In this document: positions 1 through 64,000 of the stretch, one piece after another
Position numbering within the stretch: the stretch's first letter is position 1
Layout: each line of letters opens with the position of its first letter
Origin: Candidatus Multivoradales bacterium
Lineage (GTDB): Bacteria; Acidobacteriota; Thermoanaerobaculia; Multivoradales; JAHEKO01
Reading direction: 5' to 3'
Assembly: GCA_965223155.1 (NCBI GenBank)
Contig: CBDCVR010000013.1
Span: forward strand, 160,001-224,000
Length of the DNA: 64,000 bases
Notes under the pieces: generated by a model
Databases searched by the model: none
Seen by the model: the letters and a program-made list of their open reading frames with translations, nothing else
Told to the model about the DNA's origin: nothing
Made by a program: the position numbers and the translations under genes

Positions 1-3000
1 GACCGGATGGAGAACTGGGCACCGCCGACGACGTCACCTTTCTGATCGCTCAGGCGAGCGGCGAGGCGGAGTTCCTTGTCGAAGGGCGCAAGGAAGGCAC
101 CCACATCGTCGAGATCGACATGGAGGGGACGCTCGACGGTCTTCCGGGCGGAGTTCGCCGGCTCAGCGGCTCGACTCGGGGCGCTGTCTTGGTGCGGGAC
201 CCGACGTTTGGCATCACCATTGCCCATCCCGACGTCGTCCGGGCCGACGAAGAATACGATTTGCGGCTGACCGTCGCCAACACTTCGAACGCGCCGGCGA
301 ATCTGGTCAGCATCCGGTTGCCGGGATCGAAGCTGATCGGCACGGAGCTGGTGGATCCGAGCGCGTACCAGCAGACCATCGACACGCTCTTGCCCGGCGA
401 GTCGGAGGTCGTGACCTTCCGGTTGCGGTCCCGCCTGACAGGCCGAGTGGTCTCGACATCGGCCCGGAGCGACCAGCACATCAGCCCGACGTTTGATCTC
501 ACGGTAGGGGTGGGCGAGAACGGGATTCCGCTCTCGCCGACGACTATCGTCCTTCCCGACGAGACTGAGACGCTGCCGCCGGAGCTCCTGCGGCATTCGC
601 TGGGGATGGTCGGGTTGGGGTTCTCGCTGGCCACTGCTTCCGGCAGCGTGCGCGACCCGAACCTGCCGTTCGTGACTCGGGGTACGGTGGATGAGCGGAT
701 CTACTACCTTCGCGAGGCGGCCAAGCACGCCGACATGGGAGAGGACCTCTTCGATGCCCTGGCGCTCTTGAGCCTGGATTGGAATGGCGCTCGCGATCGG
801 GACTGGGAGTGGGATCGTCTGCGGCGCACGACCCAGCGTGGCGTGAACCTGGCCGCGGCCTACGGCGAGGTATTCGACACCGAGGCACAGGCCGTGGGCG
901 TCGAGGCCATGTTCGACCGTTTCGTCGAGACGGCCGGTTTTCTGGCGCCGCTGCATTTTGCGGCGAGCGCCGGCCAGGGTTCGCGGGTCGAAGTCGTGAG
1001 CCGAGCTACGGGTTTCGGCCTGGCGACCGGGGTCGAGCTCGAGGAGCGTGCGCGCGACTTGCCTTTCGGCGAGTTGTATCCCTTAGCCGGAGGGGAGCTT
1101 GCCACCGTTACGGTTCCGGAGGAAACCGGGCACCGCGTCGTCCTGCGCTCGGACGGAACGGCGCCGGCGGATCTCTACGTGCTCGTCCCCGGCGATCCCC
1201 AGGAGCTGCGGGTGTTGCGCTGGCGGAACGTCGGTCTGGACGCCAGAGGCACCGCGGCTGTCGAGATTAGCCCCGAGGACCTCCAGCCGTTGCTATCGAT
1301 CGACCTGGACGGCGACGGCATGGAGGACGAGACGCGGGTACCCGAAGTCGAACTTCTGAGCCCGAGGCCGTTTCAAGTGATTGCCGCGGTGCAGCGTGAC
1401 GATCCGCCGTCCGGGCAGGTCGTGGAGGTCCTTTTCACCCGCGATGTCGCCACCGAAAGTCTGGTGCCGCGCGATGCGAATCGCTTCACCATCCCGGGCA
1501 AGTTCTCGAACGGCGGCGTGCTGCCCACCGATGAGGATCGCTTCGGCGTCGTCGCCGAGACTTTCGCGGGTCTCCGCAACAGTCGGATCGTGGAGGTGGT
1601 CTTCAACAACGGCATCAGCCCGCTGGTGGAGAACTACCTAACCGTGGATGACGTCGACGGCGTCCTCGGTGACGTCGTCACAGACGAGACCGTACTCGTG
1701 GACACGCGGGTGACGATGCCGGGCATCCAGCTCACCGGCCAGGTCTTCGGTCCCGACGGCGAGCCCGTTCCGTTTACCGAAGTCTCGCTCTTCGAGATCG
1801 ACTACAGTCATTTCAGCGAGGCCTGCCTCCAGCACAAGACGGCGGTGGTGCCGACCGACGGCGAGGGCCGGTTCCGTTTTGACTACGTGCGCTTGAAGGA
1901 CCGCTGCCCGAGCTCCTTCGTAATCCAAGGCGCGGATCCATCAACGGGTCTGGACGGATCCGCGGTCGGGACCGTCCGCTTCATCGACGACACCCAGTAT
2001 TTGGACATTGTGCTACTGGGCCGCGGCACGGTTCGCGGCCAGGTGCGGTTCGAAACCGGGGAGCCCGCGCCGTTTCACAGGGTTCGGGCTCTCAGCACGG
2101 TCTTCCAGGAGTTCCCTTCCACGGGCACTGACGAAAACGGCAACTACGAGCTACGGAACCTGCCCGTCGGGCCGGTGTCGCTCGTGACCCGAGACGCGGA
2201 CGGCAACATCGCGCAGGCGACCGTCGAGATTCGCACCGCCGGAGCTGTCGTGGAGAAGGATCTCGTCATCTTGAGGCGGGACGAGCCAACCGGCGAGGTC
2301 CGGGGAACGGTCTACGAGGTGGATGGCACGACGCCGGTGGCGAGGGCCTGGCTGGCCTTGTACGTGAACGGTGCAACCGCCGGGGTCGTTCAGAGCCGTG
2401 TGGACGGCGGCTTCGCCTTCCCCGAGGTTCCAGCCGGTCCCGCGGAGATCGAGGTCTTCGACTCGCGCACCAATCGGTCCGGTGGAGTCCAGTTCTTCGA
2501 GGTCCTGGCCGACAGGGTCAATGAGGTCGACATCATCCTGCGGAACGAGACCGGCTCGATCGTCGGACACGTCTATCGAGACACCGCTTCAGGCCTCGAG
2601 CCCGCTGGCGGTTTGATCGTCGCCGTGGCCCGGCAGTCAAACCACACGACGACGGCGGCTGACGGTTCGTACCGGCTGGACGACGTCCTCGTCGGTGACC
2701 TCACGATCACCGCGTACGACTTCGCCGCCAATACCAAGGCCTCGCGCAACCTGACTCTCCAGGTGGATGAGGAAGCGACGGGCTTCGACCTCGTCTTTTC
2801 GGTACCGGGAACGGGCTCGATCTCGGGGATCGTGCTCGGCACCGACGGGCTGCCGGTTCCGTCGGCTCCGGTGCGGCGGGCGATCGGCACCACCTACGAT
2901 CTCGAGACCTTCACCGCTCTGGACGGCACCTTCCAGCTCGAGGGAGTCGGCGTCGGAACGGTGAGCGAGCTCCACTCGTTCCAGGGGACGAGTGGCGGCA

Positions 3001-6000
3001 TTGCGACGGCGCGCGTTCGTTTCGAAGGCGACAACCCCTTTGTCGAGATTCGCTACAAGTCCGGGACGCTGCGCGGTCAGGTTTCCGCCCGCAACGAAAG
3101 CGGAGAGCTCCTCGGCGTCCGGTCGTTGGTTTCGTATCACACCGTCGTCCCGGTCCGGGGCTTGCTGCGGACGAATCCTCTGCCGGTCGAGATCGAGACC
3201 GACGATTCCGGCTTCTTCGAGATCTCCAACGTCATCGCCGGGCGCTACTCGATCGTCGTCTCGAACGCCTTTCATGGGGAGAAGACCGTCTCCGGTGACC
3301 TCCTGCAAAACGGTGAAGTGATCGATCATGAGTTCATCTTCGAGCGAAACGGCAGGATCACCGGAACCGTTTTCGACATCGACGGAGTGACGCCCGTGCT
3401 GGGAGTGGAGGTCGAGCTCGGTCATCCGAACTTCAGCCAATTCACGGCCTTCACCGACGAGAACGGCCGGTTCCTGTTCGATCTGGTGCCCCCCGTGGGC
3501 CATCCGTTCCCAATTGTCGCGACCCTGGATGGCGCGATCTATCGGGTGGCGCAGGTGTACGTGTGTTTCACCGAGTTCGGGCAGGAGCTCGACGTCGAGA
3601 TCGTCCTTCAGGAGCAGGGTGAAATCGCGGGTTGGGTCGAAGACGCCAACGGAGTGCGTGTGGCCGACGCCAACGTGACCCTTCAGGAAACCGTCTTTCC
3701 GAGGCGCCGGCTCACCCAGACCACCGACGCGGATGGGCGCTGGTCCTTTGCCAACGTCTTCGTGGGCACGGTTTCGCTGGGTGCTGTCTCGAATCAACTC
3801 GGTGGCCTCGGCGGCAAGACCGCGGTGGCCTTGAACGAGGAGGGCGACAGCCTTCAGGACATCGTGATCCGCCTCGAGCCGACCGGTGAGATCCACGGCC
3901 GCCTGTTGAGTCCGGTGGACGGCTCGCCGGTCCCGAGTGGGCAGGTCACGCTCTTTCGCTCCGGCGTGGGCCTCTTCGACTCGGCGACTACAGATGCCGA
4001 GGGCGGCTTCGTGTTCGAACTTCTTCCTTTGGGGGGCTACTGGATCCGGGCCTTCGATCCGTCGACCGGGCGCTTCGGCTCGTCGGAGTACTTGGAGGTG
4101 GCCGCCAACGGCGAGATCCTCGAGATCGACCTGACGCTTGGCGGCCGCGGCACGGTGGATGGGCACCTGACCGAACCGGGCTCGGGCCTAGTGGTGCCGG
4201 GAGCGTCCATCAAGCTGGTGGCGCAGGGCGGAGTGCCCTTGGTCGCCTACGCCAGCACGTCGGCGGCGGGACGGTTCGAGTTCCTTGGCATTCCGGAAGG
4301 CGACTTCACGCTCACGGCCCGGCTCGTGGACGATCTGCGGCAGGCGTTTGGCACCGGAGAGATCCTGGGCGAGGGCGACCTGGCGACCGTTGATCTGGTG
4401 CTGGACGAGCTCCTCACGGTGGTCGGCACCGCGTTCAATCCAGCGGGATTGTCGGTGGGACCGTTTGCGCCCGTGACCGTGCAGCTGACGCAGTTTCGCG
4501 GCACGGCAACGCAGGTGATCGGTGCTTCGGAGGTGAATCCTTACCGCTTTGACGGGGCGATCGCGGGCCTCACCTACCGGCTCGAGGCCCAGGAGATCGG
4601 AGGTCTGCATCGAGCGTTGCGCTCGGGCCGCTTGCCAGATGCCATCCCAGGTGCCGAGGTCGAGATCGATCTCGACATCGTCCCGTTGGGCAGCGTTCAC
4701 GTGACGGTGGTCGATTCGGTCGGGTTGCCTGTCACCGATGCCGAGGTGCGCGTGACTTCGAATGGCCTCTACCGGACGAATCAGGTGCGATTCACCGGCG
4801 CCGGCAACACGGCGGAGTTTCTCGACGTGGGCGGCGGCGTGATCACGGTCTACGCCGAGAGCGATGCCCTACAGCTGGGCGGAGTCGAGAGCGCGAGTCT
4901 CGATTCCGAGGGGCAGGCCTTGCAGCTCACCGTGACGCTGGAAGCCGCGGGCGCGCTTTCCGGAGACGTCGTACTTGCCGATGGCTTGACCCCCGCCGCG
5001 GGGGCAATCGTCGTGGTGGCGGCTTCCGGCCGGACCTTTACGGCGTTCGCGGGAGCCGACGGGTCGTTTGAGATGCCCTCGGTGCCGGCCGGGACGTTCC
5101 GCGCGGATTTCCAAGAAGCGGACGGGCCCGGGAGGCGCACGGTCTTCGGTTCGATCGCCGGGCCGGGCGACCAGATTGACTTGGGCTCGGTAGTTCTGGA
5201 CGACGAGGATCCGCTTGTGGTTTCGATCGAGCCAGCCGCGGGCTCCATCAACGTTCCCGCTGAAGCCGCCGTCGTGGTGCGCTTCAACGAGCCGGTGCAA
5301 CAAACCGCTCAGAACCGCAACCGGGTGATGGTGCGCGAGGTCGACTCCGGGAGCGGGATCTCCAGCACCGCTGTCTGGGGTGACGGAGGCCAGACTCTGA
5401 CGCTGACTCCGACAGCCGCGCTCGGCAGCTTCGAGGCCTATCGGGTCACTGTCAGCACCGGGATCGTGGATCCGGCGTACCGGGCGTCGACCGTGGCCGC
5501 GGCGGCGACCTTCACGACCCTGGACTACCTGCCGCCCGAGGTCGTGGCGATCGATCCGGCCCAAGACGCTCTCCAGGTGCCGGTCGACGCCCAGATCGTC
5601 GTGACGTTCTCGGAGCCCGTGGTGCTCGAGTCCCTGTCCGGTCCGGCCATCCAGCTGACCGACGTCACGACCGGTTCAGGCGTGTCCACGACCTTCATCC
5701 TGCTTCCGGCCGAGCGGGACGTCGTGATCACGCCCGTGGGGGGTCTCGAGCCGGAGCGCCGCTACAGTTTGACGCTGCAAGGAGTCAAAGACGCGGCTGG
5801 GAACTCCTCGGGTCTCTTCGTCTCGACCTTCGAGACCATCGACGAAACCGCGCCCGAGATTTCGCTGACCGTGCCGCCCGGTCCGTTCAGTCCGGGCGTG
5901 GGCTACTCGGTGAGCGCCGTCGGGGTGGCGAGTCCCGATCTGGCGTCGGTGTCATTCTTCAAGAACGACGAGCTCGTAACCAGCGACTCCGAGGCTCCCT

Positions 6001-9000
6001 TTGGCGCGACCATCGTGCCCACCGCGGCCGACGGAGCTGCCGGTAGCCTGGACGTCGTCGCCGCCGGCATCGATCGCGCGGGCAACGTCGGGCCCGAGGT
6101 GCGCGTCACTCGAGTCGTTGCCGAAGATCTGCCGCCGTCGGCCTCGTTCACCCTGGATCCCTCGACCGAGATTCTCCCGAACGCGGTCTTCGAGGTCCAT
6201 GCCGAGGCCCAGGACGACGTCGGCGTCGAGAAGATGGAGATCCTGGTGACCGGCGGGCTCGCGGATCAGTACGTTGTCTTTCCGAGCGGGGATCCGGCCA
6301 GTGCCACGGCCGTTCGCGTGTTTCAGGTCCCGGTGACGCCGGTCGAGTCGGAGGTGCGAGTCGTCGTCCGGGCCACGGATACCCTTGGACAGGTCATCGA
6401 GACCGCGCCTCAAGCGCTCGCCATCCGCGCCGACGTGGATCCGCCGGCGATCACGGTCTCGGAGCCGCAGGCCGGCGCCGCGATCACTTCGGGCGAGACC
6501 CTTGCGGTCGACGCCACCGTCACCGACAACGTCACCGTCGATCGCGTGACCTTCCGGTTCGCCGGAACCGAAGTCGTCGACACCGCGGCGCCGTACACGG
6601 CGAGCTTCGTGGCTCCCGAGGTCACGGTCGACACCGCCCTTGACGTCGAGGTCGAGGCTGTGGATCCGGCCGGCAATGCGGCCACGGAAGTCGTGGCGAT
6701 CACGATCGAGCCCCAGATCAACCCCGACGTCCCGACTGCCGTCATCACCTGCCCGGCAGACGGAGATCCGTTTCTGCCGGCGATCGACCTGCCCATCGCC
6801 TTTTCCATCGCCGACGATCAGCTGATCCAGAACTACAGGATTCTCGTGGACGGCCTCCTGCTGGAGGAGCATCTCGCGGTCGACCAGCTCGAGGTCATCG
6901 GCTCGGTGCTCTGGTCGCCGCCGGCAGGCGTGGCGCCGGGAACCACTGCCTTGGTCCGTGTCGAAGCCGAGGACTATGCTGGCAATCTCGGCTTCGTCGA
7001 GATCACGCTGACGGTGCCCGTGGGCACGGTACTGGGGGATGGCTCGGTGCTGGATTCGAGCTACGACGGGCAGAGCGTGGTGCTCGGCAGCGGCAGCTTC
7101 ACCGTCGCCGAACCCGTCGCCCTGACCGATCTGACCCTGATCCACGGCGCTAGTCTGACGGCGTCGGTTCCGGTCGAGATCGCTACGACCGGCTCGACTC
7201 GACTGGCCTGCGGCAGCGTCCTGGACGTGACGGGCCAGGGGTACGCGGGTGGTGCTTCGCCGGCGGAGCCCGAGGGTGGGGCTCCGGCCGGGATCACCGG
7301 CTCGACGCCGGACGCTGGCGGCAGCCACGGCGGCTCGGGGAACTTCCGGGCTGGTGGCCCCGCCGGGGAGGTCTACGACTCGGTGTACGTGCCGCAGCTT
7401 GCGGGCGGCGGCGGGGCGCATGACAACGACTCGTGCTGCGCCGGCGGTGCGGGCGGTGGGGTGGTGGAGCTGGTGGTGGGCGAGCTGGTGCTGGAAGGCT
7501 CGATCGTTTCCCAGGGCGAGTTTCCCGGGCACAACACGAGCCGTCCGAGCGGCGCCGGCGGCACGGTGCTGGTGGAGGCGGGGACGGTCCGGGGCTCGGG
7601 CACGATCGACGTGTCGGGCGGCGACTCGTCGGACTGCTCGGGCAGCCATACGGTGGGTGGCGGCGGAGGCGGCCGGGTGGCGCTCTATGTGGACGTCCTG
7701 GACGGGTTCGACCCGGCGGCGCAGGTGACGTCGGCGGGCGGTGCGATGACGTACTGCGGCACGACGATGGCGGGGTACGCGGCGCCTGGGACGGTGTACG
7801 TGTTCGAGACCGGCGATACCTACGGAGATCTCATCGTGGATGGGTTGGACCGAACGGGCAACGTGCCGGTGACCGAGCTTCCGGCGCTCGGTACGGGTAT
7901 GGTGGTCGGGACGGAGGTTGCGGGAGCGGACCTTTGGGTGACGGGTGACGGGCTCTTCCGGACGCGCTGGGTGGGGGCCTGGATGGTGTTGGAGGATGCT
8001 TCGGGCGCTGCGCTTGGCGGGTTCCAGGTGGCCGAAGTGGACGGCTCGGGCCGGGTGTTGCTGGCCGGAGCGGGCGGCGTGGTGGGCGCGACCGGCTACC
8101 GGGGCGAGTACCGGTTCGACGAGATCCGGCAGTTGCGGGGCGGGAGCCTGTCCACGATCGATCCGTTGCTGACGGGCGACGTGGTGATCGGCGCGGGGAA
8201 CGCGGTGCTGCCGCGGCGAATCGAGACGCAGAACCTGACGCTCTTGCCGGGAGCGGTGGCGCGTGCGGGCGCGGATGGGGTCTTCGAAGGCGCGGTGTCC
8301 GGCATCTTGACGATCGAAGCCGGAGCCTCGCTCGACGTGACGGGTCAGGGGTATGCGGGTGGTGCTTCGGCGGCGGAGCCCGAGGGTGGGGCTCCGGCCG
8401 GGATCGTGGGCTCGACGCCGGACGCTGGCGGCAGCCACGGCGGCTCGGGGAACTTCCGGGCTGGTGGCCCCGCCGGAGAGGTCTACGACTCGGTGTACGT
8501 GCCGCAGCTTGCGGGCGGCGGCGGGGCGCATGACAACGACACGTGCTGCGCCGGCGGTGCGGGCGGTGGGGTGGTGGAGCTGGTGGTGGGCGAGCTGGTG
8601 CTGGAAGGCTCGATCGTTTCCCAGGGCGAGTTTCCCGGGCACAACACGAGCCGTCCGAGCGGCGCCGGCGGCACGGTGCTGGTGGAGGCGGGGACGGTCC
8701 GGGGCTCGGGCACGATCGACGTGTCGGGCGGCGACTCGTCGGACTGCTCGGGCAGCCATACGGTGGGTGGCGGCGGAGGCGGCCGGGTGGCGCTCTATGT
8801 GGACGTCCTGGACGGGTTCGACCCGGCGGCGCAGGTGACGTCGGCGGGCGGTGCGATGACGTACTGCGGCACGACGGTGGCGGGGTACGCGGCGCCTGGG
8901 ACGGTGTACGTGTTCGAGACCGGCGATACCTACGGAGATCTCATCGTGGATGGGTTGGACCGAACGGGCAACGTGCCGGTGACCGAGCTTCCGGCGCTCG

Positions 9001-11573
9001 GTACGGGATCGGTGGTTGGGACGGAGGCTGCGGGAGCGGACCTGTGGGTGACGGGAGATGGGCCGTTCCGGACGCGCTGGGTGGGGGCCTGGATGGTACT
9101 GACGGATGCCTCGGGCGATGCGCTTGGCGGGTTCCAGGTGGCCGAAGTGGACGGCTCGGGCCGGGTGTTGCTGGCCGGAGCGGGCGGCGTGGTGGGAGCC
9201 GCGGGCTACCGGGGCGAATACCGGTTCGACGAGATCCGGCAGTTGCGGGGCGGGAGCCTGTCCACGATCGATCCGTTGCTGACGGGCGACGTGGTGATCG
9301 GCGCGGGGAACGCGGTGCTGCCGCGGCGAATCGAGACGCAGAACCTGACGCTCTTGCCGGGAGCGGTGGCGCGTGCGGGCGCGGATGGGATCTTCGAAGG
9401 CGCGGTGTCCGGCATCTTGACGATCGAAGCCGGAGCCTCGCTCGACGTGACGGGTCAGGGGTATTCGGGTGGTGCTTCGGCGGCGGAGCCCGAGGGTGGG
9501 GCTCCGGCCGGGATCGTGGGCTCGACGCCGGACGCTGGCGGCAGCCACGGCGGCTCGGGGAACTTCCGGGCTGGTGGCCCCGCCGGGGAGGTCTACGACT
9601 CGGTGTACGTGCCGCAGCTTGCGGGCGGCGGCGGGGCGCATGACAACGACTCGTGCTGCGCCGGCGGTGCGGGCGGCGGCGTCGTGGAGCTGGTGGCGGG
9701 CGAGCTGGTGCTGGAAGGCTCGATCGTTTCCCAGGGCGAGTTTCCCGGGCACAACACGGGCCGTCCGAGCGGCGCCGGCGGCACGGTGCTGGTGGACGCT
9801 GGGACGGTCCGAGGCTCGGGCACGATCGACGTTTCGGGCGGGGACTCGTCGGACTGCTCGGGCAGCCATACGGTAGGTGGCGGCGGCGGCGGCCGGGTGG
9901 CGCTCTATGTGGACGTCCTGGACGGGTTCGACCCGGCGGCGCAGGTGACGTCGGCGGGCGGTGCGATGACGTACTGCGGCACGACGGTGGCGGGGTACGC
10001 GGCGCCTGGGACGGTGTACGTGTTCGAGACCGGCGATACCTACGGAGATCTCATCGTGGATGGGTTGGACCGAACGGGCAACGTGCCGGTGACCGAGCTT
10101 CCGGCGCTCGGTACGGGTATGGTGGTTGGGACGGAGGTTGCGGGAGCGGACCTTTGGGTGACGGGTGACGGGCCGTTCCGGACGCGTTGGGTGGGGGCCT
10201 GGATGGTGTTGGAGGATGCTTCGGGCGCTGCGCTAGGCGGGTTCCAGGTGGCCGAAGTGGACGGCTCGGGCCGGGTGCTGCTGACCGGAGCGGGCGGCGT
10301 GGTGGGAGCCGCGGGCTACCGGGGCGAGTACCGGTTCGACGAGATTCAGCTTCGCCAAGGCGGCCGTTTGGACACCAGCGATGGCCTGACGGCGGCCAGC
10401 ACCATCATCTTCAGCGGCGAAGCCGGGGTCCCGGCTGTGTTCACGAGCCATGACTTCACGTTGAAATCGGGCGCGACCGCGAGGCTTGCGAATGCTTCGC
10501 ACCTACGGTTGGAAGCCCCGGGTACGGTCACGATCGAAGCCGGGGCGTCGCTCGACGTGACGGGCCAGGGGTACGCGGGCGGTGTCTCGCCGGCGGAGCC
10601 CGAGGGCGGGGCCCCGCCGGGAGTAGTGGGCTCGACGCCGGACGCGGGCGGCAGCCACGGCGGCCCGGGGAACTTCCGGGGCGGTGGTGGACTTGCCGGG
10701 GAGGTCTACGACTCGGTGTACGTGCCGCAGCTTGCGGGCGGCGGCGGGGCGCACGATGACGACTCGTGCTGCGCCGGCGGTGCGGGCGGCGGCGTCGTGG
10801 AGCTGGTAGTCGGCGAGCTGGTGCTGGAAGGCTCGATCGTTTCCCAGGGCGAGTTTCCCGGGCACAACACGAGCCGTCCGAGCGGCGCCGGCGGCACGGT
10901 GCTGGTGGACGCTGGGACGGTCCGGGGCTCGGGCACGATCGACGTGTCGGGCGGGGACTCCTCGGACTGCTCGGGCAGCCATACGGTGGGTGGCGGTGGC
11001 GGCGGCCGGGTGGCGCTCTATGCGGACGTCCTGGATGGCTTCGATCCGGCGGCCCAGGTGATGGCGGCGGGCGGCGAGATGCGCTACTGCGGCACGTCGG
11101 TTGCGGGGTACGCGGCGCCTGGGACCGTGTACGTGCTTGAAGCTGGAGACACCTACGGAGATCTCATCGTCCGGCAGGCATCGACGCCGGCGGTCGCACT
11201 ACCCAACAGCGAGATGACCTCGATCGGCGCCGGCACGATCGGCGCCGTGCTCGCCGATCCGGACGATCCAGCGGCGCTCTGGATCACGGCTCAGGAGGTG
11301 GTCCCCGGCGAGCCGATCCTCTTCGACCTGGGTGTGGCTGGCATGTGGGCGCGGATCGCCGGCATCGACTACCGGGTCCTCGACCAGACTCCGGACCGGC
11401 TGCAACTTCTGCTCGAAGGGGCGGCCGGGGTGGTTGGCACTGGTGACGGCTATCAGGGCGTCTACAAGTTCGACAGGCTGGTGGGCCGGAACGGCGTCAC
11501 GGTCGAGTTCCTGGACACCGCCGAGATCGGCGTTCTGGATCTGGACGGAACGTCGGGGGTGATCCTGCCGTGA
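1..11573 (+). CDS. Giant extracellular/surface protein, 5'-partial: tandem carboxypeptidase-regulatory-like (prealbumin-fold) domains, SbsA/Big_5-like and other Ig-like domains, four Gly-rich repeats
   Basis: The frame of ORF 120..11573 stays open back to base 3 (PDGELGTADDVTFLIAQ...), so the true start lies upstream of the window. Repeated 'GxVxGxV...DG..PV..A.V.L...TD..G.F.F..VP.G' units at ~1720-5200, 'DxxPP.V....P....V.V.F.EPV' Ig units at 5200-7010, Gly-rich repeats at 7221-11170. Confidence 0.85.
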   Translation, partial: PDGELGTADDVTFLIAQASGEAEFLVEGRKEGTHIVEIDMEGTLDGLPGGVRRLSGSTRGAVLVRDPTFGITIAHPDVVRADEEYDLRLTVANTSNAPANLVSIRLPGSKLIGTELVDPSAYQQTIDTLLPGESEVVTFRLRSRLTGRVVSTSARSDQHISPTFDLTVGVGENGIPLSPTTIVLPDETETLPPELLRHSLGMVGLGFSLATASGSVRDPNLPFVTRGTVDERIYYLREAAKHADMGEDLFDALALLSLDWNGARDRDWEWDRLRRTTQRGVNLAAAYGEVFDTEAQAVGVEAMFDRFVETAGFLAPLHFAASAGQGSRVEVVSRATGFGLATGVELEERARDLPFGELYPLAGGELATVTVPEETGHRVVLRSDGTAPADLYVLVPGDPQELRVLRWRNVGLDARGTAAVEISPEDLQPLLSIDLDGDGMEDETRVPEVELLSPRPFQVIAAVQRDDPPSGQVVEVLFTRDVATESLVPRDANRFTIPGKFSNGGVLPTDEDRFGVVAETFAGLRNSRIVEVVFNNGISPLVENYLTVDDVDGVLGDVVTDETVLVDTRVTMPGIQLTGQVFGPDGEPVPFTEVSLFEIDYSHFSEACLQHKTAVVPTDGEGRFRFDYVRLKDRCPSSFVIQGADPSTGLDGSAVGTVRFIDDTQYLDIVLLGRGTVRGQVRFETGEPAPFHRVRALSTVFQEFPSTGTDENGNYELRNLPVGPVSLVTRDADGNIAQATVEIRTAGAVVEKDLVILRRDEPTGEVRGTVYEVDGTTPVARAWLALYVNGATAGVVQSRVDGGFAFPEVPAGPAEIEVFDSRTNRSGGVQFFEVLADRVNEVDIILRNETGSIVGHVYRDTASGLEPAGGLIVAVARQSNHTTTAADGSYRLDDVLVGDLTITAYDFAANTKASRNLTLQVDEEATGFDLVFSVPGTGSISGIVLGTDGLPVPSAPVRRAIGTTYDLETFTALDGTFQLEGVGVGTVSELHSFQGTSGGIATARVRFEGDNPFVEIRYKSGTLRGQVSARNESGELLGVRSLVSYHTVVPVRGLLRTNPLPVEIETDDSGFFEISNVIAGRYSIVVSNAFHGEKTVSGDLLQNGEVIDHEFIFERNGRITGTVFDIDGVTPVLGVEVELGHPNFSQFTAFTDENGRFLFDLVPPVGHPFPIVATLDGAIYRVAQVYVCFTEFGQELDVEIVLQEQGEIAGWVEDANGVRVADANVTLQETVFPRRRLTQTTDADGRWSFANVFVGTVSLGAVSNQLGGLGGKTAVALNEEGDSLQDIVIRLEPTGEIHGRLLSPVDGSPVPSGQVTLFRSGVGLFDSATTDAEGGFVFELLPLGGYWIRAFDPSTGRFGSSEYLEVAANGEILEIDLTLGGRGTVDGHLTEPGSGLVVPGASIKLVAQGGVPLVAYASTSAAGRFEFLGIPEGDFTLTARLVDDLRQAFGTGEILGEGDLATVDLVLDELLTVVGTAFNPAGLSVGPFAPVTVQLTQFRGTATQVIGASEVNPYRFDGAIAGLTYRLEAQEIGGLHRALRSGRLPDAIPGAEVEIDLDIVPLGSVHVTVVDSVGLPVTDAEVRVTSNGLYRTNQVRFTGAGNTAEFLDVGGGVITVYAESDALQLGGVESASLDSEGQALQLTVTLEAAGALSGDVVLADGLTPAAGAIVVVAASGRTFTAFAGADGSFEMPSVPAGTFRADFQEADGPGRRTVFGSIAGPGDQIDLGSVVLDDEDPLVVSIEPAAGSINVPAEAAVVVRFNEPVQQTAQNRNRVMVREVDSGSGISSTAVWGDGGQTLTLTPTAALGSFEAYRVTVSTGIVDPAYRASTVAAAATFTTLDYLPPEVVAIDPAQDALQVPVDAQIVVTFSEPVVLESLSGPAIQLTDVTTGSGVSTTFILLPAERDVVITPVGGLEPERRYSLTLQGVKDAAGNSSGLFVSTFETIDETAPEISLTVPPGPFSPGVGYSVSAVGVASPDLASVSFFKNDELVTSDSEAPFGATIVPTAADGAAGSLDVVAAGIDRAGNVGPEVRVTRVVAEDLPPSASFTLDPSTEILPNAVFEVHAEAQDDVGVEKMEILVTGGLADQYVVFPSGDPASATAVRVFQVPVTPVESEVRVVVRATDTLGQVIETAPQALAIRADVDPPAITVSEPQAGAAITSGETLAVDATVTDNVTVDRVTFRFAGTEVVDTAAPYTASFVAPEVTVDTALDVEVEAVDPAGNAATEVVAITIEPQINPDVPTAVITCPADGDPFLPAIDLPIAFSIADDQLIQNYRILVDGLLLEEHLAVDQLEVIGSVLWSPPAGVAPGTTALVRVEAEDYAGNLGFVEITLTVPVGTVLGDGSVLDSSYDGQSVVLGSGSFTVAEPVALTDLTLIHGASLTASVPVEIATTGSTRLACGSVLDVTGQGYAGGASPAEPEGGAPAGITGSTPDAGGSHGGSGNFRAGGPAGEVYDSVYVPQLAGGGGAHDNDSCCAGGAGGGVVELVVGELVLEGSIVSQGEFPGHNTSRPSGAGGTVLVEAGTVRGSGTIDVSGGDSSDCSGSHTVGGGGGGRVALYVDVLDGFDPAAQVTSAGGAMTYCGTTMAGYAAPGTVYVFETGDTYGDLIVDGLDRTGNVPVTELPALGTGMVVGTEVAGADLWVTGDGLFRTRWVGAWMVLEDASGAALGGFQVAEVDGSGRVLLAGAGGVVGATGYRGEYRFDEIRQLRGGSLSTIDPLLTGDVVIGAGNAVLPRRIETQNLTLLPGAVARAGADGVFEGAVSGILTIEAGASLDVTGQGYAGGASAAEPEGGAPAGIVGSTPDAGGSHGGSGNFRAGGPAGEVYDSVYVPQLAGGGGAHDNDTCCAGGAGGGVVELVVGELVLEGSIVSQGEFPGHNTSRPSGAGGTVLVEAGTVRGSGTIDVSGGDSSDCSGSHTVGGGGGGRVALYVDVLDGFDPAAQVTSAGGAMTYCGTTVAGYAAPGTVYVFETGDTYGDLIVDGLDRTGNVPVTELPALGTGSVVGTEAAGADLWVTGDGPFRTRWVGAWMVLTDASGDALGGFQVAEVDGSGRVLLAGAGGVVGAAGYRGEYRFDEIRQLRGGSLSTIDPLLTGDVVIGAGNAVLPRRIETQNLTLLPGAVARAGADGIFEGAVSGILTIEAGASLDVTGQGYSGGASAAEPEGGAPAGIVGSTPDAGGSHGGSGNFRAGGPAGEVYDSVYVPQLAGGGGAHDNDSCCAGGAGGGVVELVAGELVLEGSIVSQGEFPGHNTGRPSGAGGTVLVDAGTVRGSGTIDVSGGDSSDCSGSHTVGGGGGGRVALYVDVLDGFDPAAQVTSAGGAMTYCGTTVAGYAAPGTVYVFETGDTYGDLIVDGLDRTGNVPVTELPALGTGMVVGTEVAGADLWVTGDGPFRTRWVGAWMVLEDASGAALGGFQVAEVDGSGRVLLTGAGGVVGAAGYRGEYRFDEIQLRQGGRLDTSDGLTAASTIIFSGEAGVPAVFTSHDFTLKSGATARLANASHLRLEAPGTVTIEAGASLDVTGQGYAGGVSPAEPEGGAPPGVVGSTPDAGGSHGGPGNFRGGGGLAGEVYDSVYVPQLAGGGGAHDDDSCCAGGAGGGVVELVVGELVLEGSIVSQGEFPGHNTSRPSGAGGTVLVDAGTVRGSGTIDVSGGDSSDCSGSHTVGGGGGGRVALYADVLDGFDPAAQVMAAGGEMRYCGTSVAGYAAPGTVYVLEAGDTYGDLIVRQASTPAVALPNSEMTSIGAGTIGAVLADPDDPAALWITAQEVVPGEPILFDLGVAGMWARIAGIDYRVLDQTPDRLQLLLEGAAGVVGTGDGYQGVYKFDRLVGRNGVTVEFLDTAEIGVLDLDGTSGVILP
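7221..11170 (+). repeat. Intragenic tandem repeat, 1110-bp (370-aa) period, ~3.6 copies
   Basis: Units start at 7221, 8331, 9441 and 10551 (ct[g/c]gacgtgacggg[c/t]caggggta; LDVTGQGY). They are near-identical at the nucleotide level; the third diverges after ~10340 and the fourth is partial. Confidence 0.95.
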
Positions 11574-12325
11574 GGGGGTGGCAAGCGAGAGTGCGTGTCC
11601 GGAAGGGCCGGCCGGCGCGGGAGAGCCTCTTGGCCCGGTACGGCCGGATTGCCGTGCTGCTGGGGACGCTACTGACTCCCGCCGCCTGGGGACAGAGCTT
11701 TCTGCCGCCGGAGCCCGGCTCGAGCGTCTACCGGGATCTCACACTGGCCGCCGAGATCAGCGTGGACCTCTTCGAGGGACTGACGATGACGGGCAGCGCC
11801 CACTCCAACGGGAACCTGGAGTTGGCTCCGGGTGGTCTCGTGGACGGCACGGTCGAAGCCCATAGCTTTCTCGCCATCGAGGGCTCGGTGACTGGAGCCG
11901 CGACCGAAGGCGCCGCGCTCAGGGCGCTGCCGGTCCCCTATGACGCGGTCGCCGGTCGAGCTCTGGCGACGCGGGTGTTCGAAGAGTCGAGACGATTCGG
12001 CGGTGATGAGACCGTTGACGACGTTGTCTTCGTCGCCGGAGACGTTCGGTTCGAAGCGGGCCTTAGCGGGCAGGGAACCGTGATTGCCACTGGCGACATT
12101 GTGCTGGAGCGATGGAGCGGCGGCTCGACGGCGGCCGGCTCGCGCTTGGTGCTCGTTGCGCTCGGGCGCGTCGTTGTCGAGAAGGGACGCAGCTTCCGCG
12201 GCATCCTCGTTGCCGGCGGGGACGTGGAGCTTGAAGAGGACGTGGTCTTCCAGGGCACGGCCGTTGCGCACGGACGCCTCACCGTGGACGAAACGGTGAC
12301 GGTCACCTATGAGGACTTCCAGTAG
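11570..12325 (+). CDS. Putative secreted beta-solenoid-like protein, paralogous to the N-terminal domain of the downstream RHS protein
   Basis: GTG start overlaps the upstream TGA (GTGA). Hydrophobic segment followed by AWG-Q signal-like cleavage. Motif DDVVFVAGDVRF..GLSGQGTVIATGDI matches DDVLFVDGDVRF..GLNGRGTVIATGEI in the next gene. Confidence 0.75.
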   Translation: MRGWQARVRVRKGRPARESLLARYGRIAVLLGTLLTPAAWGQSFLPPEPGSSVYRDLTLAAEISVDLFEGLTMTGSAHSNGNLELAPGGLVDGTVEAHSFLAIEGSVTGAATEGAALRALPVPYDAVAGRALATRVFEESRRFGGDETVDDVVFVAGDVRFEAGLSGQGTVIATGDIVLERWSGGSTAAGSRLVLVALGRVVVEKGRSFRGILVAGGDVELEEDVVFQGTAVAHGRLTVDETVTVTYEDFQ

Positions 12326-12337
12326 GAATCGCCAGGC

Positions 12338-15300
12338 ATGATCTCTTTCCCGTACCGCCGTCTCGGACCAGCCAGCGCCACTCAGACTTGGGCCGGGTGG
12401 ACCTTGCGGCCCCTAGTGGTGCTCGCCGCAGTCGGCGCCTGGCTGGGCTTGTGTGCCGGCGGCGCGAGCGCCGAGTTCGTCCTGTCGGAGCCGGCCTCGA
12501 CCGTGTACGACGAATGGGTTGCTCTGGCAGGCGATGACGTGCGCATTCACCAGCCCGCACTGGTCATCGGTGACACTCATGCCAACGATGAGATCCACGT
12601 GCTGCTCGAGGCGACGGTGGACGGCAACGCGTCCGCGGTGGACGGAATCAACAACGACGGCACCATTACCGGAAGCGTGGATCCGGCGGCCGGCCTGGTG
12701 AGCCTGCCTGCGTTGACGCTGGACGAAGCTGCCGCGAGGGCTCTGGCCGACCGAATCGTCGAGGGATCGGTCACTTACGGGGACGATCAGGTGGTGGACG
12801 ACGTCCTGTTCGTGGACGGAGACGTTCGGTTCCGCCAAGGGTTGAACGGCCGCGGCACCGTGATCGCCACCGGCGAGATTCGGGTCGACCAGGCCGGCCA
12901 GGGCGAGGCACCGCTCGAGGCGTCGACGGCGCTTTCGCTGGTCGCGTATCAGGACATTCGAATCGACAAGGAACGGGCGCTGCGGGGCGTCCTCTATTCC
13001 CTCGAAGACATCGAGATCGAACAGGCGGTGGACTTCGAGGGCGTCCTGGTGGCCAGCGGCCGCATCACGATCAAGAAGGACGCCCGGGTCACCTTCCTCA
13101 CTCGCGGTGGCAGCGACACCGATCCTCCGGTCATTTCCATTCTGGAAAGCGGAGCACCGCTGCTGGATGGCGCCCTCTACAACCGGGCCGTCGTCCCGGT
13201 CATCCAGATCGACGACGAGTCGTCGTTCGAAGCGACGATCCTCTTGGACGGCCAACCGTTCGTCTCCGGAACCAGTGTCGAGACCGAGGGAGTCCACATC
13301 CTGTCGGTAACCGCCACCGACGTCGCCGGCAACAGCGCGGCCGCGACGGTGAGCTTCGAGATCGACTTGACCCCGCCCGTCTTTGTTTCGGTGACCCCCG
13401 CGGACGGCACGATCACGAATCAGGCGTCCGTCTCGCTGACCGGTGTCGTCGAAGGCGCCGACAGCCTGGCGATCGACGGTGTTGCGGTAGCCCTGGCCGG
13501 CGAGGCCTTCACGGCCGGACCGTACTCGCTCGCGGAGGGCGACAACGTCTTCGCCCTCGTGGCGGCCGACGCCGCCGGCAACGAGACCGAGCTGACTCTG
13601 ACCTTGATTCTGGATACGACGCCGCCGGCCGTGACCATTGCCTCTCCGGCGGACGGGGCACTGCTCGGCTCCAGCCCTGTGACGGTCAACGGAACCGCGG
13701 CCGATCCCCATCTGGACGAAGTGCGGGTCAACGGCATCCTGTCCGTCCTGGCCGGGACCGGCTATTCGGCGGACGGTGTCGCGCTGGCCGAGGGCTCGAA
13801 CACGCTGAGCGCGACGGCCACCGACCTCGCCGGCAACAGCGGCCAGGCGCAAGTTACGGTGACTTTGGATACCAGCGCTCCCGTCCTGACCATCACCAAT
13901 GGCGGCGCACCGCTGGCGGACGGCTATCTGACCGCTTCGACCGTCGTTCCCGTGATCGAGGCTACCGATGCCACGGCGGTCACGATCTCCGCAACCCTCA
14001 ACGGCGCCGGCTTCGCCTCGGGCACTCCGATTAGCGCGAGCGGCGTCTACCTCCTGGCCGCGACCGCGACCGATGCCGTGGGCAACACCAGCTCGGCAAG
14101 CGTGACCTTCGAGATCGACGGCGAGCCCCCGGCCGTGACGATCGACACACCGACGGCCTCGGTCGTGGCTTCAAGCCCGGTCACCGTGAGCGGCACGGCG
14201 GTCGATTCGAACCTGGCAACCGTCGAGGTCAACGGCGTCGGGGCCTCCGTATCGGGGAGCAGCTACTCCGCGGCAGACGTTTCTCTGGTCGAGGGAAGCA
14301 ACGTCGTGACGGCGACCGCGACCGACCTGGTCGGCAACGTCGGCCAGGCCACGCGGACCATCGTCCTGGATTCTCAGGCGCCGCTCATTTCGATCCTGCA
14401 TGCGGGCCTTCCTTTGGCCGATGGCCTGCTCACCAACCAGCCGGTGACTCCCGAGGTCGCCGTTGACGACGCCACCGCCGTCGACGTGTCGTCGACACTG
14501 AACGGCTCGAGCTTCGTTTCCGGGACCACGGTCACCGCCGAGGGCGCCTACACGCTGCTGGTGACTGCCACCGACGAGGCCGGCAACACCGCCTCGGCGA
14601 GCGTGACCTTTACCCTCGACTTGACGCCGCCGGTGTTCCTGTCGGTTCTCCCGGCCAATGGGACGGTGACGGGCTCGGCGGGCGTGGCGATTACCGGGGA
14701 AGTGGAAGGCGCCGACTTGGTCGCCATCGACGGCGTTGCGGCCTCTCTTTCCGGCCAGGCCTTCTCCGGAGCGCCGCTGACCCTGGCCGAGGGCTCCAAC
14801 ACCTTTCTGCTCCGGGCCGAAGACACAGCCGGCAACGTCACCGAGGTGGTTCATGCGATCGAGCTCGACTCGACGCCGCCGGCGGTCACGATCGACGCGC
14901 CCAGCGCGCTGGTGGTCGGAACGTCGCCGGTGGTGGTAAGCGGCACGGCGGTGGATGTCCATCTAGCGGGGGTCAGCGTCAACGGAGTCGCGGCCGCGGT
15001 CGGCGGCGCCGGCTATAGCTTGGCCGGCGTGGCGCTCGACGAGGGCGCCAACACCCTGGTCGTGGTCGCCACCGACACCGTTGGCAACGCCGGACAGGCG
15101 GAGAAGATCGTCACGCTCGATTCGATTCCTCCCGAGATCCGTATCACCGACGGCGGCGCGCCGCTTAGCGATGGCCTCCTGACCAACCAGACGGTTACCC
15201 CGGTGATCGTCGTCACCGACGCCACGGCGACGACTACGACCGCGACGCTCAACGGCACGTCGTTCGCTTCGGGCAGTCCGGTCCTTGCCGAAGGCGGCTA

Positions 15301-18300
15301 TGTCCTCTCGGTCACCGCCACGGACGAGGCCGGCAACACATCCAGTGTGACGCTTGCTTTCGAGATCGATCTGACGCCGCCGGCGTTTCTTGCCATTCAG
15401 CCATCGGACGGCTCGTTGCTGGGAACCTCCGAGGTCACCCTGACCGGCGAGGTGGAGGGAGCCGAGACGGTAACCGTGGACGGCGCCGCCGCGAGCCTGA
15501 CCGGGACCAGCTTCTCGGCGGGCCCGCTGGCGCTGATCGAGGGCGACAACGTCTTGACTCTGGCCGCCGAAGACGCGGCCGGGAACCGCACCGAGCAGCC
15601 GCATCATCTGGAGAGCGATACGACGCCTCCGACCCTGACCATTGCCACTCCCGGCGATGGCGACGTGGTGGCGGCGACTCCGGTCCCGGTTACCGGCAAT
15701 GCGGAGGACGCCAACCTGACCTCGGTCACCGTCAACGGGCTGGCGGCGACGCTCGGTGCCGGCACCTTCTCGAGATCCGGAGTGCCGCTGACGGAGGGCG
15801 CCAACACCCTCGAGGCCGAGGCCATCGATGCGGCCGGCAACACGACCAGTATCTCGATCGGAGTAACCCTGGATACCGTGCCGCCGGAGATCGTGATTCT
15901 CGAGAGCGGAACGGTGCTAGCCGACGGCTCGCTCTTCCGCAGGACGGTGACTCCGGATGTCGAGGTCACCGACGCCACGGCGACAACCGTCGAAGCGACC
16001 TTGAACGGCCAGCCGTTCGGTGCGGGAGACGAGGTGGCGCGAGAGGGGGTCTTCCAACTCGACGTCACCGCGATCGACGCCGCGGGCAACACTTCGACCG
16101 TGGCTGTTGGCTTCGAGATCGACCTGACTCCGCCGCGCTTTCTGTCCTTCGACCCGCCGGCCGGGTCGGTCGTGGGAGCGAGTCCGGTTGCGATTCAAGG
16201 CGTCGTCGAGGGGGCGACAAGTCTGGTCCTGGATGGAGCCGCCGTGCCGCTTTCCGGCGAGAGCTTCACAACCGCGGCACTGGACCTGGTGGAAGGAAGC
16301 AATACGTTCGCCTTTGTCGCGGCGGACTACGCGGGCAATACCGCAGAAGAGACTCTGACCCTGATCCTGGACACGACCCCGCCGGTGGTTTCGATCGAGG
16401 CGCCGGATGCTGGCGCGCTCCTCGGCTCGAGCGCAGTCGATGTCTCGGGCACGGTGCAGGAGGAGCGCCTGGCGGCGGTGACCGTCAACGGCATCGGGAC
16501 TGCGCTCGCCGGCGATGCGTTTACAGCACTTCAGGTGCCGCTCGCCGAGGGCCAGAACACCCTCACCGCGGTCGGGACCGATGCGGCCGGCAACACCGGC
16601 AGCGCGGCGATCGTGGTCACGGTTGACACCCAGCCGCCGGTGATCCAGATCACCGATCCGGCCGCCGGCACGGTGACCGCGGCGGACCTCGTCCTCGTCT
16701 CCGGTACCGCGGCCGATCCGCATCTCGACCGGGTCGAGATCAACGGCGTGCCCGCACTTCTCACCGGGACGGACTGGACGCTCGAGGTCGCGATCGTCGA
16801 AGGCGCCAACGAGCTGGTAGCGCGAGCTTTCGACGCCCTGGGCCACAGCGCGCAGGACTCGCTGATCGTGACCCGAGACTCGACCGCGCCGGCGGTCGAG
16901 ATCGAATTCCCCGAAGAAGGAGCGCTCTTCCGAGAGTCGCCGCAGCCGGTCTCCGGGTCGGTCGATGATGAGCCCGGGCTGACCCTGACGATCAACGGCC
17001 TCGCGGTCGAGCCGGTTGGCGGAGCCTTTGCGGCGCCGGAGGTGCCTCTGATCGAAGGGGAGAACCGGTTGATCGCCCGTGCCACCGATGCCGCCGGCAA
17101 CGAGGGCGTGCACGCGCGCGTCGTGTACCTGGACACCGTGCCGCCGGAGCTCGAGAGCTCGGATCCGGCCTCAGGCGCTCTGGCGATCGCTCCCGAGACG
17201 CCCTTCCGGCTCGACTTCACCGAAGAGCTGGCCCCGCTGGCTTCGGTACCGGCGGGCGAGCTGCTGCTCCGCTCGGAGGGGGCGGCGCTGGCCTTCTCGA
17301 TCGATGAGCTGGGCGGCCGCCTCGTGGTACGCCCGGACCTCCCGCTGGCGTCGGGCTCGACGGTTGAGCTCGAGGTGACGTCGGCCCTGACCGACCTCGC
17401 GGGCAACCCCTTGGCGAATCCACAGACGCTGACCTTCACGGTGGCGGACGTCGCCGCGCCACCGGCGCCGGTGGTGGATCCGCTGCCGCTGGTCGTCTGC
17501 TCCTCGAGCGCGACCCTCACCGGTGTGTCCGAGGCCGGAATCCGGATCCTGGCCGAAACGGCGGCCGAGACCCGGGAAACCGTGGCCGACGAGACGGGAC
17601 TCTTCTCGCTGACGATCACGCTCGTTCCCGATGCCGGCAACCTGATCACGGTGAGCGCACGAGACGCCGCCGGCAATCGCTCGGGCAGCGTCCAGGTGTC
17701 GGTCCGCCAGGATTGCCGGGCTCCGGTCGTCGTGGCCGCGAGGCGCCTGGCCGACGAGTTCCACGCCGACCTGAGCGAGCCGATCGATCCGGCGACCGCC
17801 GAGGGCGCCGTGACTTTGACCGCCGGATCGGGTGCTCTCGCCGGCACGACCGCCACGAGCGGCGACGGCCTGACCCTGACATTCACGCCGGCCGCGGCCG
17901 TTCCGGCCGAACCGGTGCGGCTGGAGGTATCCCAAGCGGTACAAGACCTGGCGGGCAATCCGCTCGCCTATCCCTTCTCGAAGCTCTTTGGCGGCAGTGA
18001 AGAGCCGACGTTCGTGACCGGAACCGTGATCGACGACGCCACCGGCAGGCCGCTCGAGGGCGCGCAGGTAACGATCGTGGCGACGGATGGCGTGGCCGGC
18101 GCCGACCCGCTGCCTCAACAAACCACCTCTCCGGACGGCCGGTTCTCGATTCCCCTGCCGGTCGGAACCCATACCGTCCTGACGGCTCGAGCGGGCTACA
18201 CGCCGGTCTTCCGGGCCGCGACCACGGTCTCGGGCCTGGGCCACGATCTCTTCGATCCACGGCCCACGCCGGCTGCCGCCCCTCAAGTGCTGGGCGCCGG

Positions 18301-21300
18301 GGGCGGAACCTTCGCCGGCGGCGACGGACTGTCGATGAGCGTGCCGGCGGGCGCTCTAACCGGAGATGCCGAGGTGCGGGTGACGGCCCTGTCCGAACAG
18401 GGAGTGCCCGCGCTTCTGCCGTACGGGTGGACGCCCCGAGGCGCGGCCTGGGTGGACTTCGGCGGCGTCGTCCCGGTTGCCCCGGCGACCGTGACCCTGC
18501 CGGTCGAGAGCGCCGACGGTGTGCTCCTGGCGGTGGCCGCGCTGGATGCGGCGACCCTGCAATGGCGGACGCTACGGCTCGAGGCCGTCGCCGATGGCGC
18601 GGTCCAGTTCGCGGTCACGGGTGACGGAGGATTCGCAGCGGTCGAGGCCGACGCTGGGTCCCTGGCCCCGCCGCCGGCCGAGCCCGGGCTCGTTCTGGGA
18701 TCCGCCGCGGCGCCGGTTGCCACCGACGTCGCCGGCGCCGCGCTGGCCTTCTCCCCGGAGATCGTGCTGCCGGCGCAAACGAGCCTTGCCACCACGGTCT
18801 ACACCCTGGACGCGGAGGTTCCGTCCGGGCTGCCACTGACGCTCTTCGTGCGCGAAGAGCTCGAGCTCCTGGACGGCAGCTCGCGGGTCGAGGCTCCGTA
18901 CGAGGCGGATCTGGTCGTGTACCGGGATCCTCAGGGCGGCGCGCGCTCCCGCTTCCGGTTGAGACCGTCACGCGCCGCGCGGACTCTGCCGATTCAGCTC
19001 GGCCACGACGACGTGAGCGTTCGCCTGTTCGCGGGCGAGACCGTTCGCGGCAACGTTCTCGGACCGGCCGGCGGGGTCGTGACGAATGACGAGGGCGATA
19101 CCGTCTCGGTGCCCGCGGGCGCCTTCGACGAGCCCACCGCCGTGGTTCTCTCGCGCGCCGCGGCCGAGGCTCTGCCCCTGCCGTTGCCGGTGCCGGGCAC
19201 GGTTCACGGAATTCTGGAGCTGGATCTGGCCGGCGCCGTCTTGCCCGCGACGGCCGATCTGTCGTTTGCCACCGACCCGGCCCCGGCCGCCGGTTCGACC
19301 GCTCTTCTTCTGCAGGCGATCGATCTCGAGGCCTTCGGCGCACTGACCCAGAGCTCGGCCTTCCGGGCCGTGGCCGAGCTCGAGGCGACGGCTGGGGGCT
19401 GGGCGACTCGCGCGATCGATCCCGCGGACCTGGACTGGCCCGGCGTCCGCTCCGGAGGTCTCTACCTGGCCTACAGCCCGCCGGGCGACGGTGGGTATTT
19501 CCGGGGCACGGTGTACGACGTCGGCGGCGGCAACATCGTCGCCGATGCCCTGGTCTCCGGAGCCGGTCTCGACTGGGTGCAACTGAGCGGTCCCGCGGGC
19601 TCGTACGTCCTGCCCGCGCCGGTCCTGGCCGAGCCGGAGACCCTCGAGGTTGCGGCCGAGGACCTGGGCACCGGAAGCCGGGTGGCGCTGCCGGCCGCGA
19701 TTCGGGCCGCCGCCGAGCGAGTCGATCTGGATCTCACGCTCGCGGTCGTCGCACCGGCCGTTCTGGCGATCGCTCCCGCGGATGGGACCACCGGAGTCCC
19801 TGCGGGCATCGAGCCCACGGTCTCGTTCTCGGAGCCTGTGGATCCGGCGAGCCTCGCCGCCGGCATTCGGCTGCTCGAGGGCGGAACTCCCGTGGATCTT
19901 TCGTTCGCGGTCGAGGGCTCCCTGGTCCGCGTCCTGCCGGCGGCGACTCTCATGCCCGGAACCGGCTACGAGCTCCAGGTGGGAACCGCGGTCACCGACC
20001 TTCAGGGTTTCCCGCTCGTGGCTCCGGCCTCGGCGAGCTTTACCACCCTCGAGGTCCTGGTCAACGAAGACGTGGATCTGACCCGGATTCTCTTGATCGA
20101 GCCGGACGCGGCGGGCATGGCTCGGGTGGTCGCGGGTCCGGGAGCGGTCCCGGCCGGCGCTCTCGTCTTTGTCGAGAACACCACGGCGCTGGTGGACACT
20201 CCGTCTCTCGAGGCCGCGACCGACGGCAGCTTCGAGACCGAGATTCAAGCCGAGCTCACCGACCGGCTGCTGTTGCACGTCTTGATCGAGGGCTCGAACG
20301 AGCTCATCCTGTGGCTGACCCCGTTCCGGACCAGCGATCTCAAAGGTGCCTACGTGGGCCCGGAGGCGGTCCGCTACGTGACCGGCGACGGCATCATCGT
20401 GACCGTGGAAGAAGGGACCTTCGACGAGCCTGCCGAGGTCCGCGTCGAGCCGGTACCGGTCGAGAACGCGACCGCTCCGGCTCCTCGCGATTTTGCGATC
20501 GTCGCGGGTCTGCACGTGGACTTCGGGGGTGCCAGGGCCAAGAAGGGGCTGCGGGTGAGCCTGCCGGCTCCGGAGGACGCTCCGGATGCGATCTACCTCC
20601 TCTCCCGGGTGATCCGGATCTTCGAGGGCAAGCGCTGGCAGATGGACGACATCGTGCGCCTCGAAGACGGCCGCCTCACCACCGAGGATCCGCCGGAGGA
20701 AGGCGAGCAGCAGGCGAGCGGCCTTGGCGACGCCGCCACCCGGATGGCTGCCCGGACCGGTCCTCCGATCGGCTCGCCGGCCGCGGCCAGACCCACCTAC
20801 GCCCAGCCACCGCGCTACTTCGACCTCATGATCCGTCCGGCCAGCCACGAGCCGGACCCGCCCATTCCGCACGAGGCCTTGCCGGGCATGTGGTCGCCGT
20901 CCACGGGGCGGGACTACTTCATCAACCTGCCCTCGGCGGCCTTGGACTTCACCCTGGTGCCCACCTTCGGCGCGGTGTCCTTCTCGATCCTTCCGGACTG
21001 GGACTACGCGGCCATGATCGCGGGTGGAGTGCGGGGCCTGGTCGAGGGAATGCTCGCGATTCCGCACCGCCGCGGCGAGCCCTTCCAGATGGAGGTGCGC
21101 GATCTCGCCACCGGCTACCTCCTGTTCTCGGACACCTTCGACAGCCCACCCGATCCGGGCGAGCTCCAGGAGCTGCAGCCCGATCTGACCCTTGGGGACT
21201 CGAAGGCGCCTTCGGTGGTGTCCGCTTCGTCCCCGATTGCGCTGGTACCCCTGAGTGTGGGCCAGCCCGACGGCTTGGTGCGGCCTGGTATCCAGGTCGA

Positions 21301-24300
21301 GAGCGGTTCCGCGGACCCGTCCGCGCCCGTGGGCAGCCAGAAGCTGACCGTGACCGGTGCTCCGGGAGCGGCCCAGGCTGAGGTGCGCGTCCGCCTGGTC
21401 CGGCTCGGCGGCGGCGAAGCCGCCTTGACCACCACCGGCGGCGACGGCTCGTTTGCCTTGAGTGTTACCGGGCAGGTCGGGGAGGGCTTCATCCTTGCGA
21501 TCGGCGCCACGGTGCTCAACGACGCCAGCTTCGAGATCGAGTTCACCGAGGCCATGAGCGACGATCTGAGCGCTATTCGAGTCCTCGGCGCCGGCGACGT
21601 GGACGCCGCCGCGAAGGTGGATCCGGTCGGCACCCGCGAACGCGTTCAGGTGCGGCCGAGCACCGGCTGGCGGGCGGGTGAGAGGTACAAGCTGGTCCTG
21701 GGTCCCGGCCTCGCGGACACCGCCGGCAACGCCTGGAACACGACGGTCGAGGTCGATTTCGCAGTCGAGCAGGCCCGTCAGCTAGGCGGCTATCAGCACG
21801 ACTGGGTGCAATCGACCGCGCGTGTGGGGAACCTCCTGTTTCTGGCGGGTGGCGACCTGACCATCGTCGACGCCAGCGATCCGGCCCAGCTCGTCGACTA
21901 CATTCCTGGCGGCCATCCGCTCCGGACGCCGGGACTGACGCGCGGCATCGCCGTCGATCCGCACCGGCGGCTGGTGATCGCGAGTGGTGGCGACGGTCTC
22001 AGGGTCGGCTTCCTCCACATCATCGATCCGCTCGAGATCGATCCCGCTCGCGACGGCGCCGATCCTCAGGGATTCAGCACCGCCGTGCGGGGCACGCCGC
22101 GCGTGTATCACCCGGCGGTCAAGGGCGGGACGGTCGTGTCCAATTCGAGCGGGCTGTTCTCGAGCGTGCCCGACGGGCAGCCACGGCGCCTGGACATCTT
22201 GTCGAATGACGACGTGGATGAGTGGGTCCTGGGCGAGCAGGCTCCGGCCGGCGTCACCGTGAGCTTCGATCCCGCCGCCGACGGCACCGGGACCGCCACG
22301 ATCGTGGGCCTGGGAGGCAGCCCGGGTCTGCCGGTGACCCTCGAGGATGTTCAGTTCGGCCGCTGGGACCGAGTCGATGCCGGTCTCGACGGATCGTTCA
22401 CGCTCGCGGTCTCGGCCCGGAGCGGTTCGCTCCTGCGCTTGCTCAAGAACCGGCAGTCGATCGCCTACGTCGCTATCAGCGGCGGCGGGGTGGGAGTCGT
22501 GGACGTCAACGGCTTCTACAACGAGGACCCGGAAAACGACAACAACGACAGCCAGCTTCTGAATACCTTCGACGGCCGCGGAGCCGGCATCACGTTCTGC
22601 AACGAGATCGCGCCCGACACGACCAGGGCGTCGAACGTGGTGGTGATGAGCGAGCCGGACAACCACGTGCCGCTGGCGATTCCGTCCAGCATCACGAGTC
22701 ACGGGGTCATGATCTTGTCGGCGCCCCCGTCGGCCCCCTCCGCCGTCCAGCCCCTGGCCAGGACCATTTGCGGCGGCGACGGTGACGGACTGCTGGACCG
22801 GATCGCGGTCGGCCTCGAAGCGCTGATCGACTTCCCGTTCGATCTGAACGGCAACGGACGCTTCGACCCGGCCGAGAAGGAACGCGATTACCTTGTCGTC
22901 GGCCATCTGCGCGGCAAGGTCACGGTCTGGGACGTCACCGAGCGCTCGGCGCCGGCCCAGGTAGCGTCGTTCTCGATCCCGGGCGGGGCCATTCAGGTCG
23001 CCGTGGATCGCGCCTCGCGCCGGATCTACGCCGCCGGATACGGCGGCGGCGTCTGGGTCTTCGACCTCGGTCTGGCGCCGGTCAACGGCCTCGTGGACGC
23101 CGATGGCGATGGACTGGACGACCGCATCCTGGAGCAGATCGAGGGCGACGGCAACACCAAGAACGTCCTGCTCCTGCCCGACCTGGGCCTCATCTACATG
23201 TCGGGTCTGGGGCGAGACGCCCGCGGCGCCACGGTCAGCCGTCCGCTTTTGGCGGCCGTGGCGGCCGACGGAGCCGGTGGCTTCCGCCGGATCGAGCGCC
23301 TGGCGCCCTACGGCGTGCCGACGGTCGAAGACGGCGTCGCCCCGGATCTGGTGGAGCGGACCGGCACCTTCCGCCTGCTGGCCACCTTTCCGAACTACCC
23401 GGCCGACGAGCTCAAGCTGGACGTCACGAGCCTGGGTCCGGGCGGGGTGCCGATCGCGGGCGCGGGCGATCCCGAGGCGGTCGCCGGCTTGCCGGCGGTG
23501 GCCCTTGCCGGAGACGACGGGGTGGTCTTGACGCGCCAGTCGGCGAACCCGATCGAGGAGGCCTACAACGTCTTCCTGTCCGAGGAGATCAAGGTCGTGG
23601 CCGATCTGCGGGCGGCCCGTGACTATCAGTTGACCGATGTCGAGCGCGAGATCTGCACGCGCTGCGAACCGGAGGCCGAGGGCGAGGTTTCGGACACGGC
23701 CCGCGAGCTCCTGTCGGGACACCGGGTGGCGGTCCGGATTCCGGACACCGTGCGCGCAGCGCTGTCCGCGATCTACTCCGATGCCCGGCTGGATGCCTCG
23801 GAGCTCGAGCTTGCAAGCGTGCCCTGGGAACTGTCGCCGGCCGCGCGCCAGGAACCGACCCTGAACCCCAGCTACGGGCGGGGCGAGGCAGCGCCGGGAA
23901 CGCTCTTGCACTCGGGCGAGGTCTCGCACGCGGTGACCGATCTCGCGGTCCGGAGCAGGGGTCTCGACTTCGCCTTTACCCGGACGTACCGTTCGCAGAC
24001 GGTGGGGTCTGGACCACTGGGCCCGGGCTGGGATCACGGCTACCGGAAGCGGTTGCGCGAGTTGCCGAACGGCGACGTCGAGTACTTCGACGGCCGCGGC
24101 CGGCGCGAGCTGTTCACGAGAAACGCCGCCGGCGATGGCGATGGCGCGTCCGAGTTCGATCCGGCGCCGGGCCGGTTCGCGGAGCTCAAGCGCACGGCCA
24201 CCGGCTGGCTCTTGATCGACGCCCGGCGCAACATCGCGACCTTCGATCGCTTCGGGCGGCTCGAGAAGCTGGCGGACCCGGCCAAGGAGTCTGAGACGAC

Positions 24301-27300
24301 GGGCAACGAGATGGCCTTCGAGTACGACGCGGCGTCGAACCTGATCCGGATCGTGGACACCCTCGGCCGCGAGTACCTCTTCGACTACGACGCCGCCGGG
24401 CGCCTGATCTCGATCACGGACTTCGACGGCCGGGAAGTGCGCTACGAGTACGACGGTCCGACTGGCTCGACTGGCTCGGGCGCCCGCCTGATCCGTGTCT
24501 CCTCGCCGGAGATTTCGGTCGGCGAGGCGCCGCTGGGCCGGCTGGTGACCGAGTGCGTCTACGAGAGTCCGGCCGGAGGCGGCCTGGCCGTGAATCTCAA
24601 TGCCCGAGACAACATGACGGCTCTGATCGACGCGCGGGGCACGAGCTGGCTCGAGCACAGCTACCAGGACGAGGACGGGGATGGGCGCTCGGACGAGGTA
24701 GCGGGGCAGATCTGGGGCGGTGAGAGCCTGTCGCTCGACTACGCGTTCGCGTCGGCCGGTTCGAGCGCCGGCACGGTGACGACGGTGACCGATCGGCGGG
24801 GCAACCCGTCAACGACGACGCATGACGCCGACGGGCACGCGACGAGCCACACCGACCAGGCGTCCCACACGTGGACGACCGAGTACGACTCGGAAGGGCT
24901 GGTGACGCTCGAGGCTCAGCCGCTGGGACGGACGACCGAGTACCTCTACGACACGGACACGGGCTTGCGCTCGCGGGGCAACGCGGTGCGGATCACGGTG
25001 ACTCCGGACGGCCGGGGCGCCAACGGCGCGACGCCGTCGCTGGTGACGACCGTGGAGTACGACCTGCCGACCAACCAGCCGGTCGAGATCGTGGATCCGC
25101 GGGGCTCGGTAACCGAGATCACGCGGGCGCTGACGGGTCTTCCGAGCCGGGTGACGCGGGCGTCGGGCGCGACCGAGGCTTCGACGACCGAGTACGCCTA
25201 CAACGACTACGGCCAGGTGACGCGGGCCACGAACCCGAACGGCAATGTGACCGAGTACTCGTACTTTGCGAGCGGTCCGAGCCTTGGCTACCTCCAGCAG
25301 ACGGTGACGGCTCCGGGCGTGCTGGATCTAGCCACCCGGTACACGACCGACGCCCGGGGCAACGTCACGGCGGTGACGGATCCGCGGGGAGTACGACACA
25401 CGACGGTCTACAACGAGCTCGACTGGCGGGTGGCCTCGACCCAGGCGGCGTCGGGGGCGTCGTCCACGCCGGCCCTGGGCTATACCTCGAGCTACCTCTA
25501 CGACGCCAACGGCAATCTCGTAACCGAGCGGCAGCCGTTCGGGGAGACGGGCTCGGCGGCGACCGAGACCCGGTACACCTACGGTGCCTTGAGCGAGCTG
25601 GTGACGACGACGCGGGAGATCGAAGCGGGCGGCGCCGTCACCGTCGAGAGGCGGGCCTACGACGCCAACTACAACCTGGAGTCGGTGATCCACCCGGAGG
25701 GGAACGAGACCCGCAACGTCTACGGTCCGCGCAACCTCCTCCTCTCGACGACGCGAGGCTTCGGCTCGCCGGAGGCGGTCGTTGACTCCTATGTCTACAA
25801 CGCCGACCGCGAGCGGACGGCCTACACCAACGGGCGCTTGCAGAGCTTTGCGACCGAGTACGACGGCTACGGGCGGGTGGCTCGGGTGGTGGACCCCCTG
25901 GGCAACGCGACGGTGTCGAAGTACGACGCCAACGGCAACGTGGTCGAGTCCGAGCACTACGACCCGGCGGGGACGCTCCTGGCGGAGTCGGCCGGCGAGT
26001 ACGACCTTCTGAACCGGAAGACGGCGAGCCTCGAGGCCCTCTTCGACGCCGGGGATCCTACGACCGAAGGGATCCTGCGCTCGGAGACCGTCTACGATGC
26101 GGCCTCGAACGTGCGCCAGACGACCGACGCTCTGGGCCGGACGACGGTGTCGCGCTACGACGAGGCCGAGCGTCTGGTCGAGACCATCGACCCGGCCGGC
26201 AACCGGCTGGTGCGCACCCTCGACGCCAACGGCAACGCCACCCTGACGGAGTCGGTCGAGACGACCCCGGACGGCGGCACGGTGACGGTTCCGTACCAGA
26301 CGGCCTACGACGCGCTCAACCGGCCGGTCTCGCGCACCGACGCTTTGGGGAACGTGACCCGGACGGCCTACGACGCGCGCTCGAACGCGATCCGGCAAAC
26401 GGACGCCGAAGGGCACGTGACGGCGTCGTTCTACGATGGTCTCGACCGGCGGATCCGGGCGGTGCGTCCGGAGGGGATCTCGATCGAGTCCGCCTTTGAC
26501 GGCAACTCCCGGCTGACCCGGTACCGGGACGCTCGGGGCAACGAGACGAGCTGGACCTACGATGCCCTGGACCGGAAGGCGACGACGACCTATCCGGACC
26601 AGACGTCCGAGAGCTACGCCTACGACGGCGCCGGCAACGTGACCCAGGTTGCCGACGCCAACGGCTCGACCGTGACCCAGACCTACGACGCGGCGAACCG
26701 GCTGACGGCACGCTCGGTGGCGGCGGGTCCGGGCATCGAAGGCATCACGACCGAGACCTACGGCTACGACGGCCTGTCCCGGGTGGTGACGTCCGAGTCC
26801 CCGGCGGCGGTGACGAGCTTTGCCTACGACTCGCTGTCGCGGATGACCTCGGAATCGCGTGCGGTCGGCGGCGGCTCCGGCTCGACCGCTAAGATCGTCT
26901 CCTACGCCCACGACCGGGTGGGCTCGGTGACCCGTGCCACCTACCCGTCGGGGCACGAGGCGGCCCGGACGTTCGATCCGCTGGATCGGCCGCTGGGGGT
27001 CCAGGCGGGAACGGCTGGAGCGGGGAGCCAGGCCGTCTCCTACGGCTACAGGGGCCCGGACCTGGTCCAGACCAAGGCCCTGGGCAACGGCGTTGCGGGC
27101 GAGATGGCCTTCGACGGGGCGAAGCGAGTGGTGGGCACCTCGTACAGCCGGCCTGGCTCCAGTGGTTCGAGTGGCTCCAGCGGCGGCTCCGGTACGGCCT
27201 TCTCGGAGACGATCGCCTGGAGCCCGCGGCATCTCAAGGTCGAGACCACCCGGGCGGACCTGGGCGGGCGCGGGCTCCTGCTGGCCTACGACGGGGCGGG

Positions 27301-29836
27301 CCGAGTGACCGCGGCAGACAGCGTGCCCTCGCCCCAGACGGCCAACAACACGACCCCTGCCGGAGGGACGGGGTCCTCTGGAGGCGACGGCTTTGCCTTC
27401 GCCTACGACGCGGCCGAGAACCTCCTGTCCCGCTCGCGCTCGACCGGCCTCGGCACCGAGACCTCGGCCCTGCCGCTCGACGGCTCGGGCCGGAACCGCC
27501 CCGGTGAGGCGGACGGCCAGTCCCTGACCTACGACGCCAACGGGAACCTCGTCCAGAAGGGCAACCAGCGCTTTCACTACGACTACCGGAACCGCATCGC
27601 CCGGGTGAGCGACGCGACCACCGGCGCCACGGTCGCCACCTACCTCTACGACAACTTCAACCGGCGTCTGGCGAAGACCGTCGAGACGGCGGAGGGCCCC
27701 AAGACCACCGAGACCGTCTGGGGCGGCTGGCAGAACCTGGAAGAGTATGTCTCTGCCGCGGGTGGAGGCCAGCGGCTTGCCTCCCGGCGCACCTACGGGA
27801 TGGGCCTCGACGAGATTGTCCGCCAGGAGACGGACGTCGACGGCGACGGCACCCTCGAGACCGTGACCGTGCCGGTCTACGACTCGACCGGCAACCTGGT
27901 GCTTGCGACCGGGCCGGACGGCCGCACCCTGGAGCGCTACGAGTACACCCCGTACGGCGGCCGCACGATCTTTACCGACTTGACCGGTCCGCGCCTCGAA
28001 CAGCTCCGCGCGGTTGGGAGCACAGGCGGCGGCGAGCTCTGGCTCGAGCTCTCCGAGGCGGCGTTACCGGTTCCACTCGAAGCGGCCGCAACCGCGGGTA
28101 CACTTGCCGTCAGCGTGGACGGTACCGTCGAGACCCTGACCGTGAGCCAGCCGGTCCTGACCGGCCGGGAGGCGCGAAGACGCGTGGTGCTGGCGCTCGA
28201 GACGACCCCGGTTGCCGGTGCTGCCATCGAGGTGACGATCCCGGCCGAAGCCCTGGTGGATGAGTCCGGCAACGAGGCCACTACCGACATCACCCAGAGC
28301 TTCACCTGGCCGGGAGCCGGCGCTGGTAGCGCGACCTCGGTCATCCTCGATGACACCGACCCACGCGTGGGCATCGTCTCGACCTACCGGGATGGCAGCC
28401 CGGTTCTGACCGTGCAACTCTCCGAAGAAGCGGACCTGGCGGCTGCCGGTACGGCCATCACGCTTAACGGCGCCCCGACCTCCTGGACCCTGGAAGCCGA
28501 CCGCTACACCCTGACCTCGACCGATAGCCTCCCAGCCGGCACCCACACCCTGGCCGTCTCGACGGCGGCCCTCGACCTCGCCGGCCGCGGCCTCACCGAG
28601 CCCCTGGAGCTCACCTTCTCCGTGACCGCGAATCCGTCCGGCGCCGGCTGCGCCCCAGGCACGATTTGCACCTCCGCCAACACCCCCTTCCTCTACGAAG
28701 GCCCCAAGGCGAACCAGGTCGCGACCTCGACAGTAGGCAACTCCTACAGCTTCCACGGAAGACCGGTGGACCCCGAGACCGGCCTCGTCTACATCCGGAA
28801 CCGCTACTACGACCCGGAGATGGGGCGGTTTATCTCGGACGACCCGCACCTCTACAGCAACGGGCCGAACACCGGGCAGTTTGCGCTCAACAGCCCGTTC
28901 GTTCTGGGCGATGCGATGGGGACGGCAGTCCACGGGTATGCGACGGCGCGGCTAACCCGAGGTCGGGCCCATGCCGGTTACGTGCACTTCGATCCGGTAG
29001 ACCCGACGACATTTGTGCCCCAGGACTCGGCTTCGCAGGGATACGCTCCATTTCGGTCGATGATGGCAGGCGTGATGGCAGGCAAGAGCCGCCTGGTGAC
29101 GTTTGTCCATGGCTACAACGTCGAGGAAGGCGGGCAGAAAGGATTCCGGGACGCCTTGACCCATCTTGACGACGGGTTCACAGGGGCGAAAGTTCCGCAG
29201 GATCTCTACGGCTTCACCTGGAAAGGTGATCCGCTCGGGCGTCCGGCTTCGATGCCGTTTTTCTGGTGGTCGGAAGGCAATGCCGATCTGGCGGGCTATG
29301 CCTTTGGCAGGTACCTGACGCACACGCGCCAGGCCGCGGGGGCCGGTCCGGACCTCTTTGCGATCACGCACAGCTTGGGAGCGCGGGTCGCGCTTCGCGG
29401 GCTGCAATTCCTCTCGACGCTGCGTAAGGGTGCGGGCAATGCGTACTCCCACCAGAACCTGGATGGATTGTTCATGCTGAATGCCGCAGTGACGAGGGGC
29501 TCGATCCTTCCAGGAGGCTTCTTGGAGAGCGCACTGGGGAACGTGAATGCGGTCGGCAACTTCCACAGTCGCAAGGACCCGGTGCTGGCCAGGGCCTTCC
29601 GAATCGCCAAGTTGGGGCGCAGGGCGCTGGGATCGGGTGCGATTAGGGAGGTTTTGCTGCGCGGCGGGGTTACGAACCTCAGAGACTTCGACATGCTGGA
29701 CCCGAACGTCGCGGGTTCGCCAGTGACGACCCATGGCGATCATCTCCACCCTCGGCTGTGGGCGGCCGCGGGGGTGGATCACAGTGAGTTGTTCCGGACG
29801 CTCAAGGGTGCGATGGATGGTGTTTCCAGGAACTAG
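12338..29836 (+). CDS. Giant RHS/YD-repeat polymorphic toxin with signal peptide, Ig-repeat stalk, beta-propeller and C-terminal alpha/beta-hydrolase tip
   Basis: 5832-aa ORF. N-terminal hydrophobic segment ending ASA-E; Ig repeats; DUF6531-like 'TDLAVRSRGLDFAFTRTYRS...GPLGPGWDHGY'; many YD repeats; RHS core signature 'FHGRPVDPETGLVYIRNRYYDPEMGRFISDDP...NSPFVLGDAMG'. Confidence 0.92.
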   Translation: MISFPYRRLGPASATQTWAGWTLRPLVVLAAVGAWLGLCAGGASAEFVLSEPASTVYDEWVALAGDDVRIHQPALVIGDTHANDEIHVLLEATVDGNASAVDGINNDGTITGSVDPAAGLVSLPALTLDEAAARALADRIVEGSVTYGDDQVVDDVLFVDGDVRFRQGLNGRGTVIATGEIRVDQAGQGEAPLEASTALSLVAYQDIRIDKERALRGVLYSLEDIEIEQAVDFEGVLVASGRITIKKDARVTFLTRGGSDTDPPVISILESGAPLLDGALYNRAVVPVIQIDDESSFEATILLDGQPFVSGTSVETEGVHILSVTATDVAGNSAAATVSFEIDLTPPVFVSVTPADGTITNQASVSLTGVVEGADSLAIDGVAVALAGEAFTAGPYSLAEGDNVFALVAADAAGNETELTLTLILDTTPPAVTIASPADGALLGSSPVTVNGTAADPHLDEVRVNGILSVLAGTGYSADGVALAEGSNTLSATATDLAGNSGQAQVTVTLDTSAPVLTITNGGAPLADGYLTASTVVPVIEATDATAVTISATLNGAGFASGTPISASGVYLLAATATDAVGNTSSASVTFEIDGEPPAVTIDTPTASVVASSPVTVSGTAVDSNLATVEVNGVGASVSGSSYSAADVSLVEGSNVVTATATDLVGNVGQATRTIVLDSQAPLISILHAGLPLADGLLTNQPVTPEVAVDDATAVDVSSTLNGSSFVSGTTVTAEGAYTLLVTATDEAGNTASASVTFTLDLTPPVFLSVLPANGTVTGSAGVAITGEVEGADLVAIDGVAASLSGQAFSGAPLTLAEGSNTFLLRAEDTAGNVTEVVHAIELDSTPPAVTIDAPSALVVGTSPVVVSGTAVDVHLAGVSVNGVAAAVGGAGYSLAGVALDEGANTLVVVATDTVGNAGQAEKIVTLDSIPPEIRITDGGAPLSDGLLTNQTVTPVIVVTDATATTTTATLNGTSFASGSPVLAEGGYVLSVTATDEAGNTSSVTLAFEIDLTPPAFLAIQPSDGSLLGTSEVTLTGEVEGAETVTVDGAAASLTGTSFSAGPLALIEGDNVLTLAAEDAAGNRTEQPHHLESDTTPPTLTIATPGDGDVVAATPVPVTGNAEDANLTSVTVNGLAATLGAGTFSRSGVPLTEGANTLEAEAIDAAGNTTSISIGVTLDTVPPEIVILESGTVLADGSLFRRTVTPDVEVTDATATTVEATLNGQPFGAGDEVAREGVFQLDVTAIDAAGNTSTVAVGFEIDLTPPRFLSFDPPAGSVVGASPVAIQGVVEGATSLVLDGAAVPLSGESFTTAALDLVEGSNTFAFVAADYAGNTAEETLTLILDTTPPVVSIEAPDAGALLGSSAVDVSGTVQEERLAAVTVNGIGTALAGDAFTALQVPLAEGQNTLTAVGTDAAGNTGSAAIVVTVDTQPPVIQITDPAAGTVTAADLVLVSGTAADPHLDRVEINGVPALLTGTDWTLEVAIVEGANELVARAFDALGHSAQDSLIVTRDSTAPAVEIEFPEEGALFRESPQPVSGSVDDEPGLTLTINGLAVEPVGGAFAAPEVPLIEGENRLIARATDAAGNEGVHARVVYLDTVPPELESSDPASGALAIAPETPFRLDFTEELAPLASVPAGELLLRSEGAALAFSIDELGGRLVVRPDLPLASGSTVELEVTSALTDLAGNPLANPQTLTFTVADVAAPPAPVVDPLPLVVCSSSATLTGVSEAGIRILAETAAETRETVADETGLFSLTITLVPDAGNLITVSARDAAGNRSGSVQVSVRQDCRAPVVVAARRLADEFHADLSEPIDPATAEGAVTLTAGSGALAGTTATSGDGLTLTFTPAAAVPAEPVRLEVSQAVQDLAGNPLAYPFSKLFGGSEEPTFVTGTVIDDATGRPLEGAQVTIVATDGVAGADPLPQQTTSPDGRFSIPLPVGTHTVLTARAGYTPVFRAATTVSGLGHDLFDPRPTPAAAPQVLGAGGGTFAGGDGLSMSVPAGALTGDAEVRVTALSEQGVPALLPYGWTPRGAAWVDFGGVVPVAPATVTLPVESADGVLLAVAALDAATLQWRTLRLEAVADGAVQFAVTGDGGFAAVEADAGSLAPPPAEPGLVLGSAAAPVATDVAGAALAFSPEIVLPAQTSLATTVYTLDAEVPSGLPLTLFVREELELLDGSSRVEAPYEADLVVYRDPQGGARSRFRLRPSRAARTLPIQLGHDDVSVRLFAGETVRGNVLGPAGGVVTNDEGDTVSVPAGAFDEPTAVVLSRAAAEALPLPLPVPGTVHGILELDLAGAVLPATADLSFATDPAPAAGSTALLLQAIDLEAFGALTQSSAFRAVAELEATAGGWATRAIDPADLDWPGVRSGGLYLAYSPPGDGGYFRGTVYDVGGGNIVADALVSGAGLDWVQLSGPAGSYVLPAPVLAEPETLEVAAEDLGTGSRVALPAAIRAAAERVDLDLTLAVVAPAVLAIAPADGTTGVPAGIEPTVSFSEPVDPASLAAGIRLLEGGTPVDLSFAVEGSLVRVLPAATLMPGTGYELQVGTAVTDLQGFPLVAPASASFTTLEVLVNEDVDLTRILLIEPDAAGMARVVAGPGAVPAGALVFVENTTALVDTPSLEAATDGSFETEIQAELTDRLLLHVLIEGSNELILWLTPFRTSDLKGAYVGPEAVRYVTGDGIIVTVEEGTFDEPAEVRVEPVPVENATAPAPRDFAIVAGLHVDFGGARAKKGLRVSLPAPEDAPDAIYLLSRVIRIFEGKRWQMDDIVRLEDGRLTTEDPPEEGEQQASGLGDAATRMAARTGPPIGSPAAARPTYAQPPRYFDLMIRPASHEPDPPIPHEALPGMWSPSTGRDYFINLPSAALDFTLVPTFGAVSFSILPDWDYAAMIAGGVRGLVEGMLAIPHRRGEPFQMEVRDLATGYLLFSDTFDSPPDPGELQELQPDLTLGDSKAPSVVSASSPIALVPLSVGQPDGLVRPGIQVESGSADPSAPVGSQKLTVTGAPGAAQAEVRVRLVRLGGGEAALTTTGGDGSFALSVTGQVGEGFILAIGATVLNDASFEIEFTEAMSDDLSAIRVLGAGDVDAAAKVDPVGTRERVQVRPSTGWRAGERYKLVLGPGLADTAGNAWNTTVEVDFAVEQARQLGGYQHDWVQSTARVGNLLFLAGGDLTIVDASDPAQLVDYIPGGHPLRTPGLTRGIAVDPHRRLVIASGGDGLRVGFLHIIDPLEIDPARDGADPQGFSTAVRGTPRVYHPAVKGGTVVSNSSGLFSSVPDGQPRRLDILSNDDVDEWVLGEQAPAGVTVSFDPAADGTGTATIVGLGGSPGLPVTLEDVQFGRWDRVDAGLDGSFTLAVSARSGSLLRLLKNRQSIAYVAISGGGVGVVDVNGFYNEDPENDNNDSQLLNTFDGRGAGITFCNEIAPDTTRASNVVVMSEPDNHVPLAIPSSITSHGVMILSAPPSAPSAVQPLARTICGGDGDGLLDRIAVGLEALIDFPFDLNGNGRFDPAEKERDYLVVGHLRGKVTVWDVTERSAPAQVASFSIPGGAIQVAVDRASRRIYAAGYGGGVWVFDLGLAPVNGLVDADGDGLDDRILEQIEGDGNTKNVLLLPDLGLIYMSGLGRDARGATVSRPLLAAVAADGAGGFRRIERLAPYGVPTVEDGVAPDLVERTGTFRLLATFPNYPADELKLDVTSLGPGGVPIAGAGDPEAVAGLPAVALAGDDGVVLTRQSANPIEEAYNVFLSEEIKVVADLRAARDYQLTDVEREICTRCEPEAEGEVSDTARELLSGHRVAVRIPDTVRAALSAIYSDARLDASELELASVPWELSPAARQEPTLNPSYGRGEAAPGTLLHSGEVSHAVTDLAVRSRGLDFAFTRTYRSQTVGSGPLGPGWDHGYRKRLRELPNGDVEYFDGRGRRELFTRNAAGDGDGASEFDPAPGRFAELKRTATGWLLIDARRNIATFDRFGRLEKLADPAKESETTGNEMAFEYDAASNLIRIVDTLGREYLFDYDAAGRLISITDFDGREVRYEYDGPTGSTGSGARLIRVSSPEISVGEAPLGRLVTECVYESPAGGGLAVNLNARDNMTALIDARGTSWLEHSYQDEDGDGRSDEVAGQIWGGESLSLDYAFASAGSSAGTVTTVTDRRGNPSTTTHDADGHATSHTDQASHTWTTEYDSEGLVTLEAQPLGRTTEYLYDTDTGLRSRGNAVRITVTPDGRGANGATPSLVTTVEYDLPTNQPVEIVDPRGSVTEITRALTGLPSRVTRASGATEASTTEYAYNDYGQVTRATNPNGNVTEYSYFASGPSLGYLQQTVTAPGVLDLATRYTTDARGNVTAVTDPRGVRHTTVYNELDWRVASTQAASGASSTPALGYTSSYLYDANGNLVTERQPFGETGSAATETRYTYGALSELVTTTREIEAGGAVTVERRAYDANYNLESVIHPEGNETRNVYGPRNLLLSTTRGFGSPEAVVDSYVYNADRERTAYTNGRLQSFATEYDGYGRVARVVDPLGNATVSKYDANGNVVESEHYDPAGTLLAESAGEYDLLNRKTASLEALFDAGDPTTEGILRSETVYDAASNVRQTTDALGRTTVSRYDEAERLVETIDPAGNRLVRTLDANGNATLTESVETTPDGGTVTVPYQTAYDALNRPVSRTDALGNVTRTAYDARSNAIRQTDAEGHVTASFYDGLDRRIRAVRPEGISIESAFDGNSRLTRYRDARGNETSWTYDALDRKATTTYPDQTSESYAYDGAGNVTQVADANGSTVTQTYDAANRLTARSVAAGPGIEGITTETYGYDGLSRVVTSESPAAVTSFAYDSLSRMTSESRAVGGGSGSTAKIVSYAHDRVGSVTRATYPSGHEAARTFDPLDRPLGVQAGTAGAGSQAVSYGYRGPDLVQTKALGNGVAGEMAFDGAKRVVGTSYSRPGSSGSSGSSGGSGTAFSETIAWSPRHLKVETTRADLGGRGLLLAYDGAGRVTAADSVPSPQTANNTTPAGGTGSSGGDGFAFAYDAAENLLSRSRSTGLGTETSALPLDGSGRNRPGEADGQSLTYDANGNLVQKGNQRFHYDYRNRIARVSDATTGATVATYLYDNFNRRLAKTVETAEGPKTTETVWGGWQNLEEYVSAAGGGQRLASRRTYGMGLDEIVRQETDVDGDGTLETVTVPVYDSTGNLVLATGPDGRTLERYEYTPYGGRTIFTDLTGPRLEQLRAVGSTGGGELWLELSEAALPVPLEAAATAGTLAVSVDGTVETLTVSQPVLTGREARRRVVLALETTPVAGAAIEVTIPAEALVDESGNEATTDITQSFTWPGAGAGSATSVILDDTDPRVGIVSTYRDGSPVLTVQLSEEADLAAAGTAITLNGAPTSWTLEADRYTLTSTDSLPAGTHTLAVSTAALDLAGRGLTEPLELTFSVTANPSGAGCAPGTICTSANTPFLYEGPKANQVATSTVGNSYSFHGRPVDPETGLVYIRNRYYDPEMGRFISDDPHLYSNGPNTGQFALNSPFVLGDAMGTAVHGYATARLTRGRAHAGYVHFDPVDPTTFVPQDSASQGYAPFRSMMAGVMAGKSRLVTFVHGYNVEEGGQKGFRDALTHLDDGFTGAKVPQDLYGFTWKGDPLGRPASMPFFWWSEGNADLAGYAFGRYLTHTRQAAGAGPDLFAITHSLGARVALRGLQFLSTLRKGAGNAYSHQNLDGLFMLNAAVTRGSILPGGFLESALGNVNAVGNFHSRKDPVLARAFRIAKLGRRALGSGAIREVLLRGGVTNLRDFDMLDPNVAGSPVTTHGDHLHPRLWAAAGVDHSELFRTLKGAMDGVSRN
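13115..17131 (+). repeat. Array of 16 bacterial Ig-like domains (~83-85 aa each) inside the RHS gene
   Basis: Units begin with D(T/L/S)xxP every ~250 bp (13115, 13364, 13613, 13868 ... 16877) and mostly end in 'A.D.AGN'. Confidence 0.85.
28925..29836 (+). other. RHS C-terminal toxin domain: alpha/beta hydrolase (DUF900/DUF726-like, putative lipase/esterase)
   Basis: Follows the DAMG-T boundary. Motifs FVHGYN (oxyanion region), THSLG (nucleophile elbow), HSRKDPVL (Asp) and THGDH (His). Confidence 0.75.
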
Positions 29837-29851
29837 GCAGGGTTAGGGTCG

Positions 29852-31015
29852 ATGAGGATACGTTTTGTAGCGTTACTCTTTGTGGTTGGAGGATGTACTT
29901 CAGTGGCCATGGGTTCCGACCCGTACGGTCCATCTGCTGTGAACTACCTGGATGTCTCGAGTGACGGGAAGTACGTTGCCGGGGTTCGGCAGGACGGGGA
30001 GATTCTAGTCGTCGACCTAGCGAAACGAAAGGTCGTGGAGCGTCTCGTCCGCGGGCACATGCCGGGTTTCCCTGGTCCGCCGAAGGCAAGCTTTGTAGCG
30101 TTTCGCGGAGAGGGGGGGCGGTTCCTATGGGACTGCCGGAATGGGAGTGTCTGCGAGACGGACCTTGAGACCGGCAAGCAGGAATTTCTGGTCGACCATG
30201 ACCCCCAAGATACTGTCAGGGTGGCTGCGGTTTCAGCAGATGGGAAACGGATGGTTTTTGGTACTGCCGGTGGGAGGCTATTTAGCTACGATGCGGTAAC
30301 GAAACGGCAAAGCACACTCAAGCCCAGAGACATCTGGAGCCGAGTAGTGTCTCCTATGTACACCCTTGAGAGTAATAGCGAGCTTCAGTTTCTGGTCTCA
30401 GCAACGGCTCGGATAGGCGCATCGGTGCGTTACGAGACCGATGCCCGTACGAAGCACTATCCCGAGGGATATATCGATGTTCCCAACTATGGGATGGCGG
30501 ACAGCTGGGTCCGCGACGTCCTCTACCGCGGCATCAACATCTGGGACTGGGAGACTGGCGAGCGATTCATGATCGACGACGACTTCTCGGACAAGATTCG
30601 GGCGGACTGGTCCCGGGACGGTCGGCTGGTGGCGATTAACCAACAGGGAGGTAGCTCCTACTTCGTATACGAGGTTGGCGAAGATGGGGTGCGATGGGTT
30701 ACCGATCTTTCGAAGGCTGGCGCTCGTGGTTGTGATGGTATGCGGTTCCTGGATGTTGAGGGGCGGTACCTAGGCGTAGTTAGCTACGGCCACCGATTCA
30801 TGGAGGTTATTGATCGAGCCACTGTCGATGTGAACCAGTACGCTCAGGGGACGGATCTGAAGCTTCGTGAAAAGCCCGCCGGCGGCCGCCGGATGATGGT
30901 CGCTTACCCGGAGAAGGGCTGGGTCTTCCTCGGGCTTCGAAACGGTGGGATCGACTGGTACCAGTTCCAGTCGGAACCCAAGCTCTCGCTTCGGCACATC
31001 GCGACTCTCCGGTAA
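29852..31015 (+). CDS. Putative immunity protein 1: exported WD40-like beta-propeller lipoprotein
   Basis: Starts 15 bp after the toxin stop. Signal/lipobox-like MRIRFVALLFVVGGC. WD40-like blades (LDVSSDGKYVA, AAVSADGKRMVFG, ADWSRDGRLVA). Visibly lower GC than the RHS core. Confidence 0.7.
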   Translation: MRIRFVALLFVVGGCTSVAMGSDPYGPSAVNYLDVSSDGKYVAGVRQDGEILVVDLAKRKVVERLVRGHMPGFPGPPKASFVAFRGEGGRFLWDCRNGSVCETDLETGKQEFLVDHDPQDTVRVAAVSADGKRMVFGTAGGRLFSYDAVTKRQSTLKPRDIWSRVVSPMYTLESNSELQFLVSATARIGASVRYETDARTKHYPEGYIDVPNYGMADSWVRDVLYRGINIWDWETGERFMIDDDFSDKIRADWSRDGRLVAINQQGGSSYFVYEVGEDGVRWVTDLSKAGARGCDGMRFLDVEGRYLGVVSYGHRFMEVIDRATVDVNQYAQGTDLKLREKPAGGRRMMVAYPEKGWVFLGLRNGGIDWYQFQSEPKLSLRHIATLR

Positions 31016-31022
31016 CAATCTC

Positions 31023-34000
31023 GGCCTGTCCCGGGTGGTGACGTCCGAGTCTCCGGCGGCGGTGACGAGCTTTGCGTACGACTCGCTGTCGCGGATGACC
31101 TCGGAGTCGCACGCGGTCGGCGGCGGCTCCGGCTCGACCGCCAAGATCGTCTCCTACGCCCACGACCGGGTGGGTAGTGTCACGCGGGTGGGCTATCCGT
31201 CGGCCCACGAGGCGGCCCGGAGCTTCGATCCGCTGGACCGTCCGCAGGCGGTCCAGGCGGGAGCGGCTGGAGCGGGGAGCCAGGCGGTGGCCTACGGCTA
31301 CCGGGGTCCGGATCTGCTCCAGACCAAGGCCCTGGGCAACGGCGTTGCGGGCGAGATGGCCTTCGACGGGGCGAAGCGAGCGGTGGGCACCTCGTACAGC
31401 CGGCCTGGCTCCAGTGGTTCGAGTGGCTCCAGCGGCGGCTCCGGTACGGCCTTCTCGGAGACGATCGCCTGGAGCCCGCGGCATCTCAAGGTCGAGACCA
31501 CGCGGGCGGACCTGGGCGGGCGGGGGCTCCTCCTGGCCTACGACGGGGCGGGCCGGGTGACCGCGGCAGACAGCGTGCCCTCGCCCCAGACGGCCAACAA
31601 CACGACCCCTGCCGGAGGGACGGGATCCTCTGGAGGCGAGGGCTTCGCCTTCGCCTACGACGCCGCCGAGAACCTGCTGTCCCGCTCGCGCTCGACCGGC
31701 CTCGGCACCGAGACCTCGTCGCTGCCGCTCGATGGCTCGGGCAGGAACCGTCCGGGCGAAGTGGCTGGCACAGCCTTGACCTACGACGCCAACGGCAACC
31801 TCGTCCAGAAGGGCAACCAGCGCTTCCACTACGACTACCGGAACCGCCTGGCCCGGGTGAGCGACGCGGCCACCGGCGCCACGGTCGCCACCTACCTCTA
31901 TGACAACTTCAACCGGCGCCTGGCGAAGACCGTCGAGACGCAGGCCGGTCCCGAGACGACCGAGACCGTCTGGGGCGGCTGGCAGAACCTGGAAGAGTAC
32001 GTCTCGGACGGCAGCGGGAGCACTGGCTCAGCGACCAGGCTCGCCTCCCGGCGCACCTACGGTCTGGGCTTGGATGAGATCGTCCGCCAGGAGACCGATG
32101 TCGACGGCGACGGCACCCTCGAGACGGTGACCGTGCCGGTCTACGACTCGACCGGCAACCTGGTGCTTGCGACCGGCCCGGACGGGCGCACCCTCGAGCG
32201 CTACGAGTACACCCCGTACGGCGGCCGGACGACCTTCACCGACTTGACCGGTCCGCGCCTCGAACAGCTCCGCGCGGTCGAGGGCCCTGGCGGGAGCACA
32301 GGCGGCGGCGAGCTCTGGCTCGAGCTCTCGGAGGCGGCGTTACCGGTTCCACTCGAAGCGGCCGCAACCGCGGATACACTTACCGTCAGCGTGGATGGAG
32401 CAGTCGAGACCCTGACGGTGAGCCAGCCGGTCCTGACCGGCCGGGAGGCCCGGCGCCGCGTGGTGCTGGCGCTCGGCACGACCCCGGCGGCCGGTGCCGC
32501 CGTCGAGCTGACGATCCCGGGCTCCGCCCTGGTGGACGAGTCCGGCAACGAGGCGAGCGCCGACATCACCCAGAGCTTCACCTGGCCGGGAGCCGGTTCC
32601 GGTAGCTCGGGTAGCTCTGGCTCCGTCGTCTTCGACGACACCGACCCGCGCGTGGGCCTCGTCTCGACCTACCGGGACGGCAACCCGGTCCTGACCGTCC
32701 AGCTCTCCGAAGAGGCGGACCTGGCTGCTGCGGCCACCGCCATCACCCTCGACGGCGCTCCGACCTCCTGGACCCTCGAGCCCGACCGCTACACCCTGAG
32801 CAGCACAGCCAGCCTCCCGGCCGGCACCCACACCCTGGCAGTCTCGACCACCCCCCTCGACCTCGCCGGCCGCGGCCTCACCGAGCCCTTGGAGCTGACC
32901 TTCTCCGTGACCGCGAATCCGTCCGGCGCCGGCTGCGCCCCAGGCACCCTCTGCGGCTCCGCCAACACACCCTTCCTCTACGAAGGCCCCAAGGCGAACC
33001 AGGTCACGACCTCGACGGTAGGGAACGCCCACGGCTTCCACGGCCGGCCCGTCGATCCTGAGACGGGGTTGGTCTTCGTTCGGAATCGTTTCTATGACCC
33101 GGAGATGGGGCGGTTTATTTCGGACGACCCGCACCTCTACAGCGACGGACCGAACACCGGGCAGTTTGCGCTCAACAGCCCCTTCGTCCTGGGCGACTCG
33201 ATGGGGACGGCAGTCCACGGGTATGCGACGGCGCGGCTAACCCGAGGTCAGGCCCATGCCGGTTACGTGCACTTCGATCCGGTGAACCCGACGACGTTCG
33301 TGCCCCAGGACTCGGCTTCCCGGGGGTACGCTCCGTTTCGGTCGATGATGGCAGGCGTGATGGCAGGCAAGAGCCGTCTGGTGACGTTTGTCCATGGCTA
33401 CAACGTCGAGGAAGGTGGGCAGAAGGGATTCCGGGACGCCTTGACCCATCTCGACGACGGGTTTTCCGGGGCGGGAGTCCCACAGGACCTCTACGGTTTT
33501 ACCTGGAAGGGAGATCCGCTCGGGCGTCCGGCTTCGATGCCGTTCTTCTGGTGGTCGGAAGGCAACGCCGATCTCGCGGGCTATGCCTTCGGCCGCTACT
33601 TGATGCACACGCGCCAGGCTGCGGGCGCGGGACCGGACCTCTTTGCGATCACGCACAGCCTGGGGGCGCGAGTCGCGCTTCGCGGGTTGCAATTTCTCTC
33701 GACGCTGCGTAAGGGTGCGGACAATGCGGGCTCCCACCAGAACCTGGATGGATTGTTCATGCTGAATGCCGCAGTGACGAGGGGCTCGATCCTTCCAGGA
33801 GGCTTCTTGGAGAGCGCACTGGGGAACGTGAATGCGGTCGGCAACTTCCACAGCAAGAAGGACCCGGTGCTGGCCAGGGCCTTCCGGATCGCCAAGTTGG
33901 GGCGCAGGGCGCTGGGATCGGGCGCGATTAGGGAGGTTTTGCTGCGCGGCGGGGTTACGAACCTCAGAGACTTCGACATGCTGGACCCGAATGTCGCGGG

Positions 34001-34124
34001 TTCGCCTGTCATGACTCACGGGGATCATCTCCACCCTGGGCTGTGGGCAGCTGCGGGGGTGAATCACGATCAGCTATTTCGGACGCTGGAGGTGCGAATG
34101 GGTAAGGCATCGAGGAACCAGTGA
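31023..34124 (+). pseudogene. Orphan rhs-CT module (3' RHS core plus allelic alpha/beta-hydrolase tip) lacking a genuine 5' end
   Basis: Homology to the main gene begins abruptly at ~31023 (matches 26771, ggcctgtcccgggtggtgacgtccgag), 7 bp after the immunity-1 stop. The frame is intact to TGA at 34124, with a DSMG boundary and the same catalytic motifs. Confidence 0.85.
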
Positions 34125-35287
34125 CACAGAAGTTTCTGCTGTCGGCGACGACGCTGCTGTGGATCAGCTGTTCCACGATGGCGATGGGCTCCGATCCGTA
34201 CGGCCCGAAAGCGGTGAACTACCTGGATATCTCGGCGGACGGGAAGTATCTGGGGGGCGTGCGCCAAGACGGTTTCGCGTTCGTGATCGACTTAGAGAGT
34301 CGCAAGCGGGTGAGCAATCTTTCGCGCGGGAAGTTCCCGGGGCTCCCTGGGGGGCCGCGCGTCCAGTTTCTGGCGTTCCGGGGCTCCCGTGGGGAGGTCG
34401 TCTGGGATTGCCGTTCGGGGAGTGTTTGCGTGACGGACCTGGCGACGGGTGAGCGGGAGTTTCTGTTCGAGCACGACCCGCAAGACAACGTGATGGTGGG
34501 AGCGGTGTCGCGGGACGGAGAACGGATGGCGTTCGGTACGCGGGGGGAAAGAGTGTTTTCCTACGACGCGCGTACCGGCGAACAGGTGACGCTCAAGCCA
34601 AAGAACATCTGGGACCGGGTGGGGTTTCCGATGTACACACTGGAAGCGCCGCCGACGCTGGACTTCCTGATCACGGCCTCAGCGGAGGTCGGCGCAGAGG
34701 CTCTCTACGAGAAGAGGGAATCGACGCGGCGTCACGACGAGGAGCGATACCTGGAAGTGCGGCACCACGATGGGAGCTATCGACTTGAGCCGATGCATCG
34801 GGGGATCAACCTGTGGACCTGGGGGGACGACTGGCCAGAGATGATCGACGACGACTTCTCGGACAAGATTCGGGCGGACTGGTCCCGGGACGGACGGTTG
34901 GTGGCGATTAACCAACAGGGAGGTAGCTCCTACTTCGTATACGAGGTTGGCGAAGATGGGGTGCGATGGGTTACCGATCTTTCGAAGGCTGGCGCTCGTG
35001 GTTGTGATGGTATGCGGTTCCTGGATGTTGAGGGGCGGTACCTAGGCGTAGTTAGCTACGGCCACCGATTCATGGAGGTTATTGATCGAGCCACTGTCGA
35101 TGTGAACCAGTACGCTCAGGGGACGGATCTGAAGCTTCGTGAAAAGCCCGCCGGCGGCCGCCGGATGATGGTCGCTTACCCGGAGAAGGGCTGGGTCTTC
35201 CTCGGGCTTCGAAACGGTGGGATCGACTGGTACCAGTTCCAGTCGGAACCCAAGCTCTCGCTTCGGCACATCGCGACTCTCCGGTAA
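34121..35287 (+). CDS. Putative immunity protein 2: WD40-like lipoprotein paralog
   Basis: GTG overlaps the orphan stop (GTGA). Signal ...LLWISC. Shares AMGSDPYGP..VNYLD and the entire C-terminal part with immunity 1. Confidence 0.72.
   Translation: MTQKFLLSATTLLWISCSTMAMGSDPYGPKAVNYLDISADGKYLGGVRQDGFAFVIDLESRKRVSNLSRGKFPGLPGGPRVQFLAFRGSRGEVVWDCRSGSVCVTDLATGEREFLFEHDPQDNVMVGAVSRDGERMAFGTRGERVFSYDARTGEQVTLKPKNIWDRVGFPMYTLEAPPTLDFLITASAEVGAEALYEKRESTRRHDEERYLEVRHHDGSYRLEPMHRGINLWTWGDDWPEMIDDDFSDKIRADWSRDGRLVAINQQGGSSYFVYEVGEDGVRWVTDLSKAGARGCDGMRFLDVEGRYLGVVSYGHRFMEVIDRATVDVNQYAQGTDLKLREKPAGGRRMMVAYPEKGWVFLGLRNGGIDWYQFQSEPKLSLRHIATLR
34841..35287 (+). repeat. 447-bp near-identical copy of 30569..31015 (3' ends of the two immunity genes)
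   Basis: Both run from atgatcgacgacgacttctcggac to cgactctccggtaa. Only two synonymous differences were noticed (ggtcggctg vs ggacggttg). Confidence 0.93.
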
Positions 35288-35443
35288 CACGGCTCGAGCC
35301 TCAGCCCGGCCCGGCACAGGCGTCTCAAGGAAGTCATCGAAGAGCGGTCCGAGCCCAAGAAGCGGTCCTCATCCATGGGAGTTCGAGAGCCTAGGTGTAG
35401 ATGTGGACTCTGACGCAGTGGCCTGAAAAATGGACACTATCTA

Positions 35444-35959
35444 ATGAGCCAAGAGTCGTTCGAGAAAAAGGGTCGCAAGGGAGAAGAGGCCCTCAACCGG
35501 TGGCTTAGCCGGCAGGGGATGAGTTACGTTGCGGTTTGTCAGGCTTCTGAGACCTTCTCTCCCTTGTTTGGCACTGATCTCAAGAGGCCAGACTTCCTGG
35601 TGTTGCTGGACTCGATCGGCCTGATTGCCGTAGATGCAAAGTTCCACGAACCTTGGAATGGAACCTACTCGCTGGGCTATGAGGACGAGATCCAGAGGGT
35701 GGTCACTTTCGAGCGGCTTTTCCGGTTGCCCTTTTGGTATGCCTATATGAGTAGCGAAGAGGGTCGCCTTTGGTATTGGGTCAGTGCCTTGAAGGCACTG
35801 GAGGTCGGCAAGAAGAAGAAGCGCAAGAAGGACGGCAAGGAGTTCTTGTCCATAGATCTGGACCACTTCTTGCGGATTGAAGATCGCTTTGATTTTGGCA
35901 AACTCTATACGCAGAAGATGAACAGCCTACGGCGGCTGCGGAATGCTCCTGCGGACTAG
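35444..35959 (+). CDS. Small PD-(D/E)XK (restriction-endonuclease-like) fold protein
   Basis: Motif order G..GEE (helix), RPDFLV, IAVDAK fits the E..PD..(D/E)xK catalytic pattern. Lower GC, Lys-rich patch, GGA-containing RBS-like sequence upstream. Confidence 0.6.
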   Translation: MSQESFEKKGRKGEEALNRWLSRQGMSYVAVCQASETFSPLFGTDLKRPDFLVLLDSIGLIAVDAKFHEPWNGTYSLGYEDEIQRVVTFERLFRLPFWYAYMSSEEGRLWYWVSALKALEVGKKKKRKKDGKEFLSIDLDHFLRIEDRFDFGKLYTQKMNSLRRLRNAPAD

Positions 35960-35990
35960 TTGTTCTCCTCTGATGGCAGTGGGTCAGGCT

Positions 35991-38900
35991 CCGAGTACGC
36001 CTACAACGACTACGGCCAGGTGACGCGGGCCACGAACCCGAACGGCAATGTGACCGAGTACTCGTACTTTGCGAGCGGTCCGAGCCTTGGCTACCTCCAG
36101 GAGACGGTTGCGGCACCGGGCGTGCTGGATCTAGCCACCCGGTACACGACCGACGCCCGGGGCAACGTCACGGCGGTGACGGATCCGCGGGGAGTACGAC
36201 ACACGACGGTCTACAACGAGCTCGACTGGCGGGTGGCCTCGACCCAGGCGGCGTCGGGGGCGTCGTCCACGCCGGCCCTGGGCTATACCTCGAGCTACCT
36301 CTACGACGCCAACGGCAATCTCGTAACCGAGCGGCAGCCGTTCGGGGAGACGGGCTCGGCGGCGACCGAGACCCGGTACACCTACGGTGCCTTGAGCGAG
36401 CTGGTGACGACGACGCGGGAGATCGAAGCGGGCGGCGCCGTCACCGTCGAGAGGCGGGCCTACGACCCCAACTACAACCTGGAGTCGGTGATCCACCCGG
36501 AGGGGAACGAGACCCGCAACGTCTACGGTCCGCGCAACCTCCTCCTCTCGACGACGCGAGGCTTCGGCTCGCCGGAGGCGGTCGTTGACTCCTATGTCTA
36601 CAACGCCGACCGCGAGCGGACGGCCTACACCAACGGGCGCTTGCAGAGCTTTGCGACCGAGTACGACGGCTACGGGCGGGTGGCTCGGGTGGTGGACCCC
36701 CTGGGCAATGCGACGGTGTCGAAGTACGACGCCAACGGCAACGTGGTCGAGTCCGAGCACTACGACCCGGCGGGGACGCTCCTGGCGGAGTCGGCCGGCG
36801 AGTACGACCTTCTGAACCGGAAGACGGCGAGCCTCGAGGCCCTCTTCGACGCCGGGGATCCTACGACCGAAGGGATCCTGCGCTCTGCGACCGTCTACGA
36901 TGCGGCCTCGAACGTCCTCCAGACGACCGACGCCTTGGGTCGGACGACGGTGTCGCGCTACGACTCAGCCGAGCGCCTGGTCGAGACCATCGACCCGGCC
37001 GGCAACCGGCTGGTGCGCACCCTCGACGCCAACGGCAACGCCACCTTGACGGAGTCGGTCGAGACGACCCCGGACGGCGGCACGGTGACGGTTCCGTACC
37101 AGACGGCCTACGATGCCTTGAACCGGCCGGTCTCGCGCACCGACGCTTTGGGGAACATGACCCGGACGGCCTACGACGCGCGCTCGAACGCGATCCGGCA
37201 AACGGACGCCGAAGGGCACGTGACGGCGTCGTTCTACGACGGTCTCGACCGGCGGATCCGGGCGGTGCGTCCGGAGGGGATCTCGATCGAGTCCGCCTTT
37301 GACGGCAACTCCCGGCTGACCCGGTACCGGGACGCTCGGGGCAACGAGACGAGCTGGACCTACGATGCCCTGGACCGGAAGGCGACGACGACCTATCCGG
37401 ACCAGACGTCCGAGAGCTACGCCTACGACGGCGCCGGCAACGTGACCCAGGTTGCCGACGCCAACGGCTCGACCGTGACCCAGACCTACGACGCGGCGAA
37501 CCGGCTGACGGCACGCTCGGTGGCGGCGGGTCCGGGCATCGAAGGCATCACGACCGAGACCTACGGCTACGACGGCCTGTCCCGGGTGGTGACGTCCGAG
37601 TCCCCGGCGGCGGTGACGAGCTTTGCCTACGACTCGCTGTCGCGGATGACCTCGGAATCGCGTGCGGTCGGCGGCGGCTCCGGCTCGACCGCTAAGATCG
37701 TCTCCTACGCCCACGACCGGGTGGGCTCGGTGACCCGTGCCACCTACCCGTCGGGGCACGAGGCGGCCCGGACGTTCGATCCGCTGGATCGGCCGCTGGG
37801 GGTCCAGGCGGGAACGGCTGGAGCGGGGAGCCAGGCCGTCTCCTACGGCTACAGGGGCCCGGACCTGGTCCAGACCAAGGCCCTGGGCAACGGCGTTGCG
37901 GGCGAGATGGCCTTCGACGGGGCGAAGCGAGTGGTGGGCACCTCGTACAGCCGGCCTGGCTCCAGTGGTTCGAGTGGCTCCAGCGGCGGCTCCGGTACGG
38001 CCTTCTCGGAGACGATCGCCTGGAGCCCGCGGCATCTCAAGGTCGAGACCACCCGGGCGGACCTGGGCGGGCGCGGGCTCCTGCTGGCCTACGACGGGGC
38101 GGGCCGAGTGACCGCGGCAGACAGCGTGCCCTCGCCCCAGACGGCCAACAACACGACCCCTGCCGGAGGGACGGGGTCCTCTGGAGGCGACGGCTTTGCC
38201 TTCGCCTACGACGCGGCCGAGAACCTCCTGTCCCGCTCGCGCTCGACCGGCCTCGGCACCGAGACCTCGGCCCTGCCGCTCGACGGCTCGGGCCGGAACC
38301 GCCCCGGTGAGGCGGACGGCCAGTCCCTGACCTACGACGCCAACGGGAACCTCGTCCAGAAGGGCAACCAGCGCTTTCACTACGACTACCGGAACCGCAT
38401 CGCCCGGGTGAGCGACGCGACCACCGGCGCCACGGTCGCCACCTACCTCTACGACAACTTCAACCGGCGTCTGGCGAAGACCGTCGAGACGGCGGAGGGC
38501 CCCAAGACCACCGAGACCGTCTGGGGCGGCTGGCAGAACCTGGAAGAGTATGTCTCTGCCGCGGGTGGAGGCCAGCGGCTTGCCTCCCGGCGCACCTACG
38601 GGATGGGCCTCGACGAGATTGTCCGCCAGGAGACGGACGTCGACGGCGACGGCACCCTCGAGACCGTGACCGTGCCGGTCTACGACTCGACCGGCAACCT
38701 GGTGCTTGCGACCGGGCCGGACGGCCGCACCCTGGAGCGCTACGAGTACACCCCGTACGGCGGCCGCACGATCTTTACCGACTTGACCGGTCCGCGCCTC
38801 GAACAGCTCCGCGCGGTTGGGAGCACAGGCGGCGGCGAGCTCTGGCTCGAGCTCTCCGAGGCGGCGTTACCGGTTCCACTCGAAGCGGCCGCAACCGCGG

Positions 38901-39174
38901 GTACACTTGCCGTCAGCGTGGACGGTACCGTCGAGACCCTGACCGTGAGCCAGCCGGTCCTGACCGGCCGGGAGGCGCGAAGACGCGTGGTGCTGGCGCT
39001 CGAGACGACCCCGGTTGCCGGTGCTGCCATCGAGGTGACGATCCCGGCCGAAGCCCTGGTGGATGAGTCCGGCAACGAGGCCACTACCGACATCACCCAG
39101 AGCTTCACCTGGCCGGGAGCCGGCGCTGGTAGCGCGACCTCGGTCATCCTCGATGACACCGACCCACGCGTGGG
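35991..39174 (+). pseudogene. Truncated orphan RHS core: near-identical copy of main gene 25188..28371 with no toxin tip
   Basis: Constant offset of 10803 bp at both ends (ccgagtacgcctacaac ... ccacgcgtggg) with only scattered substitutions. Homology breaks at 39175 and the frame stops at 39202. Confidence 0.88.
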
Positions 39175-40329
39175 TGTCCCGTCCGCAGTGTCCGCGCGGT
39201 AGTAGTTGACGTTCTTGGAGTCATTTTGTGGCCGGGCGGGCATTGGTCTCCGCTCCTGCCACGAGATGTGCCTCGATTTCCTAGATTTCTTTCTTCCTAG
39301 AGCCCCGCTCGTTCCCGGCCGAGACGCCTGAACGCGCTTCGCCCCCGGACGTTCGTCTCTGTTGCGGAAGCTCCGCATGGATTTGGCCGCCGCCCCCTCG
39401 CCCCGTCACTCCAGCCATCGGTAGCCGACGAGCACGCCGTGCCAGGTGGAGTAGAGGCGCGGCCTTGGTACCGGCTTGCGGACAACCCGCCAGGCCATGG
39501 CGGGTGTCAGGCCGTCGAGGTGCTGATGCGGGCGCAGGTGGTTGTACCAGGCGGTGAAGGTGTGGAGATCGGTGTCATCGGGCACAAACTGAGGCGCTGA
39601 TTCGCGGACCGCCCGGATCGCTTGCTTGAAGGTGAGAAAGAAGCGCTCGACCCTGCCGTTTTGCCAGGGGGCGTAGGGCGCAGTCCGCTGATGGCGGATG
39701 CCGAGAAGGAAGAGGCCGAGTCGAAAGGTCTTCGATGTGAAGACGGGTTCGTTGTCGGTGCGAAGACACTTGGGCCGCCCGTAGCGCTCGACTAGGTGGA
39801 GAAGGGCTCGTAACAGCGCGAGTGCCGTTCGCTCTCGAACTGCCGCGAGCATGAGACAGGCTCGCGTGCCGTGATCGAGAACGCCTAGGGCGCGCTTACC
39901 GTTCTCCGACCCGTTGGCGAGGTGGGTCAAATCGAGTCCCCAGGTGTGGTTTTGAGGGATCGGTCTCGGACGGCGGTGCTTGAGCCACTTCCGCTTCCGT
40001 ACGATCTCGAGCTGGCTTGCGCGCACGACGCCGGCGACGTAGGTCTTGCCGACAGTCATTGATCGGCTCGCGGCGTGGAGGTGATTGAAGGTGATGGCGA
40101 TCTTCCGGCAGCCGTTTTGGGGCATGAGAGCCTTCAGGCGGACGACCTCTCTGCGGACCCAGAGCGGCTTGGGTTGGCGAAGGACGCTTCGGTTTGCCCT
40201 GCCTCCCGGGGCCTTGCCTCGACGACGACGCCCGAGCCTGCCGCGTTGCAACGAGATCCAGCACCACCAACGCAGGAAGACAACCAGGCCGAGGGCGACG
40301 GCGACTCCCGCCGCCTGAGAGAAGCTCAT
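39175..40329 (-). mobile_element. IS-like element carrying an integrase-core (rve) DDE transposase; upstream boundary uncertain
   Basis: Sequence switches abruptly from RHS to TGTCCCGTCCGC at 39175 (a TGT-type IS terminus), with a transposase ORF inside. No convincing second terminus or target-site duplication was found. Confidence 0.55.
39406..40329 (-). CDS. Integrase core domain transposase (IS481/IS3-like DDE)
   Basis: WGLDLT, LDHGTR, LRTDNEPVFTS, PWQNGRVERFF, WYNHLRPHQHLDGLTP motifs. ATG at 40329 is preferred over the GTG at 40518. Confidence 0.85.
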   Translation of the reverse strand: MSFSQAAGVAVALGLVVFLRWWCWISLQRGRLGRRRRGKAPGGRANRSVLRQPKPLWVRREVVRLKALMPQNGCRKIAITFNHLHAASRSMTVGKTYVAGVVRASQLEIVRKRKWLKHRRPRPIPQNHTWGLDLTHLANGSENGKRALGVLDHGTRACLMLAAVRERTALALLRALLHLVERYGRPKCLRTDNEPVFTSKTFRLGLFLLGIRHQRTAPYAPWQNGRVERFFLTFKQAIRAVRESAPQFVPDDTDLHTFTAWYNHLRPHQHLDGLTPAMAWRVVRKPVPRPRLYSTWHGVLVGYRWLE

Positions 40330-40349
40330 GGTTGCGGAGTCTAGCTCGG

Positions 40350-41200
40350 TAGAATTGTGAGGCGGATCGAAGTGTTTGCCTCGTTGCCCAAGATCGGCTA
40401 CCGGTACGAGGAGCGAGCTGGCCACGAGGTTCGGATCTTGCTCTATGGGCACCACGCATCGCGTACTTGCTAACTGCGGAACGAGAGACTCGCCTTCTTG
40501 GGATCTTCTACGGGGCACTCGAGCTCGAGCTTTCTCTCTACCCTTGGCCGTCCGGTAGAATCAGCGTGGCGAATGTGGCCGTCGGCCTGGAGGGGTGCGG
40601 TGCTGACTTTCCGGCTGATCTCTAGGTCGGTTCGGGTGTGTCGTACGAATCGGGAATCCCGACGCTGTGTGATGTGCATGAAGCGTTCGGGGTCGACGAT
40701 GCACAAGGTGAAGGCTTCCCGATGGGATCTGACGACCCGCTCCCGGCCCGGCTGGCCGCGGATCCACTTGGGACATTTATGCGTTTCTCGGAGGTCCAGG
40801 TTCGCGCCATCGTGGCGGATCCAACTCCAACTCTCGAGATGATCGCAAGGCTTCACCGCGAGGGGCGGGTAGGTCGGAGTTTCACCGACAACGCTAACAA
40901 CCTCATCGCCAAGGTCGGCGTACCCTTCGAGCGCACGCGTGGCTCAGGCGTATTCAATGAACGCCATCCGGTGACGTTCTCCTCGCGCAATCTGATTGTC
41001 GTTGGCGTGGCGGCAGATCGTCGCGAGGTCGTTCGGCAGGCACGCCGTCGGCGCATGAGAGTGATTGTCGTCAACCCGTGCGCCACGGTCTCGCCGAATG
41101 TTCAACATCTGGACTTCCTCCGGCCCGACGATCGTTTCTACAGGCGACAGCGAACACCTATTTCGAAGCGGTCGGCTCAGAGCTCGGCTTGTCCGCCTGA
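40350..41200 (+). pseudogene. Degenerate Sir2/sirtuin-like (NAD-binding Rossmann-fold) gene
   Basis: VGSGVSYESGIPTL resembles GAGISxxSGIP and is preceded by an in-frame TAG at 40623. TDNANNL resembles TxNxD. LIVVG...VIVVNP follows. An apparent frameshift near 41145 leads to TANTYFE...SA-TGA at 41200. Confidence 0.55.
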
Positions 41201-41323
41201 GAGATGGCCCAGGCTGGGTGGAGAGGTCAGCTTCGGTAGGACCCGAGCCTACCCGCGAGAGCGGGCCTTGCCACCGGTCGGTCAGGTGTGGCGGTCCGAG
41301 GGTTCGCGGCTCATAGTCGGGCG

Positions 41324-42706
41324 ATGCCGACGATCATCGAGCCGTTTCGGATCAAGTGCGTCGAGCCGATCACGCTGACGACCCGGGAGGAGCGCGAGGA
41401 GCTGCTGAAGAAGGCCGGCTACAACCTGTTTCGCCTGCCGGCTTCGGGAATTCTGATCGACCTTCTGACCGACAGCGGTACGGGCGCCATGAGTGCCGCG
41501 CAGTGGTCGGCCATGATGCGCGGCGACGAGTCGTATGCGGGGAGCGACAGCTTCGACCGGTTCGAGGCGGCGGTTCGGGACATCTTCGGCTTCGAGTACG
41601 TCATCCCGACCCATCAGGGCCGCGCTGCCGAGCGCATCCTGGCGGCTACGCTGTGCCGGCCGGGAGACGTGGTTCCCAACAACACCCATTTCGACACGAC
41701 CCGGGCGAATATCGAGGCCGCGGGTGCCGTGGCGCTGGATCTGCCCTGCGTAGAATCTCGGGACCTGGGCCGCGAGTATCCGTTCAAGGGCAACATCGAC
41801 CTCGAGGCCCTGGCTAAGGCGCTCGACGAGCACGCCGGCTCGGTGCCATTCGCGATGGTCACGGTCACCAACAACGGTGGTGGGGGACAGCCGGTGTCGA
41901 TGGCGAATCTCCGAGCCGCATCGGAGCTCTGCCGCAGGCGCGGCGTGCCGTTCTTCCTGGACGCGTGCCGCTTCGCCGAGAACGCCTATCTGATTCAACG
42001 GCGGGAGCCAGAGTACGCGGGGAGCTCGCTTCTCGAGATCGCGCGCGAGATGTTCTCGTGCGCCGACGGCTGCACCATGAGCGCCAAGAAGGACGGCATG
42101 GCCAACATCGGGGGCTTTCTGTGCACCAATGATGCTCAGGTAGCGGGCCAGGAGAAGGAACTCTTGATCCTGACCGAGGGTTTCCCGACCTATGGCGGCC
42201 TGGCGGGCCGGGATCTCGAGGCGGTCGCGGTGGGACTCTACGAGGCGCTGGACCCCGAGTATCAGAAGTATCGGCACGCCTCGATCCGCTACTTGGGCGA
42301 CCACATCGCGGCGGCTGGCGTTCCGATCGTCCAGCCGCCGGGCGGCCACGCGATCTATATCGACGCGGCCCGAGCCTTGCCACATCTGGAGCGCTCGGAG
42401 TTTCCCGGGCAGGCCCTCGCGATCGCGCTCTATCTCGAAGGGGGTATTCGGTCGGTGGAAATCGGCTCGGTCATGCTCGGCCGGCGCGATCCCGAGACCG
42501 GCGCCGAGCAGCCCGCCGAGCAGGAGTTGCTCCGTCTGGCGATTCCGCGGCGGGTCTACACCAAAAGCCAGACCGACTACGTGATCGAGACGATCCTGGC
42601 GGCGCTCGAAGCTCCGGAGACGATTCCGGGCGTGCGGATCGTCGAGCAGCCGGCGGCGCTCCGGCATTTCTCGGCGGCGTTCGCGCCGAACGTCGGAGCG
42701 GCCTAG
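41324..42706 (+). CDS. tnaA: Tryptophanase (beta-eliminating lyase, tryptophanase/tyrosine phenol-lyase family)
   Basis: EPFRIK.VE, IDLLTDSGT, HQGRAAE, HFDTTR, PLP lysine motif MSAKKD, GFPTYGGL, LRHF. Confidence 0.88.
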   Translation: MPTIIEPFRIKCVEPITLTTREEREELLKKAGYNLFRLPASGILIDLLTDSGTGAMSAAQWSAMMRGDESYAGSDSFDRFEAAVRDIFGFEYVIPTHQGRAAERILAATLCRPGDVVPNNTHFDTTRANIEAAGAVALDLPCVESRDLGREYPFKGNIDLEALAKALDEHAGSVPFAMVTVTNNGGGGQPVSMANLRAASELCRRRGVPFFLDACRFAENAYLIQRREPEYAGSSLLEIAREMFSCADGCTMSAKKDGMANIGGFLCTNDAQVAGQEKELLILTEGFPTYGGLAGRDLEAVAVGLYEALDPEYQKYRHASIRYLGDHIAAAGVPIVQPPGGHAIYIDAARALPHLERSEFPGQALAIALYLEGGIRSVEIGSVMLGRRDPETGAEQPAEQELLRLAIPRRVYTKSQTDYVIETILAALEAPETIPGVRIVEQPAALRHFSAAFAPNVGAA

Positions 42707-42746
42707 GGCCTCGGCCGGACGCCGGCCCTGTCCCGCGTTCGCCCGG

Positions 42747-43571
42747 TCAGCCGAGGGCGACGTCGAGGATCATCATGACCACGAATCCGGCCACTAGGCC
42801 GAGGGTGGCGGCGTCGGCGTTGCCGGAGCTTTGGGCCTCGGGGACGACCTCCTCGACCACCACGAAGATCATGGCGCCGGCGGCGAAGGCGAGTGCGTAG
42901 GGCAGGATTGGCTGCCAGAGCGTGACCGCGGCGGCGCCGAGCACTCCGGCGACGGGTTCGACCGCGCCCGAGAGCTGACCGTAGAAGAAGCTCTTGGAGC
43001 GCGAGAAGCCTTCGCGGCGCAGCGGCATCGACACCGCCAGCCCTTCGGGGAAGTTTTGGATGCCGATGCCCAGGGCCAGGACCGTGGCGCCGGCCACCGT
43101 GGCCGAGTCAAGGCCATGGGCGGCGGCTCCGAAGGCGACGCCGACCGCGAGACCCTCGGGGATGTTGTGGAGGGTGATGGCCAGGACCAGTAGGGTCGTG
43201 CGCTCCAGATTCGTCGGGATGCCCTCGGCTGACTCGATCGGGGCCTTGAGATGGACGTGCGGGGTTACGAGATCGGCCAGGCGCAAGAAGAGAGCGCCGA
43301 GGCTGAAGCCCACGGCGGCTGGAAACCAGGTGGGTACCGCGAGCCCCGCCGACATCTCGATGGCCGGTGCCAGGAGAGACCAAAAGCTGGCGGCGATCAT
43401 CACTCCGCCGGTAAAGCCGAGCATGACGTCGAGCACCTTGCGGTTCTCTTGGCGGAGGAACCAGACCAAGGAGGCTCCGGCGGCGGTCAGCCCCCAAGTG
43501 AAGAGCGTTCCGACGAGCGCTTGGTGAACGGGCCCGAGCTCGAGGAAGCGCGACCAAAGCGAATCCACCAT
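42747..43571 (-). CDS. ZIP (ZupT/GufA) family metal transporter
   Basis: AITLHNIPEGLAVGVAF and GIGIQNFPEGLAVS motifs, with multiple TM segments. Confidence 0.92.
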   Translation of the reverse strand: MVDSLWSRFLELGPVHQALVGTLFTWGLTAAGASLVWFLRQENRKVLDVMLGFTGGVMIAASFWSLLAPAIEMSAGLAVPTWFPAAVGFSLGALFLRLADLVTPHVHLKAPIESAEGIPTNLERTTLLVLAITLHNIPEGLAVGVAFGAAAHGLDSATVAGATVLALGIGIQNFPEGLAVSMPLRREGFSRSKSFFYGQLSGAVEPVAGVLGAAAVTLWQPILPYALAFAAGAMIFVVVEEVVPEAQSSGNADAATLGLVAGFVVMMILDVALG

Positions 43572-43717
43572 CAACTCAGTCTACGAGCGTGGGCGGCGCG
43601 GCACAATCCGGGACGGCGGCCGGACCGGCGAGTCCGTCTGGCCGAGAGCAGCGAGTTGAAGGCGCGATGGGGGAGAGCGTCTCGTGCGCGCGCTTGGCGT
43701 TGAGCGCGAAGCCCGAA

Positions 43718-45028
43718 TCAGCCGGCCGGCATCGTGACGACGACTTCGTTGCCGAAGTTCGAGCGCTTGCCGGAAGCAACGGCTCGAATGCGGAACGCAT
43801 ACGTGACGCCGGGCTTGAGGCCGGTTACGACGAGGCGTTTGACGTTGGCCGAGGGTGAGGCGATGCGGCGGAAGCGCTTGGAGCCGCGCTTCATCTGAAC
43901 CTCGAAGCCGGTTTCGTTCTTGGAGCGGTCGCGCCAGCGCAGGCGAATCCGGGTTGGGCTCAAGACGCGGACTCGCAGCCGGCCAGGAGCCTTGATCGAC
44001 GGGCCGTCGTCGCCGCCGCCGTCGCCACCGCTGCCACCGGGGAGATCCGCGATTTGCACGAGAGTGGTGCCTTCGCCGCTGGCCGCGACGCGCGAGCCTC
44101 CAAGGATGTAGAACTTGCCGCGGAAGAGGACATGGCCGACGCCATGAAGAGCTTCCGGTGCGGGTTCGAGCAAGGTCCAGGCGTCGGCGGCCGGGTCGTA
44201 GCTCTGCAGTACGTTCGACACCGCGCCGCCACCGATGTCTTCGCCGCCGTAGGCGTAGATCTTTCCGTCGTGCACGCCAACCGCGTGGCCCGACGCGGGG
44301 GATTCCATCCGTGCGCCCTGCGTCCAGGTGTCGGAGACCGGGTCGTAGATCTGAGTGTCGTTGCGGTTGGCGAGGTTGTTGCGGCCGCCGACGACGTAGA
44401 TCTTGCCGCCCAGGACGCCGCCGAAGACATGCTCGCTGGCCCTGGGCAAGGGGGCCAGCTCCTCCCAGGAATCGGTGGCGGGATCGTAGACCTCGTGGGC
44501 GGTGACGGCGCCGCCCGTGATGATGCTCCGGGAGCCGCCGATGGCGTGGATCTTGCCGTTCCGAACCACGGTTGCCATGGCGGTTCGCGCGGTGGGCATC
44601 GCTGCGCCCTCGGACCAAGTTTCGGTCGCGGGGTCAAAGATCTGGAGTGTCGAGCTCGCGAGCCCGGTACCGGCCACCACGTAGAGCTTGCCCTGGACGG
44701 CGACGACGCCGGCATGATGGGTGCCGGTCGGGAGGTCGGGCCCCACGCTCCAGCGGCCGGCCGCGGGATCGAAGATCAGGAGAGCGTGCTCATTCTCTTC
44801 CAGGAAGCCGCCCGCCGCGTAGATCTTGCCGCCGATGACGGCGGCTCCGAACTCGGAGTTCGCGATCGGCATCTCCGGTCCGAACGACCAGGTCACCGGC
44901 TGAGCCGCCGTAGGTCCAGGAGCGACGAGGAGGAAGAGGAAGAGTCCCGTCAGAAGGCCGATGAGGTGTTTGGCGATACGGGTGGTTGGAAGGCGCATGA
45001 CGTCTGGGTGGCGCAAGTGCAGTGCCAT
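43718..45028 (-). CDS. Secreted Kelch-repeat beta-propeller protein with C-terminal fibronectin type III domain
   Basis: Signal peptide; six GKIY..GG/YDP..D.W Kelch repeats; Gly/Asp linker; FN3 motif W.DRS.NETGF...GLKPG.TY.FRIRA. Start may be the ATG ~30 bp downstream. Confidence 0.85.
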   Translation of the reverse strand: MALHLRHPDVMRLPTTRIAKHLIGLLTGLFLFLLVAPGPTAAQPVTWSFGPEMPIANSEFGAAVIGGKIYAAGGFLEENEHALLIFDPAAGRWSVGPDLPTGTHHAGVVAVQGKLYVVAGTGLASSTLQIFDPATETWSEGAAMPTARTAMATVVRNGKIHAIGGSRSIITGGAVTAHEVYDPATDSWEELAPLPRASEHVFGGVLGGKIYVVGGRNNLANRNDTQIYDPVSDTWTQGARMESPASGHAVGVHDGKIYAYGGEDIGGGAVSNVLQSYDPAADAWTLLEPAPEALHGVGHVLFRGKFYILGGSRVAASGEGTTLVQIADLPGGSGGDGGGDDGPSIKAPGRLRVRVLSPTRIRLRWRDRSKNETGFEVQMKRGSKRFRRIASPSANVKRLVVTGLKPGVTYAFRIRAVASGKRSNFGNEVVVTMPAG

Positions 45029-45263
45029 CGGGGGCGTGCCGCGAATCCTCGAGTGACGGAGCCTGGCAGAGCGGGCCCTTCTGGGGTGGCCGGGGTGACG
45101 GCGCCGGGCTGGGCCCGGAGTCCCGATCCGGTTCGCCGGACAGAGCGGTTCAAGACACTGAAGTTGGTAGCGGGAGACGCCGAGGACCAGACGAGGCCCG
45201 GATCGATGACACCCGGCGAGCCGCCGTGCGATGGATCCGCAGGGTCCGGTGGGCGGAGACCGG

Positions 45264-46871
45264 CTAGGGACCCTGAAGGACCTTGAGCGGGCCGGACACA
45301 GCCGGCGGCGGCGAAGCCGCGACCGGCACCGAGGCGCCGGCTTCGCCCAGGCGCGGCTCCCAGAACTGCCCGGCCTCGTAGAGACACCGGATCTGGGCGT
45401 ACTGGAAAAGGGCCCGCATGACCGGCTCCTCGGACTCGGGCTTGTTCCGAACGGCCGCCCGGACCGTGTTCCACATGGCCTTTTCCTCGTCGCCGCGCTG
45501 CACCATGCGCATGACCACGGCCACGGCCTCGGCGTCCACGGGGCGCATCTGACGGCGGACGGCGCCGGCCTTGCCGGCCAGCGCGCCGCGGCGCGGGCCG
45601 AGCGCTTCGATCATGTTGAGGACTCGCTGGGTGAAGTTCTCGGGCGAGTAGAGCTGGTTGCCCAGCCACTTGAGGCCGTCGAAGAGTTGCTCGCGGCTCA
45701 TCTGGTTGGGGATGACGTTGGTATCCCAGGGAGAGCCCGCGGTCTCCGAGCCCTCGACCAGGCGGCCGCCGGTCTCCATGCGTTCGTGAAGTGGCGTGGC
45801 CTCGGGAGCCACCAGCGCTCCGACGGTGAAGGTCGGCACCGGTGCCGCCATGGCGAAGTCGAATTGGGTCTGGAAGATGTCGAGGCCGTCCGAGTCGAAG
45901 CCGACGATCATGCCGCCCTGAACGGCGACTCCGTGGTCCAGGAAGACCTCGATCTGCTCGTGCAGGTCGAGCTTCAGGTTCTGCCGCTTCTTGGTCTCCT
46001 TGAGAGCCTCGGGATTGGGTGTTTCGATGCCGATGAAGACGTTGAGGAGGCCGGCGCGCGCCAGCAGGTCCATCAGCTCGGGATCCCGGGCAGCGTCGAT
46101 GGATACCTGGGTGCTGAAGGACATCGGGCCCTCGGGACGGTTCAGGTTCCACTCGGCGACGGCCGCCAGGATCTCTTTGGCCCGCTTGCGATAGACGGTC
46201 AGATTGTCATCGGCTAGGAAGACCTCGCGATAGCCGATGTCGTAGAGGACGTCGAGCTCGGCCAGGATCTGATCCACCGGCTTGTGCCGCTGCTTGCGGC
46301 CCAGATACTGGATGACGTCGCAGAACTCGCACTCGAAAGGACAGCCGCGCGAGGTCTGGACGCAGCCGCTCAGGGCCCGGTCGTTGGGGTAGAGGTCCCA
46401 GCGCGGCAGGGGCGAGGTGGAGAGCTCGGGCTGGGTGCCGGTGTACTCCTCCTGCCAGTCGCCGCGTTCGAGGTCGGCGAAGAAGTCCGCGGCGATGCCC
46501 TCGAACTCGCCCACCACCAGAATGTCGCAATGCCCGCGCATTCGGCCCGGTGAGAGTGACGCGTAGGGCCCGCCGATGATGACGGTCTTGCCCCGGTTAC
46601 GGAACTCCGCCGCGAGCTCCAGCATCCGGGTGCCCTGAGTGATCTTGCCCGTGATGCCGATGAAGTCGGCGTCGGTGTCCAGATCGACCGGCTGGATGTA
46701 CTCGTCGCAGAGCTCGACCCGCCAGTCCTCAGGGGCGAAGGCGGCGATCGTCGTGACCGCCAGGTCGGCGATCGAATGCGCCGGTTCGAGCCCGAAGTGC
46801 TGAAACGCCTCGGCGCCGAAATAGCTTGGATAGAGCGATCGTGGATTGATGAGATACAGGCTTTTCGCCAT
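45264..46871 (-). CDS. B12-binding domain radical SAM protein
   Basis: N-terminal cobalamin-binding region (IIGGPYAS), RGCPFECEFC, FLADDN, FIGIET and IVGFD motifs. Confidence 0.9.
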   Translation of the reverse strand: MAKSLYLINPRSLYPSYFGAEAFQHFGLEPAHSIADLAVTTIAAFAPEDWRVELCDEYIQPVDLDTDADFIGITGKITQGTRMLELAAEFRNRGKTVIIGGPYASLSPGRMRGHCDILVVGEFEGIAADFFADLERGDWQEEYTGTQPELSTSPLPRWDLYPNDRALSGCVQTSRGCPFECEFCDVIQYLGRKQRHKPVDQILAELDVLYDIGYREVFLADDNLTVYRKRAKEILAAVAEWNLNRPEGPMSFSTQVSIDAARDPELMDLLARAGLLNVFIGIETPNPEALKETKKRQNLKLDLHEQIEVFLDHGVAVQGGMIVGFDSDGLDIFQTQFDFAMAAPVPTFTVGALVAPEATPLHERMETGGRLVEGSETAGSPWDTNVIPNQMSREQLFDGLKWLGNQLYSPENFTQRVLNMIEALGPRRGALAGKAGAVRRQMRPVDAEAVAVVMRMVQRGDEEKAMWNTVRAAVRNKPESEEPVMRALFQYAQIRCLYEAGQFWEPRLGEAGASVPVAASPPPAVSGPLKVLQGP

Positions 46872-46948
46872 GGGCTCTCCCGGCTGCCCTCGAGTGACGT
46901 TGAAGCTCGGATGCTGGTCCGATGAAGTCTACTACGAGGGCGTTTCGG

Positions 46949-47452
46949 TCACTGGGAGCGGTAATTGGTGAACTGCATGTCGATGCCCAAGTCGCGCTCC
47001 TTGAGCAGAGCGATGACCTGTTGCAGGGTGTCCCGGTCCTTGCCCGAGACCCGCACCAGATCGCCCTGGATCGAGGTCTGAACCTTGAGCTTCTCGTTCT
47101 TGATGATCTTGACGATCTCCTTGGCCTTCTCGGTCGGGATGCCCTGCTGGAGTGTTACTTCCTGCCGGACCGTGCCCTTTGCGGCCGGCTCGATCACGCC
47201 GTAGGCGAGCGCCTTCAGGGACACGCCCCGGCGCACCAACTTCTGTTGCAGAATTTGATTGACCGCCCCGAGCTTGTACTCGTCCGCCGAGCTCAGGGTC
47301 AGCCGATGCTCCTTGTCGTGGAATTCGATGCCGGAGCCCGTGCCTTTGAGATCGAATCGTTGCAGGATCTCCTTCATTGCTTGATTGACGGAGTTGGCGA
47401 CCTCGGCCAGGTCCACGTTGGAGGCGATGTCGAAAGAATTTTGCTTGGCCAT
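46949..47452 (-). CDS. yajQ: YajQ family nucleotide/c-di-GMP-binding protein
   Basis: SFDIAS.VD..EV.N, RFDLKG, KVQ.SIQGD.VRVSGK.RD.LQ, QFTNYR. Confidence 0.93.
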   Translation of the reverse strand: MAKQNSFDIASNVDLAEVANSVNQAMKEILQRFDLKGTGSGIEFHDKEHRLTLSSADEYKLGAVNQILQQKLVRRGVSLKALAYGVIEPAAKGTVRQEVTLQQGIPTEKAKEIVKIIKNEKLKVQTSIQGDLVRVSGKDRDTLQQVIALLKERDLGIDMQFTNYRSQ

Positions 47453-47470
47453 GAAGTCGTCCTTTCCGGC

Positions 47471-48385
47471 CTATGGGTCCAGGCTACGGAGATTGTTCAA
47501 GGTAACGGTGGAGACGTGTCGCATTCGAGACCGAACGAAGTCCGGGGTGATCGAGTCTACCGACTGATTGGGCCCGTCGATGCCGAAATTCTCCTGGTCG
47601 AACACCAGGATACCGGCCGCCCGCCGGAAGTTGGTGAGCCTTCGGAAGCGTAAGCCGCCGCCGCTCCGCAGGTAGCTGTAGGCGAAGAGCTCGAGGCGGG
47701 CCGTTTGCGGATCGAACCAGAAGGTGAACTCGTCGTCCGCGTCGGTGCTCGAGCCCGGAGTGAAGGTCACCTTGACGCGGTGGAGGCGCTGCCCGTCCCA
47801 GTCTTCGATCCCCAGGTCCTCTTTCCAGACGCCCGGGTCGTTCAGCTTGTAGGGCAAGAAGGTGAAGTAGACGCGCTGCATCACCCAATCGGTGAGACGG
47901 GCGGCGCGGTCGGCGTCGACCGGGCGGCGCTGGCCGTCGAGGAATTCCTCGACCCGATCGTTGGTGACCCGAGCGCGGCGGATGGCACCCGTGCCGGTCT
48001 CGGCTTCGACCCGGTAGTCGAAGAGGCCGCCTCGCCGATCCACCTCGAGGCGGGCGCAGCCGGACTTGGAGCAGAGATCGAGCGCGAGCGAGCTGTTCTC
48101 GTACCGGGGGCCGCCATGAAAGGCGATCGAGCGATCCACGACGTCGAGACGGGACACCGGCGCCGAAGCGGCCAACGCGGCCGGCCGGCCCGGCCGAGCC
48201 GGTGGCTCGGTGCCGGAGCAGGCCGCGGTCGCGACTCCGAAGACCAGGCCGAGGACTATCGCTGGCAGGCTAGGCGGGCTCTTGAAGCCCCTGCTGGGTC
48301 GATCATCCGGAACTCGGCCGGCTCGAGCCCGGCCGGCCCAAGCCCGGTTAGCCCGGGCCAGGGACGATCCGTGCGAGGACGTCAA
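47471..48385 (-). CDS. Hypothetical exported lipoprotein (DUF6503-like); start uncertain
   Basis: Lipobox-like ATAAC; SIAFHGG; YFTFLPYKLNDPGV; GGGLRFR. Confidence 0.6.
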   Translation of the reverse strand: MTSSHGSSLARANRAWAGRARAGRVPDDRPSRGFKSPPSLPAIVLGLVFGVATAACSGTEPPARPGRPAALAASAPVSRLDVVDRSIAFHGGPRYENSSLALDLCSKSGCARLEVDRRGGLFDYRVEAETGTGAIRRARVTNDRVEEFLDGQRRPVDADRAARLTDWVMQRVYFTFLPYKLNDPGVWKEDLGIEDWDGQRLHRVKVTFTPGSSTDADDEFTFWFDPQTARLELFAYSYLRSGGGLRFRRLTNFRRAAGILVFDQENFGIDGPNQSVDSITPDFVRSRMRHVSTVTLNNLRSLDP

Positions 48386-48406
48386 GAGCCGCGCCGTCCG
48401 CGTTGG

Positions 48407-49237
<831 letters not shown>

Positions 49238-49254
49238 AGCGCGTGGAAACTATC

Positions 49255-50532
49255 ATGGTGTTCTACGGAACGCCCGACGTGCGAGACGACCCTACCAACC
49301 GCCCGGATCCGCTCGGAATCCAGGAATCCTCGGACTCCGGCCGCTCTCCGGCAACGCCGTCGAGTCGGGCCTCCGGCGCGGCCGAGCAATGGATTCGAGA
49401 GGCCGCCCTCGAGCTGGGATTCGACGAGGTCGGCTTTGCCCGTCTCGACAGGCCGGCGACGTCGGGAGCGTTTCTGGACTGGCTGGCTACCGGGCGGAAC
49501 GCCGGTATGGCGTATCTCGAGCGCTGGGTGGAGAAGAGGTTGGATCCCAAGCTGGTGCTGCCCGGTGCTCGAAGCGCCGTGTGCGTGGCGCAGCGCTACG
49601 TTGCCTCGCCGGCGGACGCGGTAGACGGCGAAGGCTCGCCGGGCACCGAGAGCGCCGGATCGAGCGAGCCTCTCCGGGTGGCCCGGTACGCTCGTGGCGG
49701 CGACTACCACGACTCGATGCTGGAGCGCTTGCAGCGGTTGGAGGAGCGGTTGCGTGGGCGCTTTCCAGAGGCACGGACCCGTCGCTACGTGGACACCGGG
49801 CCGGTCCTGGAGCGGGATCTCGCGTACCGGGCAGGGCTGGGCGCATTCGGCAAGAACACGAATCTGCTGCACCCCGAGCTGGGGTCGTGGTTTCTACTGG
49901 GCGAGGTCTTGACCACGCTGGAGTTGACTCCGGGAGACCCGGTTGCCGATTTGTGCGGCTCGTGCACGGCTTGTCTCGATGCCTGTCCCACCGGGGCGCT
50001 GCCCGAACCCTTCGTCCTCGACGCCAATCGGTGCATCAGTTTCTGGACGATCGAGCACCGGGGGGCGATTCCCGAGCCGGTGCGCGGCGATCTCGCCGGC
50101 TGGCTCTTTGGTTGCGACATCTGTCAGGAGGTCTGTCCGATGAACGCGGCTGCCACGCCGGCGCCGGTGCGGTCCGAGCTTCAGCCCGGCGCCGCCGTTG
50201 CCGGCCTGACCCTGGGTGGCCTCTTGCGCCTCGACCGCGAGGCCTACGTCGAGCGCTTCCGGGGCAGCCCGATGAAGCGAGCCAAGCTCGCCGGGTTGAA
50301 GCGGAACGCGGCTCTGGCCATGGCGGCCACCGGGGACCTGCGCTACGTCCAGGTGCTGGGAGAGGGGCTGGCCGACGCGGAAGCCGAGGTGCGGCAGACT
50401 TGTGCCTGGGCTTTGGCGAGGCTAGGAGGGGACGCGGCCAGGGGTTTCCTCGAGGCCAGGCGCGAGTCCGAAGCCGACCCGATGGTGCGGATCGAGATCC
50501 ACCAAGCGCTCGAAACTTCCGGGATTTCTTGA
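49255..50532 (+). CDS. queG: Epoxyqueuosine reductase
   Basis: ARYARGGDYH, YVDTGPVLER, GKNT, CGSCTACLDACPTGA, GCDICQEVCP and a C-terminal HEAT-like tail. Start uncertain. Confidence 0.92.
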   Translation: MVFYGTPDVRDDPTNRPDPLGIQESSDSGRSPATPSSRASGAAEQWIREAALELGFDEVGFARLDRPATSGAFLDWLATGRNAGMAYLERWVEKRLDPKLVLPGARSAVCVAQRYVASPADAVDGEGSPGTESAGSSEPLRVARYARGGDYHDSMLERLQRLEERLRGRFPEARTRRYVDTGPVLERDLAYRAGLGAFGKNTNLLHPELGSWFLLGEVLTTLELTPGDPVADLCGSCTACLDACPTGALPEPFVLDANRCISFWTIEHRGAIPEPVRGDLAGWLFGCDICQEVCPMNAAATPAPVRSELQPGAAVAGLTLGGLLRLDREAYVERFRGSPMKRAKLAGLKRNAALAMAATGDLRYVQVLGEGLADAEAEVRQTCAWALARLGGDAARGFLEARRESEADPMVRIEIHQALETSGIS

Positions 50533-50558
50533 CACTCTCGAAAACCCCCGCCTATACT
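50529..50558 (+). promoter_or_regulatory. Sigma70-type promoter for the rpsA operon
   Basis: TTGACA (50529-50534), 18-bp spacer, TATACT (50553-50558), about 105 bp upstream of the rpsA ATG. Confidence 0.7.
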
Positions 50559-50662
50559 CCGAAGCCCCGAGTTCCCAGGCACTTAGCGAAGCTCGGTGCC
50601 CCCGCGTCAGCGGAGGGCGACAGGCCACGGGCCTGATCAAGACACCAGGAGGTATTGGTTTC

Positions 50663-52462
50663 ATGCACCCGACCGAAGAACGGCAGGAGTCGACCGACGT
50701 CGACATGCCGAGCGCGGCCAACTCAGAGGAAACCGGCGAAGCTCAAGCCGCCGGCGACGACATGAGCTACGAGGATCTGGCCGCAATGTACGACGCGAGC
50801 ATGCGTCATTTGAGCGAAGGCGAGATCATCAAAGGGACCGTCATTGAGCTGACGGCCAACGACGCGGTAATCGACGTCGGCTACAAGTCCGAGGGGCTGG
50901 TTCCCCTGCACGAATTTTCGACCCGGGACGGAGATATTTCCGTACAGCCGGGCGACGAGGTCGAGGTTCTGCTCGAGAGGGCCGAGGACGTCGAAGGCCA
51001 CGTCTTGCTATCCAAGCGCAAGGCCGAGCGCATGCGCGTCTGGGCCGACGTGGAGCGCAGCTATAACGCCAGCGAGGTCATCAAGGGCCGCGTGCTGGAT
51101 CGAATCAAGGGCGGCCTGACCGTCGACATTGGCATCCGCGCGTTCCTGCCGGGCTCGCTGGTCGACATCCGGCCCATCAAGAATCTGGAGTCGCTTTGCG
51201 GCGAGGAGCTTGAGTTCAAGGTCATCAGCATGGACCGGCGACGCAACAACGTCGTCCTGTCCCGCAAGGCTGTGCTTGAGAAGGAATTCGCCGCCAAGAA
51301 GAAGGAGACCTTGAACAGCCTCGAGGAGGGGCTGCGGATTCAAGGCGTGGTCAAGAACATCACCGACTACGGTGCCTTCGTGGATCTGGGCGGCGTGGAT
51401 GGGTTGCTACACATCACCGACATCTCGTGGGGCCGGGTCAACCACCCGTCCGAGCACTTCAGCGTGGGGGACGAGGTGGAGGTCGTGGTGCTCAAGTTCG
51501 ATCCGGAGACCGAGCGGGTCTCCCTCGGCTACAAGCAGCGTGGCGAAGATCCCTGGAACCTGGTCGACAAGAAGTACCCGCTGGGCGCCCGCGTGCGCGG
51601 CAAGGTCGTGAGCCTGGTTGACTACGGCGCGTTCGTCGAGCTCGAGGACGGCGTCGAGGGCTTGGTCCACGTCAGCGAGATGTCCTGGACCAAGAAGGTC
51701 TTGAATCCGTCGAGCGTGCTCGAGGTGGGCGACGAGGTCGAGGCCATCGTCTCGGAGCTGGATCTCGGCCAGCGGCGGATCAGCCTGTCCTTGCGTCAGG
51801 CCGAGCGCAATCCGTGGGAGGAGCTGGCTGTCAGCCACCCGATCGGATCGGTGGTCGAGGGCGAGGTCCGGAACCTCACGGAGTTCGGCGCCTTCGTTCA
51901 TATCACCGAAGAGATCGACGGTCTGGTCCACGTCTCGGACATGAGCTGGACCAAGCGGGTTCAGCATCCGGGCGAGGTTTTGACCAAGGGCGACAAGGTC
52001 AAGGCCAGGATCACCGGCATCGACGTCGAGAACCAGCGCGTGTCGCTGTCGATCAAGGAGTTCATGCCCAACGCTTGGGACGATTTCATCGGCGAACACA
52101 AAGTCGGCGACACCATTACCGGCAAGGTCGTCAACGTCACGGACTTCGGCCTCTTCGTCGAGATCGACGACGGACTTGAAGGTCTTGCCCACGTCAGCGA
52201 GATCGACGTCGATGGCGGCTCGTTGGTCGGGGCGTTCGAGCTGGGACAATGGGTCTCCGCCCGCATCCTGCGAATCGAGGACGACGACCACAAGATTGGT
52301 TTGACCATGCGAGGTGTCTCGCAGCCGAGCGAGGACGAGATCGCCGAGTTGGAGGCGCAAGACAGCGCCGACTCGGCAGTCGAAGCCGACGCGGCCGAGT
52401 CCGAGGAGATCGATTCCGAGGATGCTGCCGTTGATTCGGCAGTGGCGGGGGAAGAGGAATAG
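50663..52462 (+). CDS. rpsA: 30S ribosomal protein S1
   Basis: Six S1 domains (DVGYKSEG, AFLPGS, YGAFVDLGGVDGLLHITD, EGLVHVSEMSW); AGGAGG upstream. Confidence 0.97.
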   Translation: MHPTEERQESTDVDMPSAANSEETGEAQAAGDDMSYEDLAAMYDASMRHLSEGEIIKGTVIELTANDAVIDVGYKSEGLVPLHEFSTRDGDISVQPGDEVEVLLERAEDVEGHVLLSKRKAERMRVWADVERSYNASEVIKGRVLDRIKGGLTVDIGIRAFLPGSLVDIRPIKNLESLCGEELEFKVISMDRRRNNVVLSRKAVLEKEFAAKKKETLNSLEEGLRIQGVVKNITDYGAFVDLGGVDGLLHITDISWGRVNHPSEHFSVGDEVEVVVLKFDPETERVSLGYKQRGEDPWNLVDKKYPLGARVRGKVVSLVDYGAFVELEDGVEGLVHVSEMSWTKKVLNPSSVLEVGDEVEAIVSELDLGQRRISLSLRQAERNPWEELAVSHPIGSVVEGEVRNLTEFGAFVHITEEIDGLVHVSDMSWTKRVQHPGEVLTKGDKVKARITGIDVENQRVSLSIKEFMPNAWDDFIGEHKVGDTITGKVVNVTDFGLFVEIDDGLEGLAHVSEIDVDGGSLVGAFELGQWVSARILRIEDDDHKIGLTMRGVSQPSEDEIAELEAQDSADSAVEADAAESEEIDSEDAAVDSAVAGEEE

Positions 52463-52542
52463 GCGAGCCTCGGGCCTGGGGCTCGCGAGCACGCACGGAT
52501 ACCAACCAAGTGATGGGGGATCGCTAAGTGGGTACGAACGGA

Positions 52543-52821
52543 ATGACCAAGGCCGAGCTGGTCGAGGAGGTCGCCAGGACGGCGCAGCTCACCAAGAAGC
52601 ACGCCGAGTTGATCGTCAACACGGTCTTCGAGAGCATCGTCACGTCGCTCAAGGATGGTGACAAGATCGAGCTCAGGGGATTCGGAAGTTTCCGGATTCG
52701 GAATCGCGGTCCCAGGATTGGCCGGAACCCCAAGACCGGGGCCCAGGTGCACGTACCCTCCAAGCGGATTCCGTATTTCAAGCCCGGCAAAGAGCTGAAG
52801 GATCTACTCAACGAAGACTAG
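52543..52821 (+). CDS. ihfB: Integration host factor beta / HU family DNA-binding protein
   Basis: MTKAEL...IELRGFGSF...GRNPKTG...PYFKPGKELK, in the classic position after rpsA. Confidence 0.88.
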   Translation: MTKAELVEEVARTAQLTKKHAELIVNTVFESIVTSLKDGDKIELRGFGSFRIRNRGPRIGRNPKTGAQVHVPSKRIPYFKPGKELKDLLNED

Positions 52822-52866
52822 GGAGTTTCCGGCCGGTAGGCGTGGTCGCGCCGCAAGCCGGCAGGG

Positions 52867-53313
52867 ATGGGAACTCCGGTCCTCTTCATCGATCTTGTGG
52901 CCGATTCCGAAGTGACAGCCCCCGAGGCTCCGCTGCAGAAGGTCGAGACCGGGCACTTGGTCCGGTCCGTCCTCCTGGCCTGGTTGGTGCCGGGATTCGG
53001 GCACCTGGCTCTGGGCAAGAAGACCCGAGCCGTGGTGTTCTCGGTCCTCATCTTCGCCTCCATCGGGATCGGTTTGAGCCTCGACGGCAATCTGCATCGG
53101 ATCGTTCCCGACCGGCCGCTCACCATCCTGGCAACCTTGGCTTCCATGGGCTCGGGGCTGCCGTACTTCCTGCTGCGCTATATCCTTGGGTACGCGGGGG
53201 AGCTGACCGCTCCCGGCTACGAGTACGGGTCGGCGTTTCTGCTGACCGCGGGCCTGATGAACCTCCTCCTTGTGCTGGACTGCTGGGATATCGCCCTGGG
53301 ACGGAAGGACTGA
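52867..53313 (+). CDS. Hypothetical membrane protein (DUF6677-like)
   Basis: LAWLVPGFGHL...EYG..FLL.AGL.NLL..LD pattern with TM segments. Start may be the GTG at ~52912. Confidence 0.65.
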   Translation: MGTPVLFIDLVADSEVTAPEAPLQKVETGHLVRSVLLAWLVPGFGHLALGKKTRAVVFSVLIFASIGIGLSLDGNLHRIVPDRPLTILATLASMGSGLPYFLLRYILGYAGELTAPGYEYGSAFLLTAGLMNLLLVLDCWDIALGRKD

Positions 53314-53317
53314 CTCG

Positions 53318-53509
53318 GTGCCGGTCAACCACGTCCTGCTCATGACCCTCTACGCGGTGATCGTGAGCCTGTTTTTTGCCTTTCTTTGGCGCCGGGAGAC
53401 CCGAGGCCGGGTTAGGCTCTTCAGCCAGTTGATGCTCGGCCTCCTGGGCGGCGGTATCCTGCTCTCGTGGCTGATGTACTTCTTTCCGTTCGGCCCGCCG
53501 GGAAGTTAG
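53318..53509 (+). CDS. Small two-TM hypothetical membrane protein
   Basis: GTG 4 bp after the previous stop; two hydrophobic helices ending WLMYFFP. Confidence 0.6.
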   Translation: MPVNHVLLMTLYAVIVSLFFAFLWRRETRGRVRLFSQLMLGLLGGGILLSWLMYFFPFGPPGS

Positions 53510-53648
53510 CCGGGGCCTTTGCCGCTGGTGCCTGTCCGGCCGTTGAGCTCGTAGGGCTCTTCATGGCAAGGGACCTGGCAATGCCCACCGCCCGCGCCAA
53601 GGACGAGAGCGGCTTTGTCCCGGCGCGGCGCGCGCCGTGGGGATGTCG

Positions 53649-54842
53649 ATGAGCGCGCGCAAGATCCTGGTCGTCGCCGGTGAGGCGTCTGGGGATCTCC
53701 ATGCTGCACGCCTGGTGGCGGCCCTCAAGCGCCTGTCTCCGGAGCCGCTGGAGTTCTTCGGTCTGGGGGCCGGCGGTCTTGCTCGCGAAGGCGTCAGGAT
53801 CATCGACGACGTAGCCAGCATCTCGGTCGTGGGGCTGACCGAGGTGCTGAAGGTCTATCCACGCGCGCGGAGCATGTTCCGTCGCGTCATCGCTCGGGCC
53901 CGGGTGGAACGGCCGGACCTGGCGGTGCTGGTGGACTTCCCGGAGTTCAACATGCGGCTTCTGCCCAAGCTCGACGGCCTCGGGATCCCGGTGGTGTACT
54001 TCATCAGCCCCCAGGTCTGGGCCTGGCGGCAAGGCCGGGTCGAGACGTTGGTCCGGCACGCGCGCAAGATGCTCGTCCTGTTCCGATTCGAGGAGCGCTT
54101 CTATTCGCAGCGGATGGACGCCGTTCACGTCGGCCATCCTTTGGTGGAAGAGGTGCCCAAGCTGGCGCAGGCGTGGGATCGAATTGAGGATTGCGGCGTG
54201 CAACCCGGGGAGCCCACGCGGGTGGCGCTTCTGCCAGGGTCGCGGCGGAGCGAGGTGCGGCGGTTGCTCGAGGTCCAGCTCGGCGCGGTCGATCGGTTGC
54301 GGGACCGGTTCGAGGTCGAGGAAACCCTGGTCGTGGCCCCGACATTGGCCGACAAGGTCTACGAGGAGGCGTTCCCGGGAGCGGCCGAGCGGCTGCGATC
54401 GGTCGCTCGGGTCCGGGGCGAGGATCGGTTCCAGGCGATCGCGCGATCGCATGTGGCGATCTGCGCTTCGGGGACGGCCACTCTGGAGGTAGGATTGCTG
54501 CGCACGCCGATGGTGGTCGTGTACCGCTTCGGTCCAGCGACCCACTTGCTCGGCCGCCTACTCGTGCGCATTCCCCATGTCAGCTTGGTCAATCTGGTGA
54601 TGGCAAGACGGATCGTTCCGGAGTTGCTCCAAGGCGGGTGCACCGCGCCAGCGGTCGCCGCCGAGGTGGCGTCGATCGTGACCGACTCCGAGCGGCGCGG
54701 ACACATGATCGAGTCCCTGGATGGCCTGCGCGCCGAGCTGGGGGAGGCGGGCGCCAGCGAGCGGGCTGCGCGCGAGATTTTGTCGCTTCTGGCCGAAGCG
54801 CAGGCGGGAAGGTCCGTGCAGGCCGCGGGAGGGGCTCAATGA
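53649..54842 (+). CDS. lpxB: Lipid-A-disaccharide synthase
   Basis: VAGEASGDLH, VDFPEFN, SPQVWAWR, VGHPL, LLPGSRRSE, SGTATLE, SLVNL. Confidence 0.95.
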   Translation: MSARKILVVAGEASGDLHAARLVAALKRLSPEPLEFFGLGAGGLAREGVRIIDDVASISVVGLTEVLKVYPRARSMFRRVIARARVERPDLAVLVDFPEFNMRLLPKLDGLGIPVVYFISPQVWAWRQGRVETLVRHARKMLVLFRFEERFYSQRMDAVHVGHPLVEEVPKLAQAWDRIEDCGVQPGEPTRVALLPGSRRSEVRRLLEVQLGAVDRLRDRFEVEETLVVAPTLADKVYEEAFPGAAERLRSVARVRGEDRFQAIARSHVAICASGTATLEVGLLRTPMVVVYRFGPATHLLGRLLVRIPHVSLVNLVMARRIVPELLQGGCTAPAVAAEVASIVTDSERRGHMIESLDGLRAELGEAGASERAAREILSLLAEAQAGRSVQAAGGAQ

Positions 54843-56677
54843 CCGTCTACGGCTTTCTGGCCCGCCACTTCGTGCGCTACTGGCCGTTTCTGCTGATCGC
54901 GCTTTTTCTCTCCGGAGTCTTCGCGCTATCGACCGGAGGCCTGGTGGCAGTCATCGAGCCGGTATTCGACGAAGTGCTACTGGCCGGAAAGGGGGACCTA
55001 GCCGCCGGTGGCGCCGAGGCAGTGACGACCGTAACCGAATCCGGGAGTGCGATCGACGGGGTGCTGAAATCGGGCTACGAACGGCTGAAGGGCGCCTTCG
55101 GGGTGACGCCGCGCACAGTCGTCTACTTCGTGCCCCTCCTGGTCGTGGGCATCTTTCTCATCCGAAGCGCCGCGGCGTTCTTGAGTAGCTACGCGCTTCA
55201 GCACATCGGTCTCGGGGTCACGACCGACATCCGCAACCGGGTCTACCGCCGCATTCTGGACCAGTCGAGCCGGTTTCACGCTCTCCACCCTTCGGGCGAG
55301 CTCACCAGCCGGATCGTAAACGACGTGAGCTTGATCCAGGTCGCGGTCTCGACGCGGGTCAAGGATCTCGTGCAGCAATCGTTGACGCTGGTGGTGCTGG
55401 CGGTTCTGCTCTTCACCAAAGACCCCAAGCTGGCGCTCTTCTGCCTGGTTCTGTTGCCGGCCGTGCTCTATCCGATCGTTCGCTTCGGCCAGGGCATGCG
55501 GCGCACCAGCCACAAGAGCCAGGAGCGCATGGCCGATCTCGCGAATCTGGTGGGCGAGGGCGCACGCGGCCACCGCGTGGTCAAGGCCTTCGGCATGGAG
55601 GACTTCGAGTACGGGCGGTTTCATACCTCCACCCGGCGTCACCTCCGAGTGAACCTGTGGGCGAGCGCCCTGGATGCCCTGTCCAGCCCGGTGATCGAGA
55701 CCGTTAGCGTTTTCGGCATGTGCGGGCTCCTGATCTACGCGGGCATCCAGATTCGGGACTCCGCCATGACCTCCGCCGGCTTCATTGCCTTTCTGGTGAA
55801 CCTGGTCTGGATGTACGAGCCGATCCGTAAGTTGAACCGAGTCAATCTGGTCATTCAGCAATCGCTGGCCGCCGCCCGGCGGGTCAAGCACCTCTTGGAG
55901 CTGCCCATCGAGATCGCCAACCGGCCCAACGCCCAGGCGATCAGCACGGTGGACGCCGACATCGTCTTCGAGAACGTGTCGTTCGCCTACACCGAGCAAG
56001 TGGTTCTGCGCGGGGTGCAGCTCCGCATTCACCAAGGAGAGGTTGTTGCCTTGGTCGGGCCCTCGGGAGCGGGCAAGAGCACCCTGGTCAACCTGCTGCC
56101 CAGATTCTTCGATCCCGACTCGGGCTGCGTTCGGATCGACGGCATCGACATCCGCGATTTCACCTTGGACAGCCTGCGCGCCCTCATCGGTCTGGTGACC
56201 CAGGACACGGTGCTCTTCAACGACACCATCCGCAACAACATCGCCTATGGCCAGGCGGACGTGGCCATGGAGCGCATTCGGGAGTCCGCGGCGGCCGCCT
56301 ACGCCGACGAGTTCATCATGCGCTTGCCGCAGGGATACGACACCGTTATCGGCGAGTCCGGGCTGCATCTCTCGGGCGGCCAGCGCCAGCGCCTGGCGAT
56401 CGCGAGGGCGCTGCTCAAGGACGCGCCGATCCTGATCCTGGACGAGGCGACCTCTCAGCTAGATGCCGAATCCGAGGCGGTCGTCCAGAAGGCGCTCACC
56501 AATCTGATGGAAGGCCGGACGACCCTGGTGATCGCCCACCGGCTGGCGACCGTGCAGATCGCGGACCGGATTGTGGTGCTCGAGGCAGGGCGTGTGATCG
56601 AGGAGGGCGGGCACCAGGAGCTGATGGCCGGCAACGGCACCTACAAGCGCCTCTACGATCTCCAGTTTCAGGAATGA
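54839..56677 (+). CDS. msbA: MsbA-like lipid A export ABC transporter (TMD plus NBD)
   Basis: ATG overlaps the lpxB stop (ATGA); TM domain; GPSGAGKST, LSGGQRQR, ILDEATS, IAHRL. Confidence 0.85.
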   Translation: MTVYGFLARHFVRYWPFLLIALFLSGVFALSTGGLVAVIEPVFDEVLLAGKGDLAAGGAEAVTTVTESGSAIDGVLKSGYERLKGAFGVTPRTVVYFVPLLVVGIFLIRSAAAFLSSYALQHIGLGVTTDIRNRVYRRILDQSSRFHALHPSGELTSRIVNDVSLIQVAVSTRVKDLVQQSLTLVVLAVLLFTKDPKLALFCLVLLPAVLYPIVRFGQGMRRTSHKSQERMADLANLVGEGARGHRVVKAFGMEDFEYGRFHTSTRRHLRVNLWASALDALSSPVIETVSVFGMCGLLIYAGIQIRDSAMTSAGFIAFLVNLVWMYEPIRKLNRVNLVIQQSLAAARRVKHLLELPIEIANRPNAQAISTVDADIVFENVSFAYTEQVVLRGVQLRIHQGEVVALVGPSGAGKSTLVNLLPRFFDPDSGCVRIDGIDIRDFTLDSLRALIGLVTQDTVLFNDTIRNNIAYGQADVAMERIRESAAAAYADEFIMRLPQGYDTVIGESGLHLSGGQRQRLAIARALLKDAPILILDEATSQLDAESEAVVQKALTNLMEGRTTLVIAHRLATVQIADRIVVLEAGRVIEEGGHQELMAGNGTYKRLYDLQFQE

Positions 56678-56728
56678 TCGAATCCGGCGCCGGGCCGGCC
56701 CCGGAGACTCGAGGGTGGGAGGACGAGC

Positions 56729-57610
56729 ATGCGTAGCATGACCGGCTACGGCGAAGGTACGGCCGCCTGCGAACGGCTCGAAGTGACCGCGACCCTCCGG
56801 ACCGTGAACCATCGGTTTCGCGACGTCGCGGTGAAGATGCCCGAGGACTTCCGCGCCCTGGAGCCCAAGGTCGCCGAAGCCATCGCGGCCGGCGTGCACC
56901 GGGGGCGGGTCGAGGCGCGGATCGAGGTGCGCGCCCTGGTCGAGCCCGAAGTGCGCGTCGACGTCCGGCGGGAGGTGGCCAGGTCGTACCTGGCCGCGGC
57001 CGGGGAGCTCGGCCGTGAGCTGGAGGCACCGGGACGGATGGGGGTAGTGGACCTGCTCCGGCTGCCGGAAGTCACCAGGATCGAGGTCGGTGCGGAGGCC
57101 GCGGACGAAGAAGTTGCTCGGGCATTTGGCGAGGCCGTGGAGCAGGCGGTCCTTACGCTCAACCAAACTCGTGCCGCCGAGGGCCAGCGCATGATTGAGT
57201 CGATTCGGGGAATCGTGGCGGAGCTCGAGTCGGTCGTGGCCGCCGTCGTCACGGACTCGGTGCGGGCCCGGGAGGGGATGGAGGTTCGTCTGCGCGAGCG
57301 GCTGGCCGAGCTCCTCGAGGAGCCCTCCGCGGTGGGCGAGGATCGTCTGGCCCAGGAAGTGGCGATTCTGGTGGACAAGGCGGATGTGCGCGAAGAGGTC
57401 GAGCGACTGCAAGCCCACCTCGAAGGCACTCTCGACGCGGTCACTGGCGACGGCCCTCACGGTAAGCGGCTGGATTTTCTGGTGCAGGAGCTGCTGCGCG
57501 AGTTGAACACGATCGGATCCAAGTGCCGGGACGCGGCCGTCGCGAAGCTGGTGATCGAGGGCAAGCTCCTGACCGAGCAACTGCGCGAACAGGCCCAGAA
57601 CGTGGAGTGA
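56729..57610 (+). CDS. yicC: YicC/YloC family endoribonuclease
   Basis: MRSMTGYG, RTVNHR, GKRLDFLVQEL.RELNTIGSK, EQLREQAQNVE. Confidence 0.93.
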   Translation: MRSMTGYGEGTAACERLEVTATLRTVNHRFRDVAVKMPEDFRALEPKVAEAIAAGVHRGRVEARIEVRALVEPEVRVDVRREVARSYLAAAGELGRELEAPGRMGVVDLLRLPEVTRIEVGAEAADEEVARAFGEAVEQAVLTLNQTRAAEGQRMIESIRGIVAELESVVAAVVTDSVRAREGMEVRLRERLAELLEEPSAVGEDRLAQEVAILVDKADVREEVERLQAHLEGTLDAVTGDGPHGKRLDFLVQELLRELNTIGSKCRDAAVAKLVIEGKLLTEQLREQAQNVE

Positions 57611-57615
57611 GCGCG

Positions 57616-58260
57616 ATGACCGCCCCGGGAACCCTGCTCATCATCTCGGCGCCCTCGGGAGCCGGTAAGACGACGCTCATCCGGGAGGCCATGGCCTCGA
57701 CCGGTACGGCGCTGCCGGGAATCGAGTTCTCGGTAAGCCACACCACGCGGCCCCGGCGTCCGGGAGAGGTGGACGGTCGCGACTATCACTTCGTCGATGA
57801 GCCCACGTTTCGGGCCATGATCGAGCGGGACGCCTTTCTGGAGTGGGCGGAGGTCTACGGGCAGCTCAAGGGAACGTCCACGGCAGCCGTGCTACCGAAG
57901 CTGGAGCGAGGAATCGACGTGATTCTGGACATCGACGTCCAGGGCGCGCGGCAAGTGCTGGATCGGTATCCGGAGGCTATCGGAGTGTTGATTTTGCCGC
58001 CCAGCTTCGTCGAGCTGGAGCGCCGTCTGGAGGCTCGAGGAGCCGACGATGCCGAGCAGGTTCGGCGCCGGCTGGAGCTCTCCCTGGCCCAGATCGAGCG
58101 TTATGAACTCTATCGATATGCTATATTCAATGAGGACTTAGAGCGTGCGAAGGAGACCTTGCGCGCCATCCTGATCGCCATTAGACATCGCCGGGAGAGG
58201 CAGCACGATCGGCTCGAGTCGATTCTCGAAGATTTTCGTGTCTCCCTGGACAAGGAGTAG
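57616..58260 (+). CDS. gmk: Guanylate kinase
   Basis: ISAPSGAGKTT, SVSHTTRPRRPGEVDGRDYHFV, LDIDVQGA. Confidence 0.96.
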   Translation: MTAPGTLLIISAPSGAGKTTLIREAMASTGTALPGIEFSVSHTTRPRRPGEVDGRDYHFVDEPTFRAMIERDAFLEWAEVYGQLKGTSTAAVLPKLERGIDVILDIDVQGARQVLDRYPEAIGVLILPPSFVELERRLEARGADDAEQVRRRLELSLAQIERYELYRYAIFNEDLERAKETLRAILIAIRHRRERQHDRLESILEDFRVSLDKE

Positions 58261-58262
58261 TC

Positions 58263-58508
58263 GTGCGAAACTATCCCGACAAGATTGATAGCAAGTTCCG
58301 CTTCGTGCTGCTGTCGGCGGCTCGCGCCGAGCAGATGATGCAGGGCGGACGGCCGAAACCCGAGATCGCGGCGCAGCTCGAAGGCCGCAAGTTGAGCCGA
58401 ATCGCCATGGACGAGGTCGCCGGCGACCTGATCACCTGGGACTACGGTCCCGCGCCCGAGCCCGAGGTCGAAGCGGAAGGCGACGAAGCGGCCGGCGACG
58501 AGAGCTGA
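58263..58508 (+). CDS. rpoZ: RNA polymerase omega subunit
   Basis: IDSKFRFVLLSAARAEQM...K...IAMDEV, in the gmk-rpoZ-coaBC context. Confidence 0.9.
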   Translation: MRNYPDKIDSKFRFVLLSAARAEQMMQGGRPKPEIAAQLEGRKLSRIAMDEVAGDLITWDYGPAPEPEVEAEGDEAAGDES

Positions 58509-58554
58509 AACGCCGCCTAGAGGCGTTCCACGGCGAATTCCGGCAAGGGCACAC

Positions 58555-59802
58555 ATGGCGTCGCCGCCCCGAATTCTTCTCGGAGTAACCGGCGGCATCG
58601 CGGCCTGCAAGGCGCCCTTCGTGGTGCGCGCGCTCACTGAGCGGGGCTGCGAGGTGCGCTGCGCCCTGACCCGGGCCGGAGGGTCGTTTGTGGCTCCGCT
58701 GGCGCTGGAGGTACTCTCCGGGGCGGCGCTCTTCGATGCGAGCTATCTGGCCCCGGGCACTGCGGGCCGGGAGCTCCACATCGACGCGGCCCGCTGGGCG
58801 GACGTCGTGTGCGTGGCGCCGGCGACGGCGAACTTCCTGGGAAAGCTGGCACGCGGGCTCGCCGACGACTTCCTGTCAACCATGCTGCTGGCGTTCGAGG
58901 GGCCGGTGCTGGTCGCGCCTGCCATGCACGAGACGATGTGGCGCCAGGAGTCGGTCCAAGGCAATCTGGCGACACTGGAGACCCGCGGCGTCCAGACGAT
59001 CGGTCCCGAAACCGGCCGCCTGGCGTCGGGAGAGTGGGGTGTCGGGCGGATGAGTGAGCCGGAGACGATCGCCGCGGCCGTGCTCGAGCGCTTCGCCGAC
59101 GCTCGGCGGCTGGCCGGCAAGCGAGTTCTGGTCTCGGCAGGCCCGACCCGAGAGGCGCTCGACCCGGTGCGCTTCCTGTCGAATCCCTCCTCGGGGCGGA
59201 TGGGCTTTGCCATGGCGGCGGCTTGCGCCGAGTTGGGAGCCGACGTCACTGTGGTCGCCGGACCGACCGAATTGCCGGTGCGTGGCCGGGTGCGCCGGAT
59301 CGACGTGGTGACCGCCGCCGAGATGGGGGAGGCCATGGCGCGCGAGTCGGCCGGGGTGGATTGCATCATCATGGCCGCCGCCGTGGCGGACTACCGGCCG
59401 CGAGCGGTGGCGGTGCAAAAGATCAAGAAGACCGACGCCGGGCTCGAAATCCAACTCGAGCGCACCGAGGACATCCTGTCCGGTCTTCGCGATCTGGCCC
59501 CGGAGGCGGTTCTGGTGGGCTTCGCCGCCGAGACCGAAGCGCTACTGCAGCGAGCCCGGGAGAAGCTCGAACGAAAGCGCCTGGACTTCATCGTTGCCAA
59601 CGACGTGGCGCGTTCGGACAGCGGTTTCGCGAGCTCGGAGAATGAGGTGACGCTATTGGCTCGCGACGGCGAGTCGGTGGCCTGGCCCAAGATGGACAAG
59701 CGGGTGCTGGCCCGGCTTCTGGTCCGGCAAGTCGCCGAGCGGGTCGCGGATTCGGCACCGGCTACCGAGGAAGGAGGGGACGTTGTCCGACTCCCTGGCT
59801 GA
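58555..59802 (+). CDS. coaBC: Bifunctional phosphopantothenoylcysteine decarboxylase/ligase
   Basis: LGVTGGIAA.K, APATAN, APAM..MW, SAGPTRE.LDPVRF.SN.SSG.MG, VGFAAET. Confidence 0.96.
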   Translation: MASPPRILLGVTGGIAACKAPFVVRALTERGCEVRCALTRAGGSFVAPLALEVLSGAALFDASYLAPGTAGRELHIDAARWADVVCVAPATANFLGKLARGLADDFLSTMLLAFEGPVLVAPAMHETMWRQESVQGNLATLETRGVQTIGPETGRLASGEWGVGRMSEPETIAAAVLERFADARRLAGKRVLVSAGPTREALDPVRFLSNPSSGRMGFAMAAACAELGADVTVVAGPTELPVRGRVRRIDVVTAAEMGEAMARESAGVDCIIMAAAVADYRPRAVAVQKIKKTDAGLEIQLERTEDILSGLRDLAPEAVLVGFAAETEALLQRAREKLERKRLDFIVANDVARSDSGFASSENEVTLLARDGESVAWPKMDKRVLARLLVRQVAERVADSAPATEEGGDVVRLPG

Positions 59803-60487
59803 CGCGCTGGCCTACCTCCGAGACCTGGGTTTCGAGGAGGTGCGTGCGGCGGCGGTCGGTACGCAGTCCTCCGGAAGCGGACCGACAGACGACCCCGCGA
59901 TGGCCGAGGACGCCGCCGAGCGCGAACGGACTCTGGCCCAGGTCGCAGAAGAAGCGGACCGGTGCGAAGCCTGCCGGCTGGCGTCCGGCCGGCAGAACGT
60001 CGTCTTCGGATCGGGCAATCCGAACGCCGATCTCATGTTCATCGGCGAGGGTCCGGGCGCGGCCGAGGACCGGCAGGGACTGCCCTTCGTGGGGCCGGCG
60101 GGGGAGCTTCTGACCAAGATCATCCAAGCCATTGATCTCGACCGGCAGGACGTCTACATCGCCAACGTGGTCAAGTGCCGGCCGCCGGGGAATCGGGACC
60201 CGCAGCCCGACGAGTCGGCCGCTTGCCGTACGTTTCTGGACCGCCAAGTCGCCCTGATCCGTCCGAAGCTGATCGTTGCCTTGGGCCGCGTGGCGGCCCA
60301 GAACCTCCTCGAGACCGGCTCGCCCCTGGGCCGGCTGCGGGGCAGCTGGCACGAGTTCTCGGGGGTGCCGCTGCGGGCCACGTACCATCCCGCCGCGCTG
60401 CTTCGGAACGTGTCCTTCAAGCGTCCGACCTGGGAGGACATGCAGGTCGTGCGCGACCGCCTGGCCGAGCTCACCGCCGGGGGCTGA
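59783..60487 (+). CDS. Family 4 uracil-DNA glycosylase (Fe-S)
   Basis: CEAC, GEGPG, PFVG.AG, NVVKCRPPGNR, TYHPAALLR. Confidence 0.92.
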   Translation: MSDSLADALAYLRDLGFEEVRAAAVGTQSSGSGPTDDPAMAEDAAERERTLAQVAEEADRCEACRLASGRQNVVFGSGNPNADLMFIGEGPGAAEDRQGLPFVGPAGELLTKIIQAIDLDRQDVYIANVVKCRPPGNRDPQPDESAACRTFLDRQVALIRPKLIVALGRVAAQNLLETGSPLGRLRGSWHEFSGVPLRATYHPAALLRNVSFKRPTWEDMQVVRDRLAELTAGG

Positions 60488-60531
60488 GCGGCCTTCTTCG
60501 CCAAGCCCAGACTGGTACTATTCGACGATCC

Positions 60532-61542
60532 ATGTCCGCCGAACCGCAGACACTCCCGGCGTCCGACCGGCCGAACGCCATGGCTCGAGATGCGCGCACG
60601 GAAGCGCCGGTCGACGTCAGCGTGCTGGTCCCTGTGCTCAATGAAGAGGGCTCGGTACTCGAGTTGGCGGAACGGGTGGCGCGGGTGCTCGAGGACCTGG
60701 GCCGGACCTACGAGATCGTGTTTATCGACGATGGGTCCGTGGATCGAACCGTGGCTCGGGTGCGAGACGCCCATGCCGCCAACCGGCGCGTGCGGCTAGT
60801 GCGTCTGCGCGGCAATTTCGGCAAGGCGGCGGCTATCTCGGCGGGCGTGGAAGCGTCCCGCGGAGCGATTCTGATCACCATGGATGGCGACCTTCAGGAC
60901 GTACCGGAGGAGATCCCCAACTTCCTGCACAAGCTCGAGGACGAGGAGCTGGACCTGGTCTCGGGCTGGAAGCGTGATCGTAAGGATCCGGTCTCGAAGC
61001 GCTGGCCTTCGAAGCTCTTCAATTGGGCGACCCGCAAGATGGCCGGCGTCGACTTGAACGACTTCAACTGCGGGTTCAAGGCCTACCGCCGCGAGGTGCT
61101 GGACCAAATCGCCCTCTACGGCGAGCTGCATCGCTACATTCCGGTGCTCGCGAGCCGCCGAGGCTTCCGCATCGGGGAGCTGCCCGTCAAGCACCACCCG
61201 CGCCGCCACGGTGTCAGCAAGTACGGCTGGGATCGGTTCTACAAGGGCTTGCTGGATCTCATCACCGTGCTTTTCATCACCAAGTACACGCGCCGTCCGC
61301 TGCATCTGTTCGGGGCCTTCGGTTTGATCGCGCTGGTGACCGGCTTCGCGATCAATTTCTACCTGCTGCTTCAGTGGTGGCTGAACGACGAGTACCTCTC
61401 CCAGCGGCCTCTTCTTCTGCTGGGAGTGCTGCTGATGCTTCTCGGAATTCAGGTACTGACGACAGGGCTGATCGGCGAGATGATCACCTTCAAGAATTTC
61501 GATCGTTCGGACTCCTATTCGGTCAAGGAAACCCTGGGTTGA
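60532..61542 (+). CDS. GT2 polyprenol-phosphate glycosyltransferase (ArnC/GtrB-like)
   Basis: VPVLNEE, DDGS, NFGKAAA, MDGDLQD, DFNCGFK, ELHRYIP and two C-terminal TM helices. Confidence 0.9.
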   Translation: MSAEPQTLPASDRPNAMARDARTEAPVDVSVLVPVLNEEGSVLELAERVARVLEDLGRTYEIVFIDDGSVDRTVARVRDAHAANRRVRLVRLRGNFGKAAAISAGVEASRGAILITMDGDLQDVPEEIPNFLHKLEDEELDLVSGWKRDRKDPVSKRWPSKLFNWATRKMAGVDLNDFNCGFKAYRREVLDQIALYGELHRYIPVLASRRGFRIGELPVKHHPRRHGVSKYGWDRFYKGLLDLITVLFITKYTRRPLHLFGAFGLIALVTGFAINFYLLLQWWLNDEYLSQRPLLLLGVLLMLLGIQVLTTGLIGEMITFKNFDRSDSYSVKETLG

Positions 61543-62798
61543 ACGGACCGCTCGAGGTCCTGTTCCTCACCCAGACCTTTCCCCGCTTTCCCGACGACAC
61601 CGCCGGCCCATTCATTCGCGACCTGGCGCGGGGCCTGGTTCGGCGGGGTGACGCGGTGACCGTGCTGACGCCGCACGCCGAGGACGTGCCCGAGCGTTGG
61701 CAAGTCGATGGCGTGGAGGTCCAGAGCTTCCGCTACGCTCCCGAACGACTCGAGGTGATCGGCTACGGCCGGAGCTTGGATCGCGACGAGTCGATTCGGC
61801 CGGCTGCGGCGCTGGCGACCCCGCTCTTCGTCGCGGGGGCGCGGCGGGCGCTGCGGCGGGCGCTCCGGAGCCGGCGGTTCGATCTGGTGCACGCACACTG
61901 GGTGGTTCCCAACGTCCTGGTGGCGGCGCCGGTCGTGGGCGGCGTCCCGCTCGGCGTGGGGCTCCACGGCAGCGACGTCTTCCAGGCCGAGCGCCCGGTC
62001 CTGCGGACTCTGACCCGGCGCGCTCTGGGTGGCGCCGCATTTCTGACCGGCTGTTCGCCCGAGCTCGTGGACCGGGTATGCGCGCTGGGGTTCCCGCGCG
62101 AGCTGGCGGCGGTGATTCCGTACGGGGTGGACGTCGAGATCTTCGCTCCAGCCGGTGCCGATGAGGCGAAGCGGCACCGGGCGGCGGCCTGGCGCCAGGA
62201 GCTGGGCGTGCCCGAGGACGCTCCGATGATCTTGAGCGTCGGCCGGATGGTCTCGAAGAAGGGGTACGACGTTCTTCTGGAGGCCCTCCCTGAGATCCTG
62301 TCGGCGCTGCCCGAGGCGCATGTGGTGCTGGCCGGCGCCGGGGATCTTCTGGAGCCGCTGCGGCGGCAGGGTACCGAGTTCTCGGGCCGCCTTCACTTGC
62401 CCGGAATCGTCTTGCGGGACCGGTTGCCGGATCTCTACCGGGCGGCGGATTGTTTCGTCCTGCCCGCGGTTCATGACGACCGCGGCAACGTCGATGGGTT
62501 GCCCAACGTGATCCTCGAGGCGATGGCGTCAGGACTGCCGGTGGTGGCCTCCGAGATCTCTGGGATACCGCTGGCGGTGATCGACGGGATCAACGGCCGG
62601 CTGGTTCCGGAGCGCGAGCCGAAGGCGCTGTCGGTGGCGCTCGCCGAGGTCGCGGCGGAGCCGGATCGCGTGCGGCGCATGGGCGAGGCGGCTCGGAAGC
62701 GTGCTGCGGCCGAGCTGACCTGGGACGTGGTGGCCGGCCGCTACCGGGAGGCGTATGTGGCCGGCTTGGATCGGGCCGCTAGCCGTTCGGCGCGCTAA
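61539..62798 (+). CDS. GT4 family glycosyltransferase
   Basis: TTG overlaps the previous stop; VHAHW, HGSD, VGRMVSKKG, DGLPNVILEAMASGLPVVAS. Confidence 0.9.
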   Translation: MNGPLEVLFLTQTFPRFPDDTAGPFIRDLARGLVRRGDAVTVLTPHAEDVPERWQVDGVEVQSFRYAPERLEVIGYGRSLDRDESIRPAAALATPLFVAGARRALRRALRSRRFDLVHAHWVVPNVLVAAPVVGGVPLGVGLHGSDVFQAERPVLRTLTRRALGGAAFLTGCSPELVDRVCALGFPRELAAVIPYGVDVEIFAPAGADEAKRHRAAAWRQELGVPEDAPMILSVGRMVSKKGYDVLLEALPEILSALPEAHVVLAGAGDLLEPLRRQGTEFSGRLHLPGIVLRDRLPDLYRAADCFVLPAVHDDRGNVDGLPNVILEAMASGLPVVASEISGIPLAVIDGINGRLVPEREPKALSVALAEVAAEPDRVRRMGEAARKRAAAELTWDVVAGRYREAYVAGLDRAASRSAR

Positions 62799-62827
62799 CC
62801 GTTTGGGCCAGTTTGACTAGCTCGAGG

Positions 62828-64000
62828 TCAGCCGTCCCAGCTCGCGGTTCCGAGAGTCTCGAGGTCCGCCCGCCGGCGGCGCAGATCGAAGACCAGCCGG
62901 TACGACGTCGCCGAGCGCAGCTCGACGGGTTTGGAGAAAGGGCCTAGAGGATCTCCGGTCGGCGGGCGCACGGTGATCGTGACTCGTCCCGGGGCCAGGA
63001 GCCGGCGCTCGGTGGGCGCTTGGCCCCAAGCGGTGCCGTCCACGTCGATGGTTGCGACGGCAGTGTCCGGGACCACGGCAACGACCACCGCGGCAGGGGG
63101 GCCGATGGGCGATTCCAGAGTTTCGGCGGCTCCGGGAGCGAGCCCGACCTGAACCGAGCGCCTGACGCTGTAGGTGGGTGTCTGGAGAGCGAAGGTCACC
63201 GTGTGTTCGCGAGCCGGTAGCTCGAAGACACGGCGCGTGTTGAGAGGCTGGAAGGGGCCGCCGTCGATCGACACGGTCATCCGTGGATCCCAACTCGGCC
63301 GAATGAGGAGGGTGGCGCTGCCACCAGTGGCCGGAACCGGAGCGCCGGCTGGGATCGTCTCAGCGCTGCCCGGGGCGGAGGTGGCGAGGGCTGGCGTGGC
63401 CGCCGACGGATCGGCGCCGGTCGCGCCTTCGCCTTCCGGCGGGAACTGCCGGTCCGCGGTTCGGGTTGCGGAGGGGGAGGGCTCGCCCGGCTCCGCCGTC
63501 GGGCTGTTCGAAGAAGCCGTCGGCTCGAAGGGAGCTGTCGAGGATGGATCGGGAACTTGGTCCTCTCGAATCGCGGGGTTCGCCCGATTTGCCTGACTTC
63601 GAAACTCGGCGCGACGGGCGTCGAGTCCGGTCTCGGACAAAGTGTCCAAAAGTGCACCAAGACGAGACTCCACGGTGGCCGTCAGGGTCCGTCCGGCCTC
63701 GGGCGGAAGGCGGCCGGCGACTCGATTGGGTAGCCACGCCGAAGGCCAGGCGCCAATCCATTGCCCCGCGGCGAGGTACCGAGCCCAGGGTCTGGTGGCT
63801 CTGATGCCTCTGATGGCTCCGATGCCTCCGCTGGCTCCGATACCCGCGACCGCCTCGCCGGCCCCGACCGACCCGTCAACGAGCCTGTTCCAGGCCTGCG
63901 GCGCGGGCCAAAGGGCGTATGCAGCAAGGAGTCCGAGGGCGAGAAGGGTGGCGAGACCGGGGAGAAGCCGGTGCCGCCACCAGAGTTGCCCGCCTTCGAG
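62828..64000 (-). CDS. 5'-partial membrane-anchored protein with Pro/Ala-rich linker and PEGA-like C-terminal domains (possibly the tail of a Ser/Thr kinase)
   Basis: The frame of ORF 62828..63673 has no stop up to 64000 and reads ...RLLPGLATLLALGLLAAYALWP... (TM helix), followed by a low-complexity linker and 'V.IDG...L..GEH.V' type domains. Confidence 0.6.
   Translation of the reverse strand, partial: LEGGQLWWRHRLLPGLATLLALGLLAAYALWPAPQAWNRLVDGSVGAGEAVAGIGASGGIGAIRGIRATRPWARYLAAGQWIGAWPSAWLPNRVAGRLPPEAGRTLTATVESRLGALLDTLSETGLDARRAEFRSQANRANPAIREDQVPDPSSTAPFEPTASSNSPTAEPGEPSPSATRTADRQFPPEGEGATGADPSAATPALATSAPGSAETIPAGAPVPATGGSATLLIRPSWDPRMTVSIDGGPFQPLNTRRVFELPAREHTVTFALQTPTYSVRRSVQVGLAPGAAETLESPIGPPAAVVVAVVPDTAVATIDVDGTAWGQAPTERRLLAPGRVTITVRPPTGDPLGPFSKPVELRSATSYRLVFDLRRRRADLETLGTASWDG

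What the first reader, a model, noticed from the sequence alone, without database searches (positions are those of the whole stretch)
1..39174. Candidate undescribed Sec-exported giant adhesin-RHS contact toxin system with lipase tip, lipoprotein immunity and orphan cassettes
Seen: closely spaced or overlapping same-strand genes: giant Ig/Gly-rich protein, small secreted solenoid protein, 5832-aa signal-peptide RHS protein, immunity-like lipoprotein, then orphan rhs-CT/immunity and a truncated core. No PAAR, VgrG, Hcp, TpsB or Tc A/B genes are present in the window. Established: diderm RHS toxins are usually delivered by T6SS or as TcC-type ABC toxins, while Sec-exported RHS (WapA) is typical of monoderms. 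This organism has lpxB/msbA and so is a diderm. Inference: the two giants plus the small paralog form a surface-displayed multi-protein stalk delivering an encapsulated hydrolase by an as yet unassigned route.
Basis: partly seen in the sequence, partly recalled or inferred. Interest (0 to 1): 0.82.

Follow-up and report, generated by a model that had tools for sequence, protein, structure and literature searches.

The report
Giant Sec-exported RHS toxin operon
A two-membrane bacterium that lacks a type VI secretion system encodes a 5,832-residue signal-peptide RHS toxin with a lipase-like tip, a lipoprotein antidote and spare copies, and in related genomes this toxin gene regularly follows a second giant surface-protein gene, which may bear on how such toxins are delivered.

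Summary
Window 1-39202 carries, on one strand and tightly spaced: a giant secreted Ig/Gly-rich protein (ORF1, about 4,180 aa, start upstream of the window), a 251-aa secreted paralog of the next gene's N-terminus (ORF2), a 5,832-aa signal-peptide RHS protein (ORF3), a lipoprotein beta-propeller-like immunity candidate, an orphan rhs-CT/immunity pair, and an IS-truncated 99% copy of the RHS core.

Corrections: the orphan carries the same toxin type (93% identical), not a different tip. The tip is a divergent DUF900-like alpha/beta hydrolase.

The genome (98.7% complete) has no TssC, Hcp, VgrG, PAAR or SpvB.

New result: in a 200-genome sample of the same order, 54 genomes hold an ORF3-like body. 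Of these, 50 also hold an ORF1-like N-terminus. In 28 genomes ORF1 lies 14-27 kb upstream on the same strand, across 10 families. Tips vary among the relatives I read. ORF2 and the ice-binding-fold, pilin-related N-domain occur only here.

Sec-dependent RHS and teneurin-like toxins of diderms are already in print, so this is a new variant: a conserved two-giant, T6SS-independent polymorphic toxin operon. The route across the outer membrane is unknown.

The parts
1..11573 (+). ORF1. A giant secreted protein of about 4,180 aa that starts about 960-990 nt upstream of the window. It has a conserved N-terminal region of about 1,000 aa with no known family, then CarboxypepD_reg x7, Big_5 x2 and Big_7, then the Gly-rich modules. 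It is the conserved partner of the RHS giant.
   Evidence: homologues upstream of ORF3-like genes:
7224..11573 (+). Four tandem Gly/Cys-rich modules within ORF1 (370, 370, 370 and 340 aa). Modules 1 and 2 are 97% identical. They match no Pfam or PHROG family.
   Evidence: relatives hold several copies each
11570..12325 (+). ORF2. A 251-aa secreted protein that is a paralog of the ORF3 N-domain (38% identity). Found in this locus only.
12338..29836 (+). ORF3. A 5,832-aa RHS polymorphic toxin with a signal peptide.
12467..13111 (+). ORF3 N-domain (aa 44-258). A right-handed beta-helix of the ice-binding (IBP-1/DUF3494) fold. By sequence it is related to the DUF7305 part of PilX/TadG-like pseudopilins.
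13112..23887 (+). ORF3 Ig-like stalk (Glucodextran_B, Big_13, Big_5) and a family-specific middle region of about 2,100 aa with no known family. The middle region is 40-50% identical in the relatives' giants.
23888..27961 (+). RHS shell. The DUF6531 plug lies at 23912-24115, followed by the YD repeats.
27962..28750 (+). A Big_5-like insert of about 262 aa between the last YD repeat and the Rhs-associated core. It is also present in relatives.
28751..28939 (+). Rhs-associated core. The final cleavage motif is degenerate: the sequence reads GDAMGT where relatives have DPLGL-type motifs.
28940..29833 (+). C-terminal toxin of about 298 aa. A divergent DUF900-like alpha/beta hydrolase with FVHGYN, THSLG (Ser 5679) and an aligned Asp motif.
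29852..31015 (+). Imm1. A 387-aa lipoprotein candidate (lipobox VGGC) with weak WD40-type beta-propeller matches. This is the presumed immunity protein.
31022..34124 (+). Orphan rhs-CT. A 90% DNA copy of 26770-29816 with the same CT type.
34121..35287 (+). Imm2. 73% identical to Imm1. The last 449 nt are 99.6% identical, and the N-terminal part is much more diverged.
35444..35959 (+). A 171-aa ORF in a low-GC patch (0.59). It hits phrog_28481 and, weakly, HYExAFE. Probably a foreign insert.
35960..39202 (+). Truncated RHS core. A 99.2% copy of 25188-28371 that ends at 39174.
39406..40518 (-). IS integrase (rve, rve_3) next to the truncated copy.

Best explanation
This is a T6SS-independent polymorphic RHS toxin operon of the Sec-dependent kind.

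Shown:
- ORF3 has an N-terminus that reads as a cleavable signal peptide.
- It carries a long Ig-like stalk, a DUF6531 plug, a YD-repeat cage and an Rhs-associated core.
- Its tip of about 298 aa is a remote relative of DUF900 alpha/beta hydrolases.
- The next gene encodes a lipobox protein that is duplicated together with the tip.
- A promoterless-looking orphan copy and an IS-truncated copy follow.
- The gene for a second giant secreted protein (ORF1) lies immediately upstream in many related genomes. The relatives' tips differ from one another.

Inferred:
- ORF1, ORF2 and ORF3 cross the inner membrane through Sec.
- The tip is an esterase or phospholipase that acts on the envelope of a neighbouring cell.
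- Imm1, tethered as a lipoprotein in the periplasm, protects the producer, as Tli proteins do for Tle lipases (the Tle/Tli comparison is recalled, not from a call).
- The orphan copies serve as a store for recombination.
- ORF1 forms a surface fibre that holds or presents the RHS giant.

Not assigned: passage through the outer membrane. The only candidate machines found are an unlinked T2SS-like cluster and a type IV pilus.

ORF2 and the ice-binding-fold N-domain are a local addition. They come from a family of large Ig-stalk surface proteins whose public records are titled Acidobacteriota (7 of 8) and Binatia (1 of 8).
For: RHS identity:
- RHS_repeat x14 (E 4e-69) and DUF6531 at 45.2 bits.
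- YD_repeat_2x x8 and Rhs_assc_core at 54.8 bits against a cut-off of 32.5.
- 14 solved Rhs or teneurin-like chains match at E <= 1e-3.

No T6SS or Tc:
- 0 matches for TssC, PAAR, VgrG, SpvB and Hcp in a genome that is 98.66% complete.
- TssC is found in 1 of 5 relatives that carry the pair, and there on another contig.

Diderm: LpxB and an MsbA-like exporter are in the window.

Tip:
- ESM Atlas nearest clusters are DUF900, score 0.95 with 207 of 256 features shared.
- A profile-profile alignment against 13 DUF900 domains from the phylum sample gives probability 97.4% and E 9e-12 over 165 columns. It aligns FVHGYN, HSLG/HSMG and the Asp motif.
- A DUF900-family enzyme is a bactericidal phospholipase A (preprint 10.64898/2026.06.10.730825, passages).

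Toxin and immunity travel together:
- The CT is duplicated at 93% identity and the immunity gene at 73%.
- Both are equally rare in the 5.8-billion-cluster collection: 2 homologues each.

Conserved pair, in a sample of 200 genomes of the order:
- The ORF3 middle region is in 54 genomes.
- The ORF1 N-terminus is in 67.
- 50 of the 54 hold both.
- In 28 genomes (29 loci, 10 of 12 sampled families) ORF1 lies 14-27 kb upstream on the same contig and strand. This count is my reading of the rows.
- Five loci were read in full. In 3 of 3 loci with clear gene ends, the gap or overlap between the two genes is 4-7 nt.

Tips differ among relatives.

Precedents for Sec/T2SS RHS in diderms: PMC3482391 and PMC7259588 section 21.
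Against: - No signal-peptide predictor was run. Cleavage sites and lipoboxes were read by eye.
- The Pfam DUF900 model itself does not match the tip.
- The AF2 model of the tip failed (pLDDT 32), so the fold and the catalytic His are unconfirmed.
- The C-terminal cleavage motif is degenerate here, so release of the tip may differ or be lost.
- No outer-membrane translocator is linked to the locus, either here or in the relatives I read.
- Adjacency shows a shared operon, not a physical complex.
- Genomes of one order are kin, so the counts are not independent events.
- No RNA run holding the locus was listed, so expression is not shown.
Confidence: 0.72

Rival explanations
1. Soluble bacteriocin. 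ORF3 is released into the medium through the unlinked T2SS-like machine, like Xanthomonas Bcn-A. ORF1 is merely a co-transcribed adhesin with no role in delivery.
For: - Bcn-A (an RHS-family protein of 1,398 aa) is active in the supernatant and loses activity in an xpsD mutant (PMC7259588, abstract and section 21).
- The genome holds a secretin next to T2SSE and T2SSF genes.
- Zhang et al. 2012 treat signal-peptide RHS toxins as Sec/T2SS cargo.
Against: - A folded protein of about 600 kDa with a closed RHS cage is far larger than Bcn-A.
- The strict ORF1-ORF3 adjacency, with 4-7 nt between the genes across 10 families, is hard to explain without a shared function.
- The T2SS-like cluster is on another contig.
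Confidence: 0.2
2. Pilus- or pseudopilus-borne toxin. The N-domain, a relative of the beta-solenoid of minor pilins, docks ORF3 (with ORF2) on the tip of a type IV pilus or T2SS pseudopilus. The pilus then carries it through the secretin.
For: - The N-domain matches proteins with PilX_N or Tad_C plus DUF7305 at whole-library E values of 6e-9 to 1e-7.
- Its model aligns with the minor pilin ComZ (6qvi) at Z 16.1, rmsd 2.8 over 195 residues.
- PilQ/PilM/PilN and a second secretin system exist in the genome.
Against: - The domain follows an ordinary signal peptide and lacks the pilin N-terminal helix.
- Its best fold matches are free-standing ice-binding proteins, at Z 19-21.5.
- The relatives' RHS giants lack this domain altogether, so it cannot be the general route.
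Confidence: 0.06
3. Tc-like two-part toxin. ORF1 plays the role of an A component, forming a translocation device into which the RHS cage of ORF3 docks.
For: - There are two giant genes in one operon, one of them an RHS cage.
- ORF1 has a conserved N-terminal region of about 1,000 aa with no known family.
Against: - No SpvB, VRP1 or other TcA/TcB family was found in ORF1 or ORF3.
- ORF1 is built of Ig-like and Gly-rich beta modules in varying numbers, unlike the helical TcA shell (recalled).
- A periplasm-facing lipoprotein immunity gene points to bacterial targets.
Confidence: 0.07
4. Adhesion or kin recognition rather than killing. The giants are teneurin-like surface receptors and the tip is vestigial.
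For: - The cleavage motif is degenerate.
- The orphan keeps the same tip instead of a new one.
- Teneurin-like YD proteins are linked with social bacteria (PMC13018210, abstract and section 6).
Against: - The FVHGYN, THSLG and Asp motifs are retained in both copies and in the 2 metagenomic homologues.
- A matched immunity gene is kept and duplicated.
- Relatives carry diverse tips with intact cleavage motifs.
Confidence: 0.1

Closest known systems
Sec/T2SS-type RHS polymorphic toxins of diderms (Zhang et al. 2012, PMC3482391; Xanthomonas perforans Bcn-A, PMC7259588)
   Same: - Signal peptide, RHS repeats, variable C-terminal toxin, downstream immunity gene and orphan cassettes.
- An alpha/beta-hydrolase tip with an HSxG motif on RHS proteins is listed for Acidobacteria as Tox-ABhydrolase2.
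- No T6SS is needed. Bcn-A depends on the T2SS.
   Different: - About four times longer (5,832 aa against 1,398).
- About 3,800 aa of stalk and unknown domains lie before the cage.
- An insert of about 262 aa precedes the Rhs core.
- It is paired with a conserved giant partner gene. I found no mention of such a partner in the passages read or in my searches.
Bacterial teneurin-like proteins (TLPs; Raoelijaona et al. 2026, PMC13018210)
   Same: - Sec-targeted YD-shell toxins.
- Variable N-terminal adhesion modules, polymorphic C-termini and a downstream immunity gene.
- No obvious delivery machinery (sections 6 and 9 and Discussion passages).
- ORF3's cage matches the solved teneurin-like chains 9ifo and 9pt5 at E 3e-8 and 9e-8.
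   Different: - The TLP fold is defined by FN-plug, NHL propeller and YD shell. ORF3 has a DUF6531 plug and no detectable NHL.
- Gram-negative TLPs are predicted to be lipoproteins (SPII). ORF3 looks like an SPI substrate.
- ORF3 is more than twice as long.
- The upstream giant partner is not described there.
WapA of Bacillus subtilis (Sec-dependent RHS of monoderms)
   Same: Signal peptide, YD repeats, a C-terminal toxin and an immunity gene; used on contact between cells (recalled; cited within PMC7259588).
   Different: The host here makes lipid A (LpxB), so an outer membrane must be crossed. There is no cell-wall anchor.
T6SS Rhs effectors and Tc (ABC) toxins
   Same: The RHS cage with plug and Rhs-associated core.
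   Different: - There is no PAAR, VgrG, Hcp or TssC in the genome.
- There is no SpvB/TcB.
- No TcA family was found in ORF1.
MafA/MafB of Neisseria (a constant N-domain plus an accessory secreted protein)
   Same: A lineage-specific constant domain directly follows the signal peptide of the toxin, and a small secreted protein is encoded just upstream. Zhang et al. propose that this anchors the toxin on the surface (PMC3482391, passage).
   Different: - ORF2 is a paralog of the N-domain, not a lipoprotein.
- There is no sequence relation.
- Only this one locus has the arrangement.
Tle/Tli lipase-immunity pairs; cinquedea (a DUF900-family bactericidal phospholipase A)
   Same: A GxSxG-type alpha/beta-hydrolase tip paired with a periplasm-facing lipoprotein immunity candidate. 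The DUF900 relation comes from profile comparison.
   Different: - Tle effectors travel by T6SS (recalled).
- Cinquedea is a free secreted archaeal enzyme.
- This tip is caged in an RHS shell and is too diverged for the Pfam model.

Membership tests
RHS/YD-repeat polymorphic toxin | YD (RHS) repeats forming the shell | tested here: met
   RHS_repeat gives 14 stretches at E 4.3e-69. YD_repeat_2x gives 8 stretches. Solved Rhs cages match at E down to 7e-32.
RHS/YD-repeat polymorphic toxin | N-terminal plug and Rhs-associated core domain | tested here: met
   DUF6531 scores 45.2 bits against a cut-off of 24.1. TIGR03696 scores 54.8 bits against 32.5.
RHS/YD-repeat polymorphic toxin | PxxxxDPxGL-type autoproteolysis motif at the core/toxin border (the motif is recalled) | tested here: not met
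   The own sequence reads PFVLGDAMGT and the orphan reads PFVLGDSMGT. Relatives G151, G257 and the G193 orphan have DPLGL, DSLGL and DPLGL. The YYDPEMGRF core motif is kept.
RHS/YD-repeat polymorphic toxin | Variable C-terminal toxin with a cognate downstream immunity gene and orphan modules | tested here: met
   Tips differ among 6 relatives' copies. The CT/immunity pair is duplicated here. Binding of the immunity protein to the toxin was not tested.
T6SS Rhs effector | PAAR or VgrG-linked N-terminus and a T6SS in the genome | tested here: not met
   0 matches for PF05488, PF05954, PF05943 and PF05638 in the 98.66%-complete genome.
Tc (ABC) toxin | TcB SpvB domain and a TcA component | tested here: not met
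   PF03534 gives 0 matches in the genome. No TcA or VRP1 family was reported in ORF1 or ORF3.
CDI / two-partner secretion | TPS domain on the exoprotein and an adjacent TpsB | tested here: not met
   No TPS family was reported in ORF1, ORF2 or ORF3. The only ShlB match is weak (27.1 bits) and lies on contig C15.
Bacterial teneurin-like protein (TLP) | FN-plug + NHL beta-propeller + YD shell | tested here: inconclusive
   The YD shell is present. No NHL or FN-plug family was reported. The middle region has no match among solved chains. The authors' HMMs are not on hand, and their supplementary data could not be seen.
DUF900 (PF05990) alpha/beta hydrolase | Match to the family model; Ser-Asp-His triad with an HSxG elbow | tested here: inconclusive
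   The Pfam model gives no match. hhalign against 13 DUF900 domains gives probability 97.4% and E 9e-12, with the Ser elbow and Asp aligned. ESM Atlas scores 0.95. The His is not aligned. The AF2 model is unusable.
Ice-binding protein fold (IBP-1 / DUF3494) | Right-handed beta-helix with a flanking helix | tested here: met
   The AF2 model has pLDDT 85. VIA-align gives Z 19-21.5, rmsd 2.4-3.0 over 183-202 residues. This is fold only: no Ice_binding Pfam match for ORF2 or ORF3, and no claim of ice binding.
PilX/TadG-like pseudopilin (PilX_N + DUF7305) | Pilin-type N-terminal hydrophobic helix followed by the DUF7305 beta-helix | tested here: not met
   The beta-helix is related: E 6e-9 to 1e-7 to proteins of which 4 of 8 scanned carry DUF7305. 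There is no PilX_N match, and an ordinary signal peptide stands in its place.

The most novel reading that the evidence does not exclude
The ORF1-like giant is the missing delivery or presentation partner of Sec-dependent RHS and teneurin-like toxins in diderms. On this reading the two giants, made from one coupled operon, build a T6SS-independent contact weapon on the cell surface. In this genome the weapon has also captured a pilin-related beta-solenoid cap (ORF2 plus the N-domain) from an unrelated family of surface proteins.
Probability: 0.3. Interest if true: 0.8.

Novelty: new variant of a known kind. Interest (0 to 1): 0.6.

Why it matters
How Sec-exported RHS and teneurin-like cages leave a two-membrane cell and reach a target is an open question. 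The 2026 structural paper on bacterial teneurin-like toxins says so itself (PMC13018210, Discussion passage).

This locus belongs to a family found in about a quarter of the sampled genomes of its order. In that family the caged toxin is regularly preceded by a second giant secreted protein. That gives a concrete candidate that can be tested genetically for the missing step.

It also shows that RHS bodies of 4,600-6,200 aa are a recurring design in this order, not a one-off. Finally, it adds a divergent DUF900-like tip with a beta-propeller-like lipoprotein as its likely antidote.

Tried and rejected
- **Complex prediction.** ORF3 N-domain (46-270) with ORF2 (42-251) gave 'no answer', score 0.00. 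This is no evidence either way.
- **AF2 of the tip.** With a 4-row alignment the model had pLDDT 32, so no fold search was made.
- **Sequence searches of the tip.**
  - No Pfam match.
  - No PDB match with the single sequence or the profile.
  - No homologue among proteins of 582-1,854 aa.
- **DUF900 model on the own genome.** At E <= 10 there was one weak match elsewhere and none in the window.
- **PHROGs.** Nothing for the ORF1 module, the ORF1 N-terminus, ORF2 or the ORF3 middle region.
- **PDB sequence search.** Nothing for the ORF1 N-terminus or the ORF3 middle region.
- **Gene B.** This large secreted gene follows N-domain genes in 6 of 7 public loci with enough downstream DNA. Its profile found nothing in ORF1-3, and tblastn found no gene B in the own genome. 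So that pair is not the same as ORF1/ORF3.
- **Promoter and terminator scan of 29500-41500.** 0 promoter-like sites; 7 terminator-like sites against 6.4 expected. Uninformative.
- **Inverted repeats around the IS.** Only weak pairs.
- **Sequencing runs.**
  - No RNA holder was listed.
  - Contigs of two samples of one study cover 30 of 30 and 28 of 30 bins of 28400-41000.
  - They are short and do not span the repeats.
- **Taxon.** No tool names the genome, and kinship of the named MAGs to it is not told. ESM Atlas look-alikes of the ORF1 module are commonest in Myxococcota.
- **Supplementary tables.** Those of PMC13018210 and PMC3482391, which may list related proteins, could not be seen.


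Full report
**1. The observation**

ORF listing and translation confirm a same-strand array:
- ORF1 at 3..11573, open at the 5' end of the window.
- ORF2 at 11570..12325.
- ORF3 at 12338..29836 (5,832 aa).
- Imm1 at 29852..31015.
- An rhs-CT fragment whose homology runs 31022-34101.
- Imm2 at 34121..35287.
- A 171-aa ORF at 35444..35959.
- An RHS core fragment at 35960..39202.
- An rve-type IS integrase on the other strand at 39406..40518.

Gene spacing is tight: a 4-nt overlap, then gaps of 12 nt and 15 nt. The window is C13:160001-224000 of a 4.0-Mb genome in 15 contigs that is 98.66% complete. ORF1's frame is open from C13:158779. GTG codons at 159010-159040 precede a hydrophobic stretch ending in AQA. 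ORF1 is therefore about 4,180 aa long with a signal-peptide-like start.

A large serine recombinase gene lies directly upstream, and a relaxase gene about 17 kb further up. Nothing like an outer-membrane translocator is there. LpxB and an MsbA-like exporter lie downstream in the window, so the organism makes lipid A.

**2. Anatomy of the proteins**

ORF1 has seven CarboxypepD_reg domains, two Big_5 domains and one Big_7 domain. Four Gly/Cys-rich modules of 340-370 aa follow, 67-97% identical to each other. They match no Pfam, NCBIfam or PHROG family. ESM Atlas look-alikes of the module are unnamed clusters, commonest in Myxococcota and Acidobacteriota.

ORF3 reads as follows:
- A signal-peptide-like start.
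- An N-domain of about 215 aa.
- About 1,500 aa of Ig-like repeats (Glucodextran_B x11, Big_13 x6).
- A middle region of about 2,100 aa with only Big_5 and CarbopepD_reg_2 matches.
- DUF6531, then 14 RHS repeats.
- The Rhs-associated core.
- A tip of 298 aa.

The cage matches 14 solved Rhs and teneurin-like chains.

Two oddities stand out. About 262 aa of Big_5-like sequence sit between the last YD repeat and the core, where the genome's other RHS proteins have about 15 aa. The final cleavage motif is degenerate (GDAMGT), whereas relatives have DPLGL-type motifs.

**3. The tip and its antidote**

The tip has no Pfam or PDB match by sequence. It has only two homologues in 5.8 billion clusters. 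One of them is a fragment of an RHS protein with the same insert and core.

ESM Atlas places the tip next to DUF900 clusters, score 0.95. I tested that lead. A profile of the four tip sequences, compared with 13 DUF900 domains taken from genomes of the phylum sample, gives hhalign probability 97.4% and E 9e-12 over 165 columns. The FVHGYN motif, the Ser elbow (THSLG against HSMG) and an Asp motif align. The Pfam model itself does not match. The AF2 model failed at pLDDT 32. I therefore call it a DUF900-like alpha/beta hydrolase with moderate confidence. A DUF900-family enzyme was recently shown to be a bactericidal phospholipase A (preprint 10.64898/2026.06.10.730825, passages read).

Imm1 begins with a lipobox-like VGGC. 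It has only weak WD40-type matches below their cut-offs. Like the tip, it has just two real homologues.

**4. The copies**

- DNA 31022-34101 is 90% identical to 26770-29816.
- DNA 35991-39174 is 99.2% identical to 25188-28371 and stops at the IS.
- The last 449 nt of imm1 and imm2 are 99.6% identical.

The orphan encodes the same tip (93% identical). Imm2 is 73% identical to Imm1, with most differences in the first 240 residues. These are spare or diverging copies of one toxin type, not a store of different tips.

Contigs of two samples of one study cover the region, but they are too short to span the repeats.

**5. Secretion machinery**

The genome gives 0 matches for TssC, PAAR, VgrG, SpvB and Hcp. 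There is one weak ShlB match on another contig.

Its two secretins sit on contig C14. One is a PilQ with PilM/PilN neighbours. The other lies beside T2SSE and T2SSF genes.

The genome also holds a second RHS cluster on C15. It has three proteins of about 1,600 aa that share a signal peptide and a constant Cys-rich N-domain. They have canonical cleavage motifs and three different tips, together with orphans and IS copies. All RHS proteins of this T6SS-less genome therefore look Sec-dependent.

**6. The N-domain and ORF2**

ORF2 is 38% identical to the ORF3 N-domain. A full HMMER scan of 1.84 billion representatives finds only 155 relatives at E <= 1e-3.

Most are the N-termini of proteins of 1,300-2,900 aa. 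All 20 of these that I scanned are Ig-stalk proteins, and none has RHS. None of the 150 listed hits matches the ORF3 RHS part by BLAST. Small stand-alone forms exist; one is 53% identical to ORF2.

The distant hits of about 350 aa are PilX/TadG-like pseudopilins. Of 8 scanned, 4 carry DUF7305, one carries PilX_N and one carries Tad_C.

The AF2 model of the domain is good (pLDDT 85). It aligns with ice-binding proteins at Z 19-21.5 and with the minor pilin ComZ at Z 16.1. The next match is at Z 8.5.

Eight public loci with the domain come from MAGs titled Acidobacteriota (7, of which 3 are Thermoanaerobaculia) and Binatia (1). There the domain-bearing gene is followed by another large secreted gene in 6 of 7 loci with enough downstream DNA. 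That gene is unrelated to ORF1.

**7.

Among 30 close relatives, the N-domain family occurs in one genome and ORF1-type modules in five.

Reading those loci showed the real pattern. In G169 and G176 an ORF1-like giant is followed at once by a giant signal-peptide RHS protein. That protein is 41-50% identical to ORF3 through the late Ig region, the middle region and the cage. It has no N-domain and no ORF2. The same holds in G151 (same genus; 5,756 aa then 5,753 aa), G257 and G193.

In a sample of 200 genomes of the order:
- The ORF3 middle region is found in 54 genomes.
- The ORF1 N-terminal 1,000 aa is found in 67.
- The Gly-rich module is found in 49.
- 50 of the 54 hold both the ORF3 middle region and the ORF1 N-terminus. 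The four exceptions (G217, G240, G296, G347) are assemblies of 20 to 740 contigs, 70-93% complete.

By my reading of the listed rows, ORF1 lies 14-27 kb upstream of the ORF3 middle region, on the same contig and strand, in 28 genomes (29 loci). These belong to 10 of the 12 sampled families. Two families have none (0 of 1 and 0 of 33 genomes). These genomes are kin, so the counts are not independent events.

TssC is missing from 4 of 5 pair-bearing relatives, two of which are single-contig genomes.

The relatives' tips differ. One has a weak Lipase_3 match, two have weak DUF6765 matches, one has an Stv match above cut-off, and two have nothing. Three of them have intact cleavage motifs.

**8. 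Reading**

The conserved unit is the pair ORF1 + giant Sec-RHS with a polymorphic tip and a downstream immunity gene. ORF2 and the N-domain are a local acquisition at exactly the ORF1/ORF3 junction. A complex prediction for ORF2 with the N-domain gave no answer.

The class is not new:
- Zhang et al. 2012 list Sec/T2SS as the commonest route for polymorphic toxins, RHS included. They also list an HSxG alpha/beta-hydrolase tip on RHS proteins in Acidobacteria (PMC3482391, passages).
- Bcn-A of Xanthomonas is an RHS bacteriocin that depends on the T2SS (PMC7259588, abstract and section 21).
- Sec-targeted teneurin-like YD-shell toxins with immunity genes were described in 2026. Their delivery is stated to be unknown (PMC13018210; abstract, sections 6 and 9, and Discussion passages).

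My six literature searches found no description of the giant partner gene, of RHS bodies of this size, or of DUF7305. The searched library is limited and supplements were closed.

**9. Verdict**

This is a new variant of a known kind: a conserved, T6SS-independent operon of two giant genes encoding an RHS toxin. The outer-membrane route and the role of ORF1 are unknown.

Noticed in passing
own genome, contig C15:950028-982284 (part held as L039); also small contigs C2 and C9: A second RHS cluster. It holds three signal-peptide RHS proteins of about 1,600 aa that share a constant Cys-rich N-domain. They have canonical DPxGL-type cleavage motifs and three different tips. Orphan fragments and identical IS copies (353-aa transposase) lie among them. 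The small contigs look like unresolved copies of the same cluster.
   Followed up: partly
L035/L036 (G090:C53:5292-22652, - strand): Another genome of the phylum sample encodes a 5,786-aa signal-peptide giant without RHS repeats. It has fn3, Ig-like and beta-helix domains and a DUF900 match near the C-terminus. Three genes follow whose products end in ankyrin-like sequence. This suggests DUF900 tips also ride on non-RHS giants.
   Followed up: partly
L006, L008, L009, L010, L012, L013, L043: In public MAGs, the gene for an N-domain + Ig-stalk protein (1,300-1,700 aa) is followed by a conserved second large secreted gene, often with a small gene in between. This is a separate two-gene module of unknown function.
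   Followed up: partly
protein P0061 (296 aa): Here the N-domain is followed directly by a stretch 50% identical to part of the ORF1 Gly-rich module. It is the only fusion seen that links the two families.
   Followed up: no
window 35444-35959 and the low-GC patch 34001-36000: A 171-aa ORF sits between imm2 and the truncated RHS copy. It matches phrog_28481 (E 4e-7) and, weakly, the HYExAFE family. Local GC is 0.59 against about 0.68 around it.
   Followed up: partly
L001 (C13:140001-160000): Upstream of ORF1 lie a large serine recombinase, a MobA/VirD2-type relaxase with a TraI middle domain, two AAA_21 (AbiEii-like) ATPases and a zeta-toxin-like kinase. The toxin locus may sit on or beside an integrated mobile element. 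Even within the genus it is patchy: the ORF3 middle region is in 1 of 4 same-genus genomes.
   Followed up: partly
L038 (C14:1084001-1104000): A secretin with TPR and cohesin domains lies beside T2SSE (with an MshEN domain) and T2SSF genes and several small unannotated ORFs. This is an unusual T2SS/MSHA-like cluster.
   Followed up: no
window 7224-9443: ORF1 modules 1 and 2 are 97% identical over 370 aa, a sign of recent tandem duplication. Relatives' ORF1-like frames reach 7,751 aa, and one search reports up to 9 module matches per genome.
   Followed up: partly
window 28556-29231 in run X4: A contig from the second sample differs at 15 positions just before and within the start of the tip. 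The imm1 contigs of both samples show none. This suggests strain variants of the toxin end.
   Followed up: no
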